The notes beneath the pieces are model-generated. The model saw only the letters and a list, made by a program, of their open reading frames with translations, did not search any database and was not told the origin of the DNA. DNA of 64,000 nucleotides from an uncultured Alphaproteobacteria bacterium (GTDB taxonomy: Bacteria; Pseudomonadota; Alphaproteobacteria; CAAHEQ01; UBA3637): positions 10,894 through 74,893 of the forward strand of contig CANQUX010000006.1 of the NCBI GenBank assembly GCA_947627155.1, given 5' to 3'. The translations under genes were made by a program, and so were the position numbers. This document shows positions 1-64,000 of the stretch, piece after piece; positions within the stretch are counted from its first letter, which is position 1; each line of letters begins with the position of its first letter.

Positions 1-136
1 CCGTTGCTTCTCCGACACCCATATTCAGAACAATTTTGTCCAAATGGGGAATTTCCATTTTGTTTTTGTAGCCGAATTGAGCTAACAAAGCGGGAGCGAT
101 TTCTTCATCATATTTCTTTTTTAATCTTGCTGTCAT
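1..136 (-). CDS. rplE: 50S ribosomal protein L5, N-terminal part (runs off window start)
   Basis: Manual translation from ATG at 136: [44 protein letters not shown]; follows rplX. Confidence 0.95.
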
Positions 137-147
137 GATGTTATCCC

Positions 148-462
148 TTACTTCGTAATCACTTCGCCCGAGCGTTTTGAAACGCGGACTTTTTGATCAT
201 TTACAATTTTAAATCCGACGCGTGTTGCTTTTCCGGATTTCGGGTCAATCAACGCCACGTTGGAAACATGAATCGGGGCTTCTTTTGTTTGAATGCCGCC
301 GGCATTTTCCTGTGTGGGCTTTTGATGTCTTTTGACCAAATTAATCCCTTGCACCAAAACTTTATTGTCTTTCGGCATGGATTTCAACACTTCGCCTGTT
401 TTTCCTTTGTCGCGACCCGTAATCACAATCACCTGATCGCCTTTTTTAATTTTCATAGCCAT
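148..462 (-). CDS. rplX: 50S ribosomal protein L24
   Basis: [21 protein letters not shown] motif, EAPIHVSNV; operon order. Confidence 0.97.
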
Positions 463-463
463 G

Positions 464-832
464 TTATAAAACCTCCGGCGCTAATGACATAATTTTGGCA
501 TAGTTCTTCGCACGTAATTCACGTGTAACCGGTCCGAAGATACGCGTTCCGATGGGTTCGCCGTCTTTGTTGACCAATACAACCGCGTTGGAATCAAAGC
601 GAATTGCCGTACCGTCTTGTCTATGAATTTCTTTCGCCGTCCGAACGATTAATGCCCGTTGGACGTCGCCTTTTTTGACTTTTCCGCGTGGTTTTGCTTT
701 TTTGACGGAAACAATAATCACGTCTCCGACAGAGGCAACCTTACGCTTCGAGCCGCCAATCACTTTAATGCACTGAACTTTCAGAGCGCCTGAGTTATCA
801 GCAACATCAAGGTTTGTTTCTACTTGAATCAT
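464..832 (-). CDS. rplN: 50S ribosomal protein L14
   Basis: [16 protein letters not shown]...GTRIFGPV...SLAPEVL. Confidence 0.98.
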
Positions 833-856
833 CGGTTTATCCTTCCTAATTCGCGT

Positions 857-1093
857 TTATTTGTTCTCTGCCACGACAACCCAAGATTTTGTCTTGGAAA
901 TCGGGCGACTTTCAATAATTTGCACAATGTCACCGACTTTGCACAAATTGTTTTCATCATGCGCCGTATATTTCTTACTGCGCTTGATGTATTTCTTATA
1001 CACCGGGTGCATCACACGCCGTTCGACTTTCACGACAACGGATTTATCCATTTTATCGCTCACGACAACACCCTGTAATATTCTTTTAGGCAT
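857..1093 (-). CDS. rpsQ: 30S ribosomal protein S17
   Basis: [11 protein letters not shown]...HPVYKK...ESRPISKTK. Confidence 0.97.
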
Positions 1094-1104
1094 TTTATTC
1101 TCCT

Positions 1105-1302
1105 CTACTTGGCTGCTTTTTTCTGGGCAACCGCTGTTTTAATCTTTGCAATTTCCCGACGAACCTGCCGACGACGTGCCGTGTTCTTTAACGAACCGGC
1201 AGCTTGTTGAAACCGCAAATTCAAAGCTTCCTTTTTGAGTTGAACTTCCATTTCTTGAAGCTCTTGCTCACTTTTAGCCGCTATATTTTTGAATTTTTCC
1301 AT
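1105..1302 (-). CDS. rpmC: 50S ribosomal protein L29
   Basis: LNLRFQ...[10 protein letters not shown]; between rplP and rpsQ. Confidence 0.93.
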
Positions 1303-1304
1303 TT

Positions 1305-1727
1305 TTATACCTCTTCATCAGCCGTTCTGTAAACAAAGCGAGTCTTAATCGGCAGCTTCATGGCAGCCAAACGAAACGCTTCGCGTGCAATTTCTTCCGA
1401 AACACCGTCGGCTTCAAACATAATGCGACCGGGTTTCACGCGAGCGACCCAAAATTCGGGCGCGCCCTTCCCTTTACCTTGACGAACTTCGGGCGGCTTT
1501 TTGGAAACGGGGACATCGGGGAAAATTCGAATCCACAACCGTCCCTGTCTCTTCATAGCACGCGAAATGGCACGACGAGCCGCTTCAATCTGGCGCGCCG
1601 TTACCCGTTCCGGTTCCAATGCTTTCAAGCCGTAACTGCCGAAATCTAATGTCGTAGCTGATTTAGCGTCGCCATGAATACGACCCTTAAATGCTTTACG
1701 AAATTTTGTTTTCTTAGGACTTAACAT
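1305..1727 (-). CDS. rplP: 50S ribosomal protein L16
   Basis: [30 protein letters not shown]. Confidence 0.98.
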
Positions 1728-1742
1728 TTTCTTGTTCCTTCA

Positions 1743-2414
1743 TTAACGTTGTACTGAAAAGCGTTTATCTTGCGCCATCGGATCGTGCGCCATAATATCG
1801 CCTTTGTAAATCCAGACTTTAACACCGCAGGTGCCGTAAGCCGTATGAGCCGTGGCAACACCGTAGTCAATGTCTGCACGCAGTGTATGCAAAGGAACAC
1901 GTCCTTCACGATACCATTCCATTCGCGCAATTTCGGCACCGCCCAAACGACCGCCGCAATTGATACGAATGCCTTCCGCTCCCTGACGTAAAGCAGACTG
2001 AACAGCCCGTTTCATCGCCCGACGGAAAGAAATACGTTTTTCAAGTTGTTGTGCAATATTATCGGCCACCAATTTAGCATTGATTTCCGGTTTGCGCACT
2101 TCAACGATGTTGATGTTTAAATCATTGTTATTCGATAACTTAATCAAATCTTTTTTCAATGATTCGATATCCTGCCCTTTTTTACCGATAATAACACCGG
2201 GTCTGGCACAGTAAATTGTAACGATTGCCTTTTTGGCGGGCCGTTCGATAACAATGTGACTGATGCCGGCAGCAGCCAGTTTTTTGTTTAAAAATTTGCG
2301 AATGGCAATATCTTCATGCAATAAATCGGCATAATTCGCATCGGCGAACCAACGAGAATCCCATGTGCGATTGATACCTAAACGCAAACCTGTCGGATTA
2401 ACTTTTTGACCCAT
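1743..2414 (-). CDS. rpsC: 30S ribosomal protein S3
   Basis: [37 protein letters not shown]. Confidence 0.98.
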
Positions 2415-2842
2415 TAGTTATTCTCCTCTTTCTTTGAAACCGTTTTTTTCGTTGTTTTTTTGGCTTTCGGAGCCGCTTTGGCTTCCGCTTCCTTTTCGGC
2501 AACGATAATCGTTAAATTGGAAAACGGTTTAATGATATGATTGGCACGCCCTTTGGCACCTGCCTGAAAACGTTTCATCACCATTGATTTGCCGACATAG
2601 GCTTCGGACACGACCAACCGATCGACATCCATACCGTGATTGTTTTCGGCATTGGCAATGGCAGACAGTAAAACCTTTTTCACTTCAACGGCAATGCGTT
2701 TTGTGGAAAAAGTTAATTGAGCCAAGGCTTTATCGGCTTTGAGCCCGCGAATGGATTCCGCCACGAGATTGAGTTTCCGAGGCGAAATGCGCAACGTACG
2801 TGCTTTTGCGGTTGCTTTTTTAACTTCTTGTGTTGCTACCAT
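2414..2842 (-). CDS. rplV: 50S ribosomal protein L22
   Basis: [20 protein letters not shown]; Lys/Ala-rich C-terminal extension. Confidence 0.96.
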
Positions 2843-3129
2843 TATTTACCTGCTTTCTTTGCTTTGGCATCGTTAGCCGTGTGACCGGGGAATGATCTGG
2901 TCGGCGAGAATTCACCGAACTTATGCCCGATCATATTTTCTGTCACTGACACGGGAATAAACTTTTTACCATTATAAACGGCAAAAGTCAAGCCCACAAA
3001 TTGCGGAAGTATTGTCGACCGGCGTGACCAGGTCTTAATTACTTCATGACGACCGGATTGCGCGACTTTTTCTGCTTTATCCAGCAAATAGCCGTCAACA
3101 AAAGGTCCTTTCCATACGGATCTTGTCAT
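2842..3129 (-). CDS. rpsS: 30S ribosomal protein S19
   Basis: [32 protein letters not shown]. Confidence 0.98.
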
Positions 3130-3141
3130 TTATATGCCTCC

Positions 3142-3969
3142 TTAGGATTTCTTCACTGCATGACGCGTTCTGATAATTAAAGCGTCAGTGCGTTTATTGT
3201 TACGGGTTTTAAGACCTTTCGTCTGCCAGCCCCACGGAGAGACAGGCTGACGTCCGCCGTTTGTCCGTCCGCCGTGCGGGTGATCAACCGGGTTCATGGC
3301 AATACCGCGAACGCTCGGACGACGATCGTTCCACCGTGCCCGACCGGCTTTCGCCATGACCGTGTTTTGATTATCCGGGTTGGAAACGGCACCGACAGAT
3401 GCGAAACATTCGCCTCTGATTAAGCGCAATTCACCCGAATTCAAACGAATTTGAGCATAACCCGCATCTTTACCGATTAACTGCGCATAACAACCGGCCG
3501 AACGGGCAATTTGTCCGCCCTTCCCCGGATTTAATTCAATGTTATGCACAATCGTTCCGACCGGCATATTTTTGAGCGGCATGGCATTGCCCGGTTTAAT
3601 ATCGGCATGTTCGGCCGCAATGACCGTATCTCCGATTCCCAAGCGTTGCGGTGCCAAAATATAAGCCAATTCTCCGTCGGCATATTTGACGAGTGCAATA
3701 AATGCTGTTCTGTTCGGATCATATTCCAACCGTTCGACCGTGGCGGGAACATCTAATTTTCTCCGCTTGAAGTCAATAATCCGGTAAGCTTGTTTATGCC
3801 CGCCGCCGCGACGACGACTGGTAATATGACCGTGATTGTTCCGTCCGCCCGTGTGGGATTGACCTTCCGTCAATGTTTTAACAGGCGCACCTTTATGCAA
3901 GTCAGTCCGATCGATACCGACCAAGTGTCTGACCGTTGAGGTTGTAGGTTTATATGTTTTTAAAGCCAT
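3142..3969 (-). CDS. rplB: 50S ribosomal protein L2
   Basis: [26 protein letters not shown]. Confidence 0.98.
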
Positions 3970-3971
3970 GG

Positions 3972-4286
3972 TTAAATCCCCGCTGTTACATCAATGCTTT
4001 GACCTTCCGCCAAAGTCACGATGGCTTTCTTTGTTTCGTTGCGAACACCTTTCACGCCACGGAAAATTTTTCTTTTTCCGGCTTGACGCAAGGTATTGAC
4101 TGATTTTACTTTCACACCGAACACACCTTCAATCGCTTTTTTGATTTGCGGTTTGGTTGCGTTGACATTGACAACAAATGACACCTGATTGTGTTCGGAA
4201 CTCTTCATGGATTTTTCCGTGATGAGCGGTTTGACGATGACATCGTACAATTCCGGCGCGACTGCCGGCGTATTGTTCTTACTCAT
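3972..4286 (-). CDS. rplW: 50S ribosomal protein L23
   Basis: [23 protein letters not shown]. Confidence 0.96.
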
Positions 4287-4903
4287 TTCAACCGTCCTTC
4301 CAGCTGGGCCACAGCATCTTTGGATAATACCAGCATATCGCGGCGAATAATGTCATAAACATTTGCGCCTTGCGAGGGCAGGACATCCACATTAATAATA
4401 TTACGAGCCGACAAAGCAAAATTGTTGTCAACCGTTTCACCGCCGACGAACAAGACCGATTTCCAACCGTTTTTGTTGAAAACGCTTTGTAACGCTTTCG
4501 TATTCGGTTTTTCGCTTGTTAACGCATCAACAATGACCAATTTTCCGTTTTTCGCTTTTAACGACAAAGCCACACGCATACCGAGTGCGCGAATTTTCTT
4601 CGTTAAACCGTAAGCATGTGAGCGAACGACCGGACCGAAAACAACGCCGCCGTGACGCATTTGCGGTGCTCTGTCCAAACCCTGCCGCGCGCGACCCGTT
4701 CCTTTTTGTTTGAACGGTTTCACACCCGAACCGCTGACTTCGCCGACATCTTTGGCTTTATGTGTACCGGCGCGGCGTTTATCCAACTGCCATTGAATCA
4801 CGCGAGCCAAAATATCTTCGCGGACTTCAACGCCGAAAACGGCATCGCTCAACTCAATGGAGCCGACCGACTGACCGTTTAAATTAGTGACTGAATATTT
4901 CAT
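4283..4903 (-). CDS. rplD: 50S ribosomal protein L4
   Basis: [21 protein letters not shown]. Confidence 0.97.
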
Positions 4904-4907
4904 CGGT

Positions 4908-5624
4908 TTATTCCTTTACTTCTTCTGCTTCGGCAGATTTTTCATTGACCGCCTGGGTCTTTAAACCGGCGGGCAGCGGCAAGTTCGGCTGCTTTGAAAT
5001 CTTTACCGAATCTTTAATTGTCACAAGCGCGGAATCAAAGCCCGGAACACTGCCTTTCACCATCACCAGATTTCTGGCTTCGTCAATCGACACCACTTCC
5101 AGATTTTGAGCCGTTACTTGTTTATTTCCCATTTGTCCCGGCATTTTCACGTTTTTGAAAACCTTGCCCGGCCATTCACGTTGACCGGTTGAACCGCCGG
5201 AACGATGTGTTCTCGACACACCGTGTGTGGCGTTATCACCGCCGAAATGGTATTTTTTCATCACACCGGCATAACCTTTACCGATGGAAATGCCCGTCAC
5301 GTCAACTTTTTGACCGACTACAAAGTGATTGGCACTCAATTCGGCGCCGACCGGCAACACACAATCTTCGGAAACCCGAAATTCAACCAATGTTTTTTTC
5401 GGTTCCACTTTTGCCTTGGCAAAATGCCCAAGCTGCGGCTTAGCAACGTTTTTCGCCTTTGCTTTACCGGCTCCCAGCTGGACAGCGACATAACCGTCCC
5501 GTTCCATGGTGCGAACGTCAACAACCGTACTGTCAACTTTTAAAACAGTGACGGGAATTTGCGTACCGTTCTCCTGAAACAGGCTCATCATGCCGACTTT
5601 TTCTGCAATTACTCCTGAACGCAT
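4908..5624 (-). CDS. rplC: 50S ribosomal protein L3
   Basis: [30 protein letters not shown]. Confidence 0.97.
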
Positions 5625-5636
5625 TTTCTTTTTTCC

Positions 5637-5945
5637 TTATATTTTAATCTCAACATCTACACCGGCGGCGAGGTCCAATTTCATGAGGGCATCAACCGTT
5701 TGAGGTGTGGGATCAATAATGTCAAGCACCCGCTTATGGGTACGAATCTCAAACTGTTCACGTGATTTTTTATTAACATGCACGGAACGGTTCACTGTGA
5801 ATTTTTCAATACGAGTCGGCAACGGAATCGGGCCGATAACTTCGGCGCCTGTCCGTTTGGCTGTATTGACGATCTCCCGGGTTGATTGATCCAACAACCG
5901 ATGGTCGAACGCTCTTAAACGAATTCTGATATTTTGTTCTGACAT
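5637..5945 (-). CDS. rpsJ: 30S ribosomal protein S10
   Basis: [33 protein letters not shown]. Confidence 0.98.
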
Positions 5946-5959
5946 AATTTTAACCTTTC

Positions 5960-8038
5960 TTAACCTGCCACTTTGGCTTTGATTTCATCCGCAACCATTT
6001 GCGGAACATCTGCATAGTGTGAAAACTCCATACTGTATTGGGCACGCCCTTGACTCATGGATCGCAATGTGTTCACATAGCCGAACATATTTGCCAACGG
6101 AACGGTTGCATCAATCACACGCGCATTGCCCCGTTGATCCATACCGGAAACCTGTCCGCGACGCGCATTCAAGTCACCGATAATATCGCCCATGTAATCC
6201 TCCGGCGTAACAATTTCCACTTTCATAATCGGTTCCAAAAGTTTCGGACCGGCTTTGCTCATTCCTTCACGGAAAGCAGCACGAGCGGCAATTTCAAACG
6301 CCATGGTGCTGGAGTCAACATCGTGATAAGCGCCGTCATACAGATTGGCTTTAAAGTCCGTGCAGGGGAAACCTGCCAAAACACCCGTTTCCAAAGAAGC
6401 CCGTAAGCCTTTTTCAACACCCGGAATATATTCTTTCGGAACGGCACCGCCGACAACGGTATTTTCAAACACAAAGCCCGAACCCGGTTCCAACGGCGAA
6501 AACTTAATGCGCACCCGCGCAAATTGACCGGAACCGCCGGTTTGCTTTTTGTGGGTGTAATCTTCATCATATTCGCGTGAAATGGTTTCGCGATAAGCCA
6601 CTTGCGGCGCACCGACATTGGCTTCCACTTTGAATTCCCGTTTTAAACGATCAACAATAATTTCCAAGTGCAACTCGCCCATACCTTTAATAACGGTTTG
6701 TCCCGTTTCGGTGTTGGACGTGACGCGGAAAGACGGATCTTCCATGGCCAACCGATTCAACGCCAAGCCCATTTTTTCAACATCGGCTTTCGTTTTCGGT
6801 TCAACGGCAATTTCAATAACCGGATCGGGGAAATCCATTTTTTCCAAAACCACTTTTAAGTTATCGCCGCACAGCGTATCACCCGTGGTGGTATCTTTCA
6901 ATCCGACCAACGCAACAATATCACCGGCCGTGGCTTCTTTAATTTCTTCCCGATGGTTTGCATGCATTAACAACATACGCCCGATCCGTTCTTTTTTATC
7001 TTTAACGGTATTCGTCACATAGCTACCGCTTGTTAATGTTCCCTGATAAACACGCAAGAAGGTTAACGAACCGACAAACGGGTCTGTCATAATTTTAAAT
7101 GCCAATCCGGCAAAGGGTTTGTCATCAACCGAGGCACAAACATATTCCTGTTCCGTCCCGGCAATAATGCCTTTGGCTTGCGGAATATCAATGGGAGACG
7201 GCAAATAATCAACAACGGCATCCAACAACGGTTGAATACCTTTGTTTTTAAAGGCCGATCCGCAAAAAACGGGAATAAACGTTTGAGAAATCGTTCCTTT
7301 CCGAATGCATCTTTTCAACGTTTCTTTATCGGGCTCTTTGCCTTCCAAATAAGCTTCCATGGCCTCGTCTTCCATTTCAACGGCCATTTCAATCATTTCC
7401 TGATGGCATTGAGCGGCTTTTTCTTTTAAATCAGCCGGAATTTCCTGATATTCGAACGTGGCGCCCAAATCTTCGGAATGCCAAATAATGGCACGTTGTT
7501 CCAAAATATCAACAATACCTTTAAATTCGGCTTCGGCACCGATCGGCAATGCCATAACCATCGGGCGCGCTCCCAAACGGGTTTTAATCATTTCAACGCA
7601 CCGATCGAAATTCGCACCGATTCGATCCATTTTATTGGCAAAGCAAATACGGGGAACACCGTATTTATCGGCTTGACGCCAAACGGTTTCGGATTGCGGT
7701 TCCACGCCGGCAACGCCGTCAAAAACCGTAATAGCACCGTCTAACACACGCAAGCACCGTTCCACTTCAACCGTAAAGTCAACGTGTCCCGGCGTATCAA
7801 TAATGTTAATCCGATGATTTTTCCAAAAAGCCGTTGTGGCGGCGGAAGTAATGGTAATACCGCGTTCCTGTTCCTGTTCCATCCAGTCCATGGTAGCGGC
7901 ACCGTCATGCACTTCGCCGATTTTGTGCGATTTTCCGGTGTAATATAAAATTCGTTCCGTTGTTGTGGTTTTACCGGCATCAATGTGAGCCATAATGCCG
8001 ATGTTTCTGTATTTTTCAATCGGAGTTGTCCGTGCCAT
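5960..8038 (-). CDS. fusA: Elongation factor G
   Basis: [33 protein letters not shown]; 692 aa. Confidence 0.99.
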
Positions 8039-8047
8039 AAAAGCCTC

Positions 8048-8518
8048 CTACCATTTAAAGTGGGCAAATGCTTTGTTCGCATCAGCCATCCGATGTGTAT
8101 CTTCCCGTTTCCGAATGGCGGAACCGCGATTATTATAAGCATCTTGTAATTCACCGAACAAACGCTCGACCATTGTTTTTTCCGAACGATTGCGCGCGGC
8201 GGAAATAACCCAACGAATGGCTAACGCCTGTTGACGATCGGGACGGACTTCAACCGGCACCTGATAAGTGGCACCGCCCACCCGACGCGAACGCACTTCC
8301 AATGTGGGCTTTACGTTATTTAAAGCTTCCAAAAACACTTCCAATGCGGGTTTTTTAACTTTGGTTTCCAATTCGGTCATGGCGCCGTAAACAATTTCTT
8401 CGGCAACGCCTTTTTTACCGTCATACATTAAACTGTTCATAAATTTTGTAACAACCGTGTTGTTGTATTTAGCATCGGGGGTTACTTCGCGTTTAATAGC
8501 TGCGTGTCTGCGAGACAT
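8048..8518 (-). CDS. rpsG: 30S ribosomal protein S7
   Basis: [27 protein letters not shown]. Confidence 0.98.
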
Positions 8519-8530
8519 AATTCCTTCTCC

Positions 8531-8902
8531 TTATTTCGGCCGTTTTGCGCCATACAGCGAACGGGCTTGTTTGCGTTTGGCAACGCCCTGTGTATCGAGC
8601 GTACCGCGAATAATATGATAACGAACACCGGGTAAGTCCTTGACACGACCGCCGCGAATCATCACAACGGAGTGTTCTTGTAAGTTATGACCTTCGCCCG
8701 GAATATAACAAGTTACCTCAAAACCGTTCGTTAAACGAACACGGGCAACTTTACGCAAAGCGGAGTTAGGTTTTTTCGGCGTGGTTGTATAAACACGCGT
8801 GCAAACACCGCGTTTTTGCGGGCATGCTTGCAAAGCAGGAACCTTATTGTGAACTGCTTTTGATCTCCGGGGTTTCCGGATTAACTGGTTAATTGTAGGC
8901 AT
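8531..8902 (-). CDS. rpsL: 30S ribosomal protein S12
   Basis: [29 protein letters not shown]. Confidence 0.99.
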
Positions 8903-9183
8903 TTAAAACTTTCCTTTTTCTTTACCTAATTACACACTCGCCTTTACCGACTCTTCCGAGCAGATAAAAGCACCCTTAATTTTTCTCAACAAAACAAAAG
9001 ATAAGTCCCTGTTTTTATTGAAAACTTCTGTCGTCATTGCTCTCGTTTCCGTTTGGAATGGCAAGAGAAATCCCGCTTAAAAGTGTTGGTATTTAAGCAT
9101 AATTTAAAAAAAATGTCAAGCGTTTTTTTGAAAAAAAATACATAAAAAAGCAAAAATCGGTCATAAAGTTTTTGAAGCGGCAA

Positions 9184-9399
9184 TTATTTGCCCTTTTTTC
9201 CCTGTTTTAGGCTTTTAGCGGTAACATTTTTCCAAAACAGCCTCTTTTCTTTCTCACACTTTTCAACCGAGGCGTTTTTTGCCCCGATTGACTCGAGAAA
9301 TTTTTCTGCTTCGCGCCCATTCTTTACCGTTTGTTCGGGTGTTTTGCTTTCATTATCTTTGGCGTTCACGTCAGTTTTTGCCTCAATACAATACTTCAT
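9184..9399 (-). pseudogene. Detached C-terminal fragment of an ankyrin protein
   Basis: IEAKTDVNAKDNESKTPEQT...FLESIGAKNA resembles the C-terminus of the 10713 paralog; overlaps the stop of the 9396 gene in another frame. Confidence 0.5.
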
Positions 9400-10676
9400 T
9401 CATATACATCTACAATTACAGCTTCACTCCGCAAACTTTTTGCCAGATCCGACGGTGTTTTGCCATCATTATTTTTAACATTCACATCGGCACCGGCGGC
9501 AATCAGTGCTTTTGCAATTTCGTTTTCCTCCCGCAAAGCCTTATGCAACGGCGTTTCGCCCCATTTATTTTTAGCATTGACATCAGCACCCTTGTCAATA
9601 AGCATTTTGGCAACATCAGCATTCTTTGTAAAATGCAACGGTGTTTCGTCCCATTCATTTTTAACATTCACGTCGGCGCCTGCCTCAATCAGTATTTTGG
9701 CAATTTCGGCATTCTTTGCAAAATGCAACGGTGTTTCGCCCCATTCATTTTTAACATTCACGTCAGCGCCTGCCTCAATCAATATTTTTGCAACTTCGGC
9801 GTTCTCTGCCCAATGCAACGGTGTCGTATCACTGTTATTTTTGACATTGACATCGGCACCCGCCTCAATCAGTATTTTGGCAATTTCAGCATTCTTTGCC
9901 TTATACAACGGTGTTTCGCCCGATGTAGTTTTGGCATTGACATCAGCACCTTTATCGATTAACAGTTGCGCAATTTCGGCACTCTTTACTAAACGCAACG
10001 GTGTTTCGCCATATTTATTTTTGGCATTCACATCAGCACCGGCATTTATTAACAACCGTGCAATGGCGACATTCTCCACAAAATAATGCAACGGCATTTC
10101 ACCCCATTTATTTTTAGCATTCACATCGGCACCTTTATCGATTAACAGTTGCGCTATTTCAGCATTCTTTGCAAAATGCAACGGTGTATCGCCAACTTCA
10201 TCTTTGGCATTCACATCAACACCGGCTTCTGTCAGCGCTTTAATTATTTCCTGACTGTTGTCATTTCTTATTTCATACCAAAATACTTCTTTCGCATTAA
10301 ATTTGGCAATCACTTTTTTTAAATAAGGATATTCCCAATAATCAGCCCATTCATAAAACGATTCGGTATCAAAAAAGGAACAAAAAAGATTTTGAAGTGT
10401 TCGCGGCGAATTCGGATCACGACGCTGATAAGCGAGCCGATAAAAAAATCCGCTTTTCTTGTCTTTAAATCTAAAGGTCGGGCTGCTTTTACAAAAGAAA
10501 AAAGGATTATCCAAATCGTCTTTATGCTGATAATAATGATATTCACGATATCCCGCCCGACTTATTAAAGAGACTGTTAAAATCAAAAGCAACATCAGGC
10601 TTATTCTTTTTATTCTTTTCCGAAAAACAGCAGACTTTGTTTTATTGTCCGTTGATTTTTTAATTTTTTTCTTCAT
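9396..10676 (-). CDS. Membrane-anchored ankyrin-repeat protein
   Basis: About 9 tandem GADVNAKN..GETPLH repeats; N-terminal hydrophobic segment; start placed at MKKKIKK after AGGAAG. Confidence 0.85.
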   Translation of the reverse strand: MKKKIKKSTDNKTKSAVFRKRIKRISLMLLLILTVSLISRAGYREYHYYQHKDDLDNPFFFCKSSPTFRFKDKKSGFFYRLAYQRRDPNSPRTLQNLFCSFFDTESFYEWADYWEYPYLKKVIAKFNAKEVFWYEIRNDNSQEIIKALTEAGVDVNAKDEVGDTPLHFAKNAEIAQLLIDKGADVNAKNKWGEMPLHYFVENVAIARLLINAGADVNAKNKYGETPLRLVKSAEIAQLLIDKGADVNAKTTSGETPLYKAKNAEIAKILIEAGADVNVKNNSDTTPLHWAENAEVAKILIEAGADVNVKNEWGETPLHFAKNAEIAKILIEAGADVNVKNEWDETPLHFTKNADVAKMLIDKGADVNAKNKWGETPLHKALREENEIAKALIAAGADVNVKNNDGKTPSDLAKSLRSEAVIVDVYE

Positions 10677-10712
10677 ATTTCTTCCTTTTTTTGCTTTTGA
10701 AAACAAATATTT

Positions 10713-11741
10713 TTAAGAACAGAGCGCACATTTTTGACAATATTTCTCCTCAGCATTTTTAGCGTTTTTTGATAAGAAATATTCCGCTATTTTACACGTG
10801 CAAGAATGTCCCGAAACAACAAAAGCGGCATAATTATTTCCTGACAAGGAATATGCCGCCGTCTCGCAGTTATCCCCCGCTGTTTGAGCAGGCGTTTTGC
10901 CCTCATTATCTTCGGCATTGATATCAGCGCCTCTGTCAACCAATATCCTTATCATCACAATATCATTTGCAACATGTAACGGTGTTTTCCCCTCGTTATC
11001 TTTAACATTCACATCGGCGCCCTTATCGATTGACACTTTTGCAACTTCGCTATGTTTTACCGAATGTAACGGTGTTTGACCTTTCTTATTTTTGGCATGA
11101 ATATCAGCACCGTTATTGATTAACAGCCAAGCCATTTCGACATTTTCTGCCAAATGCAGCGGTGTTTGCCCCTCATCATTTCGGGCATTCACATCAGCAC
11201 CCTTGTCAATCAGCATTTTGGCAATTTCGAGCGTTTTGACATAATGCAAAGCCGTATTGCCGGATTTATCTTTGGCATTCATTTCAATTCCACCACTCTT
11301 TAAAAGAATTGCCACAATTTCGGCAGAATAAAACGATACCGCTTTTATCAACACCGTATGATGATAGGCATCTTTGGCATTCACATCGGCGCCTTTATCA
11401 ATCAACAGTTTCATCATCTCGGTATTATCAGTCAGATGCAACGGGGTTTCCCCGTTATTATCTTTGGCATTCACGTCAGCACCTGCATTTATTAACAGTT
11501 GCGCAATCGCAACATCTTTGACGCGGTGTAACGGCGTTCGCCCCTCACTGTCTTTGGCATTTACGCCCGCGCTTTTAACCGTCAGCATGATTTCGGTTAC
11601 GGCCTCTTTGGCTTTATTCAACGGCGTGATAACACTAAAACTCTCATCAACATAGGGAAAAACATTTTTCGAGAGTGCTTCCTTCAATAAAAAGCATAAA
11701 CCGATTAAGCAACCCAATCGGACTGTTTTCGCAAATTTCAT
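10713..11741 (-). CDS. Exported ankyrin-repeat protein
   Basis: Repeated GADVNAKD..G.TPLH; signal-like N-terminus MKFAKTVRLGCLIGLCFLL. Confidence 0.85.
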   Translation of the reverse strand: MKFAKTVRLGCLIGLCFLLKEALSKNVFPYVDESFSVITPLNKAKEAVTEIMLTVKSAGVNAKDSEGRTPLHRVKDVAIAQLLINAGADVNAKDNNGETPLHLTDNTEMMKLLIDKGADVNAKDAYHHTVLIKAVSFYSAEIVAILLKSGGIEMNAKDKSGNTALHYVKTLEIAKMLIDKGADVNARNDEGQTPLHLAENVEMAWLLINNGADIHAKNKKGQTPLHSVKHSEVAKVSIDKGADVNVKDNEGKTPLHVANDIVMIRILVDRGADINAEDNEGKTPAQTAGDNCETAAYSLSGNNYAAFVVSGHSCTCKIAEYFLSKNAKNAEEKYCQKCALCS

Positions 11742-11752
11742 TTTAAACCCCT

Positions 11753-13492
11753 TTATTTCTTTTTGGAAGAAATGCGCCCTGCTAACGGCCATTTTCCGCG
11801 AACCATTTGCTCCGCCGTTTTATTTTCTTGTCCCAACAGTGATTGATAAACCCAAAAGTTCGATAAAATCCGCTCAACAAAGGCGCGTGTTTCGCGCGAA
11901 GGAATACGCTCGATAAAAATAAGCGGATCGGCAGGATAATCCATTTTCTTCTTCCATTTAATCAAGTTGGCCGGCCCGGCATTATATGCCACAGCCATAT
12001 AAATAATGTTATTGTTAACGGCAGGCAAATCCAACAAATACTGCACATATTTTTGTCCTAATGCCAAATTATAGCTGATATCCTCCAGCTTGTTTTCACG
12101 CCACGGTAAATTGGCTCGACGAGCCATAATTTCCGCCGTTGCCGGCATAATTTGCATCACTCCGCGCGCCCCCATTACGCTTTTGGCCTGCGGATTAAAG
12201 CACGATTCTTGCCGAACAATGGCATAAATCAGCGCTTTACTGATTTGCCAACCGTTATCGGGCTTCCAATTCGGCAACGGATAACTGCTTTTATCAATCG
12301 GCGATTCTTTTCCGCTTTGTAACTTTTTATCCAATTGATACTCATGCGCTATGTTGAGCAATATTTTGCGATTACTGCTATTCGCATTTTGAAAAGCAAA
12401 AACCAATTCATCGACCGCCTCTTTTTCCCGGCCGATCTGACGTAATGCATAAAACCTGTTTACAGCCTCCTGCACCGTTTTATCCGGCGTTTTTTCCACG
12501 GCCGATACGCTCCACGCCGTGTTAATATCTAACCCCATCAGCTGTAATGCCAACATACCGTAAAATGTATCGGGATGTTGCGCCGCCGCTTCCAAATAGG
12601 GGCCGACACGCTCATATTTGCCGATTTTCAAATGCGTTCGCGCTGCCCAAAATGAGGCCGCCGCATGAATGATCGGATATGATTCTTTTTGTTGCGCCGC
12701 TTTTGAAAAATAAGTTGCCGCTTTTTGATAATTCTTTAACTGCCACTCAATCAATCCGCCGATATAATATGTAAGCGGTAAAGCGGAAGAATCCGAGCGC
12801 AACGCCGTTTGAATCTGCTCTTCGCCTAAGGCATATTCCCCGTCAAGAAAATAGGAAAATGCCAATGCGGTTCGCGCCAAAGCTCTGTCACCGGGAGATA
12901 TAACGGAACGAAAAACTTTTGAATCAATTTTGTTTTTAGCCGCCAATGTTTTGCCGTCCGCCAGCAATTTTCCCAAATCGGCAAACAAAACACGCGCCTG
13001 CTCTTTTGAGACACCGGACATTTCATTAAACGACCACCTCCGAATTAAATCCAATGCCTCATCACGCCGAATTGAATCGCATTTAACGGAGGAATCAACA
13101 TTTTTCGTACTCAAAGGCGGTAATTTGGCTTTTTTTCGCGTTCCTAATTTTCTCATGCGATCGGCAATCGGCAACGAACCGTATAATTGAAACCATTGCT
13201 CAATTTCCGCCGCTTCGGTTTGATATTTCGGCGAAAAATATTTATCGGCTAATATATACCCCGCCAACAAATTGTTATCTGTCTGCTTCACATAAGCATC
13301 GGCCTGCTTATAATCACCGATTCGATGCGCCGCAAGGGCTGCCTGATATAACCGAACATCGGCATGAGAAAGAATCTCTCCCGTTTTAGCGTGAGCAACG
13401 GATCCGCACACACACGTAAATGCAAAAAAAATTATTGCCGCGTATCGGAAACCAATTGTAAATCTGTAATATATTTGACTAAGGTTTTGCAT
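11753..13492 (-). CDS. Soluble lytic transglycosylase (SLT domain)
   Basis: AIVRQES, GARGVMQIMPATA, AYNAGP, ETRAFV motifs; start uncertain. Confidence 0.9.
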   Translation of the reverse strand: MQNLSQIYYRFTIGFRYAAIIFFAFTCVCGSVAHAKTGEILSHADVRLYQAALAAHRIGDYKQADAYVKQTDNNLLAGYILADKYFSPKYQTEAAEIEQWFQLYGSLPIADRMRKLGTRKKAKLPPLSTKNVDSSVKCDSIRRDEALDLIRRWSFNEMSGVSKEQARVLFADLGKLLADGKTLAAKNKIDSKVFRSVISPGDRALARTALAFSYFLDGEYALGEEQIQTALRSDSSALPLTYYIGGLIEWQLKNYQKAATYFSKAAQQKESYPIIHAAASFWAARTHLKIGKYERVGPYLEAAAQHPDTFYGMLALQLMGLDINTAWSVSAVEKTPDKTVQEAVNRFYALRQIGREKEAVDELVFAFQNANSSNRKILLNIAHEYQLDKKLQSGKESPIDKSSYPLPNWKPDNGWQISKALIYAIVRQESCFNPQAKSVMGARGVMQIMPATAEIMARRANLPWRENKLEDISYNLALGQKYVQYLLDLPAVNNNIIYMAVAYNAGPANLIKWKKKMDYPADPLIFIERIPSRETRAFVERILSNFWVYQSLLGQENKTAEQMVRGKWPLAGRISSKKK

Positions 13493-14112
13493 TTTTCTTC
13501 TGTCATTTCATCAGCCTGACAATTATTAATTGTCATGTCCGGAACTTTCGTCAGTGCCTGACATGCTTCCGTTGCCAAGTAAATTTTTTGTGTTTGAGAA
13601 TCCCCCGGCTTTATACCGGAAAATGCAACCGGCATCTTAATCGGCTCATAATTGATTGTAACACTTAAATCTTTTAAAGTCTTGCTTGTATTGTTTGTCA
13701 AACTCAAATAAGCCATACAAAATTGAAAACGGGCAACGGAAGGCTCAATAATTTGAACCGTATCGGGTGAAATGACAAAATAGCCCTTTCCGGCAACCGG
13801 TTTATCTTGATTATCTTTTTGTTCTGCCGTACCGGCGGCTAAATTTTCATTCAGCGATTCAATACCTGCTTCGGCCTTAATTTCTTCCAAACCACCTTGT
13901 TGAAAACGCTCCAAAGCTTCTTCTCGCGCATTTTGTCCTGTCTCGTTTGTATCATCAAACAAAGATTTGACTTCACCCGCCGGTACAACTTCTGCCGCTG
14001 CGGGTGCCTGATTCGGCGCCTTTTTGGCCAATTCCGGAAAAAGCGCATTTTCTTGTGCCATAGCACCGAAACTAATTCCCAATAAACTTACAAAACATAA
14101 AAACTTCATCAT
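13432..14112 (-). CDS. Hypothetical exported protein
   Basis: Signal peptide MMKFLCFVSLLGISFGAMA; GGAGG RBS. Confidence 0.7.
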   Translation of the reverse strand: MMKFLCFVSLLGISFGAMAQENALFPELAKKAPNQAPAAAEVVPAGEVKSLFDDTNETGQNAREEALERFQQGGLEEIKAEAGIESLNENLAAGTAEQKDNQDKPVAGKGYFVISPDTVQIIEPSVARFQFCMAYLSLTNNTSKTLKDLSVTINYEPIKMPVAFSGIKPGDSQTQKIYLATEACQALTKVPDMTINNCQADEMTEEKCKTLVKYITDLQLVSDTRQ

Positions 14113-14197
14113 TTTTTTAAAACCTCCCTTTACATCTGTAAAAATTTAGAGTAGAATGCCTGTCGGCATTTTTTTATTGTAGAGGAAATATTTTAAA

Positions 14198-15568
14198 ATG
14201 GCAACATTTTTTTTCTGTGGGGTCGGCGGAATTGGTATGAGCGCCATTGCTCTTTACCTGAAAAAGTCCGGAAATACGGTATTTGGCTCCGATCGTTCAT
14301 TCGATGCCGGTAAACATAACGCCGTCAAAGAATCTTTAATTCGGGCGGGTGTTACGCTTGTTTTGCAAGACGGAAAGCATGTTCCCGATTCGACTGATGT
14401 TTTTGTGGTATCCAGTGCCGTTGAAGAAAGTGTGCCCGATGTTAAAACCGCTCTTTTAAAAGGATTACATATTAAAAAACGAGCGGAAATTTTAGCGGAA
14501 ATCTTTAATCAAAAAACGGGCATTGCCGTCGGCGGCACTTCCGGAAAAACAACGGTAACCGCCATGATCGGGCATATTTTATCCGTAGAAAACAAACAAC
14601 CGACCATGATTAACGGCGGTATCAGTTTGAATACTTATAATCAGGAAAACGAATCAAATTTAATTTACGGCGAATCGGATTTATGTGTGATTGAAGCCGA
14701 CGAATCGGACGGTTCCATTCAATTTTATGAACCGACTGTTTCCGTTTTAACCAATATTTCTTTGGATCACAAACCGATTAATGAAACCACGCCGCTTTTT
14801 ATCAATTTTTTAAACAAAGCGAAAAGAGGCGCGGTATTGAATGCCGATTGTCCGTATTGTCAAAACCTTTCTTTGGCGCAACCGTTTGTTCGCACCTTTT
14901 CCGTATCCGGCAAGTCGGCTTCTTTAAGCGCTCGAAACGTTGTATTTGATTCGCACGCGATTCGTTTTGAATTAAACGGTGAAACATATATGCTGCCCTT
15001 TACCGGACGACATAATTTGGAAAATGCGTTAGCGGCAGCCGCCGCCTGTCAATATTTTGATATTCCCGCTTCCCGATCTTTCTTTGATTTGACAACTTTT
15101 CAAGGAACAAAGCGACGGTTACAACGAATCGGCATTGAAAAAGGCATTGCCGTTATTGACGATTATGCTCATAATCCCGAAAAAATCAAAGCCTCGCTGG
15201 AAGCACTGCAACTGCATGCCGGTCGGTTATTTTGCGTGTTTCAACCGCACGGATTTGCACCGCTGCGATTGATGAAGGAAGAATTGATACAAACGCTTTT
15301 GAATCAATTAAATGATAAAACCGTTTGGATCATGAGTGATGTTTATTATGCCGGCGGCACAACCGTAAAAGATATTTCCTCAAATGACATTATCGTACCG
15401 CTTCAACAAGCGGGAAAACAAGCTTTCTATTTAAAACGAGAGACTGTTCCCGGTTGGTTATCCGCGCATGTTCAATCAGGTGATGTCATTGCCGTTATGG
15501 GCGCAAGAGATGATACTTTAACATTATTGGCACAAAATATTTTAACAACGATAAAGGAGAAAAAATGA
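14198..15568 (+). CDS. MurC/Mpl-family Mur ligase
   Basis: GVGGIGMSAIA, GTSGKTTVT, EADESD, DDYAHNP, FQPHG; adjacent LD-carboxypeptidase suggests a recycling (Mpl-like) role. Confidence 0.85.
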   Translation: MATFFFCGVGGIGMSAIALYLKKSGNTVFGSDRSFDAGKHNAVKESLIRAGVTLVLQDGKHVPDSTDVFVVSSAVEESVPDVKTALLKGLHIKKRAEILAEIFNQKTGIAVGGTSGKTTVTAMIGHILSVENKQPTMINGGISLNTYNQENESNLIYGESDLCVIEADESDGSIQFYEPTVSVLTNISLDHKPINETTPLFINFLNKAKRGAVLNADCPYCQNLSLAQPFVRTFSVSGKSASLSARNVVFDSHAIRFELNGETYMLPFTGRHNLENALAAAAACQYFDIPASRSFFDLTTFQGTKRRLQRIGIEKGIAVIDDYAHNPEKIKASLEALQLHAGRLFCVFQPHGFAPLRLMKEELIQTLLNQLNDKTVWIMSDVYYAGGTTVKDISSNDIIVPLQQAGKQAFYLKRETVPGWLSAHVQSGDVIAVMGARDDTLTLLAQNILTTIKEKK

Positions 15569-16443
15569 AACAAATTACCATTGTCGCGCCGGCTTCACCG
15601 GTAACGGAAAATCCCGAAACGGAAAAAGAATTGATCACTGATTTTTTTGAATCGGAAGGATTTAAGGTTCAATTTTCTCCGCATTGTTTTGACAGCGAGC
15701 GTTTTTTGGCAGGCGTTGATGCCGATCGTGCCAAAGATTTAAACGAAGCGTTTGCCGATTCGAAAACCGATATTATTATGGCTCTGCGCGGCGGCTACGG
15801 CTCACCGCGCTTATTGGATAAACTGGATTATAAAACCATTGCCCAAAATCCGAAACCGTTTTTCGGATTCAGTGATTTAACCGCCATTCAGTTAGCGTTA
15901 TGGCAAAGATGTCAACTCATCAGCTATACGGGCTTTAACGCCAACTTTGCGACAAAGGCGCAAAAAGGGCGTTTAAAAGATTCTTTGTTTGCGGCATTGG
16001 CGGAAAAACCGGTATCGGTGAAAAATTTAAAAGCACTTGTTCCCGGAACGGCGCATGCTCCCGTTGTGGGCGGAACGTTAACTTTACTCTGCGGCTTGGT
16101 CGGCACGCCTTATATGCCGAACTTAAACGGCGTTATTCTGGTGTTGGAGGAAGTGCATGAAGAACCCTATCGGTTAGACAGAATGCTTAATCAACTGCGT
16201 CTTTCGGGCGCACTCTCTCAATTGGAGGGCGTTATTTTGGCGGGCTGCGAAGATTGTCAACCCAAAGATCCGGCCGACGGTACGGCAGAACAGGTGATGA
16301 AAGAATATTTCGGACACAAAAAAATTCCGGTTGTCACAAACTTCCCTTACGGACACACGCCCGATCATATCGTGTTCCCCATCGGACAAACGGCGCGCTT
16401 GGACGCCAATGCCGGAACGCTTGTTTTTGATGAGTTAAAATAA
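15565..16443 (+). CDS. ldcA: LD-carboxypeptidase (S66)
   Basis: RGGYGS, GFSDLT, LEEVHE, GHT catalytic motifs. Confidence 0.88.
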   Translation: MKQITIVAPASPVTENPETEKELITDFFESEGFKVQFSPHCFDSERFLAGVDADRAKDLNEAFADSKTDIIMALRGGYGSPRLLDKLDYKTIAQNPKPFFGFSDLTAIQLALWQRCQLISYTGFNANFATKAQKGRLKDSLFAALAEKPVSVKNLKALVPGTAHAPVVGGTLTLLCGLVGTPYMPNLNGVILVLEEVHEEPYRLDRMLNQLRLSGALSQLEGVILAGCEDCQPKDPADGTAEQVMKEYFGHKKIPVVTNFPYGHTPDHIVFPIGQTARLDANAGTLVFDELK

Positions 16444-16453
16444 AGGATATATC

Positions 16454-18721
16454 ATGCAAACGGAACTGCTTTCACCCGCCGGCAGTTTAGAGGCCGCCTA
16501 TGCCGCTTTTTATTACGGCGCCGATGCCGTTTATTTGGGTTTACGCGCCTTTTCGGCACGGGCAGACGCCGTGAATTTTTCTCCCGAAGAGTTAGATGAA
16601 ATAACCGCTTATGCGCATACGCACAATAAAAAAGTTTATGTGGCTTTAAACACGTTATTGCAGGAAAATGAGCTTCCGTTGCTGATGAAGCAGCTGGATA
16701 TTTGCGCAAAATGCAACGTCGATGCACTCATTGTGCAAGATTTGGGCGTGGCGCGGGTGATTCGGCATTCTTATCCGCAACTGGCTTTACACGCCAGCAC
16801 ACAAATGGCGGTTCATCATTTAAGCGGCGCATCAGCTTTAAAAAAACGCGGCTTTTCCCGCGTGGTTTTGGCGCGTGAGCTCACTTTAAACGAAATCAAT
16901 GAAATAAAAACCAAATCCGGCTTGGAAATTGAAGTTTTCATTCACGGCGCGCTGTGTTATTCATACAGCGGTCTGTGCGCTTTTTCATCGTTAACAACGG
17001 GACGCAGTGCCAATCGGGGCAAATGCGTTTATGCCTGTCGCGGGCTTTATCGGCAGGGAACGGAAAAGAAGCATTTGTTTTCCATGAAAGATTTGGCGTT
17101 GGAAAATCAAGTTTGTCATTTAAAGGGCTTATCGCTTAAAATTGAAGGGCGAAAGAAAAACGCGCTCTATGTGGCGGCCGTAACCGATTATTATCGGCGG
17201 ATTTTGGATACCGGCAAAGCCGATGCGCGATTATCCGATAATTTAAAGCAAATTTTCGCGCGTCCGTGGACAAAATTACATTTTAACGGTAAAAACAAAA
17301 ACGTGATTGATTCCGAATTTATTTCTCACCGCGGCTTAAAAATCGGCGAAGCATTGGGCGTGATTGACGGAAAGCTTTTGTTCTGTCCCACGAAAACCGT
17401 TGAACGATATGACGGCATTCAATTGGATTTGCCGGGGTTTGAAAAACCGTTCGGCTTTTCGGCGGAAAGTCTTTTTGCGGGGCATAAATCGGTGTTTCAA
17501 ATTGCGGCCGGCCAAAAAGCAAGCGTGCTTTTGCCGCCCAAAACACCGCATATTCCCAAAGGAACGGCCGTTTATTTAGCCTCTTCATCGCGTGTGAAAA
17601 GCGCCTACCCTTACGACAAGCCCAAAAGCGGTCTTTATAAAAACCGAACGCCGATAACGGTTGATGTTTATTTGGATAAAACAGGCATTTCAGCCATCAG
17701 CGGTGAAACAGGCGTTACGGAATCGGTCGCGTTAAGCACGGCGCAAAATGCGGAAAAAACAACCGGTGCCGTCAAATCGGCGTTTCAAAAAACGCATGAG
17801 ACGGCTTTTTTTGTTCAAACACTCAATATTCACAATCCCGCGGCTTTATTTGCCCCTGCTTCGCTTTTAAATCAGATTCGGCGAAAGCTTTTTGAAAAAT
17901 TAAGTGCGGAAAACAAGGCCGTTTCTTTGCCTTTACCGCCGGTGCATTTGAAAAAAAGCCCGTTTGTTGAAACAAAGAAAATTTTAAAAACCGATGATGT
18001 AACTCTTTTAAAAGAGCTTGATTTAACACCGTTTTTTGAAGTTATTATTGTGATAAACAAAAATTCAAGCCCTGCGGATTTTGCCTTTTTACCGTCGGAA
18101 AAGGTGCGTCTTGCCCTTCCCGTCATCAATCGCAACGAAACGTTAAAGCCCGTTATTTCAAAATTGATTGAAGCCGGCTTTTCAAAATGGCAGGTCGGCA
18201 ATATCGGCGGTTTCGGCTTATTACCTGCGGGACTTGACATTTCAACCGATGACACACTGCCCGTTTTAAACACGCAAAGTCTGGCCGAATTGTTTGAAAT
18301 CGGCGCAACGCGTGTGGCATTCAGCGTGGAAGACACCAAAGAAAATATTTCAAAACTTTTAAACAGCGACAGTCGAACGGAACTGGTTATTTATCAAGAC
18401 ACGCCGCTTTTCATTTCTGCCGATTGCATTCGGGAAAATGAGTGTGCCGTTTGCACGCGCGCTCGTCAAGAGTGGGAAATAGCCGATGTGAAAAACAACA
18501 AATATAAAGTGATTTCCGAAAACTGTTTAACAACCGTTTTGAAAAACGAACCGTATTACATCGGGCATTTGTTGAACGGGTTAAACGTGCCTTTCATACG
18601 CATTGATTTTTGTCATCGTCACTACTCGTCGGCCGAAGTGCGCGCGCTTTTAAAAACAGTGTTATCAGGCGGTAAATTAAAGCGTTTTTATAGTGGAAAC
18701 TTTGATAGAAGTTTTGCTTAA
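16454..18721 (+). CDS. U32-family protein, RlhA-like RNA hydroxylase
   Basis: ELLSPAGS, GADAVYLG, HASTQ, HGALCYSYSGLC, SANRGKC, LKIEGR; long C-terminal extension. Confidence 0.85.
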   Translation: MQTELLSPAGSLEAAYAAFYYGADAVYLGLRAFSARADAVNFSPEELDEITAYAHTHNKKVYVALNTLLQENELPLLMKQLDICAKCNVDALIVQDLGVARVIRHSYPQLALHASTQMAVHHLSGASALKKRGFSRVVLARELTLNEINEIKTKSGLEIEVFIHGALCYSYSGLCAFSSLTTGRSANRGKCVYACRGLYRQGTEKKHLFSMKDLALENQVCHLKGLSLKIEGRKKNALYVAAVTDYYRRILDTGKADARLSDNLKQIFARPWTKLHFNGKNKNVIDSEFISHRGLKIGEALGVIDGKLLFCPTKTVERYDGIQLDLPGFEKPFGFSAESLFAGHKSVFQIAAGQKASVLLPPKTPHIPKGTAVYLASSSRVKSAYPYDKPKSGLYKNRTPITVDVYLDKTGISAISGETGVTESVALSTAQNAEKTTGAVKSAFQKTHETAFFVQTLNIHNPAALFAPASLLNQIRRKLFEKLSAENKAVSLPLPPVHLKKSPFVETKKILKTDDVTLLKELDLTPFFEVIIVINKNSSPADFAFLPSEKVRLALPVINRNETLKPVISKLIEAGFSKWQVGNIGGFGLLPAGLDISTDDTLPVLNTQSLAELFEIGATRVAFSVEDTKENISKLLNSDSRTELVIYQDTPLFISADCIRENECAVCTRARQEWEIADVKNNKYKVISENCLTTVLKNEPYYIGHLLNGLNVPFIRIDFCHRHYSSAEVRALLKTVLSGGKLKRFYSGNFDRSFA

Positions 18722-18981
18722 AGAGTGTGTTATAACTCATTAAGAAATAAAAATATTTAATCAATATTTTTTGTGAAATTTTTGCGGTTCGTTTTTATTT
18801 TATTAAAGCTTTCCTTGAAGAAGCTGTTTTAGGGGCTGATACCTTATTTCGAAGATAAAAATTTTCTCTTTTTAAAGGCGTTATTCTTTTTCATTGCCAA
18901 ATGAAAAATAATTTTGTATGATACCAAAATAAGTATTATTTCAATTTGAGAAAATGCGCTTATTACGAGTAAAAAATTAAT

Positions 18982-20430
18982 ATGAAATATATTTTTGTTT
19001 TCTTTTTAAGTTTCTTTTTGTTCGGGGAAAGTTTTGCCGATTCCCTTCAAACAATTTCAAATCAAGCAATCAGGCAAGATGTGCGCATAGCTCATTCCAT
19101 CGGCAAAAAAGAGGTTCGGAAAAATCCGCAAAAGAAAACACCCTCCGAACATGAACGACTTCAAAAATGCCTTTCCGAAAATGCTTTTTTAAAGGCTGTT
19201 TATCAAGATAATTTTCAACAAGTGCGCTTTTTCATTCAAAACGGTGCACTGTTAAATCAGCAAAGCATTTATTTTCATCGCACGCCCCTCTTCTTTGCGC
19301 AAACGGCCCGAACGGCACGCCTGCTCATTGAGGCCGGCGCCGATATTTTTGCCGTTGATCAAAAAGGGCTGACCGTTTTATCGGCTGCCGTTCAAAACAA
19401 CAATCCGTATTTGGTTGAGTTTTTCATTGAGGCGGGCGCACAAGTCAACAAACGCACGGTTCAAACAAATCAAACGCCTTTGTTTTATGCCCGAACGCCC
19501 GATATAGCGCGCCTGCTCCTTCAAGCCGATGCCGAAATTGATATAACCGACGGCAAAGGCTTTACGCCGTTAATGAACGCCGTTGCAACAAATCGGGCAG
19601 CGGTGGTGCAATTTCTGATTCAAAAGGGTGCCGACGTCAACAAGCGTGTTTTTAAAACACTTCAAACGCCGCTCTTTTTTGCGCAAACGTCCGAAACGGC
19701 GCGGTTGCTCATTCAGGCAGGTGCTGATGTGAATGCCAAAGATATTAACGGTTTTACGCCGCTTATGAATGCCGTAAAGGCAAACAATTTATATTTAACG
19801 GAATTTTTGATTGAATCGGGCGCCGATGTGCAAGCGCGCACTTTTCAAAAGCTTCAAACGCCGCTTTTCTATGCCCGAACGCCCGAAGCAGCCCGTTTGC
19901 TTCTCAAAGCCGGTGCCGATGTCAATGCGGCGGACAAACAAGGCTATACCCCTTTAATGAAAGCCGTTCAAAAACAAAAAATCAAGCTGATTAAATTTTT
20001 AATTGCCAACGGCGCGAATGTTCATCAATCGGCGGGAAAAGCGGCTTTACATAAGCTGTTGCCTCAAATGGTAAAAGGCATTTTCAAAGTTTTAATCGGT
20101 TTCAACGATGAGCTGAAAGATATTGTTTCAACGGCTGCACACTTAAAAAAATTATGGGATAAAAAAAATGCCGTTACCGATTATTACAATAAAATGCCGA
20201 ATGCCGAAGAAACAAGCTTTTCGCAGCTGGCAACAGATGTTTATAACGGCACCGTTGATACGGTGAACGGTTATATCAACACGGCAGAACATTTATTTGA
20301 TGAGGAAACGGTTATGCATTTGGCCCCCACAAAAGAAATAGAACGCCTTATTCAAGAATCGGAAGAACTGGCGCAAGAAAACAAGGAAACCGCTTCTCAT
20401 CAAAGCCCTGATACACAAACGCATCGTTAA
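18982..20430 (+). CDS. Exported ankyrin-repeat protein
   Basis: Alternating QTPLF[FY]A / GFTPLMNAV ankyrin units; signal peptide. Confidence 0.85.
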   Translation: MKYIFVFFLSFFLFGESFADSLQTISNQAIRQDVRIAHSIGKKEVRKNPQKKTPSEHERLQKCLSENAFLKAVYQDNFQQVRFFIQNGALLNQQSIYFHRTPLFFAQTARTARLLIEAGADIFAVDQKGLTVLSAAVQNNNPYLVEFFIEAGAQVNKRTVQTNQTPLFYARTPDIARLLLQADAEIDITDGKGFTPLMNAVATNRAAVVQFLIQKGADVNKRVFKTLQTPLFFAQTSETARLLIQAGADVNAKDINGFTPLMNAVKANNLYLTEFLIESGADVQARTFQKLQTPLFYARTPEAARLLLKAGADVNAADKQGYTPLMKAVQKQKIKLIKFLIANGANVHQSAGKAALHKLLPQMVKGIFKVLIGFNDELKDIVSTAAHLKKLWDKKNAVTDYYNKMPNAEETSFSQLATDVYNGTVDTVNGYINTAEHLFDEETVMHLAPTKEIERLIQESEELAQENKETASHQSPDTQTHR

Positions 20431-20433
20431 GCT

Positions 20434-21558
20434 TTACTCTTTCAAAACGCCCCACACCGTTGCATGGTTTACTAAACCGGTAATCACGCTATATACAACC
20501 AATGTTCCGGTATGTCCGGCTTCCAAATCACCGATTTCTGTTCTGTCTCTCGGCTGCGTTGAATCACATTTAACACCGCCTTCCGGCAAACAGGATATTT
20601 TAGCCGCATATCCGTCGGGAGGCGGACAAGACTTCGCCATATCCGATTGTGCATCTTTATAAAACACCAGCCAATCATCAATATGCCCTTTCATATATAA
20701 CGTATATGTGTGCTCATAAGGGCCGAATTTAGGATTTGCATTTCTGATAATACATTGGAATTTTTCTTCACTCACTTCAAAAAACTGCTCCGTATCAATG
20801 GAAATAATGCAAGCGTGCTCTTCATTACTGTATGTGCCGCCGTCCGGACAAGCCGTACATTGCTTTGCCGATTGATCACAATAAGGTGCCGTGTCTTTTT
20901 GTTGACATTGACTGCTTTGTGCGCAAACACAGCGATTTTCTTCACAAACGCTCCCGTTCGGATTATCCGCACAATCGGCGCTTGTTTTACACCAATTTTC
21001 GGGATCATTGTTTTCGTGAACTTCTTCCGCATCAAACTGAATATAAATTTCATTATTTTCATCACTCGAACATAAATCTTTTCCCTTATAAGGAAACTCA
21101 TTGATTTCCATATACATTAAATCGTTCATGGCACCGACAAGCGTTGTAAGCGGCTTACAAACCCCTTTCGATATGTTTGCAACAACAATATAATAAGCAT
21201 CTGTTTCGCGACAATCATCAAATGCGGCACCGTCTTTGCGCATACAATCATAATCAACGGGATAACGATTATATTGTGTTGATAAATACCCGCTGTATTC
21301 ACCGTCCGGCGTCTCATCATAAGGGTCTCCCAATATCAATTCTTCGTTTCCGAGTGCGTATTTTACCTTTAAATCGTTACGCATTAAGTTAATTTCATTT
21401 GCTATTTGGTCGGCCTGATAATAATTCATTGCCAATTTATAGCCCACAATCCCGCCGATAGACAGAATAGCAATAATAGCCAGCACGCCCAGCATTTCAA
21501 TCATTGAACGCCCGCTTTGTGATTGATTTTGAATTTGTTTTTTTGATTTTCTTGTCAT
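20434..21558 (-). CDS. Long type IV pilin-like protein with Cys-rich stalk
   Basis: G|RSMIEMLGVLAIIAILSIGG prepilin motif; many Cys; start moved to MTRKSKK (21558) after GAAAGGGAG. Confidence 0.8.
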   Translation of the reverse strand: MTRKSKKQIQNQSQSGRSMIEMLGVLAIIAILSIGGIVGYKLAMNYYQADQIANEINLMRNDLKVKYALGNEELILGDPYDETPDGEYSGYLSTQYNRYPVDYDCMRKDGAAFDDCRETDAYYIVVANISKGVCKPLTTLVGAMNDLMYMEINEFPYKGKDLCSSDENNEIYIQFDAEEVHENNDPENWCKTSADCADNPNGSVCEENRCVCAQSSQCQQKDTAPYCDQSAKQCTACPDGGTYSNEEHACIISIDTEQFFEVSEEKFQCIIRNANPKFGPYEHTYTLYMKGHIDDWLVFYKDAQSDMAKSCPPPDGYAAKISCLPEGGVKCDSTQPRDRTEIGDLEAGHTGTLVVYSVITGLVNHATVWGVLKE

Positions 21559-21596
21559 TTTTCGACTCCCTTTCATTATACGAATAGTATACAATT

Positions 21597-21753
21597 AAAC
21601 GTACCTTTAATGCAACGCGGTTTCAGGGGCAAAATTACCCTTAAAAAGTGTTGAAACAGGCTTTTTATAACCTATTGATATTGCATTAAATTTACCTCAA
21701 AATAAAATTTTTTTGAAAAAATGCAAAAAAAGTGTTGCAAAAAACGTACGTTT
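21597..21753. promoter_or_regulatory. Invertible promoter cassette 1 (B arm gene-proximal, predicted OFF/low)
   Basis: AAACGTACCTTTAATGCAAC 21597-21616 and GTTGCAAAAAACGTACGTTT 21734-21753; TATACT just outside on the - strand. Confidence 0.8.
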
Positions 21754-21883
21754 TTGCAACGCCATATTTTATTGATATTTCAATAACTTAATAAATGATT
21801 TTTCTTGTTATTTAAGAGATGTTTCAAACTTTATAATATATTGATTTTATTGTTTTTTATAAAAATGCATTCTGCAACCTAAA

Positions 21884-21962
21884 AAACAACAGGCAGGGCG
21901 GAAACTCAAGAAAAACCGCCCTGCCCGCCGTTCTTTGCCTTAAAAAGACACACTTTTTAAAG
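21884..21962 (-). terminator. Conserved pilin 3' double hairpin and intrinsic terminator
   Basis: AACGGCGGGCAGGGCGG...CCGCCCTGCCTGTTGTT followed by a T-run; homologous copies after pilins 36933 and 37794. Confidence 0.75.
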
Positions 21963-21973
21963 CGAATAACCCG

Positions 21974-22417
21974 TTAGCTTTGTTTGAATTCAACTCCGGT
22001 CATTTTTGTACCGCTGCTGCATCCGTCATTTTTACCCAAAATGCTGGCACCGGCTTTGCAAACGGCTTCTGTCGGGAAATCAATATCTAATTTTACAATA
22101 CCTTTTTTCAAATCCTCATCAGAAGAAGTGCTGTAAGTGATTGTAGCACCGCCCGGTGTTTTAGAAGTGCCGGAATTAACTAAACCGGAAGAGGCTAATG
22201 TGGGGGCTGTCCAATTATTGCCCATGGCACTCGCCGTTTGATAGCCGGAATAAACAACCACAGCAAATTTATTAGCCATATCCAAAGCTTCATTCGCGCG
22301 ATAGCGGTTCATAGCCATGGAATAGCCGGCAATACCGCCAATCGATAAAACGCCGATAATGGCTAAAACGCCCAGCATTTCAACCATTGACCGACCAGAT
22401 TCATTTGTTTTTTTCAT
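21974..22417 (-). CDS. Short type IV (major-type) pilin A
   Basis: MKKTNESG|RSMVEMLGVLAIIGVLSIGGIAGY; C-terminal Cys pair; 147 aa. Confidence 0.88.
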   Translation of the reverse strand: MKKTNESGRSMVEMLGVLAIIGVLSIGGIAGYSMAMNRYRANEALDMANKFAVVVYSGYQTASAMGNNWTAPTLASSGLVNSGTSKTPGGATITYSTSSDEDLKKGIVKLDIDFPTEAVCKAGASILGKNDGCSSGTKMTGVEFKQS

Positions 22418-22530
22418 TTTGTTTTCCTTTCATTTATGTTGTTTTTTAAGCTCCCCGAGCCAAAAAACGTTTATTTTTAAGGCGTTAATGCCTTGTTTTC
22501 CCTATCGAGAGAAATTTTCTCTCAACAAAT
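22418..22530 (-). promoter_or_regulatory. Conserved structured pilin 5' leader
   Basis: Near-identical to 36820-36932 and 37683-37793; three hairpins. Confidence 0.65.
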
Positions 22531-22540
22531 AGCATAAATT

Positions 22541-22696
22541 AAACGTACGATTTTTGCAACACTTTTTTTTGATTTTTTCAAAAAAAATTTAATTTAAGCC
22601 GAAATAATTGATTTTTTGAGTGTTTTTAAGGGGTGATTTTTTGCTTTTTGCAGGCAAATTTTGCCCCGGAAACCGCGTTGCATTAAAGGTAGGTTT
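22541..22696. promoter_or_regulatory. Invertible promoter cassette 2 (A arm gene-proximal, predicted ON)
   Basis: AAACGTACGATTTTTGCAAC 22541-22560 and GTTGCATTAAAGGTAGGTTT 22677-22696; gives TTGCAA-17-TATGCT toward pilin A. Confidence 0.82.
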
Positions 22697-22784
22697 TATT
22701 TGTGCAACTCATATCAAAATAAATACCCTGATGAAAGTCAATCAACAGTTTGAAAAATGATAAAATTGAAAAATTTTAAAACAA

Positions 22785-22823
22785 AAAATAAAATCCGCTT
22801 CTTTTAAAAGCGGATTTTATTTT
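22785..22823. terminator. Bidirectional-type intrinsic terminator (copies near 23765, 26973, 27953)
   Basis: AAAAATAAAATCCGCTT-CTTTTA-AAGCGGATTTTATTTTT. Confidence 0.75.
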
Positions 22824-22915
22824 TGAAGCTTAAATGCCGTTTAAGCTTTTTCTTGGTATTACGAAAGATTGTTATCGTGATTTTTCAAATTTCCTCTTTG
22901 ATTAATGTTAAAATC

Positions 22916-23614
22916 TTAACTCTCTTTAACTTCCGTAATTTTGTTACCCGATGAAGCAAAAAGGTGTTGCGACATATCTTTTCCGGCATTTTCTGTGGCT
23001 TCGTTCATGGCTTTGAAGGCTTTTTCCCAAAATTGCGGAGAAAGAGGAAGACCACCTGCATCTTTAAAAATCTCTTGAACTATATTGGAGGTGAATATTT
23101 GTTGTGCCGAAAGGGCACCGGGCAATTCCAAGGCGGAAGCATAAATGCTCGCGGCTTGCAACCATTTATTATCCCAGCTTTTTTTGCCGTCGGAAACAGC
23201 CAAATCCGTTGCTTTTTCCTGATAAAATTTTAATTTTTCATAGGCTTGCTTTTTACCGGCACTATCTAAATCTTTCCACTTTCTGATACCCGAAAGCAAC
23301 CCCGATTTTCCATTACCGCGTTCATCAACATATCCGTAGAACTGTTTGGCAGCATTGATTGATTTTGAATAAATCATTCGACCCAGCTTATTTAAAAGGC
23401 TATTATCTTTTTCAATTTTTTCAATTTTTATATCAAAAACGCCGGCATCGGCCGGATTGTTTGAAAAAAGCTTATTGGAAGGAATATCCGACAATCTGAT
23501 ATGGAAATCTTCTTTATTATCAATATCATCAGCCACAGTTTTATATTCGTTATCCGTTAAGCCGATAATATCTTTGGCAATAATTTCATAAGCTCTTTTA
23601 GTTGATGTTAACAT
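22916..23614 (-). CDS. Hypothetical protein, paralog of the 379-aa protein (copy 1)
   Basis: 232-aa ORF with AAGGAG RBS; shares GLL.G.RK.KD.D and KWL.AA......LPG with the 25541 gene. Confidence 0.75.
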   Translation of the reverse strand: MLTSTKRAYEIIAKDIIGLTDNEYKTVADDIDNKEDFHIRLSDIPSNKLFSNNPADAGVFDIKIEKIEKDNSLLNKLGRMIYSKSINAAKQFYGYVDERGNGKSGLLSGIRKWKDLDSAGKKQAYEKLKFYQEKATDLAVSDGKKSWDNKWLQAASIYASALELPGALSAQQIFTSNIVQEIFKDAGGLPLSPQFWEKAFKAMNEATENAGKDMSQHLFASSGNKITEVKES

Positions 23615-23668
23615 GTAATCTCCTTATCTTTTGTTAAAATATTAACCCGATAATGGAGAGTATACATT

Positions 23669-23688
23669 AAACGTGCGTTTTTTGCAAC
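23669..23688 (-). promoter_or_regulatory. Solo, core-mutated switch site forming a fixed promoter (copy at 27857-27876)
   Basis: - strand TTGCAA-aaaacgcacgtttaatg-TATACT; core GCAC instead of GTAC; no partner repeat seen. Confidence 0.65.
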
Positions 23689-23818
23689 GATTTTTTCGAC
23701 ACTTTTCAATCACTTATAAAAAAAATAAAAGAGAGGAAAAAAAAACATTTTAAAACAAGAAATAAATAAAATCCGCTTCTTTTAAAAGCGGATTTTATTT
23801 TTGAAACTTAAATGCCGT

Positions 23819-25528
23819 TTAAGCATTTTCGGCTCTTTGCGGCCTTTCAGCAGGCAAACTCTCCTCCGGAACCGATTGCGCATTTTGTGCTAAAACCGAT
23901 GTCGGGGGCGTTTGTTGAGTTTGCTTCCCCTGTTCCGGCGATAATGCTTTTTCTTCTCTTACCGCAGGTTTTTCAGGTTGTTGGTTTCTCCCCAGATCGG
24001 GTAAGGCGGGTTTTTTGCTTTCATCGCGTTCAAGCGTGATGTTTTTTCCTTCATATTCTTCTCTTACCGCAGGTTTTTCACCTGATTGCTGTTGCGACTG
24101 TTCGGGTAAGGCGTTTTTTTTGCTTTCATCGCGCTCAATCGTAATGGTTTTTTCTTCATATCCGGGCAGTTTTTTCGTATTATATGAATATCTGTGATTA
24201 ACCCGAACGCCGGCAATGGCATACCCTTTGGAAGAAACGGCATTTTCAACACCTTTAATGTTTTCAACAACCGCGTTTTTGTCATTTTCGTTCAATTCAC
24301 CGTTCCCTAACGCATGAACAGATTGCCGGAAATCACCTTTCATAATTTCTTGTGCCGACCCAAGCGATTTTTTGGTGCGTTTTCCGTTTTCTATCTGATA
24401 CACAATTTCTTTGGGATGATACAATTCTCTGGCTTGAAGCATTTTATAGGCATATATTTCGCTGTTGGAGCAAGGTTTTCCCTCTTTGGTGGCTCCAATA
24501 GGCAATTTCCCTTCTTTTTCAAGCTGTTGCATATTTTTAACCATTGTATCCACTTGTTTTTGCGTGATCAGTTTTCTTTTAACAAACCCGGCTAACCGTG
24601 CTTGTGCATGAGCCACGTCCGCCTCTGAATATTGATGAACGACAATCGTTTCATGGGGACGCGGCATCGGACGAGTTCTTTCGATGTCATTTAAAGGACG
24701 AGCCCGATCGTTAATGTCTTTGACTTCTATTTTTGATAAAGTTATTTTAGGTTTAACAACCTTATCTAACCGATCTTTCAATTGATTTTTCATTTCATCA
24801 GAAACAGAAGCATTGGTAATATCATCCGAGGTAACGCAGTATGTACCGTTTTTTGAATGACGAGACATAAAACCGTGATCAAATTTTTCAAGCGTTTTAC
24901 CGATGGTTGCCATTTCTTTGGTATAATCACAGGTATCAAGATAATAATGAACAGCCGTTTTTACACCTTGTCCGGCAAACGAATCAATCATACTTTTAGA
25001 AAGTGTTTCCTGATTTTTATAACAGGGTAAACTTGCAATAACATTCGGAAAATTTTCCAATTCTTTTCCGATAATTCCCCGATTGACCGCCTGCTCCCAT
25101 TTAATGCGATCACCCGCAGCGTTTTCTAAATAAGAAGCATCATTCGAATATGTATATTCGGGCATTGTTTTGTTAAAGATTGTCTTCATATAATGAACTT
25201 TGGCAACGGCATTTGCTTCTTGTTGCATCGCCTGACGCGCAATTTGCCGTTGTTGCATACTCACCTGTCGAGCAATCGGATCATTCGGAGAAATTCCACT
25301 CGGAACGGCAACCTGATTCAGTGCCATCGCAGGTAAAATACCCTGTTGAACCCCTTCTTCCAAAGTTAAAGATTGCTTTGTACGGCGGTTGATAAAACGA
25401 GATTGATTATTTTCAACAACCCATTGATAACCGTTTTGGTTAGCATTCAGCAAAACAATATTTTGCCAATAGAAAAAATCATTTAATTGCTGTAATGCAT
25501 TATTTTGAGCTTGAGGTGTATCAGCCAT
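23819..25528 (-). CDS. Hypothetical protein with C-terminal internal repeat (copy 1)
   Basis: 569 aa; AGGAGG RBS; IT.ERDESKK.ALP...EKPAVREE occurs twice. Confidence 0.8.
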   Translation of the reverse strand: MADTPQAQNNALQQLNDFFYWQNIVLLNANQNGYQWVVENNQSRFINRRTKQSLTLEEGVQQGILPAMALNQVAVPSGISPNDPIARQVSMQQRQIARQAMQQEANAVAKVHYMKTIFNKTMPEYTYSNDASYLENAAGDRIKWEQAVNRGIIGKELENFPNVIASLPCYKNQETLSKSMIDSFAGQGVKTAVHYYLDTCDYTKEMATIGKTLEKFDHGFMSRHSKNGTYCVTSDDITNASVSDEMKNQLKDRLDKVVKPKITLSKIEVKDINDRARPLNDIERTRPMPRPHETIVVHQYSEADVAHAQARLAGFVKRKLITQKQVDTMVKNMQQLEKEGKLPIGATKEGKPCSNSEIYAYKMLQARELYHPKEIVYQIENGKRTKKSLGSAQEIMKGDFRQSVHALGNGELNENDKNAVVENIKGVENAVSSKGYAIAGVRVNHRYSYNTKKLPGYEEKTITIERDESKKNALPEQSQQQSGEKPAVREEYEGKNITLERDESKKPALPDLGRNQQPEKPAVREEKALSPEQGKQTQQTPPTSVLAQNAQSVPEESLPAERPQRAENA

Positions 25529-25540
25529 TATATCCTCCTG

Positions 25541-26680
25541 TTATTCATCACGACCGTTATTTGTATTCGTGCCGATAGTTTTTATTTGGATATCATTTGA
25601 ATCTCCTTCAATTTCGGCCGTAATATTTTCCGCATTGTCAAAACGCATTTTATGTTCTTGTCTGTTTTCTTCTGCATCAGGTGTTATTTTGCTGACCGGA
25701 TGATCTTGGCGATTAATGTCATGATAGACGTCAGGATGAATGTCACGATAATCTTCTTCATGATTATTGACTTCGGTTCTCACATTGTCATCAATTGTCG
25801 GATATAAATCATTTGAATGATCCGGTTCGACAACTTGTTGAACTTCGGTGCCGACTTTTAAGAATTGATAATAAGTAGAAATATCCTGATTATTCGGTAC
25901 CGGCGGCACAGGAACCGGTTGAGGAATCGGTTGAGGAACCGGTTGATCATTGACATTTGTTGCTTCTAACTCTCCTTTTGCTTTTGCGAGTGAATCAAAG
26001 ACGGCTTTACGCATGGCACCTTGGTTTGTTCGCGGCAGAACGGAGGTGCTTGAAAATAATAACGCAGCGCCGTCGTTTGCTTCGGAAGCATTAAATCCTT
26101 TTCCTTCGGTATGAAAATCTTGAATGGATTTCATACCCGGTAATCCCATGTGTACGGATAAAATATAAGCGGCACGCAACCATTTTTGAGAACCATTGTC
26201 TTCTTTTGAGGCTTGTTGCATCATGCCATCCAGCTTTTCCAAAACATCTTTTTGCGTTTCTTTATCCATATCTTTAAACTTTCTAAGACCGTTTAAAAGA
26301 CCGGGAATTTTATCACCGAATTTATCTGTTCCGCCGTAAACATTATGATAAATGTTATTTCGGCTCGGTGAAGAGGTTTCTTTATTCGTCATATTGAAGA
26401 GAGTGTCTAAAAAAGTTGAAGAATCAGTCCGCGGAACAATTAAATCTTCTTTTGAAATATTATTCGAATAAAAACCGCTTTCCGGAATTTTTAATTCAGA
26501 CAGCTTGATCGGATCCGTTAAATCGAGTTTATCGGCTTGTTCTTTCGGAACACCACAGAAAGCCAATAAAATTGCACAGGTTTTTTCACCGACTCCGTCT
26601 TGTGAACCACTGAACACACCGCCGATTGCATTAGAAAATGCTTCTACCGTATCATAGAAATGTTGGTCAATACTTGCCAT
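25541..26680 (-). CDS. Hypothetical protein with PQP linker (copy 1)
   Basis: 379 aa; GAAAGGA RBS; first gene behind cassette 3. Confidence 0.8.
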   Translation of the reverse strand: MASIDQHFYDTVEAFSNAIGGVFSGSQDGVGEKTCAILLAFCGVPKEQADKLDLTDPIKLSELKIPESGFYSNNISKEDLIVPRTDSSTFLDTLFNMTNKETSSPSRNNIYHNVYGGTDKFGDKIPGLLNGLRKFKDMDKETQKDVLEKLDGMMQQASKEDNGSQKWLRAAYILSVHMGLPGMKSIQDFHTEGKGFNASEANDGAALLFSSTSVLPRTNQGAMRKAVFDSLAKAKGELEATNVNDQPVPQPIPQPVPVPPVPNNQDISTYYQFLKVGTEVQQVVEPDHSNDLYPTIDDNVRTEVNNHEEDYRDIHPDVYHDINRQDHPVSKITPDAEENRQEHKMRFDNAENITAEIEGDSNDIQIKTIGTNTNNGRDE

Positions 26681-26728
26681 TTTTTTATCCTTTCAAAAAA
26701 GTTAACCCCCTGTCGGGTATTATACAAT

Positions 26729-26884
26729 AAACGTACGATTTTTGCAACACTTTTTTTTGATTTTTTCAAAAAAAATTTAATTTAAGCCGAAATAATTGAT
26801 TTTTTGAGTGTTTTTAAGGGGTGATTTTTTGCTTTTTGCAGGCAAATTTTGCCCCGGAAACCGCGTTGCATTAAAGGTAGGTTT
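26729..26884. promoter_or_regulatory. Invertible promoter cassette 3 (duplicate of cassette 2 interior; A arm proximal, predicted ON)
   Basis: - strand TTGCAA-aaatcgtacgtttattg-TATAAT; sits at the duplication junction. Confidence 0.8.
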
Positions 26885-27103
26885 TATTTGTGCAACTCAT
26901 ATCAAAATAAATACCCTGATGAAAGTCAATCAACAGTTTGAAAAATGATAAAATTGAAAAATTTTAAAACAAAAAATAAAATCCGCTTCTTTTAAAAGCG
27001 GATTTTATTTTTGAAGCTTAAATGCCGTTTAAGCTTTTTCTTGGTATTACGAAAGATTGTTATCGTGATTTTTCAAATTTCCTCTTTGATTAATGTTAAA
27101 ATC

Positions 27104-27802
27104 TTAACTCTCTTTAACTTCCGTAATTTTGTTACCCGATGAAGCAAAAAGGTGTTGCGACATATCTTTTCCGGCATTTTCTGTGGCTTCGTTCATGGCT
27201 TTGAAGGCTTTTTCCCAAAATTGCGGAGAAAGAGGAAGACCACCTGCATCTTTAAAAATCTCTTGAACTATATTGGAGGTGAATATTTGTTGTGCCGAAA
27301 GGGCACCGGGCAATTCCAAGGCGGAAGCATAAATGCTCGCGGCTTGCAACCATTTATTATCCCAGCTTTTTTTGCCGTCGGAAACAGCCAAATCCGTTGC
27401 TTTTTCCTGATAAAATTTTAATTTTTCATAGGCTTGCTTTTTACCGGCACTATCTAAATCTTTCCACTTTCTGATACCCGAAAGCAACCCCGATTTTCCA
27501 TTACCGCGTTCATCAACATATCCGTAGAACTGTTTGGCAGCATTGATTGATTTTGAATAAATCATTCGACCCAGCTTATTTAAAAGGCTATTATCTTTTT
27601 CAATTTTTTCAATTTTTATATCAAAAACGCCGGCATCGGCCGGATTGTTTGAAAAAAGCTTATTGGAAGGAATATCCGACAATCTGATATGGAAATCTTC
27701 TTTATTATCAATATCATCAGCCACAGTTTTATATTCGTTATCCGTTAAGCCGATAATATCTTTGGCAATAATTTCATAAGCTCTTTTAGTTGATGTTAAC
27801 AT
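27104..27802 (-). CDS. Hypothetical protein (copy 2 of 22916..23614)
   Basis: Identical translation. Confidence 0.75.
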   Translation of the reverse strand: MLTSTKRAYEIIAKDIIGLTDNEYKTVADDIDNKEDFHIRLSDIPSNKLFSNNPADAGVFDIKIEKIEKDNSLLNKLGRMIYSKSINAAKQFYGYVDERGNGKSGLLSGIRKWKDLDSAGKKQAYEKLKFYQEKATDLAVSDGKKSWDNKWLQAASIYASALELPGALSAQQIFTSNIVQEIFKDAGGLPLSPQFWEKAFKAMNEATENAGKDMSQHLFASSGNKITEVKES

Positions 27803-28006
27803 GTAATCTCCTTATCTTTTGTTAAAATATTAACCCGATAATGGAGAGTATACATTAAACGTGCGTTTTTTGCAACGATTTTTTCGACACTTTTCAATCA
27901 CTTATAAAAAAAATAAAAGAGAGGAAAAAAAAACATTTTAAAACAAGAAATAAATAAAATCCGCTTCTTTTAAAAGCGGATTTTATTTTTGAAACTTAAA
28001 TGCCGT

Positions 28007-29716
28007 TTAAGCATTTTCGGCTCTTTGCGGCCTTTCAGCAGGCAAACTCTCCTCCGGAACCGATTGCGCATTTTGTGCTAAAACCGATGTCGGGGGCGTT
28101 TGTTGAGTTTGCTTCCCCTGTTCCGGCGATAATGCTTTTTCTTCTCTTACCGCAGGTTTTTCAGGTTGTTGGTTTCTCCCCAGATCGGGTAAGGCGGGTT
28201 TTTTGCTTTCATCGCGTTCAAGCGTGATGTTTTTTCCTTCATATTCTTCTCTTACCGCAGGTTTTTCACCTGATTGCTGTTGCGACTGTTCGGGTAAGGC
28301 GTTTTTTTTGCTTTCATCGCGCTCAATCGTAATGGTTTTTTCTTCATATCCGGGCAGTTTTTTCGTATTATATGAATATCTGTGATTAACCCGAACGCCG
28401 GCAATGGCATACCCTTTGGAAGAAACGGCATTTTCAACACCTTTAATGTTTTCAACAACCGCGTTTTTGTCATTTTCGTTCAATTCACCGTTCCCTAACG
28501 CATGAACAGATTGCCGGAAATCACCTTTCATAATTTCTTGTGCCGACCCAAGCGATTTTTTGGTGCGTTTTCCGTTTTCTATCTGATACACAATTTCTTT
28601 GGGATGATACAATTCTCTGGCTTGAAGCATTTTATAGGCATATATTTCGCTGTTGGAGCAAGGTTTTCCCTCTTTGGTGGCTCCAATAGGCAATTTCCCT
28701 TCTTTTTCAAGCTGTTGCATATTTTTAACCATTGTATCCACTTGTTTTTGCGTGATCAGTTTTCTTTTAACAAACCCGGCTAACCGTGCTTGTGCATGAG
28801 CCACGTCCGCCTCTGAATATTGATGAACGACAATCGTTTCATGGGGACGCGGCATCGGACGAGTTCTTTCGATGTCATTTAAAGGACGAGCCCGATCGTT
28901 AATGTCTTTGACTTCTATTTTTGATAAAGTTATTTTAGGTTTAACAACCTTATCTAACCGATCTTTCAATTGATTTTTCATTTCATCAGAAACAGAAGCA
29001 TTGGTAATATCATCCGAGGTAACGCAGTATGTACCGTTTTTTGAATGACGAGACATAAAACCGTGATCAAATTTTTCAAGCGTTTTACCGATGGTTGCCA
29101 TTTCTTTGGTATAATCACAGGTATCAAGATAATAATGAACAGCCGTTTTTACACCTTGTCCGGCAAACGAATCAATCATACTTTTAGAAAGTGTTTCCTG
29201 ATTTTTATAACAGGGTAAACTTGCAATAACATTCGGAAAATTTTCCAATTCTTTTCCGATAATTCCCCGATTGACCGCCTGCTCCCATTTAATGCGATCA
29301 CCCGCAGCGTTTTCTAAATAAGAAGCATCATTCGAATATGTATATTCGGGCATTGTTTTGTTAAAGATTGTCTTCATATAATGAACTTTGGCAACGGCAT
29401 TTGCTTCTTGTTGCATCGCCTGACGCGCAATTTGCCGTTGTTGCATACTCACCTGTCGAGCAATCGGATCATTCGGAGAAATTCCACTCGGAACGGCAAC
29501 CTGATTCAGTGCCATCGCAGGTAAAATACCCTGTTGAACCCCTTCTTCCAAAGTTAAAGATTGCTTTGTACGGCGGTTGATAAAACGAGATTGATTATTT
29601 TCAACAACCCATTGATAACCGTTTTGGTTAGCATTCAGCAAAACAATATTTTGCCAATAGAAAAAATCATTTAATTGCTGTAATGCATTATTTTGAGCTT
29701 GAGGTGTATCAGCCAT
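28007..29716 (-). CDS. Hypothetical protein (copy 2 of 23819..25528)
   Basis: Identical translation. Confidence 0.8.
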   Translation of the reverse strand: MADTPQAQNNALQQLNDFFYWQNIVLLNANQNGYQWVVENNQSRFINRRTKQSLTLEEGVQQGILPAMALNQVAVPSGISPNDPIARQVSMQQRQIARQAMQQEANAVAKVHYMKTIFNKTMPEYTYSNDASYLENAAGDRIKWEQAVNRGIIGKELENFPNVIASLPCYKNQETLSKSMIDSFAGQGVKTAVHYYLDTCDYTKEMATIGKTLEKFDHGFMSRHSKNGTYCVTSDDITNASVSDEMKNQLKDRLDKVVKPKITLSKIEVKDINDRARPLNDIERTRPMPRPHETIVVHQYSEADVAHAQARLAGFVKRKLITQKQVDTMVKNMQQLEKEGKLPIGATKEGKPCSNSEIYAYKMLQARELYHPKEIVYQIENGKRTKKSLGSAQEIMKGDFRQSVHALGNGELNENDKNAVVENIKGVENAVSSKGYAIAGVRVNHRYSYNTKKLPGYEEKTITIERDESKKNALPEQSQQQSGEKPAVREEYEGKNITLERDESKKPALPDLGRNQQPEKPAVREEKALSPEQGKQTQQTPPTSVLAQNAQSVPEESLPAERPQRAENA

Positions 29717-29728
29717 TATATCCTCCTG

Positions 29729-30868
29729 TTATTCATCACGACCGTTATTTGTATTCGTGCCGATAGTTTTTATTTGGATATCATTTGAATCTCCTTCAAT
29801 TTCGGCCGTAATATTTTCCGCATTGTCAAAACGCATTTTATGTTCTTGTCTGTTTTCTTCTGCATCAGGTGTTATTTTGCTGACCGGATGATCTTGGCGA
29901 TTAATGTCATGATAGACGTCAGGATGAATGTCACGATAATCTTCTTCATGATTATTGACTTCGGTTCTCACATTGTCATCAATTGTCGGATATAAATCAT
30001 TTGAATGATCCGGTTCGACAACTTGTTGAACTTCGGTGCCGACTTTTAAGAATTGATAATAAGTAGAAATATCCTGATTATTCGGTACCGGCGGCACAGG
30101 AACCGGTTGAGGAATCGGTTGAGGAACCGGTTGATCATTGACATTTGTTGCTTCTAACTCTCCTTTTGCTTTTGCGAGTGAATCAAAGACGGCTTTACGC
30201 ATGGCACCTTGGTTTGTTCGCGGCAGAACGGAGGTGCTTGAAAATAATAACGCAGCGCCGTCGTTTGCTTCGGAAGCATTAAATCCTTTTCCTTCGGTAT
30301 GAAAATCTTGAATGGATTTCATACCCGGTAATCCCATGTGTACGGATAAAATATAAGCGGCACGCAACCATTTTTGAGAACCATTGTCTTCTTTTGAGGC
30401 TTGTTGCATCATGCCATCCAGCTTTTCCAAAACATCTTTTTGCGTTTCTTTATCCATATCTTTAAACTTTCTAAGACCGTTTAAAAGACCGGGAATTTTA
30501 TCACCGAATTTATCTGTTCCGCCGTAAACATTATGATAAATGTTATTTCGGCTCGGTGAAGAGGTTTCTTTATTCGTCATATTGAAGAGAGTGTCTAAAA
30601 AAGTTGAAGAATCAGTCCGCGGAACAATTAAATCTTCTTTTGAAATATTATTCGAATAAAAACCGCTTTCCGGAATTTTTAATTCAGACAGCTTGATCGG
30701 ATCCGTTAAATCGAGTTTATCGGCTTGTTCTTTCGGAACACCACAGAAAGCCAATAAAATTGCACAGGTTTTTTCACCGACTCCGTCTTGTGAACCACTG
30801 AACACACCGCCGATTGCATTAGAAAATGCTTCTACCGTATCATAGAAATGTTGGTCAATACTTGCCAT
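29729..30868 (-). CDS. Hypothetical protein (copy 2 of 25541..26680)
   Basis: Identical translation. Confidence 0.8.
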   Translation of the reverse strand: MASIDQHFYDTVEAFSNAIGGVFSGSQDGVGEKTCAILLAFCGVPKEQADKLDLTDPIKLSELKIPESGFYSNNISKEDLIVPRTDSSTFLDTLFNMTNKETSSPSRNNIYHNVYGGTDKFGDKIPGLLNGLRKFKDMDKETQKDVLEKLDGMMQQASKEDNGSQKWLRAAYILSVHMGLPGMKSIQDFHTEGKGFNASEANDGAALLFSSTSVLPRTNQGAMRKAVFDSLAKAKGELEATNVNDQPVPQPIPQPVPVPPVPNNQDISTYYQFLKVGTEVQQVVEPDHSNDLYPTIDDNVRTEVNNHEEDYRDIHPDVYHDINRQDHPVSKITPDAEENRQEHKMRFDNAENITAEIEGDSNDIQIKTIGTNTNNGRDE

Positions 30869-30916
30869 TTTTTTATCCTTTCAAAAAAGTTAACCCCCTG
30901 TCGGGTATTATACAAT

Positions 30917-31072
30917 AAACGTACGATTTATGCAACACTTTTTTTTAAAATTTTGAAAAAAAATTTTTTTAAGGCACAATTTTTTGATTTTTAAAGGTTT
31001 TTTACTTGTTTGTCTGGCTTTTTGCAAGTGCTTGAAAAGTGTCGAAAAAATCGTTGCATTAAAGGTACGTTT
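30917..31072. promoter_or_regulatory. Invertible promoter cassette 4 (A-type arm proximal to the 30868 gene, predicted ON)
   Basis: AAACGTACGATTTATGCAAC 30917-30936 and GTTGCATTAAAGGTACGTTT 31053-31072; TATAAT outside on the - strand; interior nearly identical to cassette 5. Confidence 0.8.
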
Positions 31073-31177
31073 TATTTATGCATATTCAAAAAATTTACCT
31101 TAACAAAGAAAGCCGAAAAAACGGCGTATAACCTTATTGATATTTTTATCTTTTTATTTTTTTTGACAAAAAAATGC

Positions 31178-31206
31178 TTGACGGAACGGAAAAGAAAACG
31201 TAAACT
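31178..31206 (+). promoter_or_regulatory. Putative sigma70 promoter of ptsP
   Basis: TTGACG-17-TAAACT preceded by an A-tract. Confidence 0.55.
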
Positions 31207-31232
31207 GAAAAAAACAAAAACGGGGTAATTTT

Positions 31233-33497
31233 ATGACGCAACCACTTTTGCATAAACAAAGCACTTCTTTGCAATACAGCGAATTATTGAAAAATATTCG
31301 AAAATGCGTTCCCTTGAAAATATCGGTTGAAGAAAAAATTAATCTGATTATTCGGGAAGTAATAAAAGAATTGCCCGTTGATGTTTGCTCTTGCTATTTA
31401 ATGCGTCCCGGCGATGTGTTGGAGCTTTATGCCACTATGGGATTGAATTTAAAAGCCGTTCATGAAACTTTTTTGCGTTTGGGGGAAGGGTTAATCGGTG
31501 AAATTGCTTTAAAACGAAAATTACAGGCTTTTGAAAACGCGCAGGAACATGCCAGTTATTCCTTTAAACCCGAAACAAACGAACAGCATTTTAAATCATT
31601 GGCGGGCGCCCCCATTCTTTATGAAAATATGTTATTGGGGGTTATCAGCATTCAAACAAAGCAATCGTTTATCTATCCGCCCGAATTGTTAAACGTTCTG
31701 CAAATTATTGCCCTTGTAATGGCCGATATTCTTTATTTATCGGTTGCGGGCAGTCCGGAAAAGAAAATATCAACCGGACATCAGCATAAGAAAATTGAAG
31801 CAACCCGTTTAATTCCCGGCATTGCTCTGGGAAATGCCTATATTCACCGGCGCGCGGTTTTAAATGCCGTTTTGGCCGATGATGTTCATAAAGAAATCAA
31901 AAAATTGGAGGCTGCTTTAAAAACGGCAGAAGATGAAATCAATCATTTGATTATGAAACCCGATACAAAATCGGAACAATCCGGCATTTTGGAAACATAT
32001 CTGATGTTTGTTCACGATAAAGGGTGGCTTCAAAAAATGAAGCAGGAAATTGAAAACGGCTTAACCGCCGAAGCCGCCGTATTAAAGGTTTGTGCCGAAA
32101 TGGTTCGGCGAATGGAGCTGACAAACGATTCATACATTAAAGAGCGGATTCACGATTTTCGCGATTTAACCAGTCGTATTATTCGGCTGCTTCACGGAAA
32201 ACAGCTTGTTTCCGCCAAAAAATTGCCGCGTAACGCCATTTTAATTGCCGAAAGTTTAGGGCCGGCCGAATTGTTGGATTATGATCTTTCGCGCATTAAA
32301 GGCATTGTGCTGGAAGAAGGGTCGCAAACCATGCATGTGGTGATTGTGGCACGCTCGTATAATATTCCCGTTTTATCCGGCATTAAAGATATTTCCGCGC
32401 TGGTCTTGAATAACGATGTGTTGGCGCTGGATGCCGATCGCGGCTTTTTATACATTAACCCCGCCGATGAGGTGTTAGATGAGTTTGAAGCACGATTGAA
32501 AGAACAAAAGCGGTTGCAATCCCGTTTAACGCAAATGGGAGCGCTGCCGGCCGTTACGCAAGACGGATTTTCCGTTTCGCTCAATATCAATGCCGGTTTG
32601 GAAACCGATTTAATGAATGTGCGCGGAGTTACATATGACGGTATCGGTTTGTTTCGAACGGAATTGCCGTTTATGTCAAGCGAAAAACTGCCCGATGTGG
32701 AAACACAAACCGCAATTTACCGGCGCGTCATCAGTGAAATGAAAGATAAACCCGTTGTTTTTCGCTCACTGGATATCGGATCCGATAAAATTTTACCCTA
32801 TTTTGAGAACAGAAACGAAAAAAATCCGGCAATGGGGTGGCGTTCCATTCGGGTCACCTTGGATCGGCGCGCCATTTTGCGCAAGCAATTGCGGGCGTTT
32901 ATTCATGCCGGCGCCGGTAAAACGCTATATGTAATGTTTCCCATGATTTCAACCGTTGCCGAATTTAATCAGGCGCGTCAAACGCTGGAATGGGAATTGC
33001 AACGTGAACGAGAGCTCGGTCATTCAATGCCCGCAGAAATTAAAGTCGGCACAATGCTTGAAGTTCCGTCTTTATTGTTTCAATTGGAGGAACTGGTAAA
33101 ATATGTTGACTTTATTTCCGTCGGCACGAATGATTTAACACAGTTTTTGTTTGCAACCGACAGAAGCAATCCCCTCATCTGGTCGCGGTATGATACTTTG
33201 TCGCCGCCGTTTTTGCGCATGATGCAATTTGTGCAACAAACGTGTGAAAAAGCCAAAATTGAGTGTTCTGTTTGCGGTGAAATGGCCTCTCACCCGCTGG
33301 AAGCGGTTGCGCTCATCGGTTTAGGGTTTAAAAAACTGTCCATGAATCCGGCAGCACTCGGGCGAATTAAAGCGGTTATTCGTTCGATGAATCAAGAAAA
33401 AGTACACGAATTTTTGTTACGGTATCTTTCTGATACAACCGCTACGTTAAGACCTCTGTTACAGGCTTATGTAACCGATCATGAGATTTTTGTTTAA
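31233..33497 (+). CDS. ptsP: Phosphoenolpyruvate-protein phosphotransferase EI-Ntr (GAF + enzyme I)
   Basis: N-terminal GAF, phospho-His in TMHVVIVARS, GIGLFRTE, EKNPAMGWR, SVGTNDL, CGEMA. Confidence 0.92.
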   Translation: MTQPLLHKQSTSLQYSELLKNIRKCVPLKISVEEKINLIIREVIKELPVDVCSCYLMRPGDVLELYATMGLNLKAVHETFLRLGEGLIGEIALKRKLQAFENAQEHASYSFKPETNEQHFKSLAGAPILYENMLLGVISIQTKQSFIYPPELLNVLQIIALVMADILYLSVAGSPEKKISTGHQHKKIEATRLIPGIALGNAYIHRRAVLNAVLADDVHKEIKKLEAALKTAEDEINHLIMKPDTKSEQSGILETYLMFVHDKGWLQKMKQEIENGLTAEAAVLKVCAEMVRRMELTNDSYIKERIHDFRDLTSRIIRLLHGKQLVSAKKLPRNAILIAESLGPAELLDYDLSRIKGIVLEEGSQTMHVVIVARSYNIPVLSGIKDISALVLNNDVLALDADRGFLYINPADEVLDEFEARLKEQKRLQSRLTQMGALPAVTQDGFSVSLNINAGLETDLMNVRGVTYDGIGLFRTELPFMSSEKLPDVETQTAIYRRVISEMKDKPVVFRSLDIGSDKILPYFENRNEKNPAMGWRSIRVTLDRRAILRKQLRAFIHAGAGKTLYVMFPMISTVAEFNQARQTLEWELQRERELGHSMPAEIKVGTMLEVPSLLFQLEELVKYVDFISVGTNDLTQFLFATDRSNPLIWSRYDTLSPPFLRMMQFVQQTCEKAKIECSVCGEMASHPLEAVALIGLGFKKLSMNPAALGRIKAVIRSMNQEKVHEFLLRYLSDTTATLRPLLQAYVTDHEIFV

Positions 33498-33507
33498 AAA
33501 AAAGGGA

Positions 33508-34242
33508 ATGAAAATGAAAACAAAAGCAATTATTTTGGCCGCAGGTATGGGAACGCGTATGGGAACCCCCTGTCCGAAAGTGATGAATCAAATTTGCGGG
33601 CAACCGATGATTAATTTATTGTTGGATACCGTTAAAAAAGCCGATATAAAAGACATAACGGTTGTTATCGGTCCGGAAATGGAGGATGTGAAAGCAGCGG
33701 TTCATCCGCATAAAACGGTTGTGCAACATCACCGTCTCGGAACGGCGCATGCCGTTTTGGCTGCCGAAGAAGAAATACACCCCTTTGAGGGATGTGCTTT
33801 AATTTTATTCGGTGATCAGCCGCTGTTTCGCCCCGAAACATTGCATCAGATTATTGAAAAATGCCAATCCGGTGCCGATATTGTTGTTGTCGGATTTATT
33901 CCCGAAGATGCGCGGCGATACGGTCGTTTAATTATGGGTGAAAACGGCTTGGACGCGATTGTGGAATATAAAGACGCAACCGATGCGCAGCGCTTAATTA
34001 AGCTTTGCAATTCCGGTGTGATGTGTATCAACGGAAAGCATTTGCTGGCTCTTTTAAAACGCATTAAAAACGACAATGCCGCGCAGGAATATTATTTAAC
34101 GGATATTGTCGCGTTAGCAAAAGAAGAAGGATTGCGCCGCGATGTTGTTATCGGAGATGCCAATGAACTCCATGGAATCAACACACCGGAAGAGTTGGAG
34201 TTGGCAGAGGAAATTTTTAAAAAACGAATGGGGAAACAATAA
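33508..34242 (+). CDS. glmU: GlmU-like nucleotidyltransferase, N-terminal domain only
   Basis: ILAAGMGTRM, LGTAHAV, YGRL, IVEYKDA, EYYLTD, GINT; stops before the hexapeptide acetyltransferase domain. Confidence 0.75.
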   Translation: MKMKTKAIILAAGMGTRMGTPCPKVMNQICGQPMINLLLDTVKKADIKDITVVIGPEMEDVKAAVHPHKTVVQHHRLGTAHAVLAAEEEIHPFEGCALILFGDQPLFRPETLHQIIEKCQSGADIVVVGFIPEDARRYGRLIMGENGLDAIVEYKDATDAQRLIKLCNSGVMCINGKHLLALLKRIKNDNAAQEYYLTDIVALAKEEGLRRDVVIGDANELHGINTPEELELAEEIFKKRMGKQ

Positions 34243-34461
34243 ATGATACGTCTTATTTTAATTTTTCTCGGAATTACTCTTATTTGCTTGCTCGGAGCCT
34301 TTTTCGCAACGCCCGATTTTACCATGCCGTGCAGCAACGATTTGTTAATGTGTTTGGAAAACGCCTATTCACTGCCGATTTTGAATCGTTTATGGGAAGG
34401 CGCAAAATGTGTCTGCTCAAACGTTTGGTGCGTATTCAATCAATTTAAGGGGATTTTATGA
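34243..34461 (+). CDS. Small Cys-rich membrane protein
   Basis: 72 aa with N-terminal TM segment; abuts glmU and overlaps glk. Confidence 0.55.
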   Translation: MIRLILIFLGITLICLLGAFFATPDFTMPCSNDLLMCLENAYSLPILNRLWEGAKCVCSNVWCVFNQFKGIL

Positions 34462-35501
34462 GTATATTTTTACTGGCGGATGTGGGCGGAACAAATGTTC
34501 GCTTTGCTTTGTATCAAAAAGAGGAAATCACGGCCTCATCAACCTGTAAAATCAGGCATTTTGATTCGTTTGAAAGTGCCGTTCGTTCTTTTTTGGCACA
34601 AACAAACAGCGGGGTTGACGGTTTTATTATCGGCGCAGCGGGCATTAAAAAAAATAATGTTATTCAATTAACAAACTATCGATGGACAATTGATGCGTTC
34701 CTGCTTAAAACAACATTTCACTTAAAAGAAGTTATTTTGGTGAATGATTTTTCTTTACAAGGGTTGGGTTTAATTGATTGCGAAGTTGCCGATTATGTCA
34801 TATTGGGCAAAGAAGCACTGTTGCCGCAAAACGGTATACGAGCCGTTATCGGTGCCGGTACCGGCTTGGGCGTTTGTTTTTTGGTTCCCGAAAAGGAAAA
34901 TGTTTGGCGTGTGTTTGAATCGGAAGGCGGCCATACTTTAATCGGCAGTATTTCCAAAGGCATGAGTGCCGTTAATCAGGCATTGGCAGAAAAAATCGGC
35001 TACGTTTCGTTTGAACGCGTTATTTCGGGGCCGGGTTTATTATCGCTTTATCGCTTATTAAAAGAAAAAGGGCAGAATTGGATTGATGAAAACTTAAATG
35101 AAGAAATACAAAAAATGGAGACTGCTTTTGCGTTTGCGTTTCAAAATCAACCGACAGCGGCGGAAGCCGCTGTAACGGAACCGGCCGATATTACGAATTT
35201 GGCGCAACAAGGATATCCGCATGCCGTTCTCTGCTGGTGGCTGTTTTTAAAATATTTGGCGGCATTTTGCAGTGATATGGCCGTTACGTTTAAAACAACG
35301 GGCGGTATTTATTTGGTCGGCAATTTATTAAACGATACTTTTGCCCGAAAACTGATTGAGCGCTTTCCGTTTCGGGAAAATTTTGAGCATAAAGGCGTTT
35401 TAAGCGCTTATTTAAAACAAATTCCCGTTTGTTTAACGGTGAAAAAAGATATTCCGCTGGCGGGTTTAAAATATATAGCGCATCACTTAAACAATTGGTA
35501 A
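34458..35501 (+). CDS. glk: Glucokinase-family sugar kinase
   Basis: ADVGGTNVRFA, VNDF, GAGTGLG, SEGGH, ERVISGPGL. Confidence 0.88.
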   Translation: MSIFLLADVGGTNVRFALYQKEEITASSTCKIRHFDSFESAVRSFLAQTNSGVDGFIIGAAGIKKNNVIQLTNYRWTIDAFLLKTTFHLKEVILVNDFSLQGLGLIDCEVADYVILGKEALLPQNGIRAVIGAGTGLGVCFLVPEKENVWRVFESEGGHTLIGSISKGMSAVNQALAEKIGYVSFERVISGPGLLSLYRLLKEKGQNWIDENLNEEIQKMETAFAFAFQNQPTAAEAAVTEPADITNLAQQGYPHAVLCWWLFLKYLAAFCSDMAVTFKTTGGIYLVGNLLNDTFARKLIERFPFRENFEHKGVLSAYLKQIPVCLTVKKDIPLAGLKYIAHHLNNW

Positions 35502-35542
35502 AAAACAAATAAAAAAAAGCCGCTTTGAAACGGCTTTTTTAA

Positions 35543-35619
35543 TGGCGGGAGTGAAGGGGCTCGAACCCTCGACCTTCTGCGTGACAGGCAGACGCTCTAA
35601 CCAGCTGAGCTACACCCCC
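35543..35619 (-). tRNA. tRNA-Asp(GTC)
   Basis: GGGGGTGTAGCTCAGCTGGTTAGAGC...CT-GTC-AC...GTTCGAG...CCA. Confidence 0.96.
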
Positions 35620-35634
35620 AAAAGGGTTTTTAAC

Positions 35635-35711
35635 TGGTGGATGTGGCAAGACTCGAACTTGCGACCCTTACGATGTCAACGTAATACTCTAACCACCTGA
35701 GCTACACATCC
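35635..35711 (-). tRNA. tRNA-Val(GAC)
   Basis: GGATGTGTAGCTCAGGTGGTTAGAG...TT-GAC-AT...GTTCGAGT...CCA. Confidence 0.96.
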
Positions 35712-35916
35712 ACGAAGGAATGAACAGTTTTATACACTGACTTTTTAAAAAAAGCAAGTTTTTTTTTCAAAAAAGTGATATTTTTTTCGTCCTTTTTAAT
35801 TTTTTATAGAAATATCAATTAAATAGATAAAAAAGAAAAAACGCTTGTCATCCCGTTTGTTTTCTGATATAATAATGATTCAGAAAATTTTTTTAACAAT
35901 CGAAAGGAAGAAAATT

Positions 35917-36546
35917 ATGAAATCCGCTGATGCCGTTAATCGTTTTGATGAATGGGGAAACACGCCCTTAATAAATGCTTGTCAGGAAGTTGATTTGGCA
36001 AAAATGAAAAGTTTATTGAAACAAGGGGGCAATCCCAACATTGCGCGCAAAAGTGACGGAAATGCCCCCTTGCATCTTATGACGGGACTTGATGGCGAAC
36101 AAGCGTTGCCGGCGGGTGAATCGTTATTGTTTATGAATGCTTTAATTCAAAGCGGAGCCAATGTTAATTTGGCAAATAAAGAGGGAAAAACGCCGTTAAT
36201 GTTAACCGGTTTGCCGGCAGAAATTGATGTTTTGGTAAAGGCCGGCGCCAAGCTTGATTTGCAAGATCATAACGGGCAAACGGCTTTAATGGCGGCTGCT
36301 CAACAAAACAGAACCGCGGCCGTTATGAAACTGCTTCAACATGGTGCGTCTCCGAATGTGCAAGATAAGCAGGGAAAAACAGCGTTGATGATTGCAAAGG
36401 AAGCAGGTAATGCCGAAGTAATTGACTTGTTAAGTAAAGCCAATACTATAAAGGAAGAGCCGCATGTTAATAAATATTTGCGGCAGTTTCCTCGGGTTGA
36501 AGAAGCGGATCATTCAAATAAGCCTGAAAATCAAGCTTCCCGATAA
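35917..36546 (+). CDS. Ankyrin-repeat protein
   Basis: GNTPLINA, GKTPLM, GQTALMAA, GKTALMIA; start at MKSAD after GAAAGGAAG. Confidence 0.85.
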   Translation: MKSADAVNRFDEWGNTPLINACQEVDLAKMKSLLKQGGNPNIARKSDGNAPLHLMTGLDGEQALPAGESLLFMNALIQSGANVNLANKEGKTPLMLTGLPAEIDVLVKAGAKLDLQDHNGQTALMAAAQQNRTAAVMKLLQHGASPNVQDKQGKTALMIAKEAGNAEVIDLLSKANTIKEEPHVNKYLRQFPRVEEADHSNKPENQASR

Positions 36547-36653
36547 ATTAAAATAAAAGCTTGTTTTTGTTTTAAAACAGGGTGTTATAAAAAATGCATC
36601 CTGTTTTTTTATGCTCAAAGCAAAAATTGTTCATCTTATTATCTGCACAAAAT

Positions 36654-36809
36654 AAACGTACGATTTTTGCAACACTTTTTTTTGATTTTTTCAAAAAAAA
36701 TTTTTTTAAGGCACAATTTTTTGATTTTTAAAGGTTTTTTACTTGTTTGTTTGGCTTTTTGTAAGTGCTTGAAAAGTGTCGAAAAAATCGTTGCATTAAA
36801 GGTACGTTT
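36654..36809. promoter_or_regulatory. Invertible promoter cassette 5 (B arm proximal, predicted OFF/low)
   Basis: AAACGTACGATTTTTGCAAC 36654-36673 and GTTGCATTAAAGGTACGTTT 36790-36809, then TATGCT. Confidence 0.82.
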
Positions 36810-36932
36810 AATTTATGCTATTTGTTGAGAGAAAATTTCTCTCGATAGGGAAAACAAGGTATTAACACCTTAAAAATAAACGTTTTTTGGCTCGGGGAGC
36901 TTAAAAAACAACATAAATGAAAGGACAAAAAA

Positions 36933-37382
36933 ATGAAAAGAACAAATGAATCAGGCCGTTCCATGGTTGAAATGCTCGGCGTTTTGGCCATTATCGGCGT
37001 TTTATCGATCGGCGGTATTGCCGGTTATTCCATGGCCATGAACCGCTATCGTGCGAATGAAGCATTAGATATGGCCAATAAATTTGCCGTGGTTGTTTAT
37101 TCCAGCTATCAAACGGCAAGTGCTATGGGCAATGCTTGGTCAACCCCCACGTTAGCCAGTTCCGGTTTAGTTAATTCCGGCAGCACCAGCACCGGCGGCA
37201 AAACACCGGGCGGTGCAACCATTACATATTCGGGTGATGAGACTAACTTAAAAAAAGGTATTGTAAAATTAGATATTGAATTTCCGACAGATGCCGTTTG
37301 CAAAGCCGCACAAAGCATTTTGGGCTCAACGACTGCATGTGCTTCTGCCAAGTTATCAGGTATCGAATTTAAACAGAGCTAA
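36933..37382 (+). CDS. Short type IV pilin B
   Basis: Same N-terminus as pilin A, variable C-terminal half; 149 aa. Confidence 0.88.
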   Translation: MKRTNESGRSMVEMLGVLAIIGVLSIGGIAGYSMAMNRYRANEALDMANKFAVVVYSSYQTASAMGNAWSTPTLASSGLVNSGSTSTGGKTPGGATITYSGDETNLKKGIVKLDIEFPTDAVCKAAQSILGSTTACASAKLSGIEFKQS

Positions 37383-37392
37383 CACCTTATTT

Positions 37393-37477
37393 GCTTTAAA
37401 AAGTGCGTCTTTTTAAGGCAAAGAACGGCGGGCAGGACGGTTTTTCTTGAGTTTCCGCCCTGCCCGTTGTTTTTTTT
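37393..37477 (+). terminator. Pilin 3' double hairpin and terminator
   Basis: GCTTTAAAAAG..CTTTTTAAGGC then AACGGCGGGCAGG...CCTGCCCGTTGTT and a T-run. Confidence 0.75.
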
Positions 37478-37516
37478 ATAAAGTGATTGAAATATAAATA
37501 AAATATGGTGTTGCAA

Positions 37517-37672
37517 AAACGTACGTTTTTTGCAACACTTTTTTTTGATTTTTTCAAAAAAAATTTATTTTGGTCGGAATTCATTGATTTTTCGGCTGTT
37601 TTTTAGGAATGATTTTTGGCAGTTTAAGGGCAAATTTTGTCCCGGAATCCGCGTTGCATTAAAGGTACGTTT
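37517..37672. promoter_or_regulatory. Invertible promoter cassette 6 (B arm proximal, predicted OFF/low)
   Basis: AAACGTACGTTTTTTGCAAC 37517-37536 and GTTGCATTAAAGGTACGTTT 37653-37672; interior homologous to cassette 2 but flipped relative to the gene. Confidence 0.82.
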
Positions 37673-37793
37673 AATTTATGCTATTTGTTGAGAGAAAATT
37701 TCTCTCGATAGGGAAAACAAGGCATTAACGCCTTAAAAATAACGTTTTTTGGCTCGGGGAGCTTAAAAAACAACATAAATGAAAGGATAAAAA

Positions 37794-38294
37794 ATGAAAA
37801 CAACAAACGAATCCGGTCGGTCAATGGTTGAAATGCTTGGCGTTTTGGCCATTATCGGCGTTTTATCCATCGGCGGTATTGCCGGCTATTCCATGGCTAT
37901 GAACCGCTATCGTGCCAATGAAGCATTAGATGTTGCCAACAAATACGCCGTTATTTTATATGCCGGTTATCAAACAGCACAAGCAACGGGAGGCACTTTT
38001 TCAGCTCCTGATTTGGAAGGTGCCGGTTTAACGACAAGTGGTAAAAAAACACAAACCCCGGGCGGTGCCACAATTACACATGGCTCTACCTCAAATAATG
38101 ATTTGAAAGACGGCGTTGTAGAACTGAAAATTGAATTCACGTCAGGCGGTGTGTGTAAAGCCGCAGCCAGTATTTTAGGCATTAGCGCTGCTTCATCTAC
38201 CTCATCCGTTGCCGAAACGCCTTACAGTTGTAAATCAAGTTCAAGTTGCACCGATAGCGGCGGATCAATTACTTATTGTTTCAGACAAAGCTGA
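37794..38294 (+). CDS. Short type IV pilin C
   Basis: Same prepilin N-terminus; Ser-rich C-terminus with 4 Cys; 166 aa. Confidence 0.88.
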   Translation: MKTTNESGRSMVEMLGVLAIIGVLSIGGIAGYSMAMNRYRANEALDVANKYAVILYAGYQTAQATGGTFSAPDLEGAGLTTSGKKTQTPGGATITHGSTSNNDLKDGVVELKIEFTSGGVCKAAASILGISAASSTSSVAETPYSCKSSSSCTDSGGSITYCFRQS

Positions 38295-38413
38295 CAGATT
38301 TTTGTTTTAAAAAGCGCTGCTTTTAAGGCAAAAAACAGCGGGTAGAACGACTTTTCTTGAGTTTTAAGTCTCTGCCCGTTGTTTTTTTATATGAAGCTGA
38401 CCGAATTTAAAAA

Positions 38414-39019
38414 TTATTCGCGTGTATGCTCGTTCTTTTGCGGTAAATAATTCTTTTTGGAGGCAACAAGTCTTGAATCATCGGGGAACATAAGAACCAC
38501 CTGCCCCGTGTTTTTCATGGTAACACCGATTTTTTCCGCTGTTTCCTTTAAATTAACCGAATTATCAAGAGCTTCTCTCATGTTGGCGCCGCTATCTAAC
38601 AGTAATACAACCATATCTCTGTTTTGGTGACTTATGGCAGTAGAAAGCGCCGTAAAACCGTAAACGTTCCGCGGTTTCACATCGGCATGCAAAGCCAACA
38701 AAGCCTCAACCAAATCAACGTTTTCACTGGCAACCGCTTTCATTAACGGTGTGTAACCGAACTTGTCTTGCGCATTGATTAAAGCCCCTTTTTGATTCAT
38801 TAAAAACAAGGCTTCCTTCGTGCGCCCTTCTTCACAATAAAGCATTAACGGCGTATAGCCGCGTTTATCGGGCGCATTTAAATCAAGTTTTGATTTTTCT
38901 AATTCTTCAAGCGAACATAAGCCGTTTTCCTGAATATAATCAACCAATTTTTCATATCTTTTTTTACTCTTGCCGAACAATCTTGTCATTTTAGAGAAAT
39001 AATATTTAAATTTTTCCAT
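38414..39019 (-). CDS. Ankyrin-repeat protein
   Basis: GYTPLMLY, GYTPLMKAV, GFTALSTAI. Confidence 0.82.
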   Translation of the reverse strand: MEKFKYYFSKMTRLFGKSKKRYEKLVDYIQENGLCSLEELEKSKLDLNAPDKRGYTPLMLYCEEGRTKEALFLMNQKGALINAQDKFGYTPLMKAVASENVDLVEALLALHADVKPRNVYGFTALSTAISHQNRDMVVLLLDSGANMREALDNSVNLKETAEKIGVTMKNTGQVVLMFPDDSRLVASKKNYLPQKNEHTRE

Positions 39020-39101
39020 AAGAAATTCTCCTTATCTTTTTGTGTTTACCGAACAATAGTGCTATTTTACAGCAACAATATTTATTTGTCAAGAATTATT
39101 T

Positions 39102-40304
39102 TTATTTTAACGTAAAAAATCCGCGTTTCCCGATTTTTAATTGAACGGGCTCATTTGTTTTGGTTAAAACCATATAAACATCGGTCACTTTATTCCCGTT
39201 CACCGAAACCGCACCGGATTCAATCAATCGCCGAACGGCGGATTTGCTTTGTCCGATAAGCTTTGCACCCAAATCCAATAAGCCGATTGTGCCTTCCGGT
39301 GCAACGGTTTCCCACAAAACCTCCTGAAATTCTTTGGTATCAAACCCCTTTTGCTGCACCTGTTTATAAAAAAACGCTTCCGCTGCTCGGGCGGCCTCTT
39401 CCGAATGATATTGCTTAACAATGTTAAACGCGATTCGTTTTTTAATTGCCATCGGATTTTCCGTTTCGTTTTTATAAGCCGCCGTCATATTGCTTTTTTC
39501 GGCCGGTGTCCAATCGGTGGTTAATTCAATCCATTCGGGAATGAGAAAATCGGGAATGGACATGGTTTTGCCGTACATATCGTTCGGCTCCTCCGTCAGC
39601 CCGATATAATTGCCTTTCGATTTGCTCATTTTAATATGGCCGTCTAACCCGCACAAAAGCGGCATGGTCAACACAACCTGCCCGGGCTTGCCCATGGTTT
39701 CCTGCAAGGCTTTACCGAACAAACAATTCAATAACTGATCGCGCCCGCCAAACTCAATATCGGCGTTAATTGAAACCGAATCATACCCTTGAATGAGCGG
39801 ATAAATTAACTCGTGCAAGGCAATGGGAATGCTGTTTTCATATCTGTTTTTAAAATCTTCCCGCTGCATAATTTGCGACAACGTGGCTTTGGAAAGCAAT
39901 TTTAAAACATCGGCAAAAGAAAGCTTGCCCAACCAATCATTATTGTAATGAATGTGAATTTTAGACGTATCGAGAACTTTAGACAGCTGCGCCACATAGG
40001 TTTCGGCGTTATGCTTTACTTCCTCCTCCGTTAACGGCGGACGCATGGTGTTTCTTCCGGAGGGATCACCGATTAAAGCCGTAAAATTGCCGACAATCAA
40101 ATGAATTTCATGCCCGGCCGATAAAAAATCACGAATTTTTTTCAGCGCCACCGCATGCCCCAAATGCAAATCCGGCGCGGTCGGATCCATACCGAATTTA
40201 ACAATTAACGGACGCTTTTCCTTTTCGGCCGTTGCCAGCTTTTCCTTTAAACCGTTTGCCGGTGTAATGCTTTCAATGCCTCTTGCCAATTCTTCATACG
40301 TCAT
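39102..40304 (-). CDS. tyrS: Tyrosine--tRNA ligase
   Basis: GMDPTAPDLHLGH, YPLIQGYDS, GGRDQ, KMSKS, C-terminal S4 domain. Confidence 0.96.
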   Translation of the reverse strand: MTYEELARGIESITPANGLKEKLATAEKEKRPLIVKFGMDPTAPDLHLGHAVALKKIRDFLSAGHEIHLIVGNFTALIGDPSGRNTMRPPLTEEEVKHNAETYVAQLSKVLDTSKIHIHYNNDWLGKLSFADVLKLLSKATLSQIMQREDFKNRYENSIPIALHELIYPLIQGYDSVSINADIEFGGRDQLLNCLFGKALQETMGKPGQVVLTMPLLCGLDGHIKMSKSKGNYIGLTEEPNDMYGKTMSIPDFLIPEWIELTTDWTPAEKSNMTAAYKNETENPMAIKKRIAFNIVKQYHSEEAARAAEAFFYKQVQQKGFDTKEFQEVLWETVAPEGTIGLLDLGAKLIGQSKSAVRRLIESGAVSVNGNKVTDVYMVLTKTNEPVQLKIGKRGFFTLK

Positions 40305-40319
40305 TTTTTTTCCTTTCTG

Positions 40320-42548
40320 TTATTTTTGTAAAACTTCTCGAACTTTATCCAAAAGCTGCGATAATTCAAACGGCTTTGCCAAAAACTCCAACTCCTTGTT
40401 TTCGCTTGAACCGTGCCGCGCCATATCTTCCGAATAACCGCTCATGAGTAACGCTTTCATTTCCGGATGCGCCTTTTTAACCAGCTTAATCAACGATTCG
40501 CCGTCCATACCGGGCATAATCATATCGGTCAATAACAAATCAAAATCATTGCGGCGATTTAATATTTCCAGCGCCTGCTCGGCATTGGCACATTCCGTTA
40601 CGATAAAGCCTTTTGTACGCAAAACGCGCGACACAACCAATCGCACGCCGTCTTCATCATCAACCAACAACACCCGATTGCTTTGCGACGGCGTAAACAC
40701 CGGCCGAATACGCTTGACTTCAACCTCTTGCGTCACTTCCGGCTCAACACGAGGCAAGTAAATGATAAACGTTGTGCCGATTCCTTTTTCGCTGTCAACG
40801 GAAATATAACCCCCGACACCGCGAATCACGCCGTAAACCGTGGAAAGCCCCAAACCCGTACCCGAACCGCCGGCACTTGATTTTGTTGTAAAAAACGGCT
40901 CAAAAATATGCGGCAAATGCTCGGGCGATATGCCCGATCCGTTATCGGATACAACGATTTTAATGTATTCGCCCGCCCGAATCATATCATTGCCGACGGG
41001 TTTTGCTTTTTTAAACCGCTCGCGCGTGGCGCTGATTTGTAAAACACCGCCGTTCGGCATGGCATCTTTGGCATTGACGGCCAAATTCAAAAAGATTTGC
41101 GTGAGCTGATTAGGATCAATTTTCACATATCCCAAGTTTCGTTTCATATCGGTTTGTAACGTAACAAACGGCGCAATACTGCGTTGCAACAAGGCAGATA
41201 AATCAACAAACGAATCGTGAAAGTTCACAATGCGAATCTTACTCGGCTGCTTGCGCGAAAACGTGAGCAATTGCCCCACCAACCCCGATGCCTTGTTGGC
41301 ATTGCCCTTAATTTGCATAATATCCAAAAATGAGGGATCTTTTACATCGTGCCGCTGCAACAACAAATCACAATAACCGATAATGGCCGTAAGTAAGTTA
41401 TTAAAGTCATGCGCCACACCGCCCGCCAACTGGCCGATAGCCTGCATTTTTTGCGCATGAGCAAACTGCATTTCCAAATTTTTACGCTCACTGGCATCAA
41501 CCAAATAAAGAATAAAAGCATCTTTTTCCTGCGTGGTAAATCCGGCAAAAACGGAAAACGTTTTATTGCCGAAAGCCGGCGCGGCAATCAGCTCCATACG
41601 CTCATTTTTACCGGTGCCGTTGAGAAGCTTTGTCAGCCGATTCGTTAAAATTTCCTGCGTGTTTTCGGAAAACAGGTTGCGCACGTCCATGTGATCAAAC
41701 GAATCGATTTCCGGCGATTTAAACGCGGCCAAAAAAGCAGGATTGGTGTACATAATACGCTGATTAACGGCATCAATCACAACCGTCGGCAACGGCGATT
41801 CTTGAAAAATATGATCATCAACCGAGGGGGCGCTGATGTGAAGCGGCTCAATCAGGCCGGCATAATAGGTAACATCATCCAACCGAAACGGACGCTGCGA
41901 CACAAACCGCGATTCGATACCGCCTGACAGTTTAAAATGCGTTGTTCCCTGCCAATATCCTTGAAAATCCGGACAATTTTCATGAACATAATTTTGCAAA
42001 GAATCACCCAGCAATTCATTGAATTTCTTTTGAAACAAGGCGCAACAGGCATGATTAACATAAATAAAGTGCCCTTGTCCGTCCGTTAAATACACCGGAT
42101 AAGCAAAGGTGCTTAACACATCGGATAAAAAACCGTTTTGACGCGCCATTCCTTTATGAACGGCATATTCCGCCGTTTTATCACGGGCAATGATTAACAG
42201 ATTTTTTTGCATTTTCCGAACGGATATGGCATAAACGGTTTGCGGCAATTGCACTTCCGTTTCAATCGGAATGCCCGAGCAAAAAGAATCGACAATTTTC
42301 TGGACGGCGGAAATATCCGAGGCATCTTTTAAAAAAGAAAACGGATTTTCCTTATCTCCGAACAGCGCCTTTCCTTTTGCGTTTCCGGCAACAACCTTAT
42401 TTTTGAGCGTCCGAATTTGACGGGCATCCGTTTCGGCAGATAACAAATCTTCGTAATATTTTCGTCCTTTTTTCCACAACATGTTTTGTATCATAACAGG
42501 CATTTTTAAAAAAATCCACAAAAATATGTGCAAAAATTCATTTTTCAT
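40320..42548 (-). CDS. cckA: PAS hybrid histidine kinase/receiver, CckA-like
   Basis: AQKMQAIGQLAGGVAHDFNNLLT, NLAVNAKDAM, GTGLGL, receiver LLTDMIMPG. Confidence 0.75.
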   Translation of the reverse strand: MKNEFLHIFLWIFLKMPVMIQNMLWKKGRKYYEDLLSAETDARQIRTLKNKVVAGNAKGKALFGDKENPFSFLKDASDISAVQKIVDSFCSGIPIETEVQLPQTVYAISVRKMQKNLLIIARDKTAEYAVHKGMARQNGFLSDVLSTFAYPVYLTDGQGHFIYVNHACCALFQKKFNELLGDSLQNYVHENCPDFQGYWQGTTHFKLSGGIESRFVSQRPFRLDDVTYYAGLIEPLHISAPSVDDHIFQESPLPTVVIDAVNQRIMYTNPAFLAAFKSPEIDSFDHMDVRNLFSENTQEILTNRLTKLLNGTGKNERMELIAAPAFGNKTFSVFAGFTTQEKDAFILYLVDASERKNLEMQFAHAQKMQAIGQLAGGVAHDFNNLLTAIIGYCDLLLQRHDVKDPSFLDIMQIKGNANKASGLVGQLLTFSRKQPSKIRIVNFHDSFVDLSALLQRSIAPFVTLQTDMKRNLGYVKIDPNQLTQIFLNLAVNAKDAMPNGGVLQISATRERFKKAKPVGNDMIRAGEYIKIVVSDNGSGISPEHLPHIFEPFFTTKSSAGGSGTGLGLSTVYGVIRGVGGYISVDSEKGIGTTFIIYLPRVEPEVTQEVEVKRIRPVFTPSQSNRVLLVDDEDGVRLVVSRVLRTKGFIVTECANAEQALEILNRRNDFDLLLTDMIMPGMDGESLIKLVKKAHPEMKALLMSGYSEDMARHGSSENKELEFLAKPFELSQLLDKVREVLQK

Positions 42549-42637
42549 CGGAAAAGAATTATTTTTTTAATGCTTGCATTTTGAATAAAAATAAGTTAAA
42601 AAGAAAACAATTCGCATTTTAAAGAAAGGAAAGCCGA

Positions 42638-43075
42638 ATGCAAAACATCAAAAAACAAGCCATCGAAGAATTGGCAAATTTAATGAAAACACACAATTTG
42701 TCAGAAGTTGAATACGAAGAAAACGGTACGCGTATTCGCGTGGTTGCCAAACGAGAAGGTTCCTGTGCACCTGTTGCACCGGTTGCCGCACCCGCGCCGA
42801 CAACACCCGTCGAACCGGCACCGGTAACGCCTCAAAAAGCAGAAAATAATTTGGTTTCCCCCATGGTCGGCATTGTTTATTTATCAAAAGCGCCGAATGA
42901 GCCGCCATTCGTTAAAGTCGGCGATATTGTTAAAGAAGGCGATACCGTTTGTTTGATTGAAGCCATGAAAACTTTTAATCCGATTAAAGCAACAAAATCC
43001 GGCAAAATCAGTGCCGTTTTGGTCGAATCGGGAAGTCCCGTGGAATATAATCAACCTTTATTTACATTGGAATAG
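42638..43075 (+). CDS. accB: Biotin carboxyl carrier protein
   Basis: SPMVG, EAMKTFN; Ala/Pro linker. Confidence 0.95.
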   Translation: MQNIKKQAIEELANLMKTHNLSEVEYEENGTRIRVVAKREGSCAPVAPVAAPAPTTPVEPAPVTPQKAENNLVSPMVGIVYLSKAPNEPPFVKVGDIVKEGDTVCLIEAMKTFNPIKATKSGKISAVLVESGSPVEYNQPLFTLE

Positions 43076-43078
43076 CAA

Positions 43079-44440
43079 ATGTTTGAAAAAGTTTTAATTG
43101 CCAATCGGGGCGAAATAGCGTTACGCATTCACAGAGCCTGTCGCGAAATGGGTATCAAAACGGTTGCCGTTCATTCAACCGTCGATGCCGATGCCATGCA
43201 CGTCAAACTGGCCGATGAAGCGGTTTGCATCGGCCCCGCACCGGCAAAAGATTCCTATCTCAACAAAGCGGCCATTATTTCCGCCGCCATGATAACAGGC
43301 GCCGATGCCATTCACCCGGGATACGGATTTTTATCGGAAAATGCCGATTTTGCCGATATGGTTGAAGCGCACGGCATGGTGTTTATCGGGCCGAAACCGG
43401 AAATGATTCGTCTGATGGGCGATAAAGTAACGGCCAAAAAAGCGGCCATCGAATCCGGATTACCCGTTGTTCCCGGTTCCGACGGTGATGTTAAAACCGT
43501 TGACGAAGCGTTAATGTGGGGCGAAAAAATCGGCTATCCCGTTATTGTCAAAGCAGCGGCCGGCGGCGGCGGAAAAGGAATGAAAGTGGCTAACAACGCC
43601 TCGGAAATGGCAGATGCGTTTACATTGGCCAAAAATGAGGCACGTAACTCTTTTTCAAGCGATGTGGTTTATATTGAAAAATATTTGCAAACCCCGCGTC
43701 ACATTGAGGTGCAAATTTTAGCCGATAACTACGGAAACGTGGTTTATTTGGGCGAACGCGACTGTTCTTTGCAACGCAATCACCAAAAAGTGCTGGAAGA
43801 AACGCCCTCACCCGCCTTAAACGCCTTTGAGCGCGAAAAAATCGGCACCATTGCCGCCAACGCCATGAAAAAACTCGGCTATACCAATGTGGGCACCATT
43901 GAGTTTTTATATGAAAACGGGCAATTTTACTTTTTGGAAATGAACACGCGCGTTCAAGTGGAACATCCCATATCGGAAATGATTACGGGCGTTGATATCG
44001 TGCGGGATCAAATTCGTATTTCTGCCGGCGCACCGCTCGGTTACACGCAATCGGAAATACAATTTTCGGGGCATGCCATTGAATGCCGAATCAATGCCGA
44101 AAATCCGAAAACGTTTATTCCCTGCCCGGGTCAAATCGGTGCTTGGCACACGCCCGGGGGATTAGACGTTCGAGTTGATTCGGGAATGTATGCCGGTTAT
44201 AAAGTGCCGCCGTGTTATGACAGTATGGTTGCCAAACTCATTGTGCACGGGCGAACGCGCAACGGGGCTTTAATGCGCCTGCGTCGGGCATTGGAGGAGT
44301 TTGTGATTGAAGGCATTTCAACCACCATTCCGTTGCATCAGAAAATTATTACCGATGCCGAATTTATTGACGGACAGTATAATATTCACTGGCTGGAAAA
44401 GTTTATTCAAAATCATCGTGACGAAATAGAAGAATCATAA
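43079..44440 (+). CDS. accC: Biotin carboxylase
   Basis: LIANRGEIA, HPGYGFLSEN, GGGGKGM, EMNTRVQVEH. Confidence 0.97.
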   Translation: MFEKVLIANRGEIALRIHRACREMGIKTVAVHSTVDADAMHVKLADEAVCIGPAPAKDSYLNKAAIISAAMITGADAIHPGYGFLSENADFADMVEAHGMVFIGPKPEMIRLMGDKVTAKKAAIESGLPVVPGSDGDVKTVDEALMWGEKIGYPVIVKAAAGGGGKGMKVANNASEMADAFTLAKNEARNSFSSDVVYIEKYLQTPRHIEVQILADNYGNVVYLGERDCSLQRNHQKVLEETPSPALNAFEREKIGTIAANAMKKLGYTNVGTIEFLYENGQFYFLEMNTRVQVEHPISEMITGVDIVRDQIRISAGAPLGYTQSEIQFSGHAIECRINAENPKTFIPCPGQIGAWHTPGGLDVRVDSGMYAGYKVPPCYDSMVAKLIVHGRTRNGALMRLRRALEEFVIEGISTTIPLHQKIITDAEFIDGQYNIHWLEKFIQNHRDEIEES

Positions 44441-44452
44441 GGAGAAAAAAAT

Positions 44453-45886
44453 ATGGCACGACAAAATTACGCCGCGCAAAACGAACACGAATCGCTTGTA
44501 ACCGTTATCAAAGCTTTTTTATCGGATCGGTTTGCCGAAAATGTTGCAAAGGCTGTTCAACAAACACCGAATCCCGATTCGGAACAAATCAAGCTTACAA
44601 AAGAGCAATGCGTATCGGCCTTTAAAGATCGCTTAATTGCCGATATGGGCTTTATGGTCAACGAAACGGATAAAAAAGACACGGCCTCTTATGCCAATGA
44701 GGCTTTGGAGCGAAAAGAGCTGCATATGCCCGCGCTCAGTATTTCCTGCGGAACCTGCAATAAATGCGCACATAACGAATTTGTGGTAACCGATCAATGT
44801 CAAGGGTGTTTGGCGCGTCCCTGTACGAATTGCCCGTTCGGCGCCATTGAGTTTATTAACGGAAAATCGCATATTAACAAAGAAAAGTGCAAACGATGCG
44901 GTATTTGTGCAAAATCGTGTCCGTACGGCGCCATTATTAAGCGCACAATGCCCTGTGCGGCGGTTTGTCCGGTTGATGCCGTTGAAAAAACGCAAAGCGG
45001 TTGTGCCGATATCAATGAAGAAAAATGCATTTCCTGCGGGCAATGTGCGGCAGCTTGTCCGTTCGGCGCCATTATGGCACGCAGTGAAATTATTGATGTT
45101 TTAAAAGCCATTAAAGCAGGCAAAAAAGTGATAGCCATGCCAGCGCCCGCCATTATGGGACAATTCGGAATGGCCTCAATTGCGCAAATTTTATCGGCGT
45201 TTTTGAAAGCCGGCTTTACCGATGCCATTGAAGTGGCTGTCGGTGCCGATATTACCACGCGAAACGAAGCGGTAGAATTAGCGGAACGCATGGAAAACGG
45301 CGCGCCTTTTATGACAACGTCTTGTTGTCCGGCCTATTATAATGCCGTGCGCAAGCACATTCCCGAAATGCAAGAGTTTGTTTCACACACCTTAACGCCC
45401 ATGCAATATACGGCGCGCTTGTTAAAGAAACGCGATCCCGAATGTGTAACGGTTTTCATCGGCCCCTGCATGGCCAAGCGCGTGGAAGGGTTTCATGATG
45501 AATATACCGATTTTGTTTTGAATAACAAAGAAGTGGAAGCGCTTTTTGAAGTGTTAAACATTGTTCCGAAAGAGTTACCGGAGGAAAAGCAAGATGACAA
45601 TGCCTCAAAACAAGGGCGCGGTTTTGCGTTAACGGGTGGTGTGGCAGAAGCCGTTGTGTCATTGAAAACGTGCGAAGTCTGTCCGGTTGCCGTTAACGGA
45701 TTAAATAAAGACTCGGTGCGTCAGCTGAAAATGTATGCCAAAAATCGAAAGGCAGACGGTAATTTGGTTGAAGTAATGGCCTGCACGGGCGGTTGCGTCG
45801 GCGGCCCCGGCGTAGCGGCTCCTATTAAAAACGCCATGAAAGAAATTAAAGATCGAATGGCAAAAAGCGAAGATTTAAAATTGTAA
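44453..45886 (+). CDS. Monomeric [FeFe]-hydrogenase with ferredoxin domains
   Basis: H-cluster motifs TSCCPAY, GPCMAKRVE, EVMACTGGCVGG; several CxxCxxCxxxCP motifs. Confidence 0.88.
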   Translation: MARQNYAAQNEHESLVTVIKAFLSDRFAENVAKAVQQTPNPDSEQIKLTKEQCVSAFKDRLIADMGFMVNETDKKDTASYANEALERKELHMPALSISCGTCNKCAHNEFVVTDQCQGCLARPCTNCPFGAIEFINGKSHINKEKCKRCGICAKSCPYGAIIKRTMPCAAVCPVDAVEKTQSGCADINEEKCISCGQCAAACPFGAIMARSEIIDVLKAIKAGKKVIAMPAPAIMGQFGMASIAQILSAFLKAGFTDAIEVAVGADITTRNEAVELAERMENGAPFMTTSCCPAYYNAVRKHIPEMQEFVSHTLTPMQYTARLLKKRDPECVTVFIGPCMAKRVEGFHDEYTDFVLNNKEVEALFEVLNIVPKELPEEKQDDNASKQGRGFALTGGVAEAVVSLKTCEVCPVAVNGLNKDSVRQLKMYAKNRKADGNLVEVMACTGGCVGGPGVAAPIKNAMKEIKDRMAKSEDLKL

Positions 45887-45944
45887 ACAATTGCCCGCTT
45901 TTTGAAAATAAAGGCGGGCTTTTTCATCAAAAGGGAAAAAGAAA

Positions 45945-47621
45945 ATGGCATCGTATCAATATATTTATGTGATGAAAGATTTGTGTAAAACTTTTCCGGG
46001 CGGCAAAGAGGTTTTAAAGCATATTTGGCTTTCTTTTTTCCCGGGCGCCAAAATCGGCGTTATCGGGCCGAACGGTGCCGGAAAATCAACGCTTATGAAA
46101 ATTATGGCCGGTCTTGATGAAGATTTTTCGGGCGAAGCTTTTGCCGCAGAGGGTGTTAAAGTCGGTTATTTACCGCAAGAACCGCAACTCGATCCCAATA
46201 AAAACGTTATGGAAAACATTATGGACGGCGTGGGTCCCGTGCGCGATTTAATGAAGCGGTTTGAAGAAGTGAATATGAAGTTTGCCGATCCCGATGCCGA
46301 TATGGAGGCTCTTTTAGCCGAACAAGCGGAATTGCAGGAAAAAATTGATGCCTGCAACGGGTGGGAAATTGAACGAACGGTTGAAATTGCCATGGATGCG
46401 TTACGCTGTCCGCCGGCCGAGGCCGATGTGACGAAACTGTCGGGCGGAGAAAAACGGCGCGTGGCTTTATGTCGGCTGTTATTATCCAAGCCCGATATGT
46501 TGTTGCTTGATGAGCCGACCAATCATTTAGATGCCGAATCGGTTGCGTGGTTACAAATTTTCTTGAAAAATTATGAAGGAACGGTTGTTATGGTCACGCA
46601 CGACAGATATTTTCTTGATAACGTGACCGGCTGGATTTTGGAAATGGATCGCGGCGAAGGAATTCCCTTTGAAGGCAATTATACAAGCTGGTTAGAGCAA
46701 AAAGAAAAGCGTTTGGCGCAAGAACAAACGGCAGAAAGCAATCGGCAAAAAACATTAAAAGAAGAGCTGGAATGGGTGCGTCAATCGCCGAAAGCCCGAC
46801 AAGCGAAATCGAAAGCGCGCATCACGGCTTATGAAGAATTGTTGAAAAAATCAACGGAAAAAGTGCCCGATGTGGCGCAAATTGTCATTCCGGCCGGGCC
46901 GCGATTAGGGCAAGTGGTTTTAGAAGCCGATTCGCTTTCCAAAGCCTTCGGCGATAAGCTTTTGTTCGAAAATTTATCCTTTCATTTACCGGCCGGCGGG
47001 ATTGTGGGTATTATCGGGCCGAACGGTGCCGGTAAAACAACGCTTCTGAAAATTATTACAGGCGCCGAAAAGCCGGACAGCGGCAGTTTTCGTTTAGGCG
47101 AAACGGTGCAACTCGGCTATGTGGATCAATCACGCGATGCGTTGGATAACAACAAAACCGTTTGGCAGGAAATATCGGGCGGACAAGATATATTAACGCT
47201 CGGCAAACGGGAAATCAACTCCCGGGCTTATGCCGCTCAATTTAATTTCAAAGGCCCCGATCAGCAAAAAAAGGTGGGTATGCTGTCGGGCGGTGAACGC
47301 AATCGGGTTCATCTGGCAAAAATGTTAAAATCGGGCGCGAATGTTCTGTTGCTCGATGAGCCGACAAACGATTTGGATGTTGATACCTTGCGCGCTTTGG
47401 AAGAAGCGTTAATGGATTTTCCGGGCTGTGCCGTTATTACCTCGCACGATCGCTGGTTTTTAGATCGCTTGGCAACGCATATTTTAGCCTTTGAGGGCAA
47501 CAGTCAAGTGGTGTTTTTTGAAGGCAACTATGCCGAATACGAGCAAGATAAAAAGCGCCGTTTGGGTGTTGATGCCGATCAACCGCATCGCATTAAATAT
47601 AAGCCCGTTACGCGCTCTTAA
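45945..47621 (+). CDS. ettA: ABC-F translational throttle EttA
   Basis: Two GPNGAGK / LSGGE / LLDEPTN sets; [10 protein letters not shown]; [16 protein letters not shown]. Confidence 0.93.
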
Positions 47622-47805
47622 TGAAGAAAAAACGGCTGAAAAAAGTGATTTTACTCACATAAGGCATAGAGGTTGCCGGTGTGAAAAAAGGGAAACCGGC
47701 AGGAAACAAAAACGGTCGTTTTGCTACCTATAGTTGTGTAAATTATGAATTATTAATTAATTTTTTATTTATTTGTGAATATCTGAGATAATGTGGTATT
47801 CTTTC

Positions 47806-48123
47806 TTATTTTCGGCGGGAAGTGCTATCCCGTGAAACGTGGGATAGCGCGGTGTGCCGAAAATAAAGCGATTCGAGGGGATATCACTCTATTATCTATA
47901 TGGCACTCTCTTTTTTTCCCTATCGGCGGATGTGGGGCGGCGCAATTGTGCCGCTCAACTATGGGCCGATAGAGGGAAAGGAACGGCAGGCTATCATTTT
48001 GGTAAAAGTGGTAAAGACAAGAGATATTTTTAGCCTCTTTGTTTATGAGTGGCACTTTCTCTTATTTTCGGCGGGAAGTGCCGGCTCGTGGAACGTGAGC
48101 CGGCGCGATGTGCCGAAAATAAG
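47806..48123. repeat. Cluster of three REP-like hairpin repeats (47806-47866, 47920-47972, 48061-48123)
   Basis: TCGGC...GCCGA outer stems, conserved internal loop, variable inner stems. Confidence 0.7.
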
Positions 48124-48298
48124 AAAAATAAATGATGCTGCTTTTTCTGCTTGACAATGGTATGAAAAGCTTTTATTCTGGAAGCAAGGCAAGTGATGTG
48201 TGCCCCGAGGCATGACAACCTCTTTAAGCGAATCCTTGAAAAAGGATAAAAAAATTTAGCTCTTTTGGCTTTTGCCACAAGAGAATCAGGTCAACTGG

Positions 48299-48412
48299 CC
48301 GGAAGGTAGTAAAATAAACCTTTTGGTCAATATACTGCGCTATTTCGCTTAAATAGTTGTCAACTTCCGGTCGCCTCTCATCAAGGCGATTTTTTTTGAA
48401 TATGCATCAAAA
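48299..48412. repeat. About 114-bp non-coding repeat, inverted copy at 55328-55441
   Basis: ATGCATAT.CAAAAAAAATCGCCTTGATGAGAGG.GACCG.AAGTT...GCAGTATATTGACCAAAAGG shared; both on the distal side of a cassette. Confidence 0.75.
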
Positions 48413-48569
48413 AAACGTACGTTTTTTGCAACACTTTTTTTGCATTTTTTCAAAAAAATTTTATTTTGAGGTATTTTTAATGTAATATCAATGGTTTATA
48501 ACAAGGCTGTTTCACCAAAATTTGAGGGTAATTTTAACCCTAAAACTGCGTTGCATTAAAGGTACGTTT
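48413..48569. promoter_or_regulatory. Invertible promoter cassette 7 (B arm proximal, predicted OFF/low)
   Basis: AAACGTACGTTTTTTGCAAC 48413-48432 and GTTGCATTAAAGGTACGTTT 48550-48569, then TATGCT; interior homologous to cassette 1. Confidence 0.82.
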
Positions 48570-48604
48570 AATTTATGCTATTTGCATTGAAAGGAAGATG
48601 AAAA

Positions 48605-49969
48605 ATGAGCAATAAAATGAAGAAAAAACAAGTTCAAAATCAAGCGCAACAAGGCCGTTCAATGGTTGAAATGCTGGGTGTTTTGGCCGTTATCGGCGTT
48701 ATCTCACTCGGTGGTATATCAGGCTATAGAATGGCAATGAATCGATATCAGGCAAATCAAATCGCGAATGAAATTAACCTGATGCGCACCGATGCAAAAA
48801 TGAAAGCCGCAATGAAAGCGGCGCAAGGAACGGGAAAGTTGATGTTGGGGGAACCGTATGATTCGGGACACTTAAATTTCGGCAGTAATTATGCCGTTGA
48901 TTTTGATTTTATAGATATTAAATCGGAGGATGAGGGCGTAACGGAAGCGGGATATTATATAAAAATATCAGGCATTTCGGCGGGCGTGTGTAAGCCGTTG
49001 GTCACCTTGTTAAACGGCATGAATGAAACGGTTGCATTAAAGGTCAATGAGGTGGAATATAGCGCGGATTCAAGCACTGATTTCTGCACCGAAGAAAGCA
49101 ATAATGCGTTAGAAGTAGATTTTTCAACGGAAAAAATAATCAGCACTAGCGGAGAGGAACCACCGGAAGAACAAGGCGATGAACCGCAAGATGAGCCCGT
49201 ATGCGATGATGAAACGTGCGCGGGAGGAGAGTGTCAAGCAGATGGAACATGTAAATGCAATGATGAAAATGAATATTGGACGGGTTACGGGTGCACAGCT
49301 TGTCCTGAAGGGGCGCGACAAGAAGATGGAACATGTGAATGCACGGAAGAGAGCCATTTAAAAGGCAGTGCGTGCATCACGTGTCCGGAAGAAGCGCCAT
49401 GGAGTGATGCGGTGGACGATTGCGTTTGTAAAGATGCGGGTAAATATTGGACCAGTGACGGGAAATGCATTGATAATGTGTGCAATAGTGGACAACCTTG
49501 CTCTGATGATGAGGGCGGTGATCCAAAATATTGTGATATGAGTGGTATTTCTTGCGATAATGGGGTTCCGAGCGCAAGTCGTGGCACATGCACACCGGTA
49601 ACAGATAGTAGTTATAGCAAAGTAGAGGTAGAAAATAGTGCAGGAGGTAAAAAAACGATTTATGTGTCAAAATCAAATAATTTTGATTGGTGGGCAGCGG
49701 ATGCGTTTTGCCGAGCATTGGGAAGGAAATTAGGCAAGCCTATGCATTTGGTGAGTTTAGGAGATTTGGGGTGCATATGGGGAAATGGTTGCCCAACAGG
49801 CTCATATGGCAAGTCATTGGTAAGTAAAGGACTAAACGGATTGGGGTGGACAAGTACGCCCTATAATCACGATAATACTTCCTGCCGCGCGGACGGCGTC
49901 GACCTCAATCGCGGTTCCGTCCACTACCTCTATCGCGACGACGACTACTACTACGCCTTATGTGAGTGA
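48605..49969 (+). CDS. Long type IV pilin-like adhesin: prepilin N-terminus, Cys-rich stalk, C-type-lectin-like C-terminus
   Basis: G|RSMVEMLGVLAVIGVISLGG; CxxCP repeats; WWAADAFCRALG..LVSLGDL..WTST..ALCE. Confidence 0.82.
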   Translation: MSNKMKKKQVQNQAQQGRSMVEMLGVLAVIGVISLGGISGYRMAMNRYQANQIANEINLMRTDAKMKAAMKAAQGTGKLMLGEPYDSGHLNFGSNYAVDFDFIDIKSEDEGVTEAGYYIKISGISAGVCKPLVTLLNGMNETVALKVNEVEYSADSSTDFCTEESNNALEVDFSTEKIISTSGEEPPEEQGDEPQDEPVCDDETCAGGECQADGTCKCNDENEYWTGYGCTACPEGARQEDGTCECTEESHLKGSACITCPEEAPWSDAVDDCVCKDAGKYWTSDGKCIDNVCNSGQPCSDDEGGDPKYCDMSGISCDNGVPSASRGTCTPVTDSSYSKVEVENSAGGKKTIYVSKSNNFDWWAADAFCRALGRKLGKPMHLVSLGDLGCIWGNGCPTGSYGKSLVSKGLNGLGWTSTPYNHDNTSCRADGVDLNRGSVHYLYRDDDYYYALCE

Positions 49970-50024
49970 GGCCGGCCGGCTCTTTCCTGATGCCCCGCCT
50001 TTAAGACTTCTATTCAGCGGGGCA
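49862..50024 (+). other. Putative DGR variable region with IMH-like GC run and downstream hairpin
   Basis: 22 of 26 codons in 49880-49957 end in C; GGCCGGCCGGC 49970-49980; stem TGCCCCGC/GCGGGGCA 49991-50024. Confidence 0.65.
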
Positions 50025-50081
50025 CCTCTCCTCTTTTTTCGGCAAGAGGTGAAAATGTGCAATACTGCCGCTCATTTCCCC

Positions 50082-50267
50082 CTATCGGCCCATAGCGACA
50101 GACGACTAAACGCTGTCTGTCACATCCGCCGATAGAGGGAAAGAGCCGTTAACAACACAATTTTTCAACCATTAAGAGAAAAAATTATCTTTTGGCCTTG
50201 CTTCTTTTCTCTGATTCTCAGCGGGTGTGGAGCAACATAATTTAAGCCGTTCCACATCCGCCGATAG
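50082..50267. repeat. Two REP-like hairpin repeats (50082-50135, about 50220-50267)
   Basis: CTATCGGC...CACATCCGCCGATAG, same family as 47920-47972. Confidence 0.7.
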
Positions 50268-50445
50268 AGAAAAAAGAAATACTGATTCACATGGAAAATC
50301 AGTCAAAATTCAGTATCCAAGAAACAATTTCATCGTTCCCCGATAGTAAAAAAACAATAATGCCGCCTTATTTTACGCCCTGCCGATTAATATACCGCCT
50401 TGCTTCACATATATGCAAATAATAAAATCAACTATATGCAGGAAA

Positions 50446-50985
50446 TTATTGCTTCGGCTTGGTAATCAGTTTCACCCGCGGTGCCGATTGAGATTTTCCG
50501 CCTCTGGAATGATAATGAAACGTACCGTCATAGGCAAAACATTCGCCGGCTTTGGGTAAAATCACATCATCATATTGATAAGATTTGCCTTTTTCCGCTT
50601 CAACATAAACCGTTTTTCCCGCAGCGCAGAAAAAGTTTTTCTCTTGCATGGAACATGTTTTTCCCATAGCAAACGTTTTAAATATTTGATATAACCGCAC
50701 ACCGATAATATCGGCACACTTTAACGGTTCTTTTGCAGGCGTTACGGCCATTGCTTGTTTTTTCGGCTTTTTTTGTGCGGATTTTTTCACGAACGCTTTC
50801 TTTTTCGATGTTTGAACGGTTTTTGATGCTTTTGAAACTTTTTGCACCGATTTTGTTTTCTGAACGGATTTTTGAACGGGTGCTTGAATTTCCGCAACAT
50901 TCGCAGGCTCGGTAACAGGCTCGTCAACGGTTTTCAAAGCACAGCCCCCTAAAACAATTAAACCGCACAAAAGCAACTTTTTCAT
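50446..50985 (-). CDS. Hypothetical lipoprotein
   Basis: MKKLLLCGLIVLGG-C lipobox; Lys-rich linker; 4 Cys in the C-terminal domain. Confidence 0.75.
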   Translation of the reverse strand: MKKLLLCGLIVLGGCALKTVDEPVTEPANVAEIQAPVQKSVQKTKSVQKVSKASKTVQTSKKKAFVKKSAQKKPKKQAMAVTPAKEPLKCADIIGVRLYQIFKTFAMGKTCSMQEKNFFCAAGKTVYVEAEKGKSYQYDDVILPKAGECFAYDGTFHYHSRGGKSQSAPRVKLITKPKQ

Positions 50986-51091
50986 TTTAAATCCTCACTT
51001 TCGTTTGCAACATAAACCATAAAAGCATTATATCAGCTTCAAGCATATTTGCAAGAAAAAATTTTAAAGAATCTTATTTGAAACAGCTTTT

Positions 51092-51868
51092 TTATGCCAG
51101 TCCGGAAGAATCTCTTCCGTTTGTCAACGGTTGCACCGAATGAGGCGCCGAATCAGACACAGATGTTGCTCCGTTTTCCGAAAGCGTTAATCTTAAATGA
51201 GAATCTGCCTTATTTTCTGCATTATTTTTCTCTAATGATGAAGTCGGTGCTTCCCGCGACATATTGTTATCGACGACATTATTTTTATAAACATTAACAA
51301 GTTTACCGTTATCATCATATTGATAAGTTTCAACCGGTTCATCATTTTCATAAAGAGTGCGTTCATAAACGGCACCGTTTTTAGAGCTTTCGAATGTTCC
51401 GTTTTTTTTATCGTTTTTATAAGTGCCCGTTGTAATGTAAACATCCTTATCTATCACTTTTTTCTCGTGATAAGAGCCGTTTTTCTTTCCTTTTTTATAT
51501 TCGGCTTTCACTGTTCTGTATAGTTCTTTACCGTCGGAATATTCATAATCAAACCACAAGCCCTCTCGACCGTTATCCGATACGGCTCCCTCCGCCACTT
51601 TTAAGCTTTTATAGGTAACACGCATAAATTTATCTTTTTGCAACACAACAATCCGATTATCGTTTATATCTTTGTTATGATAGTAATCTTTCGCTTTAAC
51701 AACGGCACTATCTTCCCTCATAAGTGAAGCGGAATCAAACACCACATTGAGTGGAAGCGTTACCACATCAGTTATGACATCATAAGCAAATCCGAACACG
51801 TTGCCAACCGCATCAACGGTTTTACCAAAAAATGATTTTTTATCGGAATCGGTATTTTGCATTTTCAC
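51092..51868 (-). CDS. Hypothetical protein with MORN-variant-like repeats
   Basis: YKKGKKNGSY, YKNDKKNGTF, YDDNGKL. Confidence 0.65.
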   Translation of the reverse strand: MKMQNTDSDKKSFFGKTVDAVGNVFGFAYDVITDVVTLPLNVVFDSASLMREDSAVVKAKDYYHNKDINDNRIVVLQKDKFMRVTYKSLKVAEGAVSDNGREGLWFDYEYSDGKELYRTVKAEYKKGKKNGSYHEKKVIDKDVYITTGTYKNDKKNGTFESSKNGAVYERTLYENDEPVETYQYDDNGKLVNVYKNNVVDNNMSREAPTSSLEKNNAENKADSHLRLTLSENGATSVSDSAPHSVQPLTNGRDSSGLA

Positions 51869-52030
51869 CTCTTTTTGTTATTATATCAAATTATAATTTA
51901 AAATGCAAGCACAAAAAAACAAGGTATTGTTTTTTATAAAATCTCCTGCGCTTTTTGCGTTTTGCTTTTTTTACTTGAAAAAATAAAAAAGTTTGTTAAA
52001 ATAAAACCTCTTTTTTGAAAACGAGGACTT

Positions 52031-53614
52031 ATGAGTGAAAATTTAAACAATATTGTTTCAAAACGGCGTACGTTTGCCATTATTTCCCACCCCGATGCCG
52101 GTAAAACCACTTTAACCGAAAAATTATTGCTGTTCGGGGGCGCTATCAATCAGGCGGGAGCGGTAAAAGCGCGCGGCGAAAACAGACGGGCACATTCCGA
52201 CTGGATGAAAGTTGAACAAGAACGCGGTATTTCCGTTGCCTCATCGGTCATGAGTTTTGATTACGGCGGTTGTGCGTTTAATTTGTTGGATACGCCCGGG
52301 CATGAAGACTTTTCGGAAGATACGTATCGCGTGTTAACGGCAGTCGATTCGGCCGTTATGGTGATTGACTGCGCCAAAGGCATTGAGGCACAAACAAAAA
52401 AGCTGTTTGAAGTTTGTCGTTTGCGAGATATTCCCATCATTACCTTTATTAACAAGCTGGATCGCGACGGACAGGAACCGTTTGCGCTGCTGGAAGAAAT
52501 TGAGCAGACTTTGGCGCTTGATGTCACGCCGGCCGTGTGGCCGATCGGTATGGGTCGCGACTTTAAAGGCTGTTTTAATTTATTGACCGACAGTTTAAAT
52601 CTGTTTGAAAAAGGCGAAAAAGGAGCTTTGCCGAAAGAGGGCGCCCATATTGAGGGAATTGATGATGAAAAACTGGATGCCCTTTTGCCGGCCGATCAGG
52701 TGGCGGCGTTGCGTGAAGGCGTTGAAATGGCGCGCGGATTATGTCCGGCATTTGATAAGCAAGCCTATTTGGAGGGCTCGTTAACGCCTGTTTTCTTCGG
52801 GTCGGCCGTTAATAATTTCGGCGTTCGGGAATTATTAGAGGCGCTCATTGCTTTTGCGCCTGCGCCCAAAGAGCAAAAAACACCCGAACGAACGGTTTTG
52901 CCGACGGAAGAAAAAGTATCGGGTTTTGTGTTTAAAATTCAAGCAAATATGGATCCCAAACATCGCGATCGCATTGCTTTTATGCGTTTATGTTCGGGGC
53001 ATTTCAAGCGCGGTATGAAATTAACGCATTTACGCACACAAAAACAAGTGATTTTGCATAATCCCGTTATGTTTTTGGCGCAAGACAGAGCCTTGGCGGA
53101 AGAAGCCTTTGCCGGCGATATTATCGGCCTGCCCAATCATGGCGGATTAAGAATCGGCGATGTATTTTCGGAAGGTGAAACGTTAACGTTTAAAGGAATT
53201 CCCTCCTTTGCGCCGGAATTATTGAAAAAAGTGCGCGCGCAAGATCCGTTAAAAGCCAAACATTTGGCCAAAGCGCTTGATCAAATAGCCGAAGAAGGCG
53301 GTGCGAGCATTTTTAAGCCCGTTCACGGGTTCGAGTGGATTGTGGGCGTTGTGGGCGCGTTGCAGTTTGAAATTTTAGCCGATCGTATTCGCACGGAGTT
53401 TGATATTCCCGTTATTTTTGAGCCGACTTCTTATTACACGGCGCGCTGGGTGCAAGGCAATAAAGAGCAGCTGCAAAAGTTTGAATCGGCAAATGCCGTG
53501 ACTTTGGCAACGGATCACGACGGTGATACGGTTTTTTTGGCGCGCAATGCTTGGCATTTAAACAAGGCGCAGGAAGATTATCCCGATTTACGGTTTTTAA
53601 AAGTTAAAGAATAA
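52031..53614 (+). CDS. prfC: Peptide chain release factor 3
   Basis: RRTFAIISHPDAGKTTLTEK, DTPGHEDFSEDTYR, FKIQANMDPKHRDR. Confidence 0.97.
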   Translation: MSENLNNIVSKRRTFAIISHPDAGKTTLTEKLLLFGGAINQAGAVKARGENRRAHSDWMKVEQERGISVASSVMSFDYGGCAFNLLDTPGHEDFSEDTYRVLTAVDSAVMVIDCAKGIEAQTKKLFEVCRLRDIPIITFINKLDRDGQEPFALLEEIEQTLALDVTPAVWPIGMGRDFKGCFNLLTDSLNLFEKGEKGALPKEGAHIEGIDDEKLDALLPADQVAALREGVEMARGLCPAFDKQAYLEGSLTPVFFGSAVNNFGVRELLEALIAFAPAPKEQKTPERTVLPTEEKVSGFVFKIQANMDPKHRDRIAFMRLCSGHFKRGMKLTHLRTQKQVILHNPVMFLAQDRALAEEAFAGDIIGLPNHGGLRIGDVFSEGETLTFKGIPSFAPELLKKVRAQDPLKAKHLAKALDQIAEEGGASIFKPVHGFEWIVGVVGALQFEILADRIRTEFDIPVIFEPTSYYTARWVQGNKEQLQKFESANAVTLATDHDGDTVFLARNAWHLNKAQEDYPDLRFLKVKE

Positions 53615-53634
53615 GTATTTGATTTTTCAATTTT

Positions 53635-53688
53635 CTATCGGCGGGTGGGACAGACGGCTTTATGTCGTCTGTCGCTATGGGCCGATAG
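53635..53688. repeat. REP-like hairpin repeat
   Basis: CTATCGGCGGGTGGG-ACAGACGGC-TTTAT-GTCGTCTGT-CGCTATGGGCCGATAG. Confidence 0.7.
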
Positions 53689-53898
53689 GGAAAAAAGAGA
53701 GTGCTGCGTTACTTCCTCCTGCCAATAAAGGAAAATGCCGTATCATAAAAAATCTCTTTAAAAACATTATTTTGTTAATAACACATCTTTAAAAACAAAA
53801 CGCATGCGCACCAAAAGAGAATTGATTAAAAAAAGCAATAAAAAAATCCGCTCTCGCTAAACAAGAGCGGATAAAAGAGCAAATTTAATTAAAAATTA

Positions 53899-55122
53899 TT
53901 ATCTGCCCCCATTAGCACTGCTAAATACGACATTGCCCGGCTGATTCTTATCGTCAGACTGATTCTTTGTGTTGTCGTCAGCAATCTTATCCCAATTTTC
54001 ATCAAAAACGCTTTTGCTATCGAACCCTTCTAAGAGTTTCTTATAATCCAACATCTCAGAACTGCGACTGTTCTTTCTAAGTGTGTCTCTGACTCCGCCA
54101 TTGCTCGCAGACGGCTCCTCCTTCGCCACCGCTACAGAATTACCATCACTAAATCTGCCAACGCTATGGGGAGCTAAATATGCGCTCGGTTCTGCCAAAG
54201 CCGGGCGATTACTAAAAGACAACTGTTCCGTGTTGTAATTGTCATCTCCGGTAATAAATTCTTTGACATTGTTAACAACTTTATCGACACCGTCAGAAAT
54301 GTTTTCGACAACTTCTTCGGTATTCACTTTCAATCTCCCTATCCAGCCGGGTTTGTCTTCTTCATAGCGTTTCTGCGCTTCTTGAAACTCTTTTTCCTGT
54401 CCTGTTTCCTTTGCATATTCTTCTAATTTATTCCAATCAGCATTATGCATACGCTTATAATATGAGGAAGAAAACATTTCTGCCGTTTCTTGTCCAAGCG
54501 GAAGCTCAGAATTTGATAAAAGGGAGACAGGAGCGCCACTCCATCCGGGTTTATATCCGTCAGGATTGTACGGAACATCAATGGTTGCGTGGCGCAGAAA
54601 TCCAAATTCATCATACTCCACCGTTATACCATTCCCACTTTCGCGTTGAACAATATTGGTCTCTTCATTATATGTATATTTGCGTTTCTCTTCCTCTTCT
54701 GCCGATTTGACATCTTCTTTATTTTCGGGATTCGTTATAAGCACTGATTCTTTCTTACGGGCTTCTTCTTCCTCACGGCGTTCTGTCTCGCAGCGTTCTT
54801 TCAATGCTTGAAACTCCGATGCACTCATAAATTTTGCTAATTCGTCCCAATTAGCATTTTCCATTCGTTTACTAAGTTTGGAAGTAACCCGTTCCGCAAT
54901 TTTATTATAAATATGCGTACCCGGCTTAATATGAGCAAAATAGAATAATTTTTCCCCATCTTCTGTTTTTTCATATCTCGGAGCACGAATTGCAATATCC
55001 AGAAGCCTTCCATCATACTGATCATAATAAGCAAATACACAACCTACTCTTTCCCTGGTAACAACACCGTCATTATACCATACTTCATGATTGCCGGATT
55101 TAATTTCATGATTTTCTGCCAT
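53899..55122 (-). CDS. Hypothetical acidic protein with two-fold internal repeat
   Basis: 407 aa; AAGGAG RBS; KRMENANWDEL / KRMHNADWNKL repeat. Confidence 0.75.
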   Translation of the reverse strand: MAENHEIKSGNHEVWYNDGVVTRERVGCVFAYYDQYDGRLLDIAIRAPRYEKTEDGEKLFYFAHIKPGTHIYNKIAERVTSKLSKRMENANWDELAKFMSASEFQALKERCETERREEEEARKKESVLITNPENKEDVKSAEEEEKRKYTYNEETNIVQRESGNGITVEYDEFGFLRHATIDVPYNPDGYKPGWSGAPVSLLSNSELPLGQETAEMFSSSYYKRMHNADWNKLEEYAKETGQEKEFQEAQKRYEEDKPGWIGRLKVNTEEVVENISDGVDKVVNNVKEFITGDDNYNTEQLSFSNRPALAEPSAYLAPHSVGRFSDGNSVAVAKEEPSASNGGVRDTLRKNSRSSEMLDYKKLLEGFDSKSVFDENWDKIADDNTKNQSDDKNQPGNVVFSSANGGR

Positions 55123-55164
55123 TTTAAAACTCCTTTTATGTTTATGACTGTCCTATTATACATT

Positions 55165-55327
55165 AAACGTACCTTTAATTCACCGTTTTTTTAGACAACT
55201 TTCCTTAAAAACGAGGGTTTCACAGGGAGGGCAAAAACTCAATAAAAATCAAAAAAGTATGGAAAAAACAAAAAAATGCTAAAAAGATAAAAAACATTAA
55301 AAAAAGTGTTGCAAAAAACGTACGTTT
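55165..55327. promoter_or_regulatory. Invertible promoter cassette 8 (degenerate B arm proximal, predicted OFF)
   Basis: AAACGTACCTTTAATTCACC 55165-55184 and GTTGCAAAAAACGTACGTTT 55308-55327; current state GTGAAT-17-TATAAT, flipped state TTGCAA-17-TATAAT. Confidence 0.78.
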
Positions 55328-55592
55328 TTTTGATGCATATCCAAAAAAAAATCGCCTTGATGAGAGGTGACCGAAAGTTAAGAACTATTGAAACGATATA
55401 GTGCAGTATATTGACCAAAAGGCTATTTTATCGCCTTCCGGTTGTTCGATTCTTTGCCTTGTTTATAAAAACAAGAAGAAAATCTGTCCTTTTATCAGGA
55501 TACAAAAAAAGAGATTCTCAAGCCTCGGGATACAGGTCTTATTTTCAACGCACCGCTCTTACAAAAAAACAGACGCTTAAAAACGTCTGTTT

Positions 55593-55678
55593 TGGTGCGG
55601 TTAAGAAGACTCGAACTTCCACGGATATTCTCCACAGCGACCTCAACGCTGAGCGTCTACCAATTCCGCCATAACCGC
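55593..55678 (-). tRNA. tRNA-Leu(GAG)
   Basis: GCGGTTATGGCGGAATTGGTAGACGC...TT-GAG-GT...long variable arm...GTTCGAGT...CCA. Confidence 0.95.
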
Positions 55679-55817
55679 ATAATATTTATTTTGTTTATCA
55701 GATTTCTGACAAAATTGCAAGCATTTTTTGCATATTCATAACTTTTTTTCATCTCGCATTTTTTTATCTTGTTATTATCTTTAAAATGGGTATAATTGTT
55801 TTTTAAAAGGAGGAAAT

Positions 55818-56423
55818 ATGACCATTCAATTACAAAATCTGCCGTATGCGGAAAATACACTGGCGCCCGTTATCAGCGAAAAAACCGTTCAATTTCATTA
55901 TCATAAACATCATGCCGGATATGTGCAAAAAACAAATGAGCTTATTGATAACACCGATTTGGAAAATAAATCGTTGGAAGAAATTATCTTAACGGCAGCA
56001 AGCGATTCGGTTTATCAAACACTGTTTAACAATGCCGCACAAGCGTGGAATCATCAATTTTATTGGCAAAGCTTAAAGCCGAATGCCGCCGCTTCACCCG
56101 TTCCCGAACAATTAAAAACCGCCATTGAACGCGATTTCGGATCGGTTGAAGAATTAAAAAAGCAGCTTCAAGCCAAAGGGTTGGCTCAATTCGGCAGCGG
56201 CTGGGTCTGGTTGGTGGCGGAAAACGGAAAACTCTCGGTTCTCTCAACCTCAAACGCACAAACGCCTCTCACAAACGGCGCTCAAAAACCGTTACTCACC
56301 ATTGATGTTTGGGAACATGCCTATTATTTGGATTCGCAAAACAATCGAGCCGCTTATTTGCAAAACGTGATAAATCATCTTCTAAACTGGGAATTTGCCG
56401 CTCAAAACTTAACGGGAGAATAA
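55818..56423 (+). CDS. sodB: Fe/Mn superoxide dismutase (Fe-type)
   Basis: HYHKHH, FNNAAQAWNH, FGSGW, DVWEHAYY. Confidence 0.92.
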   Translation: MTIQLQNLPYAENTLAPVISEKTVQFHYHKHHAGYVQKTNELIDNTDLENKSLEEIILTAASDSVYQTLFNNAAQAWNHQFYWQSLKPNAAASPVPEQLKTAIERDFGSVEELKKQLQAKGLAQFGSGWVWLVAENGKLSVLSTSNAQTPLTNGAQKPLLTIDVWEHAYYLDSQNNRAAYLQNVINHLLNWEFAAQNLTGE

Positions 56424-56427
56424 TTTA

Positions 56428-57402
56428 ATGAGAATTTTAGTTGTCGGCGGTGCCGGATATATCGGCGCACACGTTGTGAAAGCCTTATTAGAGGCCGATA
56501 TTTCCGTTCGCGTGTTCGATGATTTATCCACAGGGCAGAAAATTAACCTTTTTGAGCAGGCAGAGTTTATTGAAAATACCATTTTAAACGAAAAAGCCTT
56601 AGAGGAAGCCTTAACCGATGTTGACGGCGTTATTCATTTAGCTGCCAAAAAGGCCGTCGGCGAATCAATGACAAATCCCGAAAAATATGCCCTCAATAAC
56701 ATCACCGGCACTTTAAATTTATTAAACGCCATGACGAAAAAAAATGTTAAAAATATTGTTTTTTCATCATCGGCCGCGGTTTACGGAACGCCGCTTTATC
56801 CGAAAGTCGATGAAGCGCATCCGGTCAATCCCATCAATTTTTACGGCTTCACAAAATTGGAAATTGAACGCTTTTTGGAATGGTATGATCGGTTAAAAGG
56901 CATTAAATTCATTGCTCTGCGCTATTTCAACGCTGTCGGATACGATGCAACCGGCGCCATTCAAGGATTGGAAAAAAATCCGCAAAACTTACTGCCCGTT
57001 ATTATGGAAACCATTGTCGGCATTCGGAAAAAAATGTTCATTTACGGCACCGATTATGCAACGCCGGACGGCACCTGCATTCGTGATTATATTCATGTTT
57101 CCGATTTGGCAAGTGCGCATGTTCTGGCCTTAAATTATTTGCTGAAAGAACATAAAAGTCAAATTTTAAACTTGGGAACCGAAACCGGACACAGCGTTTT
57201 GGAAATGGTTGAGCGAACCGAACAGCTGATTAAGCCGTTTCCGCACGAAAATGCTCCCCGGCGAGCCGGTGATCCGGCGCAGTTAACCGCTGTTTCGCAC
57301 AAAGCACACGAATTACTCGGGTGGACACCGACACACAGTCATTTGGATAACATTATTCTATCAACATGGACGCTGTATCAAAAACATTTTTTGAAAAGCT
57401 GA
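56428..57402 (+). CDS. galE: UDP-glucose 4-epimerase
   Basis: GGAGYIG, KAVGES, FSSSAAVYG, YGFTK, LRYFN, DGTCIRDYIHV. Confidence 0.93.
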   Translation: MRILVVGGAGYIGAHVVKALLEADISVRVFDDLSTGQKINLFEQAEFIENTILNEKALEEALTDVDGVIHLAAKKAVGESMTNPEKYALNNITGTLNLLNAMTKKNVKNIVFSSSAAVYGTPLYPKVDEAHPVNPINFYGFTKLEIERFLEWYDRLKGIKFIALRYFNAVGYDATGAIQGLEKNPQNLLPVIMETIVGIRKKMFIYGTDYATPDGTCIRDYIHVSDLASAHVLALNYLLKEHKSQILNLGTETGHSVLEMVERTEQLIKPFPHENAPRRAGDPAQLTAVSHKAHELLGWTPTHSHLDNIILSTWTLYQKHFLKS

Positions 57403-57434
57403 CAACTCCCCTGCCCTTAACATGTAAATTGCTT

Positions 57435-58823
57435 TTACCGTTGTTTTTGCTTATCTGATTTTATGTGATTAAACAAACATCGATAATAATACGGATCAAA
57501 ATTTGTTTCCATCTGATTTTGTAAATGTTTCATCATCATTTGATTGATGTGACTTGATAAAGCAAAATGAATTAAGGCATTACGCGGATTGTTTTTTGCT
57601 TGTCGTATATAAACCGTTAACGAATCCAATCGCGGCCTTAAATCTTTCGCCGTTAAAAAACCCAAATAGCGCCCTTCCATTAATTGTGCGTAAGCATTAA
57701 ATTGATTATTTTCGTTATTATTGAATTGCCGCCGAAAATCAAGCTTATCAATTTGGGAAACAAAATATTCATAAGCCTTTTTAACCGGCATTTTTTCGGC
57801 TGAATGCAACTGCTGAAATCTTTCAAACAAATCAACAAACAAAAAATCATTGGCTCTGGATTGATAAGCCCATGAATCAAATATTTTACCGATTAACTCG
57901 GCCGTTTTTCTTAATTGAGGCGCTGTCAGATTCATTTTTTTTATTTGATCAAAACATAACAGCGCGGTCATTTTGGAAGATTTATCCATGTGAGCTCTCA
58001 CGGCTTTCGGCATTTGTCGAATATAAGACGAATAAGGCCTTAAAAGCCATTTAATATAATCGGCCTGCGTATTTAAAGAGGCATAATAAAATGCCCGCAT
58101 TTTACGCTCTCTTTCAATTTCTAACGGCGTATATTGATTAGAATCAAACGACAGGTTTTGAAACACTTTTAAATAATGGAAAAAAGCTTTTTGAAACAAA
58201 GGTGTATAAATATAACGACATTGATTTTCGGAGTCGGCTTCCAATGCAATTTGCGCCCCCAAAGCGGCTTTTTCCGCCTCCTCGATTAAGAAGAAGCGAA
58301 TGGTTTCCGTTTCCGTGAGATTTTGATAATCCTGATAAGCGGAAGCCTTGCCGTCGTTAATCGGCTCAAACGGATGCGGCGACAGCGGCACAAACCGTTT
58401 TCGATCAACAATATGTGCCAATTCGTGCATAAACGTCGTTACAAAAATTCTTTGAGGTTTTTGCAATATATATCGAGAAAATATCACTTCATTTCCGTTG
58501 GCTGCACCGTTCAAATTTTTTAAATCGGCACATGAAAACGTAATTCCGGCGGGAATTGAGCGCAGCCATAGCCGTGCCGTCGGCAACCGATTGGCAAACA
58601 CAAGCGTTTCGTGAATAATTTGCGCAAATGTTTTTTTCTCAAAACAATCAGCCGATATTTGCTGCCGAATCATTTTATTTTGATTTTGAATGTGAAATGA
58701 TTTGTATAATGCTTCAATTTCTCCGTCCGTTAACAAAGGATTAAATGCCTTTCGTCTTTCGGGTGAAACACTTTCAAGCGGATTTAAGCGATAAAAAACA
58801 CTGTCAATCGGCGGATAAATCAT
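57435..58823 (-). CDS. Hypothetical protein with HExxH motif
   Basis: 462 aa; TFMHELAHIVD followed by IEEAEKAA. Confidence 0.6.
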   Translation of the reverse strand: MIYPPIDSVFYRLNPLESVSPERRKAFNPLLTDGEIEALYKSFHIQNQNKMIRQQISADCFEKKTFAQIIHETLVFANRLPTARLWLRSIPAGITFSCADLKNLNGAANGNEVIFSRYILQKPQRIFVTTFMHELAHIVDRKRFVPLSPHPFEPINDGKASAYQDYQNLTETETIRFFLIEEAEKAALGAQIALEADSENQCRYIYTPLFQKAFFHYLKVFQNLSFDSNQYTPLEIERERKMRAFYYASLNTQADYIKWLLRPYSSYIRQMPKAVRAHMDKSSKMTALLCFDQIKKMNLTAPQLRKTAELIGKIFDSWAYQSRANDFLFVDLFERFQQLHSAEKMPVKKAYEYFVSQIDKLDFRRQFNNNENNQFNAYAQLMEGRYLGFLTAKDLRPRLDSLTVYIRQAKNNPRNALIHFALSSHINQMMMKHLQNQMETNFDPYYYRCLFNHIKSDKQKQR

Positions 58824-59059
58824 GGAATACCTTTTTTTAAAAATCTGATTTAAAAATATCTTATTTTTCTCTTTCTGTCAAGAACGTTTTTATGTTTTTA
58901 TTTGTCTTTAAAAGCACAGTTATCAACTGATATTTGTTTTTGTTTGTTTTTCTCAACTTTTTCAGAAAAAAATTTAAAAGAACCATTTTTTTATTGCTTT
59001 TCTCATTCAAATACGTTATAATCACACATAACATCAACAAAAAACGCAAAGAGTGATAA

Positions 59060-61159
59060 ATGAATAATAAACGATTAAACCTCATCATTGATTTTTCAGA
59101 TGTTCCGCCGTGTTGGCGTACGGCTGCGTTTAAAATATTCGAAGAACACCGAATGCCCGTTATACCGCTAAACAAGCGGGAATCATTTAAATATGTTCTT
59201 CAAGAGGAAGTATTAAGCAATCCCATGAAATTATCTTATTTTCAATTGCTGCTTCCGAATTTAACCAATATGGGCGTTAAAATTATCAATCCCGCTCAAC
59301 CTGTTCAAATTTTTCGAAACCGTCAATCTATTCCCTTTGAAGAGCAACCGCAAAATGCCGTTGATTTTCAATTGATAAACGTTCCGCCCCAAAACCGTGC
59401 ACAAATCATTCGGGCATTTCAAGAAGAAAACATATTGTTAGAGCCCTTAAAAACGGAAAAAAATGAAAATGCTCCTGTTTTTTATCGAATGCCGAAAGAA
59501 TCTTTAAAACAATTTTGGCAAAATGAACGATTACAACAGCTTGTTCGGGAAAATAAAATTCAATATACATTGCCGGCCGTATGCTTTCCGGCTTTAAAAG
59601 AAAGTCTGCCGAAAGCCGTTGTTGAAAAACGGAAAGCGATTCGAGAACAAATAGAAGAAGCCAAGGCAAGTTATTATTATCAACAAGAAATGGAAAAAAT
59701 TAAGCCGAATTTTCTGCGAAAATTAAAAAATATTGCCTGTGCGGGTGTTTCGGCTGCCGTTTTTTCGGCCGCCGTTAATCCGAACGGCACATCGGCGCTG
59801 ATAAACACGTTTATACAGGGACGACCCGATAAAATAATAAGCGAATCTCTTAGCGAATTAAATGCCTTCAAGCAAAATATCCGGCAAAGCATTCTCAACC
59901 CGAAAGAAGCCGTAACGCATGCATATAACAAAACGGCACATTTTGTATCCTCTCAAACACATTTTTTTCAAAATAAAACCCCTGTAAAGATTGGTGAAGA
60001 AGTTCTTTTAAAAGGAATTTTAAACATCGGATCTGTTACATTTAATACCGGTGCAACCATTGTCAATCAGCTGTGGGGCATTCGTGAATTATTTGAAAAT
60101 GACAGTGAAAAATTCTTAGAAATCGGTGATTTATCATATAAAGCATATGCCCGTAATCCTGTAAATTATATCAACACGGCATTTGTATTTGTCGATAAAA
60201 AAACCGGTTTAAAAGAGAATGATACCATTTTCTCAATTATTGATGAGGGCAGAACAGAAGCAGCAAAAGCCTTTCTTCAAAAAAACTTGCTGTGTCATGC
60301 CGGTTTGTATCAAGGCAATTGCGGGCTGACACCGCTTCGATATGCCATTGAAAAAAATCAACCTCAAATTGCACAAATGATATGGGATAACCAAAAAAAT
60401 TATCTGTACAAAGAAACGCCGGACGGAAAAACGGCTTTTATGCGTGCTATTGAAATGAATGCGCTTTCCGAAAGCGAATCATTAAACGGAGAAATGAATC
60501 ATGATGAGCGCTCTTTTGAAAAGGCGCAAAAATATAAAGATATGCAGGCCTTAATCATGAAAATGGCAAAAAGCAAGCTGATTGATGTTCATGCAACCTG
60601 TGCCGACGGGAAAGATGTTGTATCGTTAGCGGTTGAATGCGGCAACAGCGAAGTGCTTCCCGTTTTAATTCAACGCGGTGCCGATATTTATAAAAAATCA
60701 TACACCGGCGATCGTGATTTAATGCATCTTGCCGGCAATAATCCTAAAATGATTCGACTGCTGTTTCACTATAATGTAAAGGCCGATGAATTAAATGCCG
60801 GGCGAAATACACCGTTTATGGAAATATTAAATTATTCGGATGAAAACCCCGGTAAAAATGATAAAGCAATTACCGCTTTTCTGGAATATTTTACCCCTGA
60901 AATGCGTAAAGATTTAAGTATGGCTCCTTTTTACAGCTATTATATTGAAAAATGGGCAGAGCGGAACAAGCAAACGGCTTTAACTTTACTACCCGTTCCC
61001 GAGCAAGAAAAACAACCGGAAATAACCGATGAATTAATGGAAATATTCGTTATTCGTTCGAAACCCCGATTGATTATGTCGAATAAAATAAATAAAGAAA
61101 ATCAATTTTTAAAACTTGATAATTTATTCCGAACAAAAATGAAAGAATTTCAAAAGTAA
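59060..61159 (+). CDS. Hypothetical protein with C-terminal ankyrin-like repeats
   Basis: GLTPLRYAI, GKTAFMRAI, LIQRGADI, RNTPF. Confidence 0.7.
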   Translation: MNNKRLNLIIDFSDVPPCWRTAAFKIFEEHRMPVIPLNKRESFKYVLQEEVLSNPMKLSYFQLLLPNLTNMGVKIINPAQPVQIFRNRQSIPFEEQPQNAVDFQLINVPPQNRAQIIRAFQEENILLEPLKTEKNENAPVFYRMPKESLKQFWQNERLQQLVRENKIQYTLPAVCFPALKESLPKAVVEKRKAIREQIEEAKASYYYQQEMEKIKPNFLRKLKNIACAGVSAAVFSAAVNPNGTSALINTFIQGRPDKIISESLSELNAFKQNIRQSILNPKEAVTHAYNKTAHFVSSQTHFFQNKTPVKIGEEVLLKGILNIGSVTFNTGATIVNQLWGIRELFENDSEKFLEIGDLSYKAYARNPVNYINTAFVFVDKKTGLKENDTIFSIIDEGRTEAAKAFLQKNLLCHAGLYQGNCGLTPLRYAIEKNQPQIAQMIWDNQKNYLYKETPDGKTAFMRAIEMNALSESESLNGEMNHDERSFEKAQKYKDMQALIMKMAKSKLIDVHATCADGKDVVSLAVECGNSEVLPVLIQRGADIYKKSYTGDRDLMHLAGNNPKMIRLLFHYNVKADELNAGRNTPFMEILNYSDENPGKNDKAITAFLEYFTPEMRKDLSMAPFYSYYIEKWAERNKQTALTLLPVPEQEKQPEITDELMEIFVIRSKPRLIMSNKINKENQFLKLDNLFRTKMKEFQK

Positions 61160-61245
61160 AACACACGATTCTTCTTGTAAAAGCCTGAAATTTCCGTTTT
61201 TTTTCATTAAAATAAAAAAAATGAAATCAATGATAAAAAAAACGC

Positions 61246-61274
61246 TTGACTTTTATAAAAAAAACAAGTATAAA
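61246..61274 (+). promoter_or_regulatory. Putative sigma70 promoter of rpmH operon
   Basis: TTGACT-17-TATAAA preceded by an A-tract. Confidence 0.6.
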
Positions 61275-61339
61275 AAACTACCTTTAATGTGAAATGCAAC
61301 TGGTAAAAAATAAACAACCATTCAGAATGGAGAAGAAAA

Positions 61340-61474
61340 ATGAAACGCACATATCAACCGAGTCAACTCGTTCGTACCCGTCGTCACGGCTTTCGTGCCA
61401 GAATGGCAACGTTAGGCGGTCGAAAAGTTTTAAATGCTCGTCGGCGGAAAGGTCGGAAAGTTTTAAGCGCTTAA
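61340..61474 (+). CDS. rpmH: 50S ribosomal protein L34 (absent from the ORF track)
   Basis: Manual translation [44 protein letters not shown]. Confidence 0.97.
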
Positions 61475-61568
61475 TTCAGAAGGCGTGCAAAAGTTTAAAA
61501 AAGGGACGCACTATAAATGTCGTTCCTTTTTTTAATAAAAACGGTTCAACTTTTTAAATTAAATATCA

Positions 61569-61961
61569 ATGGCAAACAAAACCTTTCCGTTACCTGCTCG
61601 TATTCAAAACCGTAAAGATTTTTTGCGGGCAGCCAATAACGGCCGAAAATTTCGGGCAGTCGGCTTATTGCTTCAAGCCGTTCCTAACGATAAAGGCAAT
61701 CTGAGAATCGGTTTTACAACAACAAAAAAGCTGGGAAAAGCCGTTGTTCGCAACCGTATTCGGCGGCGCTTGCGAGAGGTTGTGCGCTTGTTTTTCACGC
61801 CGCATGCGCCCAAAGGATATGACTATGTTTTTATCGGAAAAACAACAACCGCCGATCGTTCTTTCGCGTTATTAAAAAATGATATGACTTATGTTTTAAA
61901 TCAATTTTTAAAAGCGCGGGAGGAACACCGCAAAACATTAAAAAAGGAAGCCCGCTCATGA
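61569..61961 (+). CDS. rnpA: Ribonuclease P protein component
   Basis: [25 protein letters not shown]. Confidence 0.95.
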
Positions 61962-62251
61962 AGATTTTTCAAACGCCCGCTTCTTTTATGTCAACGGGAC
62001 AACGGTTTTTGCGCAAAAGTCTTGTCGGTACGGCTCTTTTTTTGATTTGGCTTTATCAAAAAATTTTATCACCCTTAAAACCGCCCTGTTGTCGCTATAT
62101 GCCGACGTGTTCCGCCTATGCCCGAGAAGCATTTTTGTTGCATGGAATACGAAAAGGTGCTATTTTAACAATCAAACGTGTTTTACGTTGTCACCCGTGG
62201 GGGGGATTCGGTTATGATCCCGTTCCGCCGAAACAAAAGGATATTAAATGA
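61958..62251 (+). CDS. yidD: Membrane protein insertion efficiency factor
   Basis: [31 protein letters not shown]. Confidence 0.93.
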
Positions 62252-63918
62252 AAAACGAAACAGATTTTACGGAAAAACGCAACTTATTTATTGCCGCATT
62301 ATTAACCATACTTATTTTATTCTCAATGGAAACTCTTTTTCCGTCGGCAAAAAAAGAAACGCCGATTCTGCCTCAAAATGCGGTTCTGTCGGCACAATCG
62401 ACAACAAATACCGATCCGATTGTTGTTTCAACACCTGAAACAAACACCTCCGTCAATGCTTTACCGCAACCGACTGTCACACAAACGTTAAAAATTAAAA
62501 ATGCGGCATTAGAAGGAAAATTTAATGTGCAGCAAGGGCGCCTTTTTGAAGCCGAATTATTAAAATACAAAGAAACAACCGAAAAAGACAGTTCTTTTGT
62601 GAAGCTGCTTCATCAGGATTATTATACGCAAACGCACTGGACAAGCCCAAACACACCTTTGCCGACACTTTATCTGCAAGCGGATAATCAGACATTAACG
62701 CCCGATCACCCGGTTGTTTTAACGGGCGAAAACGAATTTGTTAAAATGGAACGCAAATTAATGCTTGATGAAAATTATATGCTTTCCATCGTTGATCAAA
62801 TTACCAATTTAACAAATGCGCCGATTTCTGTTTCTTTCAGCGGAGAAATTTCCCGAAAATTGGAAGAACTGCCCAAAATGACAAACGTGCATGAAGGCTT
62901 TATTGCCGTTGCAAAAGACAGATTGATTGAAGAAAAATATACCGATGTCGAAAAAGAAAATATTTCCCACGTTACCCAAGGCGGTTGGTTCGGTATAACC
63001 GATAAATATTGGCAAACAGCCCTTATTTTGGATTCAAATGAAAAAGGAAGCATTCACTTTGAAAAACCGACAAGCTCTCTTTATAAAGCCGTGTTTACAA
63101 GTGATGCTGTCACCGTTAATCCGGCACAAACTTACACGCATACATCGCGTACGTTTGCGGGCGCCAAAACCATTGACTTACTCAATGAATATCAAAACCG
63201 TTATCACATACCGAAATTTGACTTAACCATTGATTTCGGTTGGTTTTACTTTTTAACAAAGCCGTTTTTATATATCTTGAATTGGCTCTATGCCTTTTTG
63301 GGCAACATGGGCATTGCCATTATTATTTTTGCAACGCTCATTCGCGCTTTATTATTGCCGATTGCCACCAAATCATATGAAAATATGGCTAAAATGCGCA
63401 AACTGCAACCGCAAATGCAATCTTTGCAAAAACGTTTCAAAGATGATAAGCAACGCCTGCAAATTGAAATGATGAATTTGTATAAGCGGGAAAAAGTTAA
63501 TCCTGCCGCCGGTTGTTTGCCCATGTTTTTACAAATTCCCGTTTTTTATGCTTTATATAAAGTGCTCTCCGTTTCCATTGATATGCGTCAGGCACCGTTT
63601 TACGGCTGGATTTCCGATTTATCCGTTCCCGATCCCACTTCCGTTTTTACCGGCTTCGGTTATTTTGATTGGTCGGTCCCTGCCCTCTTAAATATTGGCA
63701 TTTTACCGATTTTAATGGGCTTAACCATGGTGATTCAACAAAAATTAAGTCCGGCTCCGACGGATCCGACACAAGCCAAAGTACTCAAATGGATGCCCGT
63801 TCTTTTTACGTTTATGTTGGGCGGATTTGCCGCCGGTTTGGTGCTTTACTGGACATGGAGCAACATTCTTTCCATTTTACAACAAAAATATATTATGTAT
63901 AAAGTGGGAACGAAATAA
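62248..63918 (+). CDS. yidC: Membrane protein insertase YidC
   Basis: [34 protein letters not shown]. Confidence 0.96.
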
Positions 63919-64000
63919 TGCCGAATCATTCATTAAGCCCCCAAGAATTAACAAATACGCTCTTAAAGGCCGGGAAAGCTTTGTTTCAAACCAAGCCGAC
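63918..64000 (+). CDS. Start of next gene, probably the GTPase EngB/YihA (partial)
   Basis: [27 protein letters not shown]; identity inferred only from usual alphaproteobacterial gene order after yidC. Confidence 0.4.
   Translation, partial: MPNHSLSPQELTNTLLKAGKALFQTKP

Follow-up and report, generated by a model that had tools for sequence, protein, structure and literature searches.

Inversion of a short promoter segment, fimS, controls a fimbrial subunit gene in Escherichia coli; the segment, of ~314 bp, contains the entire promoter, occupies one locus, serves chaperone-usher fimbriae and is turned by the tyrosine recombinases FimB and FimE. The Hin/hix and Gin/gix systems rely on small serine invertases with a C-terminal HTH, which act on imperfectly palindromic sites whose two halves, each containing A/T runs, lie on either side of a 2-bp crossover; they invert one segment of ~1–3 kb per element, need a Fis-bound enhancer and form no dispersed promoter family. 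DNA inversion also varies type IV pilus proteins, through the Piv/IS110-like recombinase Piv in Moraxella and the tyrosine recombinase Rci in the R64 shufflon, in both cases by turning coding segments at a single locus. The Correia elements of Neisseria are MITEs of ~100–155 bp with terminal inverted repeats, which occur in many dispersed copies, can add promoter elements, and show TA target-site duplication and insertion polymorphism.

In Bacteroides, the Mpi repeats (ARACGTTCGTN) and the B. intestinalis repeat (GTTCGTTTAA) flank invertible promoters of 183–186 bp, and in B. intestinalis the transcription start is placed inside the proximal repeat (as quoted in PMC8375218); deletion of mpi locks all seven promoters (according to an excerpt of PMC10403206).

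The ~156-bp cassettes analysed here, found next to type IV pilin-like genes of an alphaproteobacterium, share features with each of these systems. Like fimS, they appear to be short promoter segments open to inversion, but they differ in recombinase type, in not being confined to a single locus and in serving type IV pilins rather than chaperone-usher fimbriae. Their putative invertases and their site layout are of the Hin/Gin type, without the single larger segment or the Fis enhancer, and with dispersed promoters; they have in common with Piv and Rci the likely variation of type IV pilus proteins by inversion, although those systems turn coding segments and employ other recombinase families. 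Correia elements are similar in size, inverted repeats and copy number, whereas here we find no duplication, a fixed gene register and a flip in place. With the Mpi system of B. fragilis and its invertible capsular polysaccharide promoters (and PVR7-12 of B. intestinalis) the cassettes share the recombinase family, a nearly identical repeat core, a short segment directly upstream of surface-structure genes and many loci per genome that would be served in trans. They differ from it in host and targets (Bacteroidota and capsule operons there), in having five paralogous invertases, in number, with 91 cassettes in 1.56 Mb compared with the 28 invertible regions that an excerpt of PMC7641763 gives for B. 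fragilis NCTC 9343, and in a -10 that seemingly lies outside the invertible segment, with a -35-like hexamer on both arms. We consider it probable, from sequence comparison, that the cassettes are a hugely amplified Mpi-type inverton family: a known trick, promoter inversion, at unusually large scale and in an unexpected bacterial group, by which pilus-protein genes would be turned up or down individually.

Cassettes in the window and across the genome

In the window, the whole 64-kb stretch of DNA that was analysed, the B-arm pattern (three or fewer mismatches) has 18 matches, against 0.05 expected from shuffles, and the A-arm pattern 13, against 0.01. Sixteen of the 18 B-arm-pattern matches pair into eight cassettes, recovered at exactly the coordinates listed in an earlier note; that listing holds all the paired arms, but omits the remaining two matches, solitary arms whose core is mutated to GCAC. 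The host is an uncultured rabbit-gut alphaproteobacterium. The cassettes and solitary arms are as follows:

Cassette 1, 21597–21753, 157 bp: B arm at 21597–21616, A arm at 21734–21753; on the B-arm side lies the pilin-like gene of 20434–21594
Cassette 2, 22541–22696, 156 bp: A arm at 22541–22560, with the 147-aa pilin gene on that side; inverted in comparison with cassettes 5 and 6
Cassette 3, 26729–26884, 156 bp: same sequence as cassette 2; first copy of the 379-aa gene on the A-arm side
Cassette 4, 30917–31072, 156 bp: divergent 379-aa gene on the A side, ptsP on the B side, its start codon 160 nt from the cassette; reverse-complemented in G014
Cassette 5, 36654–36809, 156 bp: 149-aa pilin gene on the B-arm side
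Cassette 6, 37517–37672, 156 bp: 166-aa pilin gene on the B-arm side
Cassette 7, 48413–48569, 157 bp: 454-aa pilin-like gene on the B-arm side
Cassette 8, 55165–55327, 163 bp: 407-aa non-pilin gene on the side of the B arm, which is degenerate (GGTGAAT)
Solitary A-like arm, 23669–23688, minus strand: core GCAC, then TATACT, upstream of a 232-aa ORF; half a cassette without a partner arm, with a duplicate copy at 27857–27876

The neighbouring genes are:

20434–21594, minus strand: pilin-like gene lying downstream of cassette 1, N-terminal sequence ...GRSMIEMLGVLAII...
21974–22417, minus strand: 147-aa type IV pilin-like gene, A-arm proximal
25541–26680, minus strand: 379-aa ORF without Pfam family, heading a three-gene unit, with TATAAT at a fixed offset from the A arm; second copy at 29729–30868
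36933–37382, plus strand: 149-aa pilin-like gene
37794–38294, plus strand: 166-aa pilin-like gene
48605–49969, plus strand: 454-aa pilin-like gene
53899–55122, minus strand: 407-aa non-pilin ORF without Pfam family, downstream of cassette 8

The identity of cassettes 2 and 3 stems from a 4188-bp tandem unit, whose two copies, with 0 mismatches, each begin with one of these cassettes. When the eight cassettes are aligned, both arms and the T/A-tract adjoining arm A are invariant and the half near arm B is variable.

The scale had been underestimated in the earlier note, as the family is not local: scanning the genome and its relatives for the arms, a check that the note had proposed, gave 200 arm matches in the 1.56-Mb genome, forming 91 paired cassettes of 154–164 bp (156 or 157 bp in 85 of them), and found the motif in only 4 of the 20 same-genus genomes searched. 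Across 89 aligned cassettes, conservation is 90–99% in both arms and the A-side tract and drops to 40–80% in the B-side interior. Nearly all type IV pilin-like ORFs (79/86) have an arm aimed at them, of which 72 are B, 5 A and 2 other. Of 88 A sides, 63 have no -10 and no ORF in front of them, and the distal A arm is still as conserved as the proximal B arm; since it is conserved although it mostly faces no gene, a pure promoter role is not a sufficient explanation.

Dispersed copies of uniform size with terminal inverted repeats could also be a MITE like the Correia elements, carrying promoter parts and inserting either way at AAAC/GTAC/GTTT-like targets, a reading that we hold to be very improbable. 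It would accommodate the many contigs that terminate in a cassette, the GTAC at both ends (readable as a 4-bp duplication) and the variation in presence between species, cassette 8 being missing in G017 and the cassette of the G017 locus L098 in G000. However, flanking direct repeats (k = 2 to 8) do not exceed shuffled expectation, so that a target-site duplication was not found, and conservation extends past GTAC into the flank, in fixed register with the -10 and the gene start. The G017 site of cassette 8, moreover, is a degenerate arm rather than a clean empty site, and the flip in G014 described below lies at the identical position, with an interior 93% identical. No transposase is implied, whereas the genome has five invertases, and the viral contig collection contains no cassette matches.

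Mpi-family invertases and the probable recombination site

The genome encodes five intact small serine recombinases of 197–244 aa with Resolvase and HTH domains. Their scores against the NCBIfam model NF009949 ('master DNA invertase Mpi family') are 315, 289, 282, 272 and 265 bits, at or near its equivalog cut-off of 272 bits. Among 14 control genomes, Bacteroides thetaiotaomicron alone matches this model. Mpi-family genes are present in all 20 same-genus genomes searched and the arm motif in only four of them; the invertases are therefore not specific to the cassette family. Apart from one base at its centre, the arm core, AAACGTACGTTTAA, agrees with the Bacteroides Mpi repeats as given in PMC8375218; its central dinucleotide is a palindromic TA against TT in the quoted repeat.

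In the mechanism that we propose, one or more of these five invertases would act in trans on a ~156-bp segment flanked by recombination sites in inverted orientation, each with GTAC at its centre (AAACGTAC...GTACGTTT), and inversion presumably continues in cells. The five invertases and the likeness of the arm core, together with the G014 flip, the discordant arm pairings of paralogues and the absent target-site duplication, support the earlier suggestion of a multi-locus invertible promoter family of the Bacteroides kind.

Orientation between species and between paralogues

At locus L021 of the sister species G014, which corresponds to cassette 4 in the interval between the 379-aa gene and ptsP, the flanks are collinear with the window at 88–90% identity, while the cassette matches at 93% on the opposite strand, with breakpoints within the arms. 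Within the window, the pilin gene of 21974–22417 is 93–94% identical in its leader and 5' end, on the opposite strand, to the pilins at 36933 and 37794, whereas the adjoining cassettes match at 85% on the same strand; cassette 2 is thus turned round relative to its gene in comparison with cassettes 5 and 6, as the earlier note had read it. The cassette of locus L048 is likewise flipped relative to the one on G000 contig C9. Read from alignments, these arrangements show past inversion events, both between species and between paralogues. Most comparisons show no change: the 13 of 82 examined G014 cassettes that have a two-flank match in G000 include 10 in the same orientation, one flipped and two of different arm type, and of 82 paralogous pairs with near-identical flanks 75 are concordant and four abut opposite arms. 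Cassette 1 has the orientation of the window in G015, and the G014 match over the cassette 5 region (35541–36810) lies on one strand.

This largely conserved orientation, judged from sequence, fits a strongly biased switch and also a static element that is rarely flipped. The cassettes might be a static regulatory module, in which a conserved region upstream of the gene, holding two palindromic, operator-like sites ~144 bp apart, was copied with the pilin family, the few flips being accidents of rare recombination between inverted arms rather than the work of a switch. The concordant comparisons and the predominance of proximal B arms at pilin-like ORFs favour such a module, and the Logan contigs, of which those listed stop inside the arms, gave no population-level sign of both orientations. 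We nevertheless regard it as unlikely, given the intact invertase genes, the match of the arm core to the published Mpi repeat, the conservation of the distal arm, and flip breakpoints that fall exactly in the arms at one orthologous and several paralogous loci. In addition, the junction of the perfect 4188-bp tandem duplication falls within the first 13 bases of the left arm of cassette 3, further evidence of recombination at the arm.

Promoter halves and the likely direction of the switch

The arm contains a -35-like TTGCAT or TTGCAA, and a TAnnnT hexamer is found beyond the arm at a distance of 17 bp (18 bp in cassette 1), an arrangement already read by the earlier note; counted genome-wide, TAnnnT occurs at the fixed offset on 73 of 88 B-arm sides, including some next to non-pilin genes, compared with 6 of 88 A-arm sides. 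These counts support a split-promoter anatomy, as predicted from sequence, in which each cassette adjoins a fixed -10 (TATGCT, TATACT or TATAAT) and a leader that belongs to a gene for a surface protein, usually type IV pilin-like, and the gene-proximal arm would provide TTGCA(A/T), so that inversion would swap only the upstream half of the promoter. A generic sigma-70 scan requiring 9/12 matches did not call the arm promoters of cassettes 1, 2, 5 and 6.

The A end would supply TTGCAA with a highly conserved, UP element-like A-tract at about -39 to -46, and the B end TTGCAT preceded by sequence that is mostly rich in G+C. Upstream of the -35, at positions -4 to -9, A+T content is 87–92% in 158 further promoter-like sites of the genome, against a background of 69%, while the B side mostly carries G or C at -4, -5 and -9, bases found there in 4–8% of those sites each; an A-run precedes TTGCAT on the B side too in the subfamily to which cassettes 4 and 5 belong. 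The B arm of cassette 8 lacks a -35, in agreement with the earlier note, and G017 has at this position a fixed TTGCAA-17-TATAAT promoter with an A-tract. Provided that inversion is real, the A-tract and this locked A-like promoter make it moderately likely that the A-proximal state is high and the B-proximal state low or off. If so, the majority of the ~80 pilin-like genes under this control would be silent, with a few expressed. As both arms carry TTGCA at equal spacing, the predicted effect of inversion on expression may be small.

The logic could also be reversed or different, with the B-proximal state expressing, and thus most pilin-like genes on, or with the cassette acting mainly as an orientation-dependent terminator or insulator instead of via its -35 and upstream element. 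This appears rather doubtful to us, if less so than a static module. B is the usual proximal arm, and TTGCAT-17-TATGCT could serve as a promoter; cassettes 1 and 6 have a hairpin followed by a T-run at the A arm (in cassette 6, downstream of the preceding pilin gene, a 13-bp hairpin formed by the A arm and its outer half), and the consensus holds a small hairpin and T-run ~30 nt inside the B end. Against this stand the rare G/C bases on the B side, cassette 8 and the fixed promoter of G017, as well as the distribution of orientations, A-proximal for 3 of 6 non-pilin genes but for 4 of 74 pilin-like genes, which fits pilins that are mostly off.

Cassette anatomy and genome-wide distribution

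The eight cassettes of about 156 bp in the window, each bounded by an arm A, with an adjoining A-tract, and an inverted arm B, were recovered exactly where the earlier note had placed them and with the sizes it gave (156, 157 and 163 bp), their 16 arm matches falling into pairs. The window as a whole holds 18 matches to the B arm pattern (0.05 expected) and 13 to the A arm pattern (0.01 expected). The cassettes and the genes that their proximal arms face are as follows, pilin-like denoting a gene that carries a type IV pilin-type N-terminus.

Cassettes of the window and the genes facing their proximal arms
Cassette 1, 21597-21753: B arm faces a 386-aa pilin-like gene
Cassette 2, 22541-22696: A arm faces a 147-aa pilin gene
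Cassette 3, 26729-26884: A arm faces one of two copies of a 379-aa ORF, no Pfam family
Cassette 4, 30917-31072: A arm faces the other copy of the 379-aa ORF
Cassette 5, 36654-36809: B arm faces a 149-aa pilin-like gene
Cassette 6, 37517-37672: B arm faces a 166-aa pilin-like gene
Cassette 7, 48413-48569: B arm faces a 454-aa pilin-like gene
Cassette 8, 55165-55327: degenerate B arm faces a 407-aa ORF

Aligned with each other, the eight start with AAACGTAC and finish with GTACGTTT at their outer ends; the inner A arm reads GATTTTTGCAAC or GTTTTTTGCAAC and the inner B arm GTTGCATTAAAG, and the interior runs from the A arm through an invariant T8-GA-T6-C-A8 tract and a variable half to the B arm. 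Besides these, the window has two unpaired, A-like arms (23669-23688 and 27857-27876) in which GCAC replaces the GTAC core; they are preceded by B-end-type interior sequence and followed by TATACT and a 232-aa ORF, and look like locked half cassettes. At gathering thresholds, Rfam returned only three tRNAs for window positions 20000-57000, and no match for the cassettes.

The family extends over the whole assembly (1.56 Mb in 32 contigs, ∼41% G+C), where a scan of the kind the earlier note had proposed returned 200 arm matches and 91 paired cassettes of 154-164 bp, 54 of them 156 bp long, 31 of 157 bp, two each of 155 and 163 bp, and one each of 154 and 164 bp. On the + strand, 49 are arranged A..B and 36 B..A, with two AA, two BB and two other combinations, and several of the 18 unpaired arms sit at contig ends. 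Exact 8-base cores form 86 pairs 154-164 bp apart, and a whole-genome search for such pairs brought in no additional arm types. Across 89 of the 91 cassettes (the two within 40 nt of a contig end were omitted from the alignment), conservation reaches 90-99% in the two arms and the A-side tract and falls to 40-80% in the B-side interior; the distal arm is conserved as well as the proximal one, though it usually faces no gene. The exact B arm had no match among JGI metagenome contigs, nor did the degenerate arm among viral contigs.

That these dispersed elements are a Correia-like MITE appears to us very improbable. Direct repeats flanking the 89 cassettes at k = 2, 3, 4, 5, 6 and 8 number 25, 21, 19, 0, 0 and 0, against 25.8, 20.9, 18.3, 0, 0.1 and 0 in shuffles, so that no target-site duplication rises above the shuffled expectation from k = 2 to 8. 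Two presence/absence differences between species keep the MITE reading alive at a low level; they involve extra sequence or a degenerate arm, and no clean empty site.

Pilin-like genes and a candidate split promoter

An N-terminal motif, G-x-S-[ML]-x-E-[ML]-x-G-[VI], is found in 86 ORFs of the genome and has the layout of a class III signal (G at -1, E at +5, then a hydrophobic N-terminal helix); in the form ...GRSM(I/V)EMLGVLAII... it is invariant across an alignment of 46 relatives. Pfam and NCBIfam searches gave no family for the pilin-like genes at E <= 0.01. An AlphaFold2 model (pLDDT 81) has a helix over residues 7-65 with strands after it, and the best nine Foldseek PDB matches are all type IV pilins, but weak (E 0.05-0.9, TM-scores 0.30-0.49). 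Pilus machinery is represented in the genome by one Peptidase_A24 gene (C21:7783-8106) and three T2SSE ATPase matches. We term the genes with this N-terminus type IV pilin-like. The family has 7242 related proteins at E <= 0.001, the named ones all labelled 'hypothetical protein [Alphaproteobacteria bacterium]'. By length, 66 of the 86 ORFs fall at 250-720 aa and 19 at 115-196 aa, the long ones joining the pilin-type N-terminus to large C-terminal parts of unknown fold.

The earlier note had proposed a promoter split by the cassette boundary, and the genome-wide counts agree with this: a -35-like hexamer and its upstream tract lie inside the cassette and a -10-like hexamer outside, TAnnnT occurring at a fixed offset of 17-18 bp from the arm TTGCA on 73 of 88 B sides versus 6 of 88 A sides (B-side hexamers: TATGCT 48, TATACT 22, TATAAT 2, TACATT 1). 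A pilin-like ORF follows on 70 of the 88 B sides and 4 of the 88 A sides, and 63 A sides have neither hexamer nor ORF. Counted from the gene side, an arm is directed towards 79 of the 86 pilin-like ORFs from no more than 330 nt away (72 B, 5 A and 2 other). Cassettes also precede six non-pilin ORFs, three of them A-proximal and three B-proximal; TATAAT or TATACT is found at the 17-18 bp offset for five, the remaining one being ptsP, 160 nt past the B arm of cassette 4. Since ptsP seems to have its own conserved upstream region, we do not claim that cassette 4 controls it. On contig C19, one cassette is flanked on both sides by short pilin genes with TATACT, and would act as a toggle between the two. 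As estimated from ORF lengths, the cassettes front ∼8% of the coding capacity of the genome.

In the mechanism we propose, the fixed part of the promoter would comprise the -10 hexamer and leader, and the cassette would supply the -35-like TTGCA(A/T) and everything upstream of it. With arm A proximal, the promoter would read (A)8-GTG-TTGCAA-17 bp-TATGCT and, with arm B proximal, mostly CCC-N-GAA-N-C-N-GCG-TTGCAT-17 bp-TATGCT. Given inversion, the A-proximal state is probably the high one and the B-proximal state low or off, as favoured by three observations. At 158 other promoter-like sites, chosen on their hexamers only, the stretch from -4 to -9 ahead of the -35 has an A+T content of 87-92%, versus a background of 69%, a pattern that the A state fits and the usual B state does not. 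At the position of cassette 8, the same-genus genome G017 has no cassette and carries a degenerate A-like arm with TTGCAA-17 bp-TATAAT behind an A-run. Finally, the solitary arm at 23669-23688 places TTGCAA-17 bp-TATACT before its 232-aa ORF. The A-tract of the cassette may also match the proximal UP-element consensus of E. coli. If A is indeed high, 4-5 pilin-like genes would be up in the assembled consensus and the rest down.

Both arms carry TTGCA, which speaks against a large effect, and in the subfamily of cassettes 4 and 5 an A-run is found on the B side too. A generic sigma-70 scan did not call the arm promoters, which is evidence against a strong promoter and no rejection of a promoter. 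With a fixed -10 and an exchangeable -35 and upstream element, a split promoter would make for a graded rather than an all-or-none switch, readily testable with reporters. A sigma-54 promoter in the B arm, with TTGCA resembling a -12 element and GG 10 nt upstream in some copies, was considered and rejected, as GG occupies that position in only 22 of 89 copies (CG 28, TG 22, GA 8, AA 6, TA 3) and the genome (95.8% complete) has no Sigma54_DBD match.

Next to the A arm of cassettes 1 and 6 (21732-21762 and 37507-37539), the outer flank is a repeat of the inner arm, giving a palindrome of ∼28 bp around GTAC. These palindromes scored as a 12-13-bp hairpin followed by a T-run and possibly serve as terminators for the upstream pilin genes. 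Solitary palindromes of a similar kind are present at other places in the genome.

Orientation differences and Mpi-family invertases

The earlier note had held the cassettes to be invertible, and a comparison with the sister species G014 is in line with this at cassette 4. At the corresponding G014 locus, the left 145 bp (the start of the 379-aa gene) align plus/plus at 90% and the right 157 bp, towards ptsP, plus/plus at 88%, and the cassette between them aligns plus/minus at 93% (153/164 positions), with the strand switch within the arms and wider synteny confirmed on both sides. The case put forward in that note, a cassette flipped between near-identical pilin leaders, also stands: the leader and 5' end of the cassette 2 pilin are 93-94% identical to those of cassettes 5 and 6, and the cassette is reversed relative to the gene. 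Another such flip between paralogues was found between a G014 locus and contig C9 of the source genome.

Such differences are few. Of 82 outward flank pairs that share at least 90% identity starting at the arm, the adjoining arms are of the same type in 75 and of opposite types in four, and a hybrid arm is involved in three. When 82 distinct G014 cassettes, from 70 loci covering part of that genome, were compared with the source genome, 13 had a two-flank match, 63 had none and six had flanks too short (a stricter first pass had given two matches); of the 13, some of them paralogous, 10 lie the same way, one is flipped and two differ in arm type. Cassette 1 has the same orientation in the same-genus genome G015. 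Mostly conserved orientation would fit a strongly OFF-biased switch and, equally, a mostly static element. Apparent flips of cassette 4 in G015 and G017, suggested by an A arm near ptsP, were rejected as two extra cases: in G017 the far side is occupied by a pilin-like gene, with a third arm type (...CACCAACTAGACGTACGTTT), and a different flank intervenes in G015, so that with neighbourhoods rearranged in this way the comparison is non-orthologous and was left uncounted.

Among the pieces listed for Logan contigs of four sequencing runs (X1, X3, X5 and X9) over window positions 30500-50400, ends at 30924 and 36673 and a start at 31044 each fall within an arm, and none bridges a cassette; these contigs have no bearing on mixed orientation. 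Contig joints on opposite strands at 47864-50137 belong to another repeat.

Six ORFs of the genome have a Resolvase domain, five of which, of 197-244 aa and free of internal stops, also carry a C-terminal HTH. Against the NCBIfam model NF009949, 'master DNA invertase Mpi family serine-type recombinase' (Mpi being the invertase that flips the capsule promoters of Bacteroides fragilis), scores of 315, 289, 282, 272 and 265 bits were obtained, for a cut-off of 272; among 14 control genomes, the sole match was in Bacteroides thetaiotaomicron. Mpi-family genes are present in all 20 same-genus genomes searched and in two of four further genera from the family; another 16 families within the class yielded none. 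The arms, which the earlier note had suggested seeking in relatives, are shared in part: the present motif occurs in four of the 20 same-genus genomes (174 arms in G014, 56 in G015, 35 in G017 and one in G019) and is absent from the remaining 16. On this difference in distribution, the recombinase predates the cassette family. A few AAACGTTCGTTT pairs, 133-174 bp apart, occur in G002, G015 and G020, all of the same genus.

The consensus site in the 2003 Mpi paper was reportedly ARACGTWCGT. According to PMC8375218, the capsule promoters of B. intestinalis, 183-186 bp long, lie between copies of the repeat GTTCGTTTAA, which overlaps ARACGTTCGTN, the repeat at the Mpi-controlled B. fragilis promoters; the site here, AAACGTACGTTTAA, differs at one position, the central base (A for T). 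A third arm type (...GTGCACCAACTAGAC-GTAC-GTTT) is paired with an A arm at L106 and L115 (G017 C8:64189-64345 and G015 C41:30-190) and has only a core of ∼11 bp in common with the other arms. This suggests that the core may be the minimal recombination site, with TTGCA serving the promoter.

These observations bear on an alternative in which the cassettes are static operator pairs. It would also yield the mostly conserved orientation seen between species, but it does not account for the presence of invertases, the likeness of the core to the Mpi repeat, the conservation of the distal arm or the precision of the flips, and we regard it as unlikely.

In gut Bacteroides, the textbook route to surface variation is a master invertase that inverts promoters at many loci, and the mechanism considered here is of this known Mpi kind. 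The novel features are the alphaproteobacterial host, the huge type IV pilin-like target family and the number and density of cassettes, together with five paralogous invertases, a palindromic TA centre and the apparently split promoter. Literature on Mpi, serine recombinases, invertible DNA and type IV pili concerned Bacteroides, Clostridioides and others among the matches listed. In agreement with the earlier note, which knew of no such case, we found no prior description of inverton-controlled pilins in Alphaproteobacteria in the text searched; such genomes might be listed in the supplementary tables of inverton surveys (e.g., PMC11602134).

Put together, the full reading is a 'pilin lottery', to which we give slightly less than even credence: about ninety Mpi-type invertons, the densest set known (∼1 per 17 kb), would exchange, one promoter apiece, the upstream part of a split promoter, so that any one cell displays a few of the more than 80 type IV pilin-like proteins, chosen at random, with recombinase and site taken from gut Bacteroidales and the same sites driving duplication and rearrangement of the pilin repertoire. 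The occurrence of this recombinase family and a nearly identical site in an alphaproteobacterium would mean that Mpi-type inversion extends across phyla among gut bacteria, would raise the upper limit of inverton density (91 cassettes in 1.56 Mb) and would provide a very large unannotated protein family (the 7242 relatives) with its first functional handle.

Possible rearrangement at the arms, and neighbouring elements

Within the window, two units of 4188 bp (22541-26728 and 26729-30916) lie in tandem with 0 mismatches, each composed of a cassette and ORFs of 232, 569 and 379 aa without a Pfam family. At the duplication junction, the first 13 bases of the arm contain the point where the leader of the 379-aa gene passes into cassette 2 interior sequence, as would be expected from unequal exchange between two arms. 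The position of the junction, in the left arm of cassette 3, suggests that arms belonging to different cassettes have exchanged, that a circle was excised or that the assembly contains a loop. The Logan contig covering the unit's end is listed with a depth of 28 versus ∼9 for its neighbours, a value that does not represent copy number.

One of the two cases of differing arm type is a pair of orthologous cassettes (L152, G014 C117, 2462-2616, and source genome C1:163016-163170) that are 97.5% identical and in the same orientation, except that three clustered base changes have made an A-type inner arm B-type, a pattern suggestive of conversion of one arm by the other. A/A cassettes are numerous in G015 and G017. 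Compared with window positions 24056-33500, contig C41 of G015 has the 379-aa gene block inverted and displaced by ∼6 kb relative to ptsP, with arms at or near the breakpoints, a hint that recombination between the arms of separate cassettes may underlie larger rearrangements too.

As for habitat, the rabbit gut metagenome runs X1-X4 contain 80-89% of the sampled words of window positions 35800-39000, and the relatives of the ptsP protein include uncultured Alphaproteobacteria bacterium MAGs from animal guts. Three ankyrin-repeat proteins are encoded within 20 kb (window 18982-20430, 35845-36546 and 38414-39019), a feature uncommon in free-living bacteria and in keeping with life in association with a host.

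A second repeat family adjoins the A arm of many cassettes (window 47750-48412 and 55328-55560), has ∼29-49 copies in the genome and is without an Rfam match. One part is a hairpin element of ∼60 nt, of the CTTATTTTCGGCGGGAAGTGC...GTGCCGAAAATAAG type, in up to 49 copies. The other, of ∼260 nt and in ∼29 copies, begins with TTGACA-17-TATTCT, ends in a strong hairpin and T8 just before the arm, and resembles a small-RNA gene present in many copies or a conserved 3' module.

Follow-up and report, generated by a model that had tools for sequence, protein, structure and literature searches.

A pilin-like gene in the window (the whole 64,000-nt stretch of DNA that was analyzed) switches at its 3' end to codons that mostly end in C. 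The question raised by this locus is whether that end was written by a diversity-generating retroelement (DGR) and, if so, where the writer is. In a DGR, an error-prone reverse transcriptase (RT) copies a template repeat (TR) with AAC or AAT diversifiable codons, adenines are misread, and the cDNA replaces the end of the gene, giving NNC codons on an invariant scaffold. The preliminary description of the locus had proposed an orphan target, with RT and template elsewhere in the genome. The tract at 49879-49976 is very probably a variable region (VR) of the DGR-written kind, capping a C-type-lectin-like domain (CTLD) on a type IV pilin-like protein; that a DGR wrote it is inferred. This reading is supported by 26 gene ends with the scaffold and NNC anatomy, by variability at the template adenines of a congener (G019), and by the CTLD and pilin folds.

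Gene architecture and codon usage

The gene and its parts were delimited as follows.

48605-49969, plus strand: pilin-like adhesin gene, a 454-aa open reading frame (ORF) in the order pilin domain, Cys-rich spacer, CTLD ending in the VR
48635-49177, plus strand: pilin domain, with a prepilin-like leader (...QQG/RSMVEML..., Gly17 and Glu22), a long hydrophobic alpha-1 helix and a beta-sheet
49200-49600, plus strand: acidic Cys-rich spacer of repeated C..C..C modules, seen in the translation
49604-49966, plus strand: CTLD, of which the VR forms the last ~30 residues
49879-49976, plus strand: VR tract of DGR type, with ~17 NNC/NNT variable codons among invariant scaffold codons, running past the stop codon into GGCC(A/G)GC

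The product ends in ...SCRADGVDLNRGSVHYLYRDDDYYYALCE. Among the 26 codons of 49880-49957, 22 end in C, three in T, one in G and none in A, so that the codon switch noticed in the preliminary description held on recounting. C-ending codons make up 68 of the remaining 425 codons of the gene (16%), and the excess in the tract was significant (binomial P = 2.4e-14, Fisher P = 3.2e-13). In the genome's long ORFs, T is preferred to C at the third position (C/(C+T) = 0.369), and the genome-wide share of C at that position is 16-19%.

At the N-terminus, a possible class III signal peptide (Gly at -1, Glu at +5) reads G17/RSMVE22 and is followed by ~20 hydrophobic residues; the motif is invariant in 20 paralogs, with an unusual Arg at +1, and a prepilin-like N-terminal motif was found in 86 ORFs of the genome, this gene among them. 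The AF2 model of the domain (20 paralogs, pLDDT 73.9) has a helix at residues 15-64 and 4-5 strands, and fulfils the pilin-fold criterion, its long alpha-1 helix packing against a beta-sheet. With this model, Foldseek ranks 1-7 were all type IVb pilins (prob 0.92-1.00, E merely 2e-3 to 1.6e-2), including 9iuf_A (E 2e-3, prob 1.00), TcpA and PilS. The earlier label 'pilin-like' was therefore upheld by fold, while sequence family models stayed below their cut-offs (Pfam N_methyl, 12 bits against 21.2; the NCBIfam prepilin peptidase-dependent protein model, 15 bits against 158). No Pfam family matched the Cys-rich spacer. Family matches show that the genome encodes a prepilin peptidase (one Peptidase_A24, 54.2 bits) and assembly machinery (three T2SSE, best 230 bits; one secretin, 39.5 bits), the secretin gene lying 3.5 kb from the best-scoring T2SSE ATPase on contig C4; processing and incorporation of the 454-aa protein are inferred.

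The CTLD was modeled by AF2 from 34 sequences (pLDDT 92.6, pTM 0.88), the first 39 residues of this C-terminal model being beta-hairpins (pLDDT 70-93). Foldseek placed 8q4e_A first, which is the C-terminal domain of Legionella Lcl (E 7e-3, prob 1.00), with CTLDs in the other top rows. In a wide search with VIA-align, all 50 listed entries were CTLDs or structural relatives (best Z 9.8, model residues 40-160), at sequence identities of 7-20%. Pfam gave no match for the domain, and neither FGE-sulfatase nor DUF1566 fits. Seven residues are invariant across the 34 aligned C-terminal domains (W68, W69, C75, C96, C102, W121 and C159), and 69 CTLD matches were counted in the genome. The C-type-lectin fold claimed in the preliminary description was thus confirmed by structure prediction of the last ~120 aa, and the WW..A..FC / WT.T pattern on which it had relied, upstream of the VR, is genuine and conserved. 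Both protein folds are shown, as predicted by the models, and a VR at the C-terminus of a C-type-lectin fold, as expected of a DGR target, is present.

The VR makes up the last ~30 residues of the CTLD, and a Cys-rich stalk joins this domain to the pilin domain. The protein is most likely a modular minor pilin with a variable ligand-binding face displayed on a pilus; surface display and adhesion are inferred.

Twenty-six gene ends with one scaffold

The VR is not the only one. Profile search with nhmmer (at least 70 bits) found 26 copies in the 1.56-Mb genome, every one at the end of an ORF, which the preliminary description, with its orphan target, could not know. Over the 325 pairs of copies, identity was 93% at scaffold columns and 35% at variable columns, and the 300 nt upstream of the VR were at most 90% identical, mostly below 80%; the scaffold is homogenized across otherwise diverged paralogs. 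In AAC-equivalent codons all four bases occur at positions 1-2, with A the most frequent, and the third position is C in 269 of 281 cells (one dimorphic column excluded). Some paralogs end the same domain with ordinary codon usage, and there the NNC pattern is absent.

Two linked scaffold types were distinguished, CTC-NNT-NNC (8 copies parsed and 3 read by eye) and CTT-NNC-NNT (11 copies), with 4 exceptions. The VR at 49879-49976 is of the CTC-NNT-NNC type (its line was unparsed and was read by eye). Within the DGR reading, at least two template haplotypes are inferred to have written the 26 VRs.

An artefact of assembly or binning, in which the 26 copies would be strain variants or foreign contigs pooled in one bin, was considered. 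In its favor, the genome is a 32-contig draft, and about 9 of the 26 copies lie on contigs below 51 kb, several of them below 11 kb. Against it, contigs of 61-192 kb carry 17 of the copies, up to 5 on a single contig, and the contamination estimate is 0.21% (completeness 95.8%, smallest contig 2866 bp). A sister genome, G014, independently shows the multiplicity (15 DNA matches, 54 CTLD matches). The exact VR of the window also recurs in four runs (X1-X4) of one rabbit gut metagenome sample; these do not count as independent, because the sample may be the source of the window. An artefact is all but excluded.

Two features of the copies count against the DGR reading. The first is scaffold decay. 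Over 50 scaffold columns per copy, 6 of the 26 copies have no deviation and 8 have one (14 with at most one), 10 have three or more, and the VR at 49879-49976 has two; in total 48 of 1296 cells deviate (3.7%). This is above the value for active DGRs, in which the median of non-adenine substitutions is 0 (PMC11661182, Table 2). The second is length, since the number of codons after the CGC codon ranges from 5 to 10 and one template would not predict such variation. The latter objection is tempered by indels of one codon or 2 nt in three of four intact congener TR/VR pairs.

Variability at the adenines of a congener template

As no template was found in the assembly, the VRs could not be compared with their own template for adenine-specific change, and the TR of G019 was used as a proxy. 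In that genome the locus L029 has the order pilin-like target, bAvd (PF22296, 68.7 bits), TR, RT (RVT_1, 79.8 bits), and all 14 TR/VR mismatches fall at template adenines. An RT of the same clade is present in 7 of 20 congeners. As in the genome studied here, the G019 target combines a prepilin-like N-terminus with a CTLD that ends in a VR; its VR/TR scaffold is homologous (60.9 and 51.9 bits against the VR profile of the 26 copies), and the tracts of the two genomes share their 5' start (..TTCCTG..) and end just beyond the stop codon. The G019 TR is not the cognate template, because scaffold codons differ at synonymous sites. G019 also has a writer and only one VR that matches its TR, in contrast to 26 VRs and no writer in the present assembly.

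Highly variable columns among the 26 copies were found at 29 of 35 adenine positions of the G019 TR, against 5 of 54 positions elsewhere (Fisher P = 1.2e-12, Mann-Whitney P = 9e-11). Such column-wise P values overstate independence, because the 26 copies are paralogs. Shown, then, are the scaffold/NNC anatomy and the match of its variable columns to template adenines in a congener.

The preliminary description had predicted adenine-specific variation, which held by this proxy and not on an own template. The template it had written out is close to the inferred scaffold, except that its first AAC is a TAC scaffold codon in 25 of 26 copies. It had also named three outcomes that would refute it, namely no RT or template in the genome or its relatives, no adenine-specific variation, and a fold other than C-type lectin. 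All three were examined and none was met, given the RT and template in relatives, the adenine-linked variation (by proxy) and the CTLD fold.

A non-DGR origin would combine diversifying selection on surface residues, gene conversion that homogenizes the scaffold, and local codon bias. For it speak the whole-gene replacement described below and the conserved 5' and 3' ends, which indicate active recombination in the family, and an assembly without a writer. Against it, selection on amino acids would not fix C as the third base where the genome has 16-19% C3, would not make A the leading base at the first two positions of each variable codon, and would not put variability on exactly those columns where a homologous and working congener template has adenine. 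Conversion spanning 50 scaffold columns would also homogenize the variable columns interleaved with them, yet these are 35% identical, and the paralogs whose domain ends in ordinary codons do not show the NNC pattern. This origin is regarded as very unlikely. To our knowledge, targeted hypermutation of proteins occurs naturally in prokaryotes only through DGRs.

Flanking elements

Conserved elements lie on both sides of the gene.

48400-48604, plus strand: upstream conserved region of the pilin-like gene family, probably a shared promoter and 5' leader (promoter role inferred)
49970-49980, plus strand: GC-only run directly 3' of the stop codon (GGCCGGCCGGC), candidate IMH-like 3' boundary of the homogenized tract (there is no template to define an IMH)
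49991-50024, plus strand: conserved hairpin, with an 8-bp GC-rich stem (49991-49998/50017-50024) and an 18-nt loop, from DNA folding
~50027-50051, plus strand: second hairpin with a T-run within it, from DNA folding, possibly a terminator (function inferred)
50072-50146, plus strand: nested palindromic intergenic repeat, with an outer stem (...CTATCGGC / GCCGATAG...) and an inner GC stem, member of a genome-wide repeat family
47653-47682, minus strand: 30-nt relic of a VR 3' end, a weak nhmmer match (17.7 bits, profile positions 101-130)

The 205 nt upstream of the gene matched the genome 89 times by blastn (at least 60% query coverage, 26 contigs), and more than 100 places in the sister genomes G014 and G015. 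Downstream, GGCC(A/G)GC is kept in 25-26 of the 26 copies, and beyond it the copies fall into two classes. The first hairpin was counted 27 times, on 17 contigs; it is also seen after some paralogs with ordinary codons and at sites away from VRs, and so tracks the gene family and not strictly the VRs. Taken over the full 106 nt, the folding energy is unexceptional (z = -1.69, 10 of 200 shuffles equally stable), so that the hairpins deserve attention for conservation and not for stability. A GC-rich element and a hairpin 3' of the VR are therefore present and conserved, and the GC run and two hairpins of the preliminary description were found where it had put them, but IMH and IMH∗ cannot be defined without a template.

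The palindromic repeat has 70 copies on 23 contigs (at least 60% query coverage), and homologous copies of it fold with z = -5.05 and -5.78 (0 of 200 shuffles equally stable). Further copies were seen at 47800-48150 on the minus strand. The relic at 47653-47682 may be the remainder of a lost paralog on the opposite strand, which is inferred from the weak match; no ORF is attached to it. A search of Rfam with 46000-52500 gave just 3 sub-threshold matches, for example sRNA-Xcc1 (33.1 bits against a gathering score of 53).

Search for the writer

No RT was found in the assembly by PF00078 (0 matches), by an RT alignment (0 matches), or by tblastn with four congener RTs, except for a 3' remnant of ~60 aa. 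This decayed remnant (C2:90680-90500) adjoins one of the paralogs. It aligns to residues ~314-372 in three congener RTs (z = 7.4-8.0; none of 300 shuffles scored as high) and is common to this genome, G014 and G015. No template repeat was found by blastn at word size 7, by an nhmmer profile of which all matches were inspected, or with the G019 TR as query. For bAvd, PF22296 had 0 matches in this genome, G014 and G015, against one each in the controls G019 and G001, and tblastn with three congener Avd proteins gave a best E of 0.46. PF05635 was unsuited to this clade, as it scores even the Avd of G019 below cut-off, and PF22296 was used instead. None of the three components of a complete DGR (RT, TR, Avd/bAvd) is thus present in the assembly; that RT, bAvd and template are absent from it, and that the decayed RT 3' remnant is shared with G014 and G015, is shown. 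On this point the preliminary description was not borne out. The checks it had proposed (blastn at word size 7 for the template, searches for RT and Avd) returned none of the three, and its RT and template elsewhere in the genome are reduced to a decayed RT fragment in a 95.8%-complete assembly. Because the assembly is not complete, an unassembled RT copy is not excluded.

Two candidates for the template were rejected. An A-rich stretch (C15:39925-39770) aligns in a downstream hairpin element but not in the VR body; it belongs to a 277-nt element with another occurrence on C2, immediately upstream of the RT remnant. A supposed template array, at C5:87.2-89.0 kb and on C30, consists of open-frame coding repeats rich in Thr, Ser and Pro.

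The search was also extended beyond this genome. G014 and G015 (76-77% complete) share the VR family, yet RT, bAvd and template are missing from both. Among metagenome RT loci, of which the best 80 of 131 relatives were kept, none had a template or VR of the scaffold found here (nhmmer, 0 at E <= 1e-3); with filters off, only a generic CLec pattern appeared, and the positive controls G019 and G001 were recovered. In viral contigs, the conserved 3' end of the VRs had no exact match. In runs X1-X4, for which only contigs were available, the exact VR of the window lies on single contigs (depth ~5-8, 0 differences). These contigs are uninformative on ongoing mutagenesis, because minority variants are lost in contigs and the window may come from this very sample.

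Writer lost or writer unassembled

Two readings of the missing writer remain. In the one that is marginally favored, this lineage has lost it, and the 26 VRs would be a frozen library in which whole genes are exchanged between their conserved 5' and 3' ends. Loss and non-assembly are not settled between.

In the other, judged slightly the weaker of the two, the writer is alive. A full RT-bAvd-TR unit, with at least two templates or one that changes, would sit in the organism or in a carried element, unassembled or unbinned, and would act in trans on 26 dispersed VRs, being a short repeat-bounded unit that escaped assembly or binning. Repeats do break this assembly, given its smallest contig of 2866 bp and the many VRs within 1-5 kb of contig ends. 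Six of the VRs have no scaffold deviation and eight have one, and third-position C is held in 269 of 281 cells despite the genomic preference for T (C/(C+T) = 0.369). The shared RT remnant was already dead before the split from G015 (~80% identity), so that more decay than is seen would be expected were that remnant the sole writer. Remote targets are documented in other DGRs (PMC5758913).

Divergence from G014 has been counted on the same side. None of 9 G014 VRs had a counterpart in this genome at variable columns (best identity 0.40-0.56), and the CTT-NNC-NNT type, found in 11-12 of the 26 copies, occurs in 0 of 7 strong G014 VRs. The absence of shared VRs is confounded, however, and cannot be assigned to a DGR: at the sole positional ortholog of the two genomes the whole gene was replaced, not the VR alone, with the VR 3' end as breakpoint, and five G014 VR genes (of six VR ends in the loci examined) are just 75-86% identical to their best paralog here.

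Further points against a living writer are that RT, bAvd and TR are absent from three assemblies rather than one, and that no cognate template was found in the 80 metagenome RT loci or in viral contigs. Scaffold decay of 3.7% is also close to half of the 7.4% divergence from G014 over 2094 nt, the share of a single lineage, and this fits VRs frozen since about the split from G014.

A bolder form of the living-writer reading is possible, though less likely than not, namely a DGR that acts wholly in trans on at least 26 dispersed genes for modular type IV pilins, with at least two templates and an unlinked writer, which may occupy an unassembled island or a mobile element. If it is true, no DGR in the open-access literature examined would have a larger set of targets, and a gut symbiont with a genome of 1.56 Mb would devote ~100 kb to pilus-tip lectins that form a somatically diversifiable library, with replacement of whole genes between the conserved ends as a further source of reshuffling.

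The system allows tests of how dozens of loci can be served by one retroelement or by two templates, and of the fate of a hypervariable repertoire when its writer decays, which may freeze into a germline library shuffled by recombination. Variability of pilus-tip lectins is suggested as a major investment of an uncultured gut alphaproteobacterium with a small genome, and offers a lead to the attachment of such organisms to host glycans or partners (adhesion being inferred). Large DGR surveys are blind to remote targets (PMC8144416), and 26 VR genes without a writer imply that RT-anchored surveys miss entire repertoires.

Comparison with known systems

No study of DGRs in this bacterial group was found in the open-access literature searched. 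Classical DGRs with C-type-lectin-fold targets (PMC5758913) likewise have the VR at the C-terminus of a CLec fold, adenine mutagenesis based on AAC that yields NNC codons, and a GC-rich element and hairpin after the VR. The model systems are Mtd of Bordetella phage BPP-1, LdtA of Legionella and TvpA of Treponema. The present genome differs from them in its 26 targets, type IV pilin carrier, two template haplotypes and codon-length variation, in the RT, Avd and TR missing from the assembly, and in a domain without a Pfam family. Seven remote targets are described in Treponema and eight tandem targets in a Stenotrophomonas cassette (PMC5758913). The 26 targets and two template haplotypes exceed all counts in the open-access literature examined, supplementary tables not covered. 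As for the carrier, a GspG-type pilin domain holding a VR has been recorded as 'scarcely represented' among DGR targets (PMC11661182), and 'putative pilin structures' are mentioned as targets (PMC6642488).

Many CLec-domain targets within one genome are also found in Thiohalocapsa PB-PSB1, which has 15 such target genes and nine DGR loci with RTs in a large genome; its targets were expanded by intragenomic duplication, and at one locus the RT is present and the TR missing (bioRxiv 10.1101/2023.09.22.558884). Those targets are cytoplasmic sensors of NACHT/STAND type, whereas here there are 26 surface proteins of pilus type, no RT in the assembly and a genome of 1.56 Mb.

PilB and PilC of Streptococcus sanguinis (PMC8179133, PMC9934059) similarly have a functional module grafted on a pilin, which in that species confers adhesion or glycan binding. 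These modules are single-copy and are not known to be diversified by a DGR. In the present family the module is instead a VR-bearing CTLD carried by a Cys-rich stalk, and dozens of paralogs have it.

In Neisseria, pilE and pilS provide many pilin copies whose conserved ends permit recombinational swapping of variable parts; the silent copies are promoterless, and variation arises, as far as is known, by gene conversion alone. Whole-gene replacement between conserved ends, as seen here, resembles this mode, but the present genes are full-length ORFs with conserved upstream regions, and their variable tract has the signature of a retroelement.

A further comparison is with the type V pili of gut Bacteroides (bioRxiv 10.1101/2024.11.15.621889), where, as proposed here, a DGR diversifies an adhesive pilus tip in a gut bacterium. 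That system belongs to another phylum and another pilus type and uses linked cassettes, whereas the repertoire described in this study is type IV-like, with 26 dispersed members.

Variable 3' end of the putative adhesin gene

The variable region (VR) under study, 49879-49976, is the 3' end of a pilin-like, putative adhesin gene, with the following features.

48605..49969, plus strand: pilin-like gene ORF, 454 aa, with the C-terminus as previously read
49970-49980, plus strand: GC-only run, present

C-ending codons made up 22 of the 26 codons in 49880-49957, with none ending in A (0/26), against 68/425 in the remaining gene (binomial P = 2.4e-14); third-position C/(C+T) was 0.369 genome-wide. 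Both hairpins 3' of the VR (49991-50024 and 50023-50051) were found, and were distinctive by conservation (27 copies in the genome), their folding energy being unexceptional (z = -1.69). The codon switch, GC run and hairpins claimed in the preliminary description therefore all held at these coordinates.

VR family in the source genome

The draft assembly (G000) comprised 1,558,032 bases in 32 contigs, with the window at G000:C6:10894-74893, and sensitive blastn of 49800-50060 against all of it matched ~32 places. A VR profile built from 22 copies gave 26 matches at ≥ 70 bits plus 2 weaker, below which lay the ends of diverged paralogs, ordinary in their codon usage. The VR was the extreme ORF end in 26/26 copies; the ORFs were mostly 443-573 aa (one was 1410 aa, 4 were truncated by contig ends), and contigs > 60 kb carried 17/26 copies. 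In these copies, which are paralogs and not independent samples, invariant codons alternated with NNC codons, continuing past the stop into GGCC(A/G)GC. AAC-equivalent codons had all four bases at positions 1-2, A being most frequent, and C at position 3 in 269/281 cells (one dimorphic column excluded).

Across 325 paralog pairs, identity was 93% at scaffold columns vs. 35% at variable columns, and ≤ 90%, mostly < 80%, in the 300 nt directly upstream of the VR. As the scaffold exceeded the upstream sequence in identity, the tract was homogenised independently of its carrier genes. Such a pattern is expected if a common template overwrites the tract, but not under selection plus gene conversion, the rival origin for the tract pattern. 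Three linked C/T-dimorphic columns defined two haplotypes, CTC-NNT-NNC (8 parsed and 3 by eye) and CTT-NNC-NNT (11), with 4 exceptions, and haplotype showed no relation to tail length (5 to 10 codons) or downstream class. From this linkage, two templates are inferred.

Comparison with congener DGR cassettes

Reverse transcriptases (RTs) of one clade were present in 7/20 genomes of the genus and 16/80 of the family. In the congener G019 the order was pilin-like target, accessory variability determinant (bAvd; PF22296, 68.7 bits), template repeat (TR) and RT, and 14/14 TR/VR mismatches fell at template adenines. Three other congeners (G005, G012 and G001) had 15, 14 and 15 adenine mismatches, with 4 further non-adenine mismatches in G001. 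The G019 TR was homologous to the G000 VR scaffold, and columns highly variable among the 26 G000 copies accounted for 29/35 G019-TR adenine columns vs. 5/54 others (Fisher P = 1.2e-12). An origin of the tract by a diversity-generating retroelement (DGR) is considered very likely. VRs matching their own TR were few in writer-bearing congeners, a writer being the RT-bAvd-TR unit (G019, 1; G016, 3; G001, up to 6).

A TR/VR indel of 2-3 nt occurred in each of the G005, G012 and G001 pairs (3/4 intact congener pairs), given which slippage on AAC runs may plausibly, by inference, have produced the variation in tail length. As separate observations on G005, G001 and G012, the indels (extracted loci L026, L027 and L028) sat within the AAC-rich part, and the matching VR was on the opposite strand, past the RT, and not in the adjacent pilin-like gene; its carrier was a small (~120-136 aa) signal-peptide protein with a C-type-lectin-like domain (CTLD).

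Missing writer and RT remnant

No template-like adenine-rich VR copy was found in the G000 assembly, and neither was an RT or bAvd. Both genes were absent alike from G000 and the sister genomes G014 and G015, with G019 and G001 positive as controls. A fragment of RT was located outside the window.

G000:C2:90434-90925, minus strand: A-rich element and RT remnant
G000:C15:39746-40021: second copy of the A-rich element, extending 23 nt into the remnant

The remnant, the 3' part of a DGR-type RT (C2:90680-90500; ~60 residues, ~240 nt downstream of one VR gene's stop), aligned to three congener RTs at their residues ~314-372 (z = 7.4-8.0; 0/300 shuffles reached the score). The A-rich element, 277 nt between that stop and the remnant, ran directly into the remnant at C2; the C15 copy, unlike the C2 copy, continued into the hairpin element. 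Two small GC stems around TTTAAAA were also observed in the element. Element and remnant were common to G014 (91% over 580 nt) and G015 (~80%, more decayed), and the VR DNA family was restricted to these genomes and G000 (3/41 genomes searched). As all three share the remnant and lack RT and bAvd, that cassette was dead before the lineages split.

Scaffold deviations per copy were 0 (6 copies), 1 (8), 2 (2, the window copy among them), 3 (6), 4 (3) and 6 (1), or 48/1296 cells (3.7%) overall. Third-position C was lost in 12/281 cells (4.3%), and orthologous G000 and G014 flanks differed by 7.4% over 2094 nt. These decay figures fit VRs last written near the G000/G014 split and fit slow ongoing writing equally. 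Given a DGR origin, we lean slightly towards a frozen repertoire; the rival, an unassembled writer that is still acting, is only a little less favored.

Pilin-like family and gene replacement

The prepilin-like motif was found in 86 G000 ORFs, small pilins of ~150 aa (three inside the window) included. Four more pilin-like genes were located in the window.

20434-21576, minus strand
21974-22417, minus strand
36933-37382, plus strand
37794-38294, plus strand

One of the four, 380 aa long, belongs to the 'SQSGRSMIEML' subfamily and is without a VR-type end; the other three (147-166 aa, ending ..FKQS/..FRQS) are probably major-pilin-type subunits. CTLD matches numbered 69 in G000 and 54 in G014; six congeners had 31, 21, 20, 17, 14 and 10, and the remaining 13 had 0-4 each. 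The relatives' records are of uncultured gut Alphaproteobacteria. The 205 nt 5' of the adhesin gene (48400-48604), AT-rich and ending in the ribosome-binding region, occurred at 89 places in G000 and > 100 in G014 and G015. A single promoter and leader seems to serve all pilin-like genes, which poses the question of how the 86 are selected for expression.

Strong G014 VRs were of CTC type in 7/7 cases, and 9 G014 VRs had no variable-column counterpart in G000 (best identity 0.40-0.56). This comparison is confounded by the positional ortholog (G000:C2 vs. G014:C17; L224, L225), where the two genomes are collinear for the 2094 nt that follow the VR stop (92.6% identity) but the VR gene is non-orthologous, having been replaced in full; the break falls precisely on the conserved VR 3' end. 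G014 VR genes were only 80-86% identical to their best G000 paralog, whereas EttA was 98% identical. Whole genes of the family are concluded to be swapped between loci or strains, and their replacement, bounded by the conserved 5' region (89 copies) and the conserved 3' end, is hence demonstrated as a second way in which the repertoire changes. Separately, the pilin-like gene beside EttA also differs between G000 and G014.

Repeats and other observations

A 30-nt relic of the VR 3' end (..CTCTATGCCTTATGTGAGT..) was observed at 47653-47682 (minus strand), just beyond the stop of an ABC-F (EttA-like) gene; no ORF is attached, and it is probably what remains of a deleted paralog. Nested palindromic intergenic repeats occurred at 50072-50146, 50200-50270 and 47800-48150 (minus strand). 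Their outer stem ends in ...GCCGATAG/GCCGAAAA, their inner GC stem varies, and the 3' arm, CAC(A/T)(T/C)CCGCCGA, is conserved. These REP/MITE-like repeats (70 copies, 23 contigs) were much more stably folded than shuffled sequences (z about -5 to -6) and often formed arrays of 2-3 between pilin-like genes. A sub-threshold intergenic sRNA-Xcc1 Rfam match upstream of the gene (48297-48380, plus strand; 33.1 bits vs. gathering score 53, E 0.007) probably reflects chance or a structured repeat. Long C/A-rich tandem coding repeats at G000:C5:87200-89062 (a single open frame for 1862 nt) and C30:1-400 encoded Thr/Ser/Pro-rich (mucin-like) stretches, and a C15 paralog had a similar Thr-rich linker ahead of its CTLD.

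Protein architecture

The last 160 aa, in an alignment that also included 33 paralogs and the target of G019, were modeled as a CTLD (pLDDT 92.6). Foldseek placed the Legionella Lcl C-terminal domain first (E 7e-3, prob 1.00), ahead of other C-type-lectin-like domains, and in a Foldseek-independent structure search 50/50 listed entries were CTLD-type (Z up to 9.8, model residues 40-160). The N-terminal ~181 aa gave a 50-residue helix and a sheet (pLDDT 73.9), with type IVb pilins as the seven best Foldseek rows. As both pilin family models scored below cut-off on the 454-aa protein and leader residue +1 was Arg, assignment to the pilin family is made on fold and motif. Also encoded in G000 are a prepilin peptidase, three T2SSE ATPases and a secretin. 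The protein is read as a modular minor pilin in which a Cys-rich stalk lies between the pilin domain and a variable lectin-like head; its display and adhesion are inferred.

Comparison with known systems

The preliminary description, of a DGR-type VR on a C-type-lectin-like head borne by a pilin, held in substance, and its 'orphan' target, for which RT and template were expected elsewhere in the genome, held as an orphan within the window. It did not include that this is one of 26 VRs, that there are two template haplotypes, or that only a dead RT fragment is present in the assemblies of G000 and its two sisters. In the literature examined, reported DGR targets go up to 8 in tandem or 7 remote per DGR (PMC5758913), with 15 per genome the reported maximum (bioRxiv 10.1101/2023.09.22.558884); DGR surveys are blind to remote targets (PMC8144416), and pilin-type targets are only mentioned in passing (PMC11661182, PMC6642488). 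Against the literature examined (supplements excluded), the VR multiplicity and writer-less state are new, DGR-type VRs themselves being already known. The joining of a pilin domain to a lectin-like head in G000 follows a logic comparable to that of S. sanguinis modular pilins (PMC8179133).
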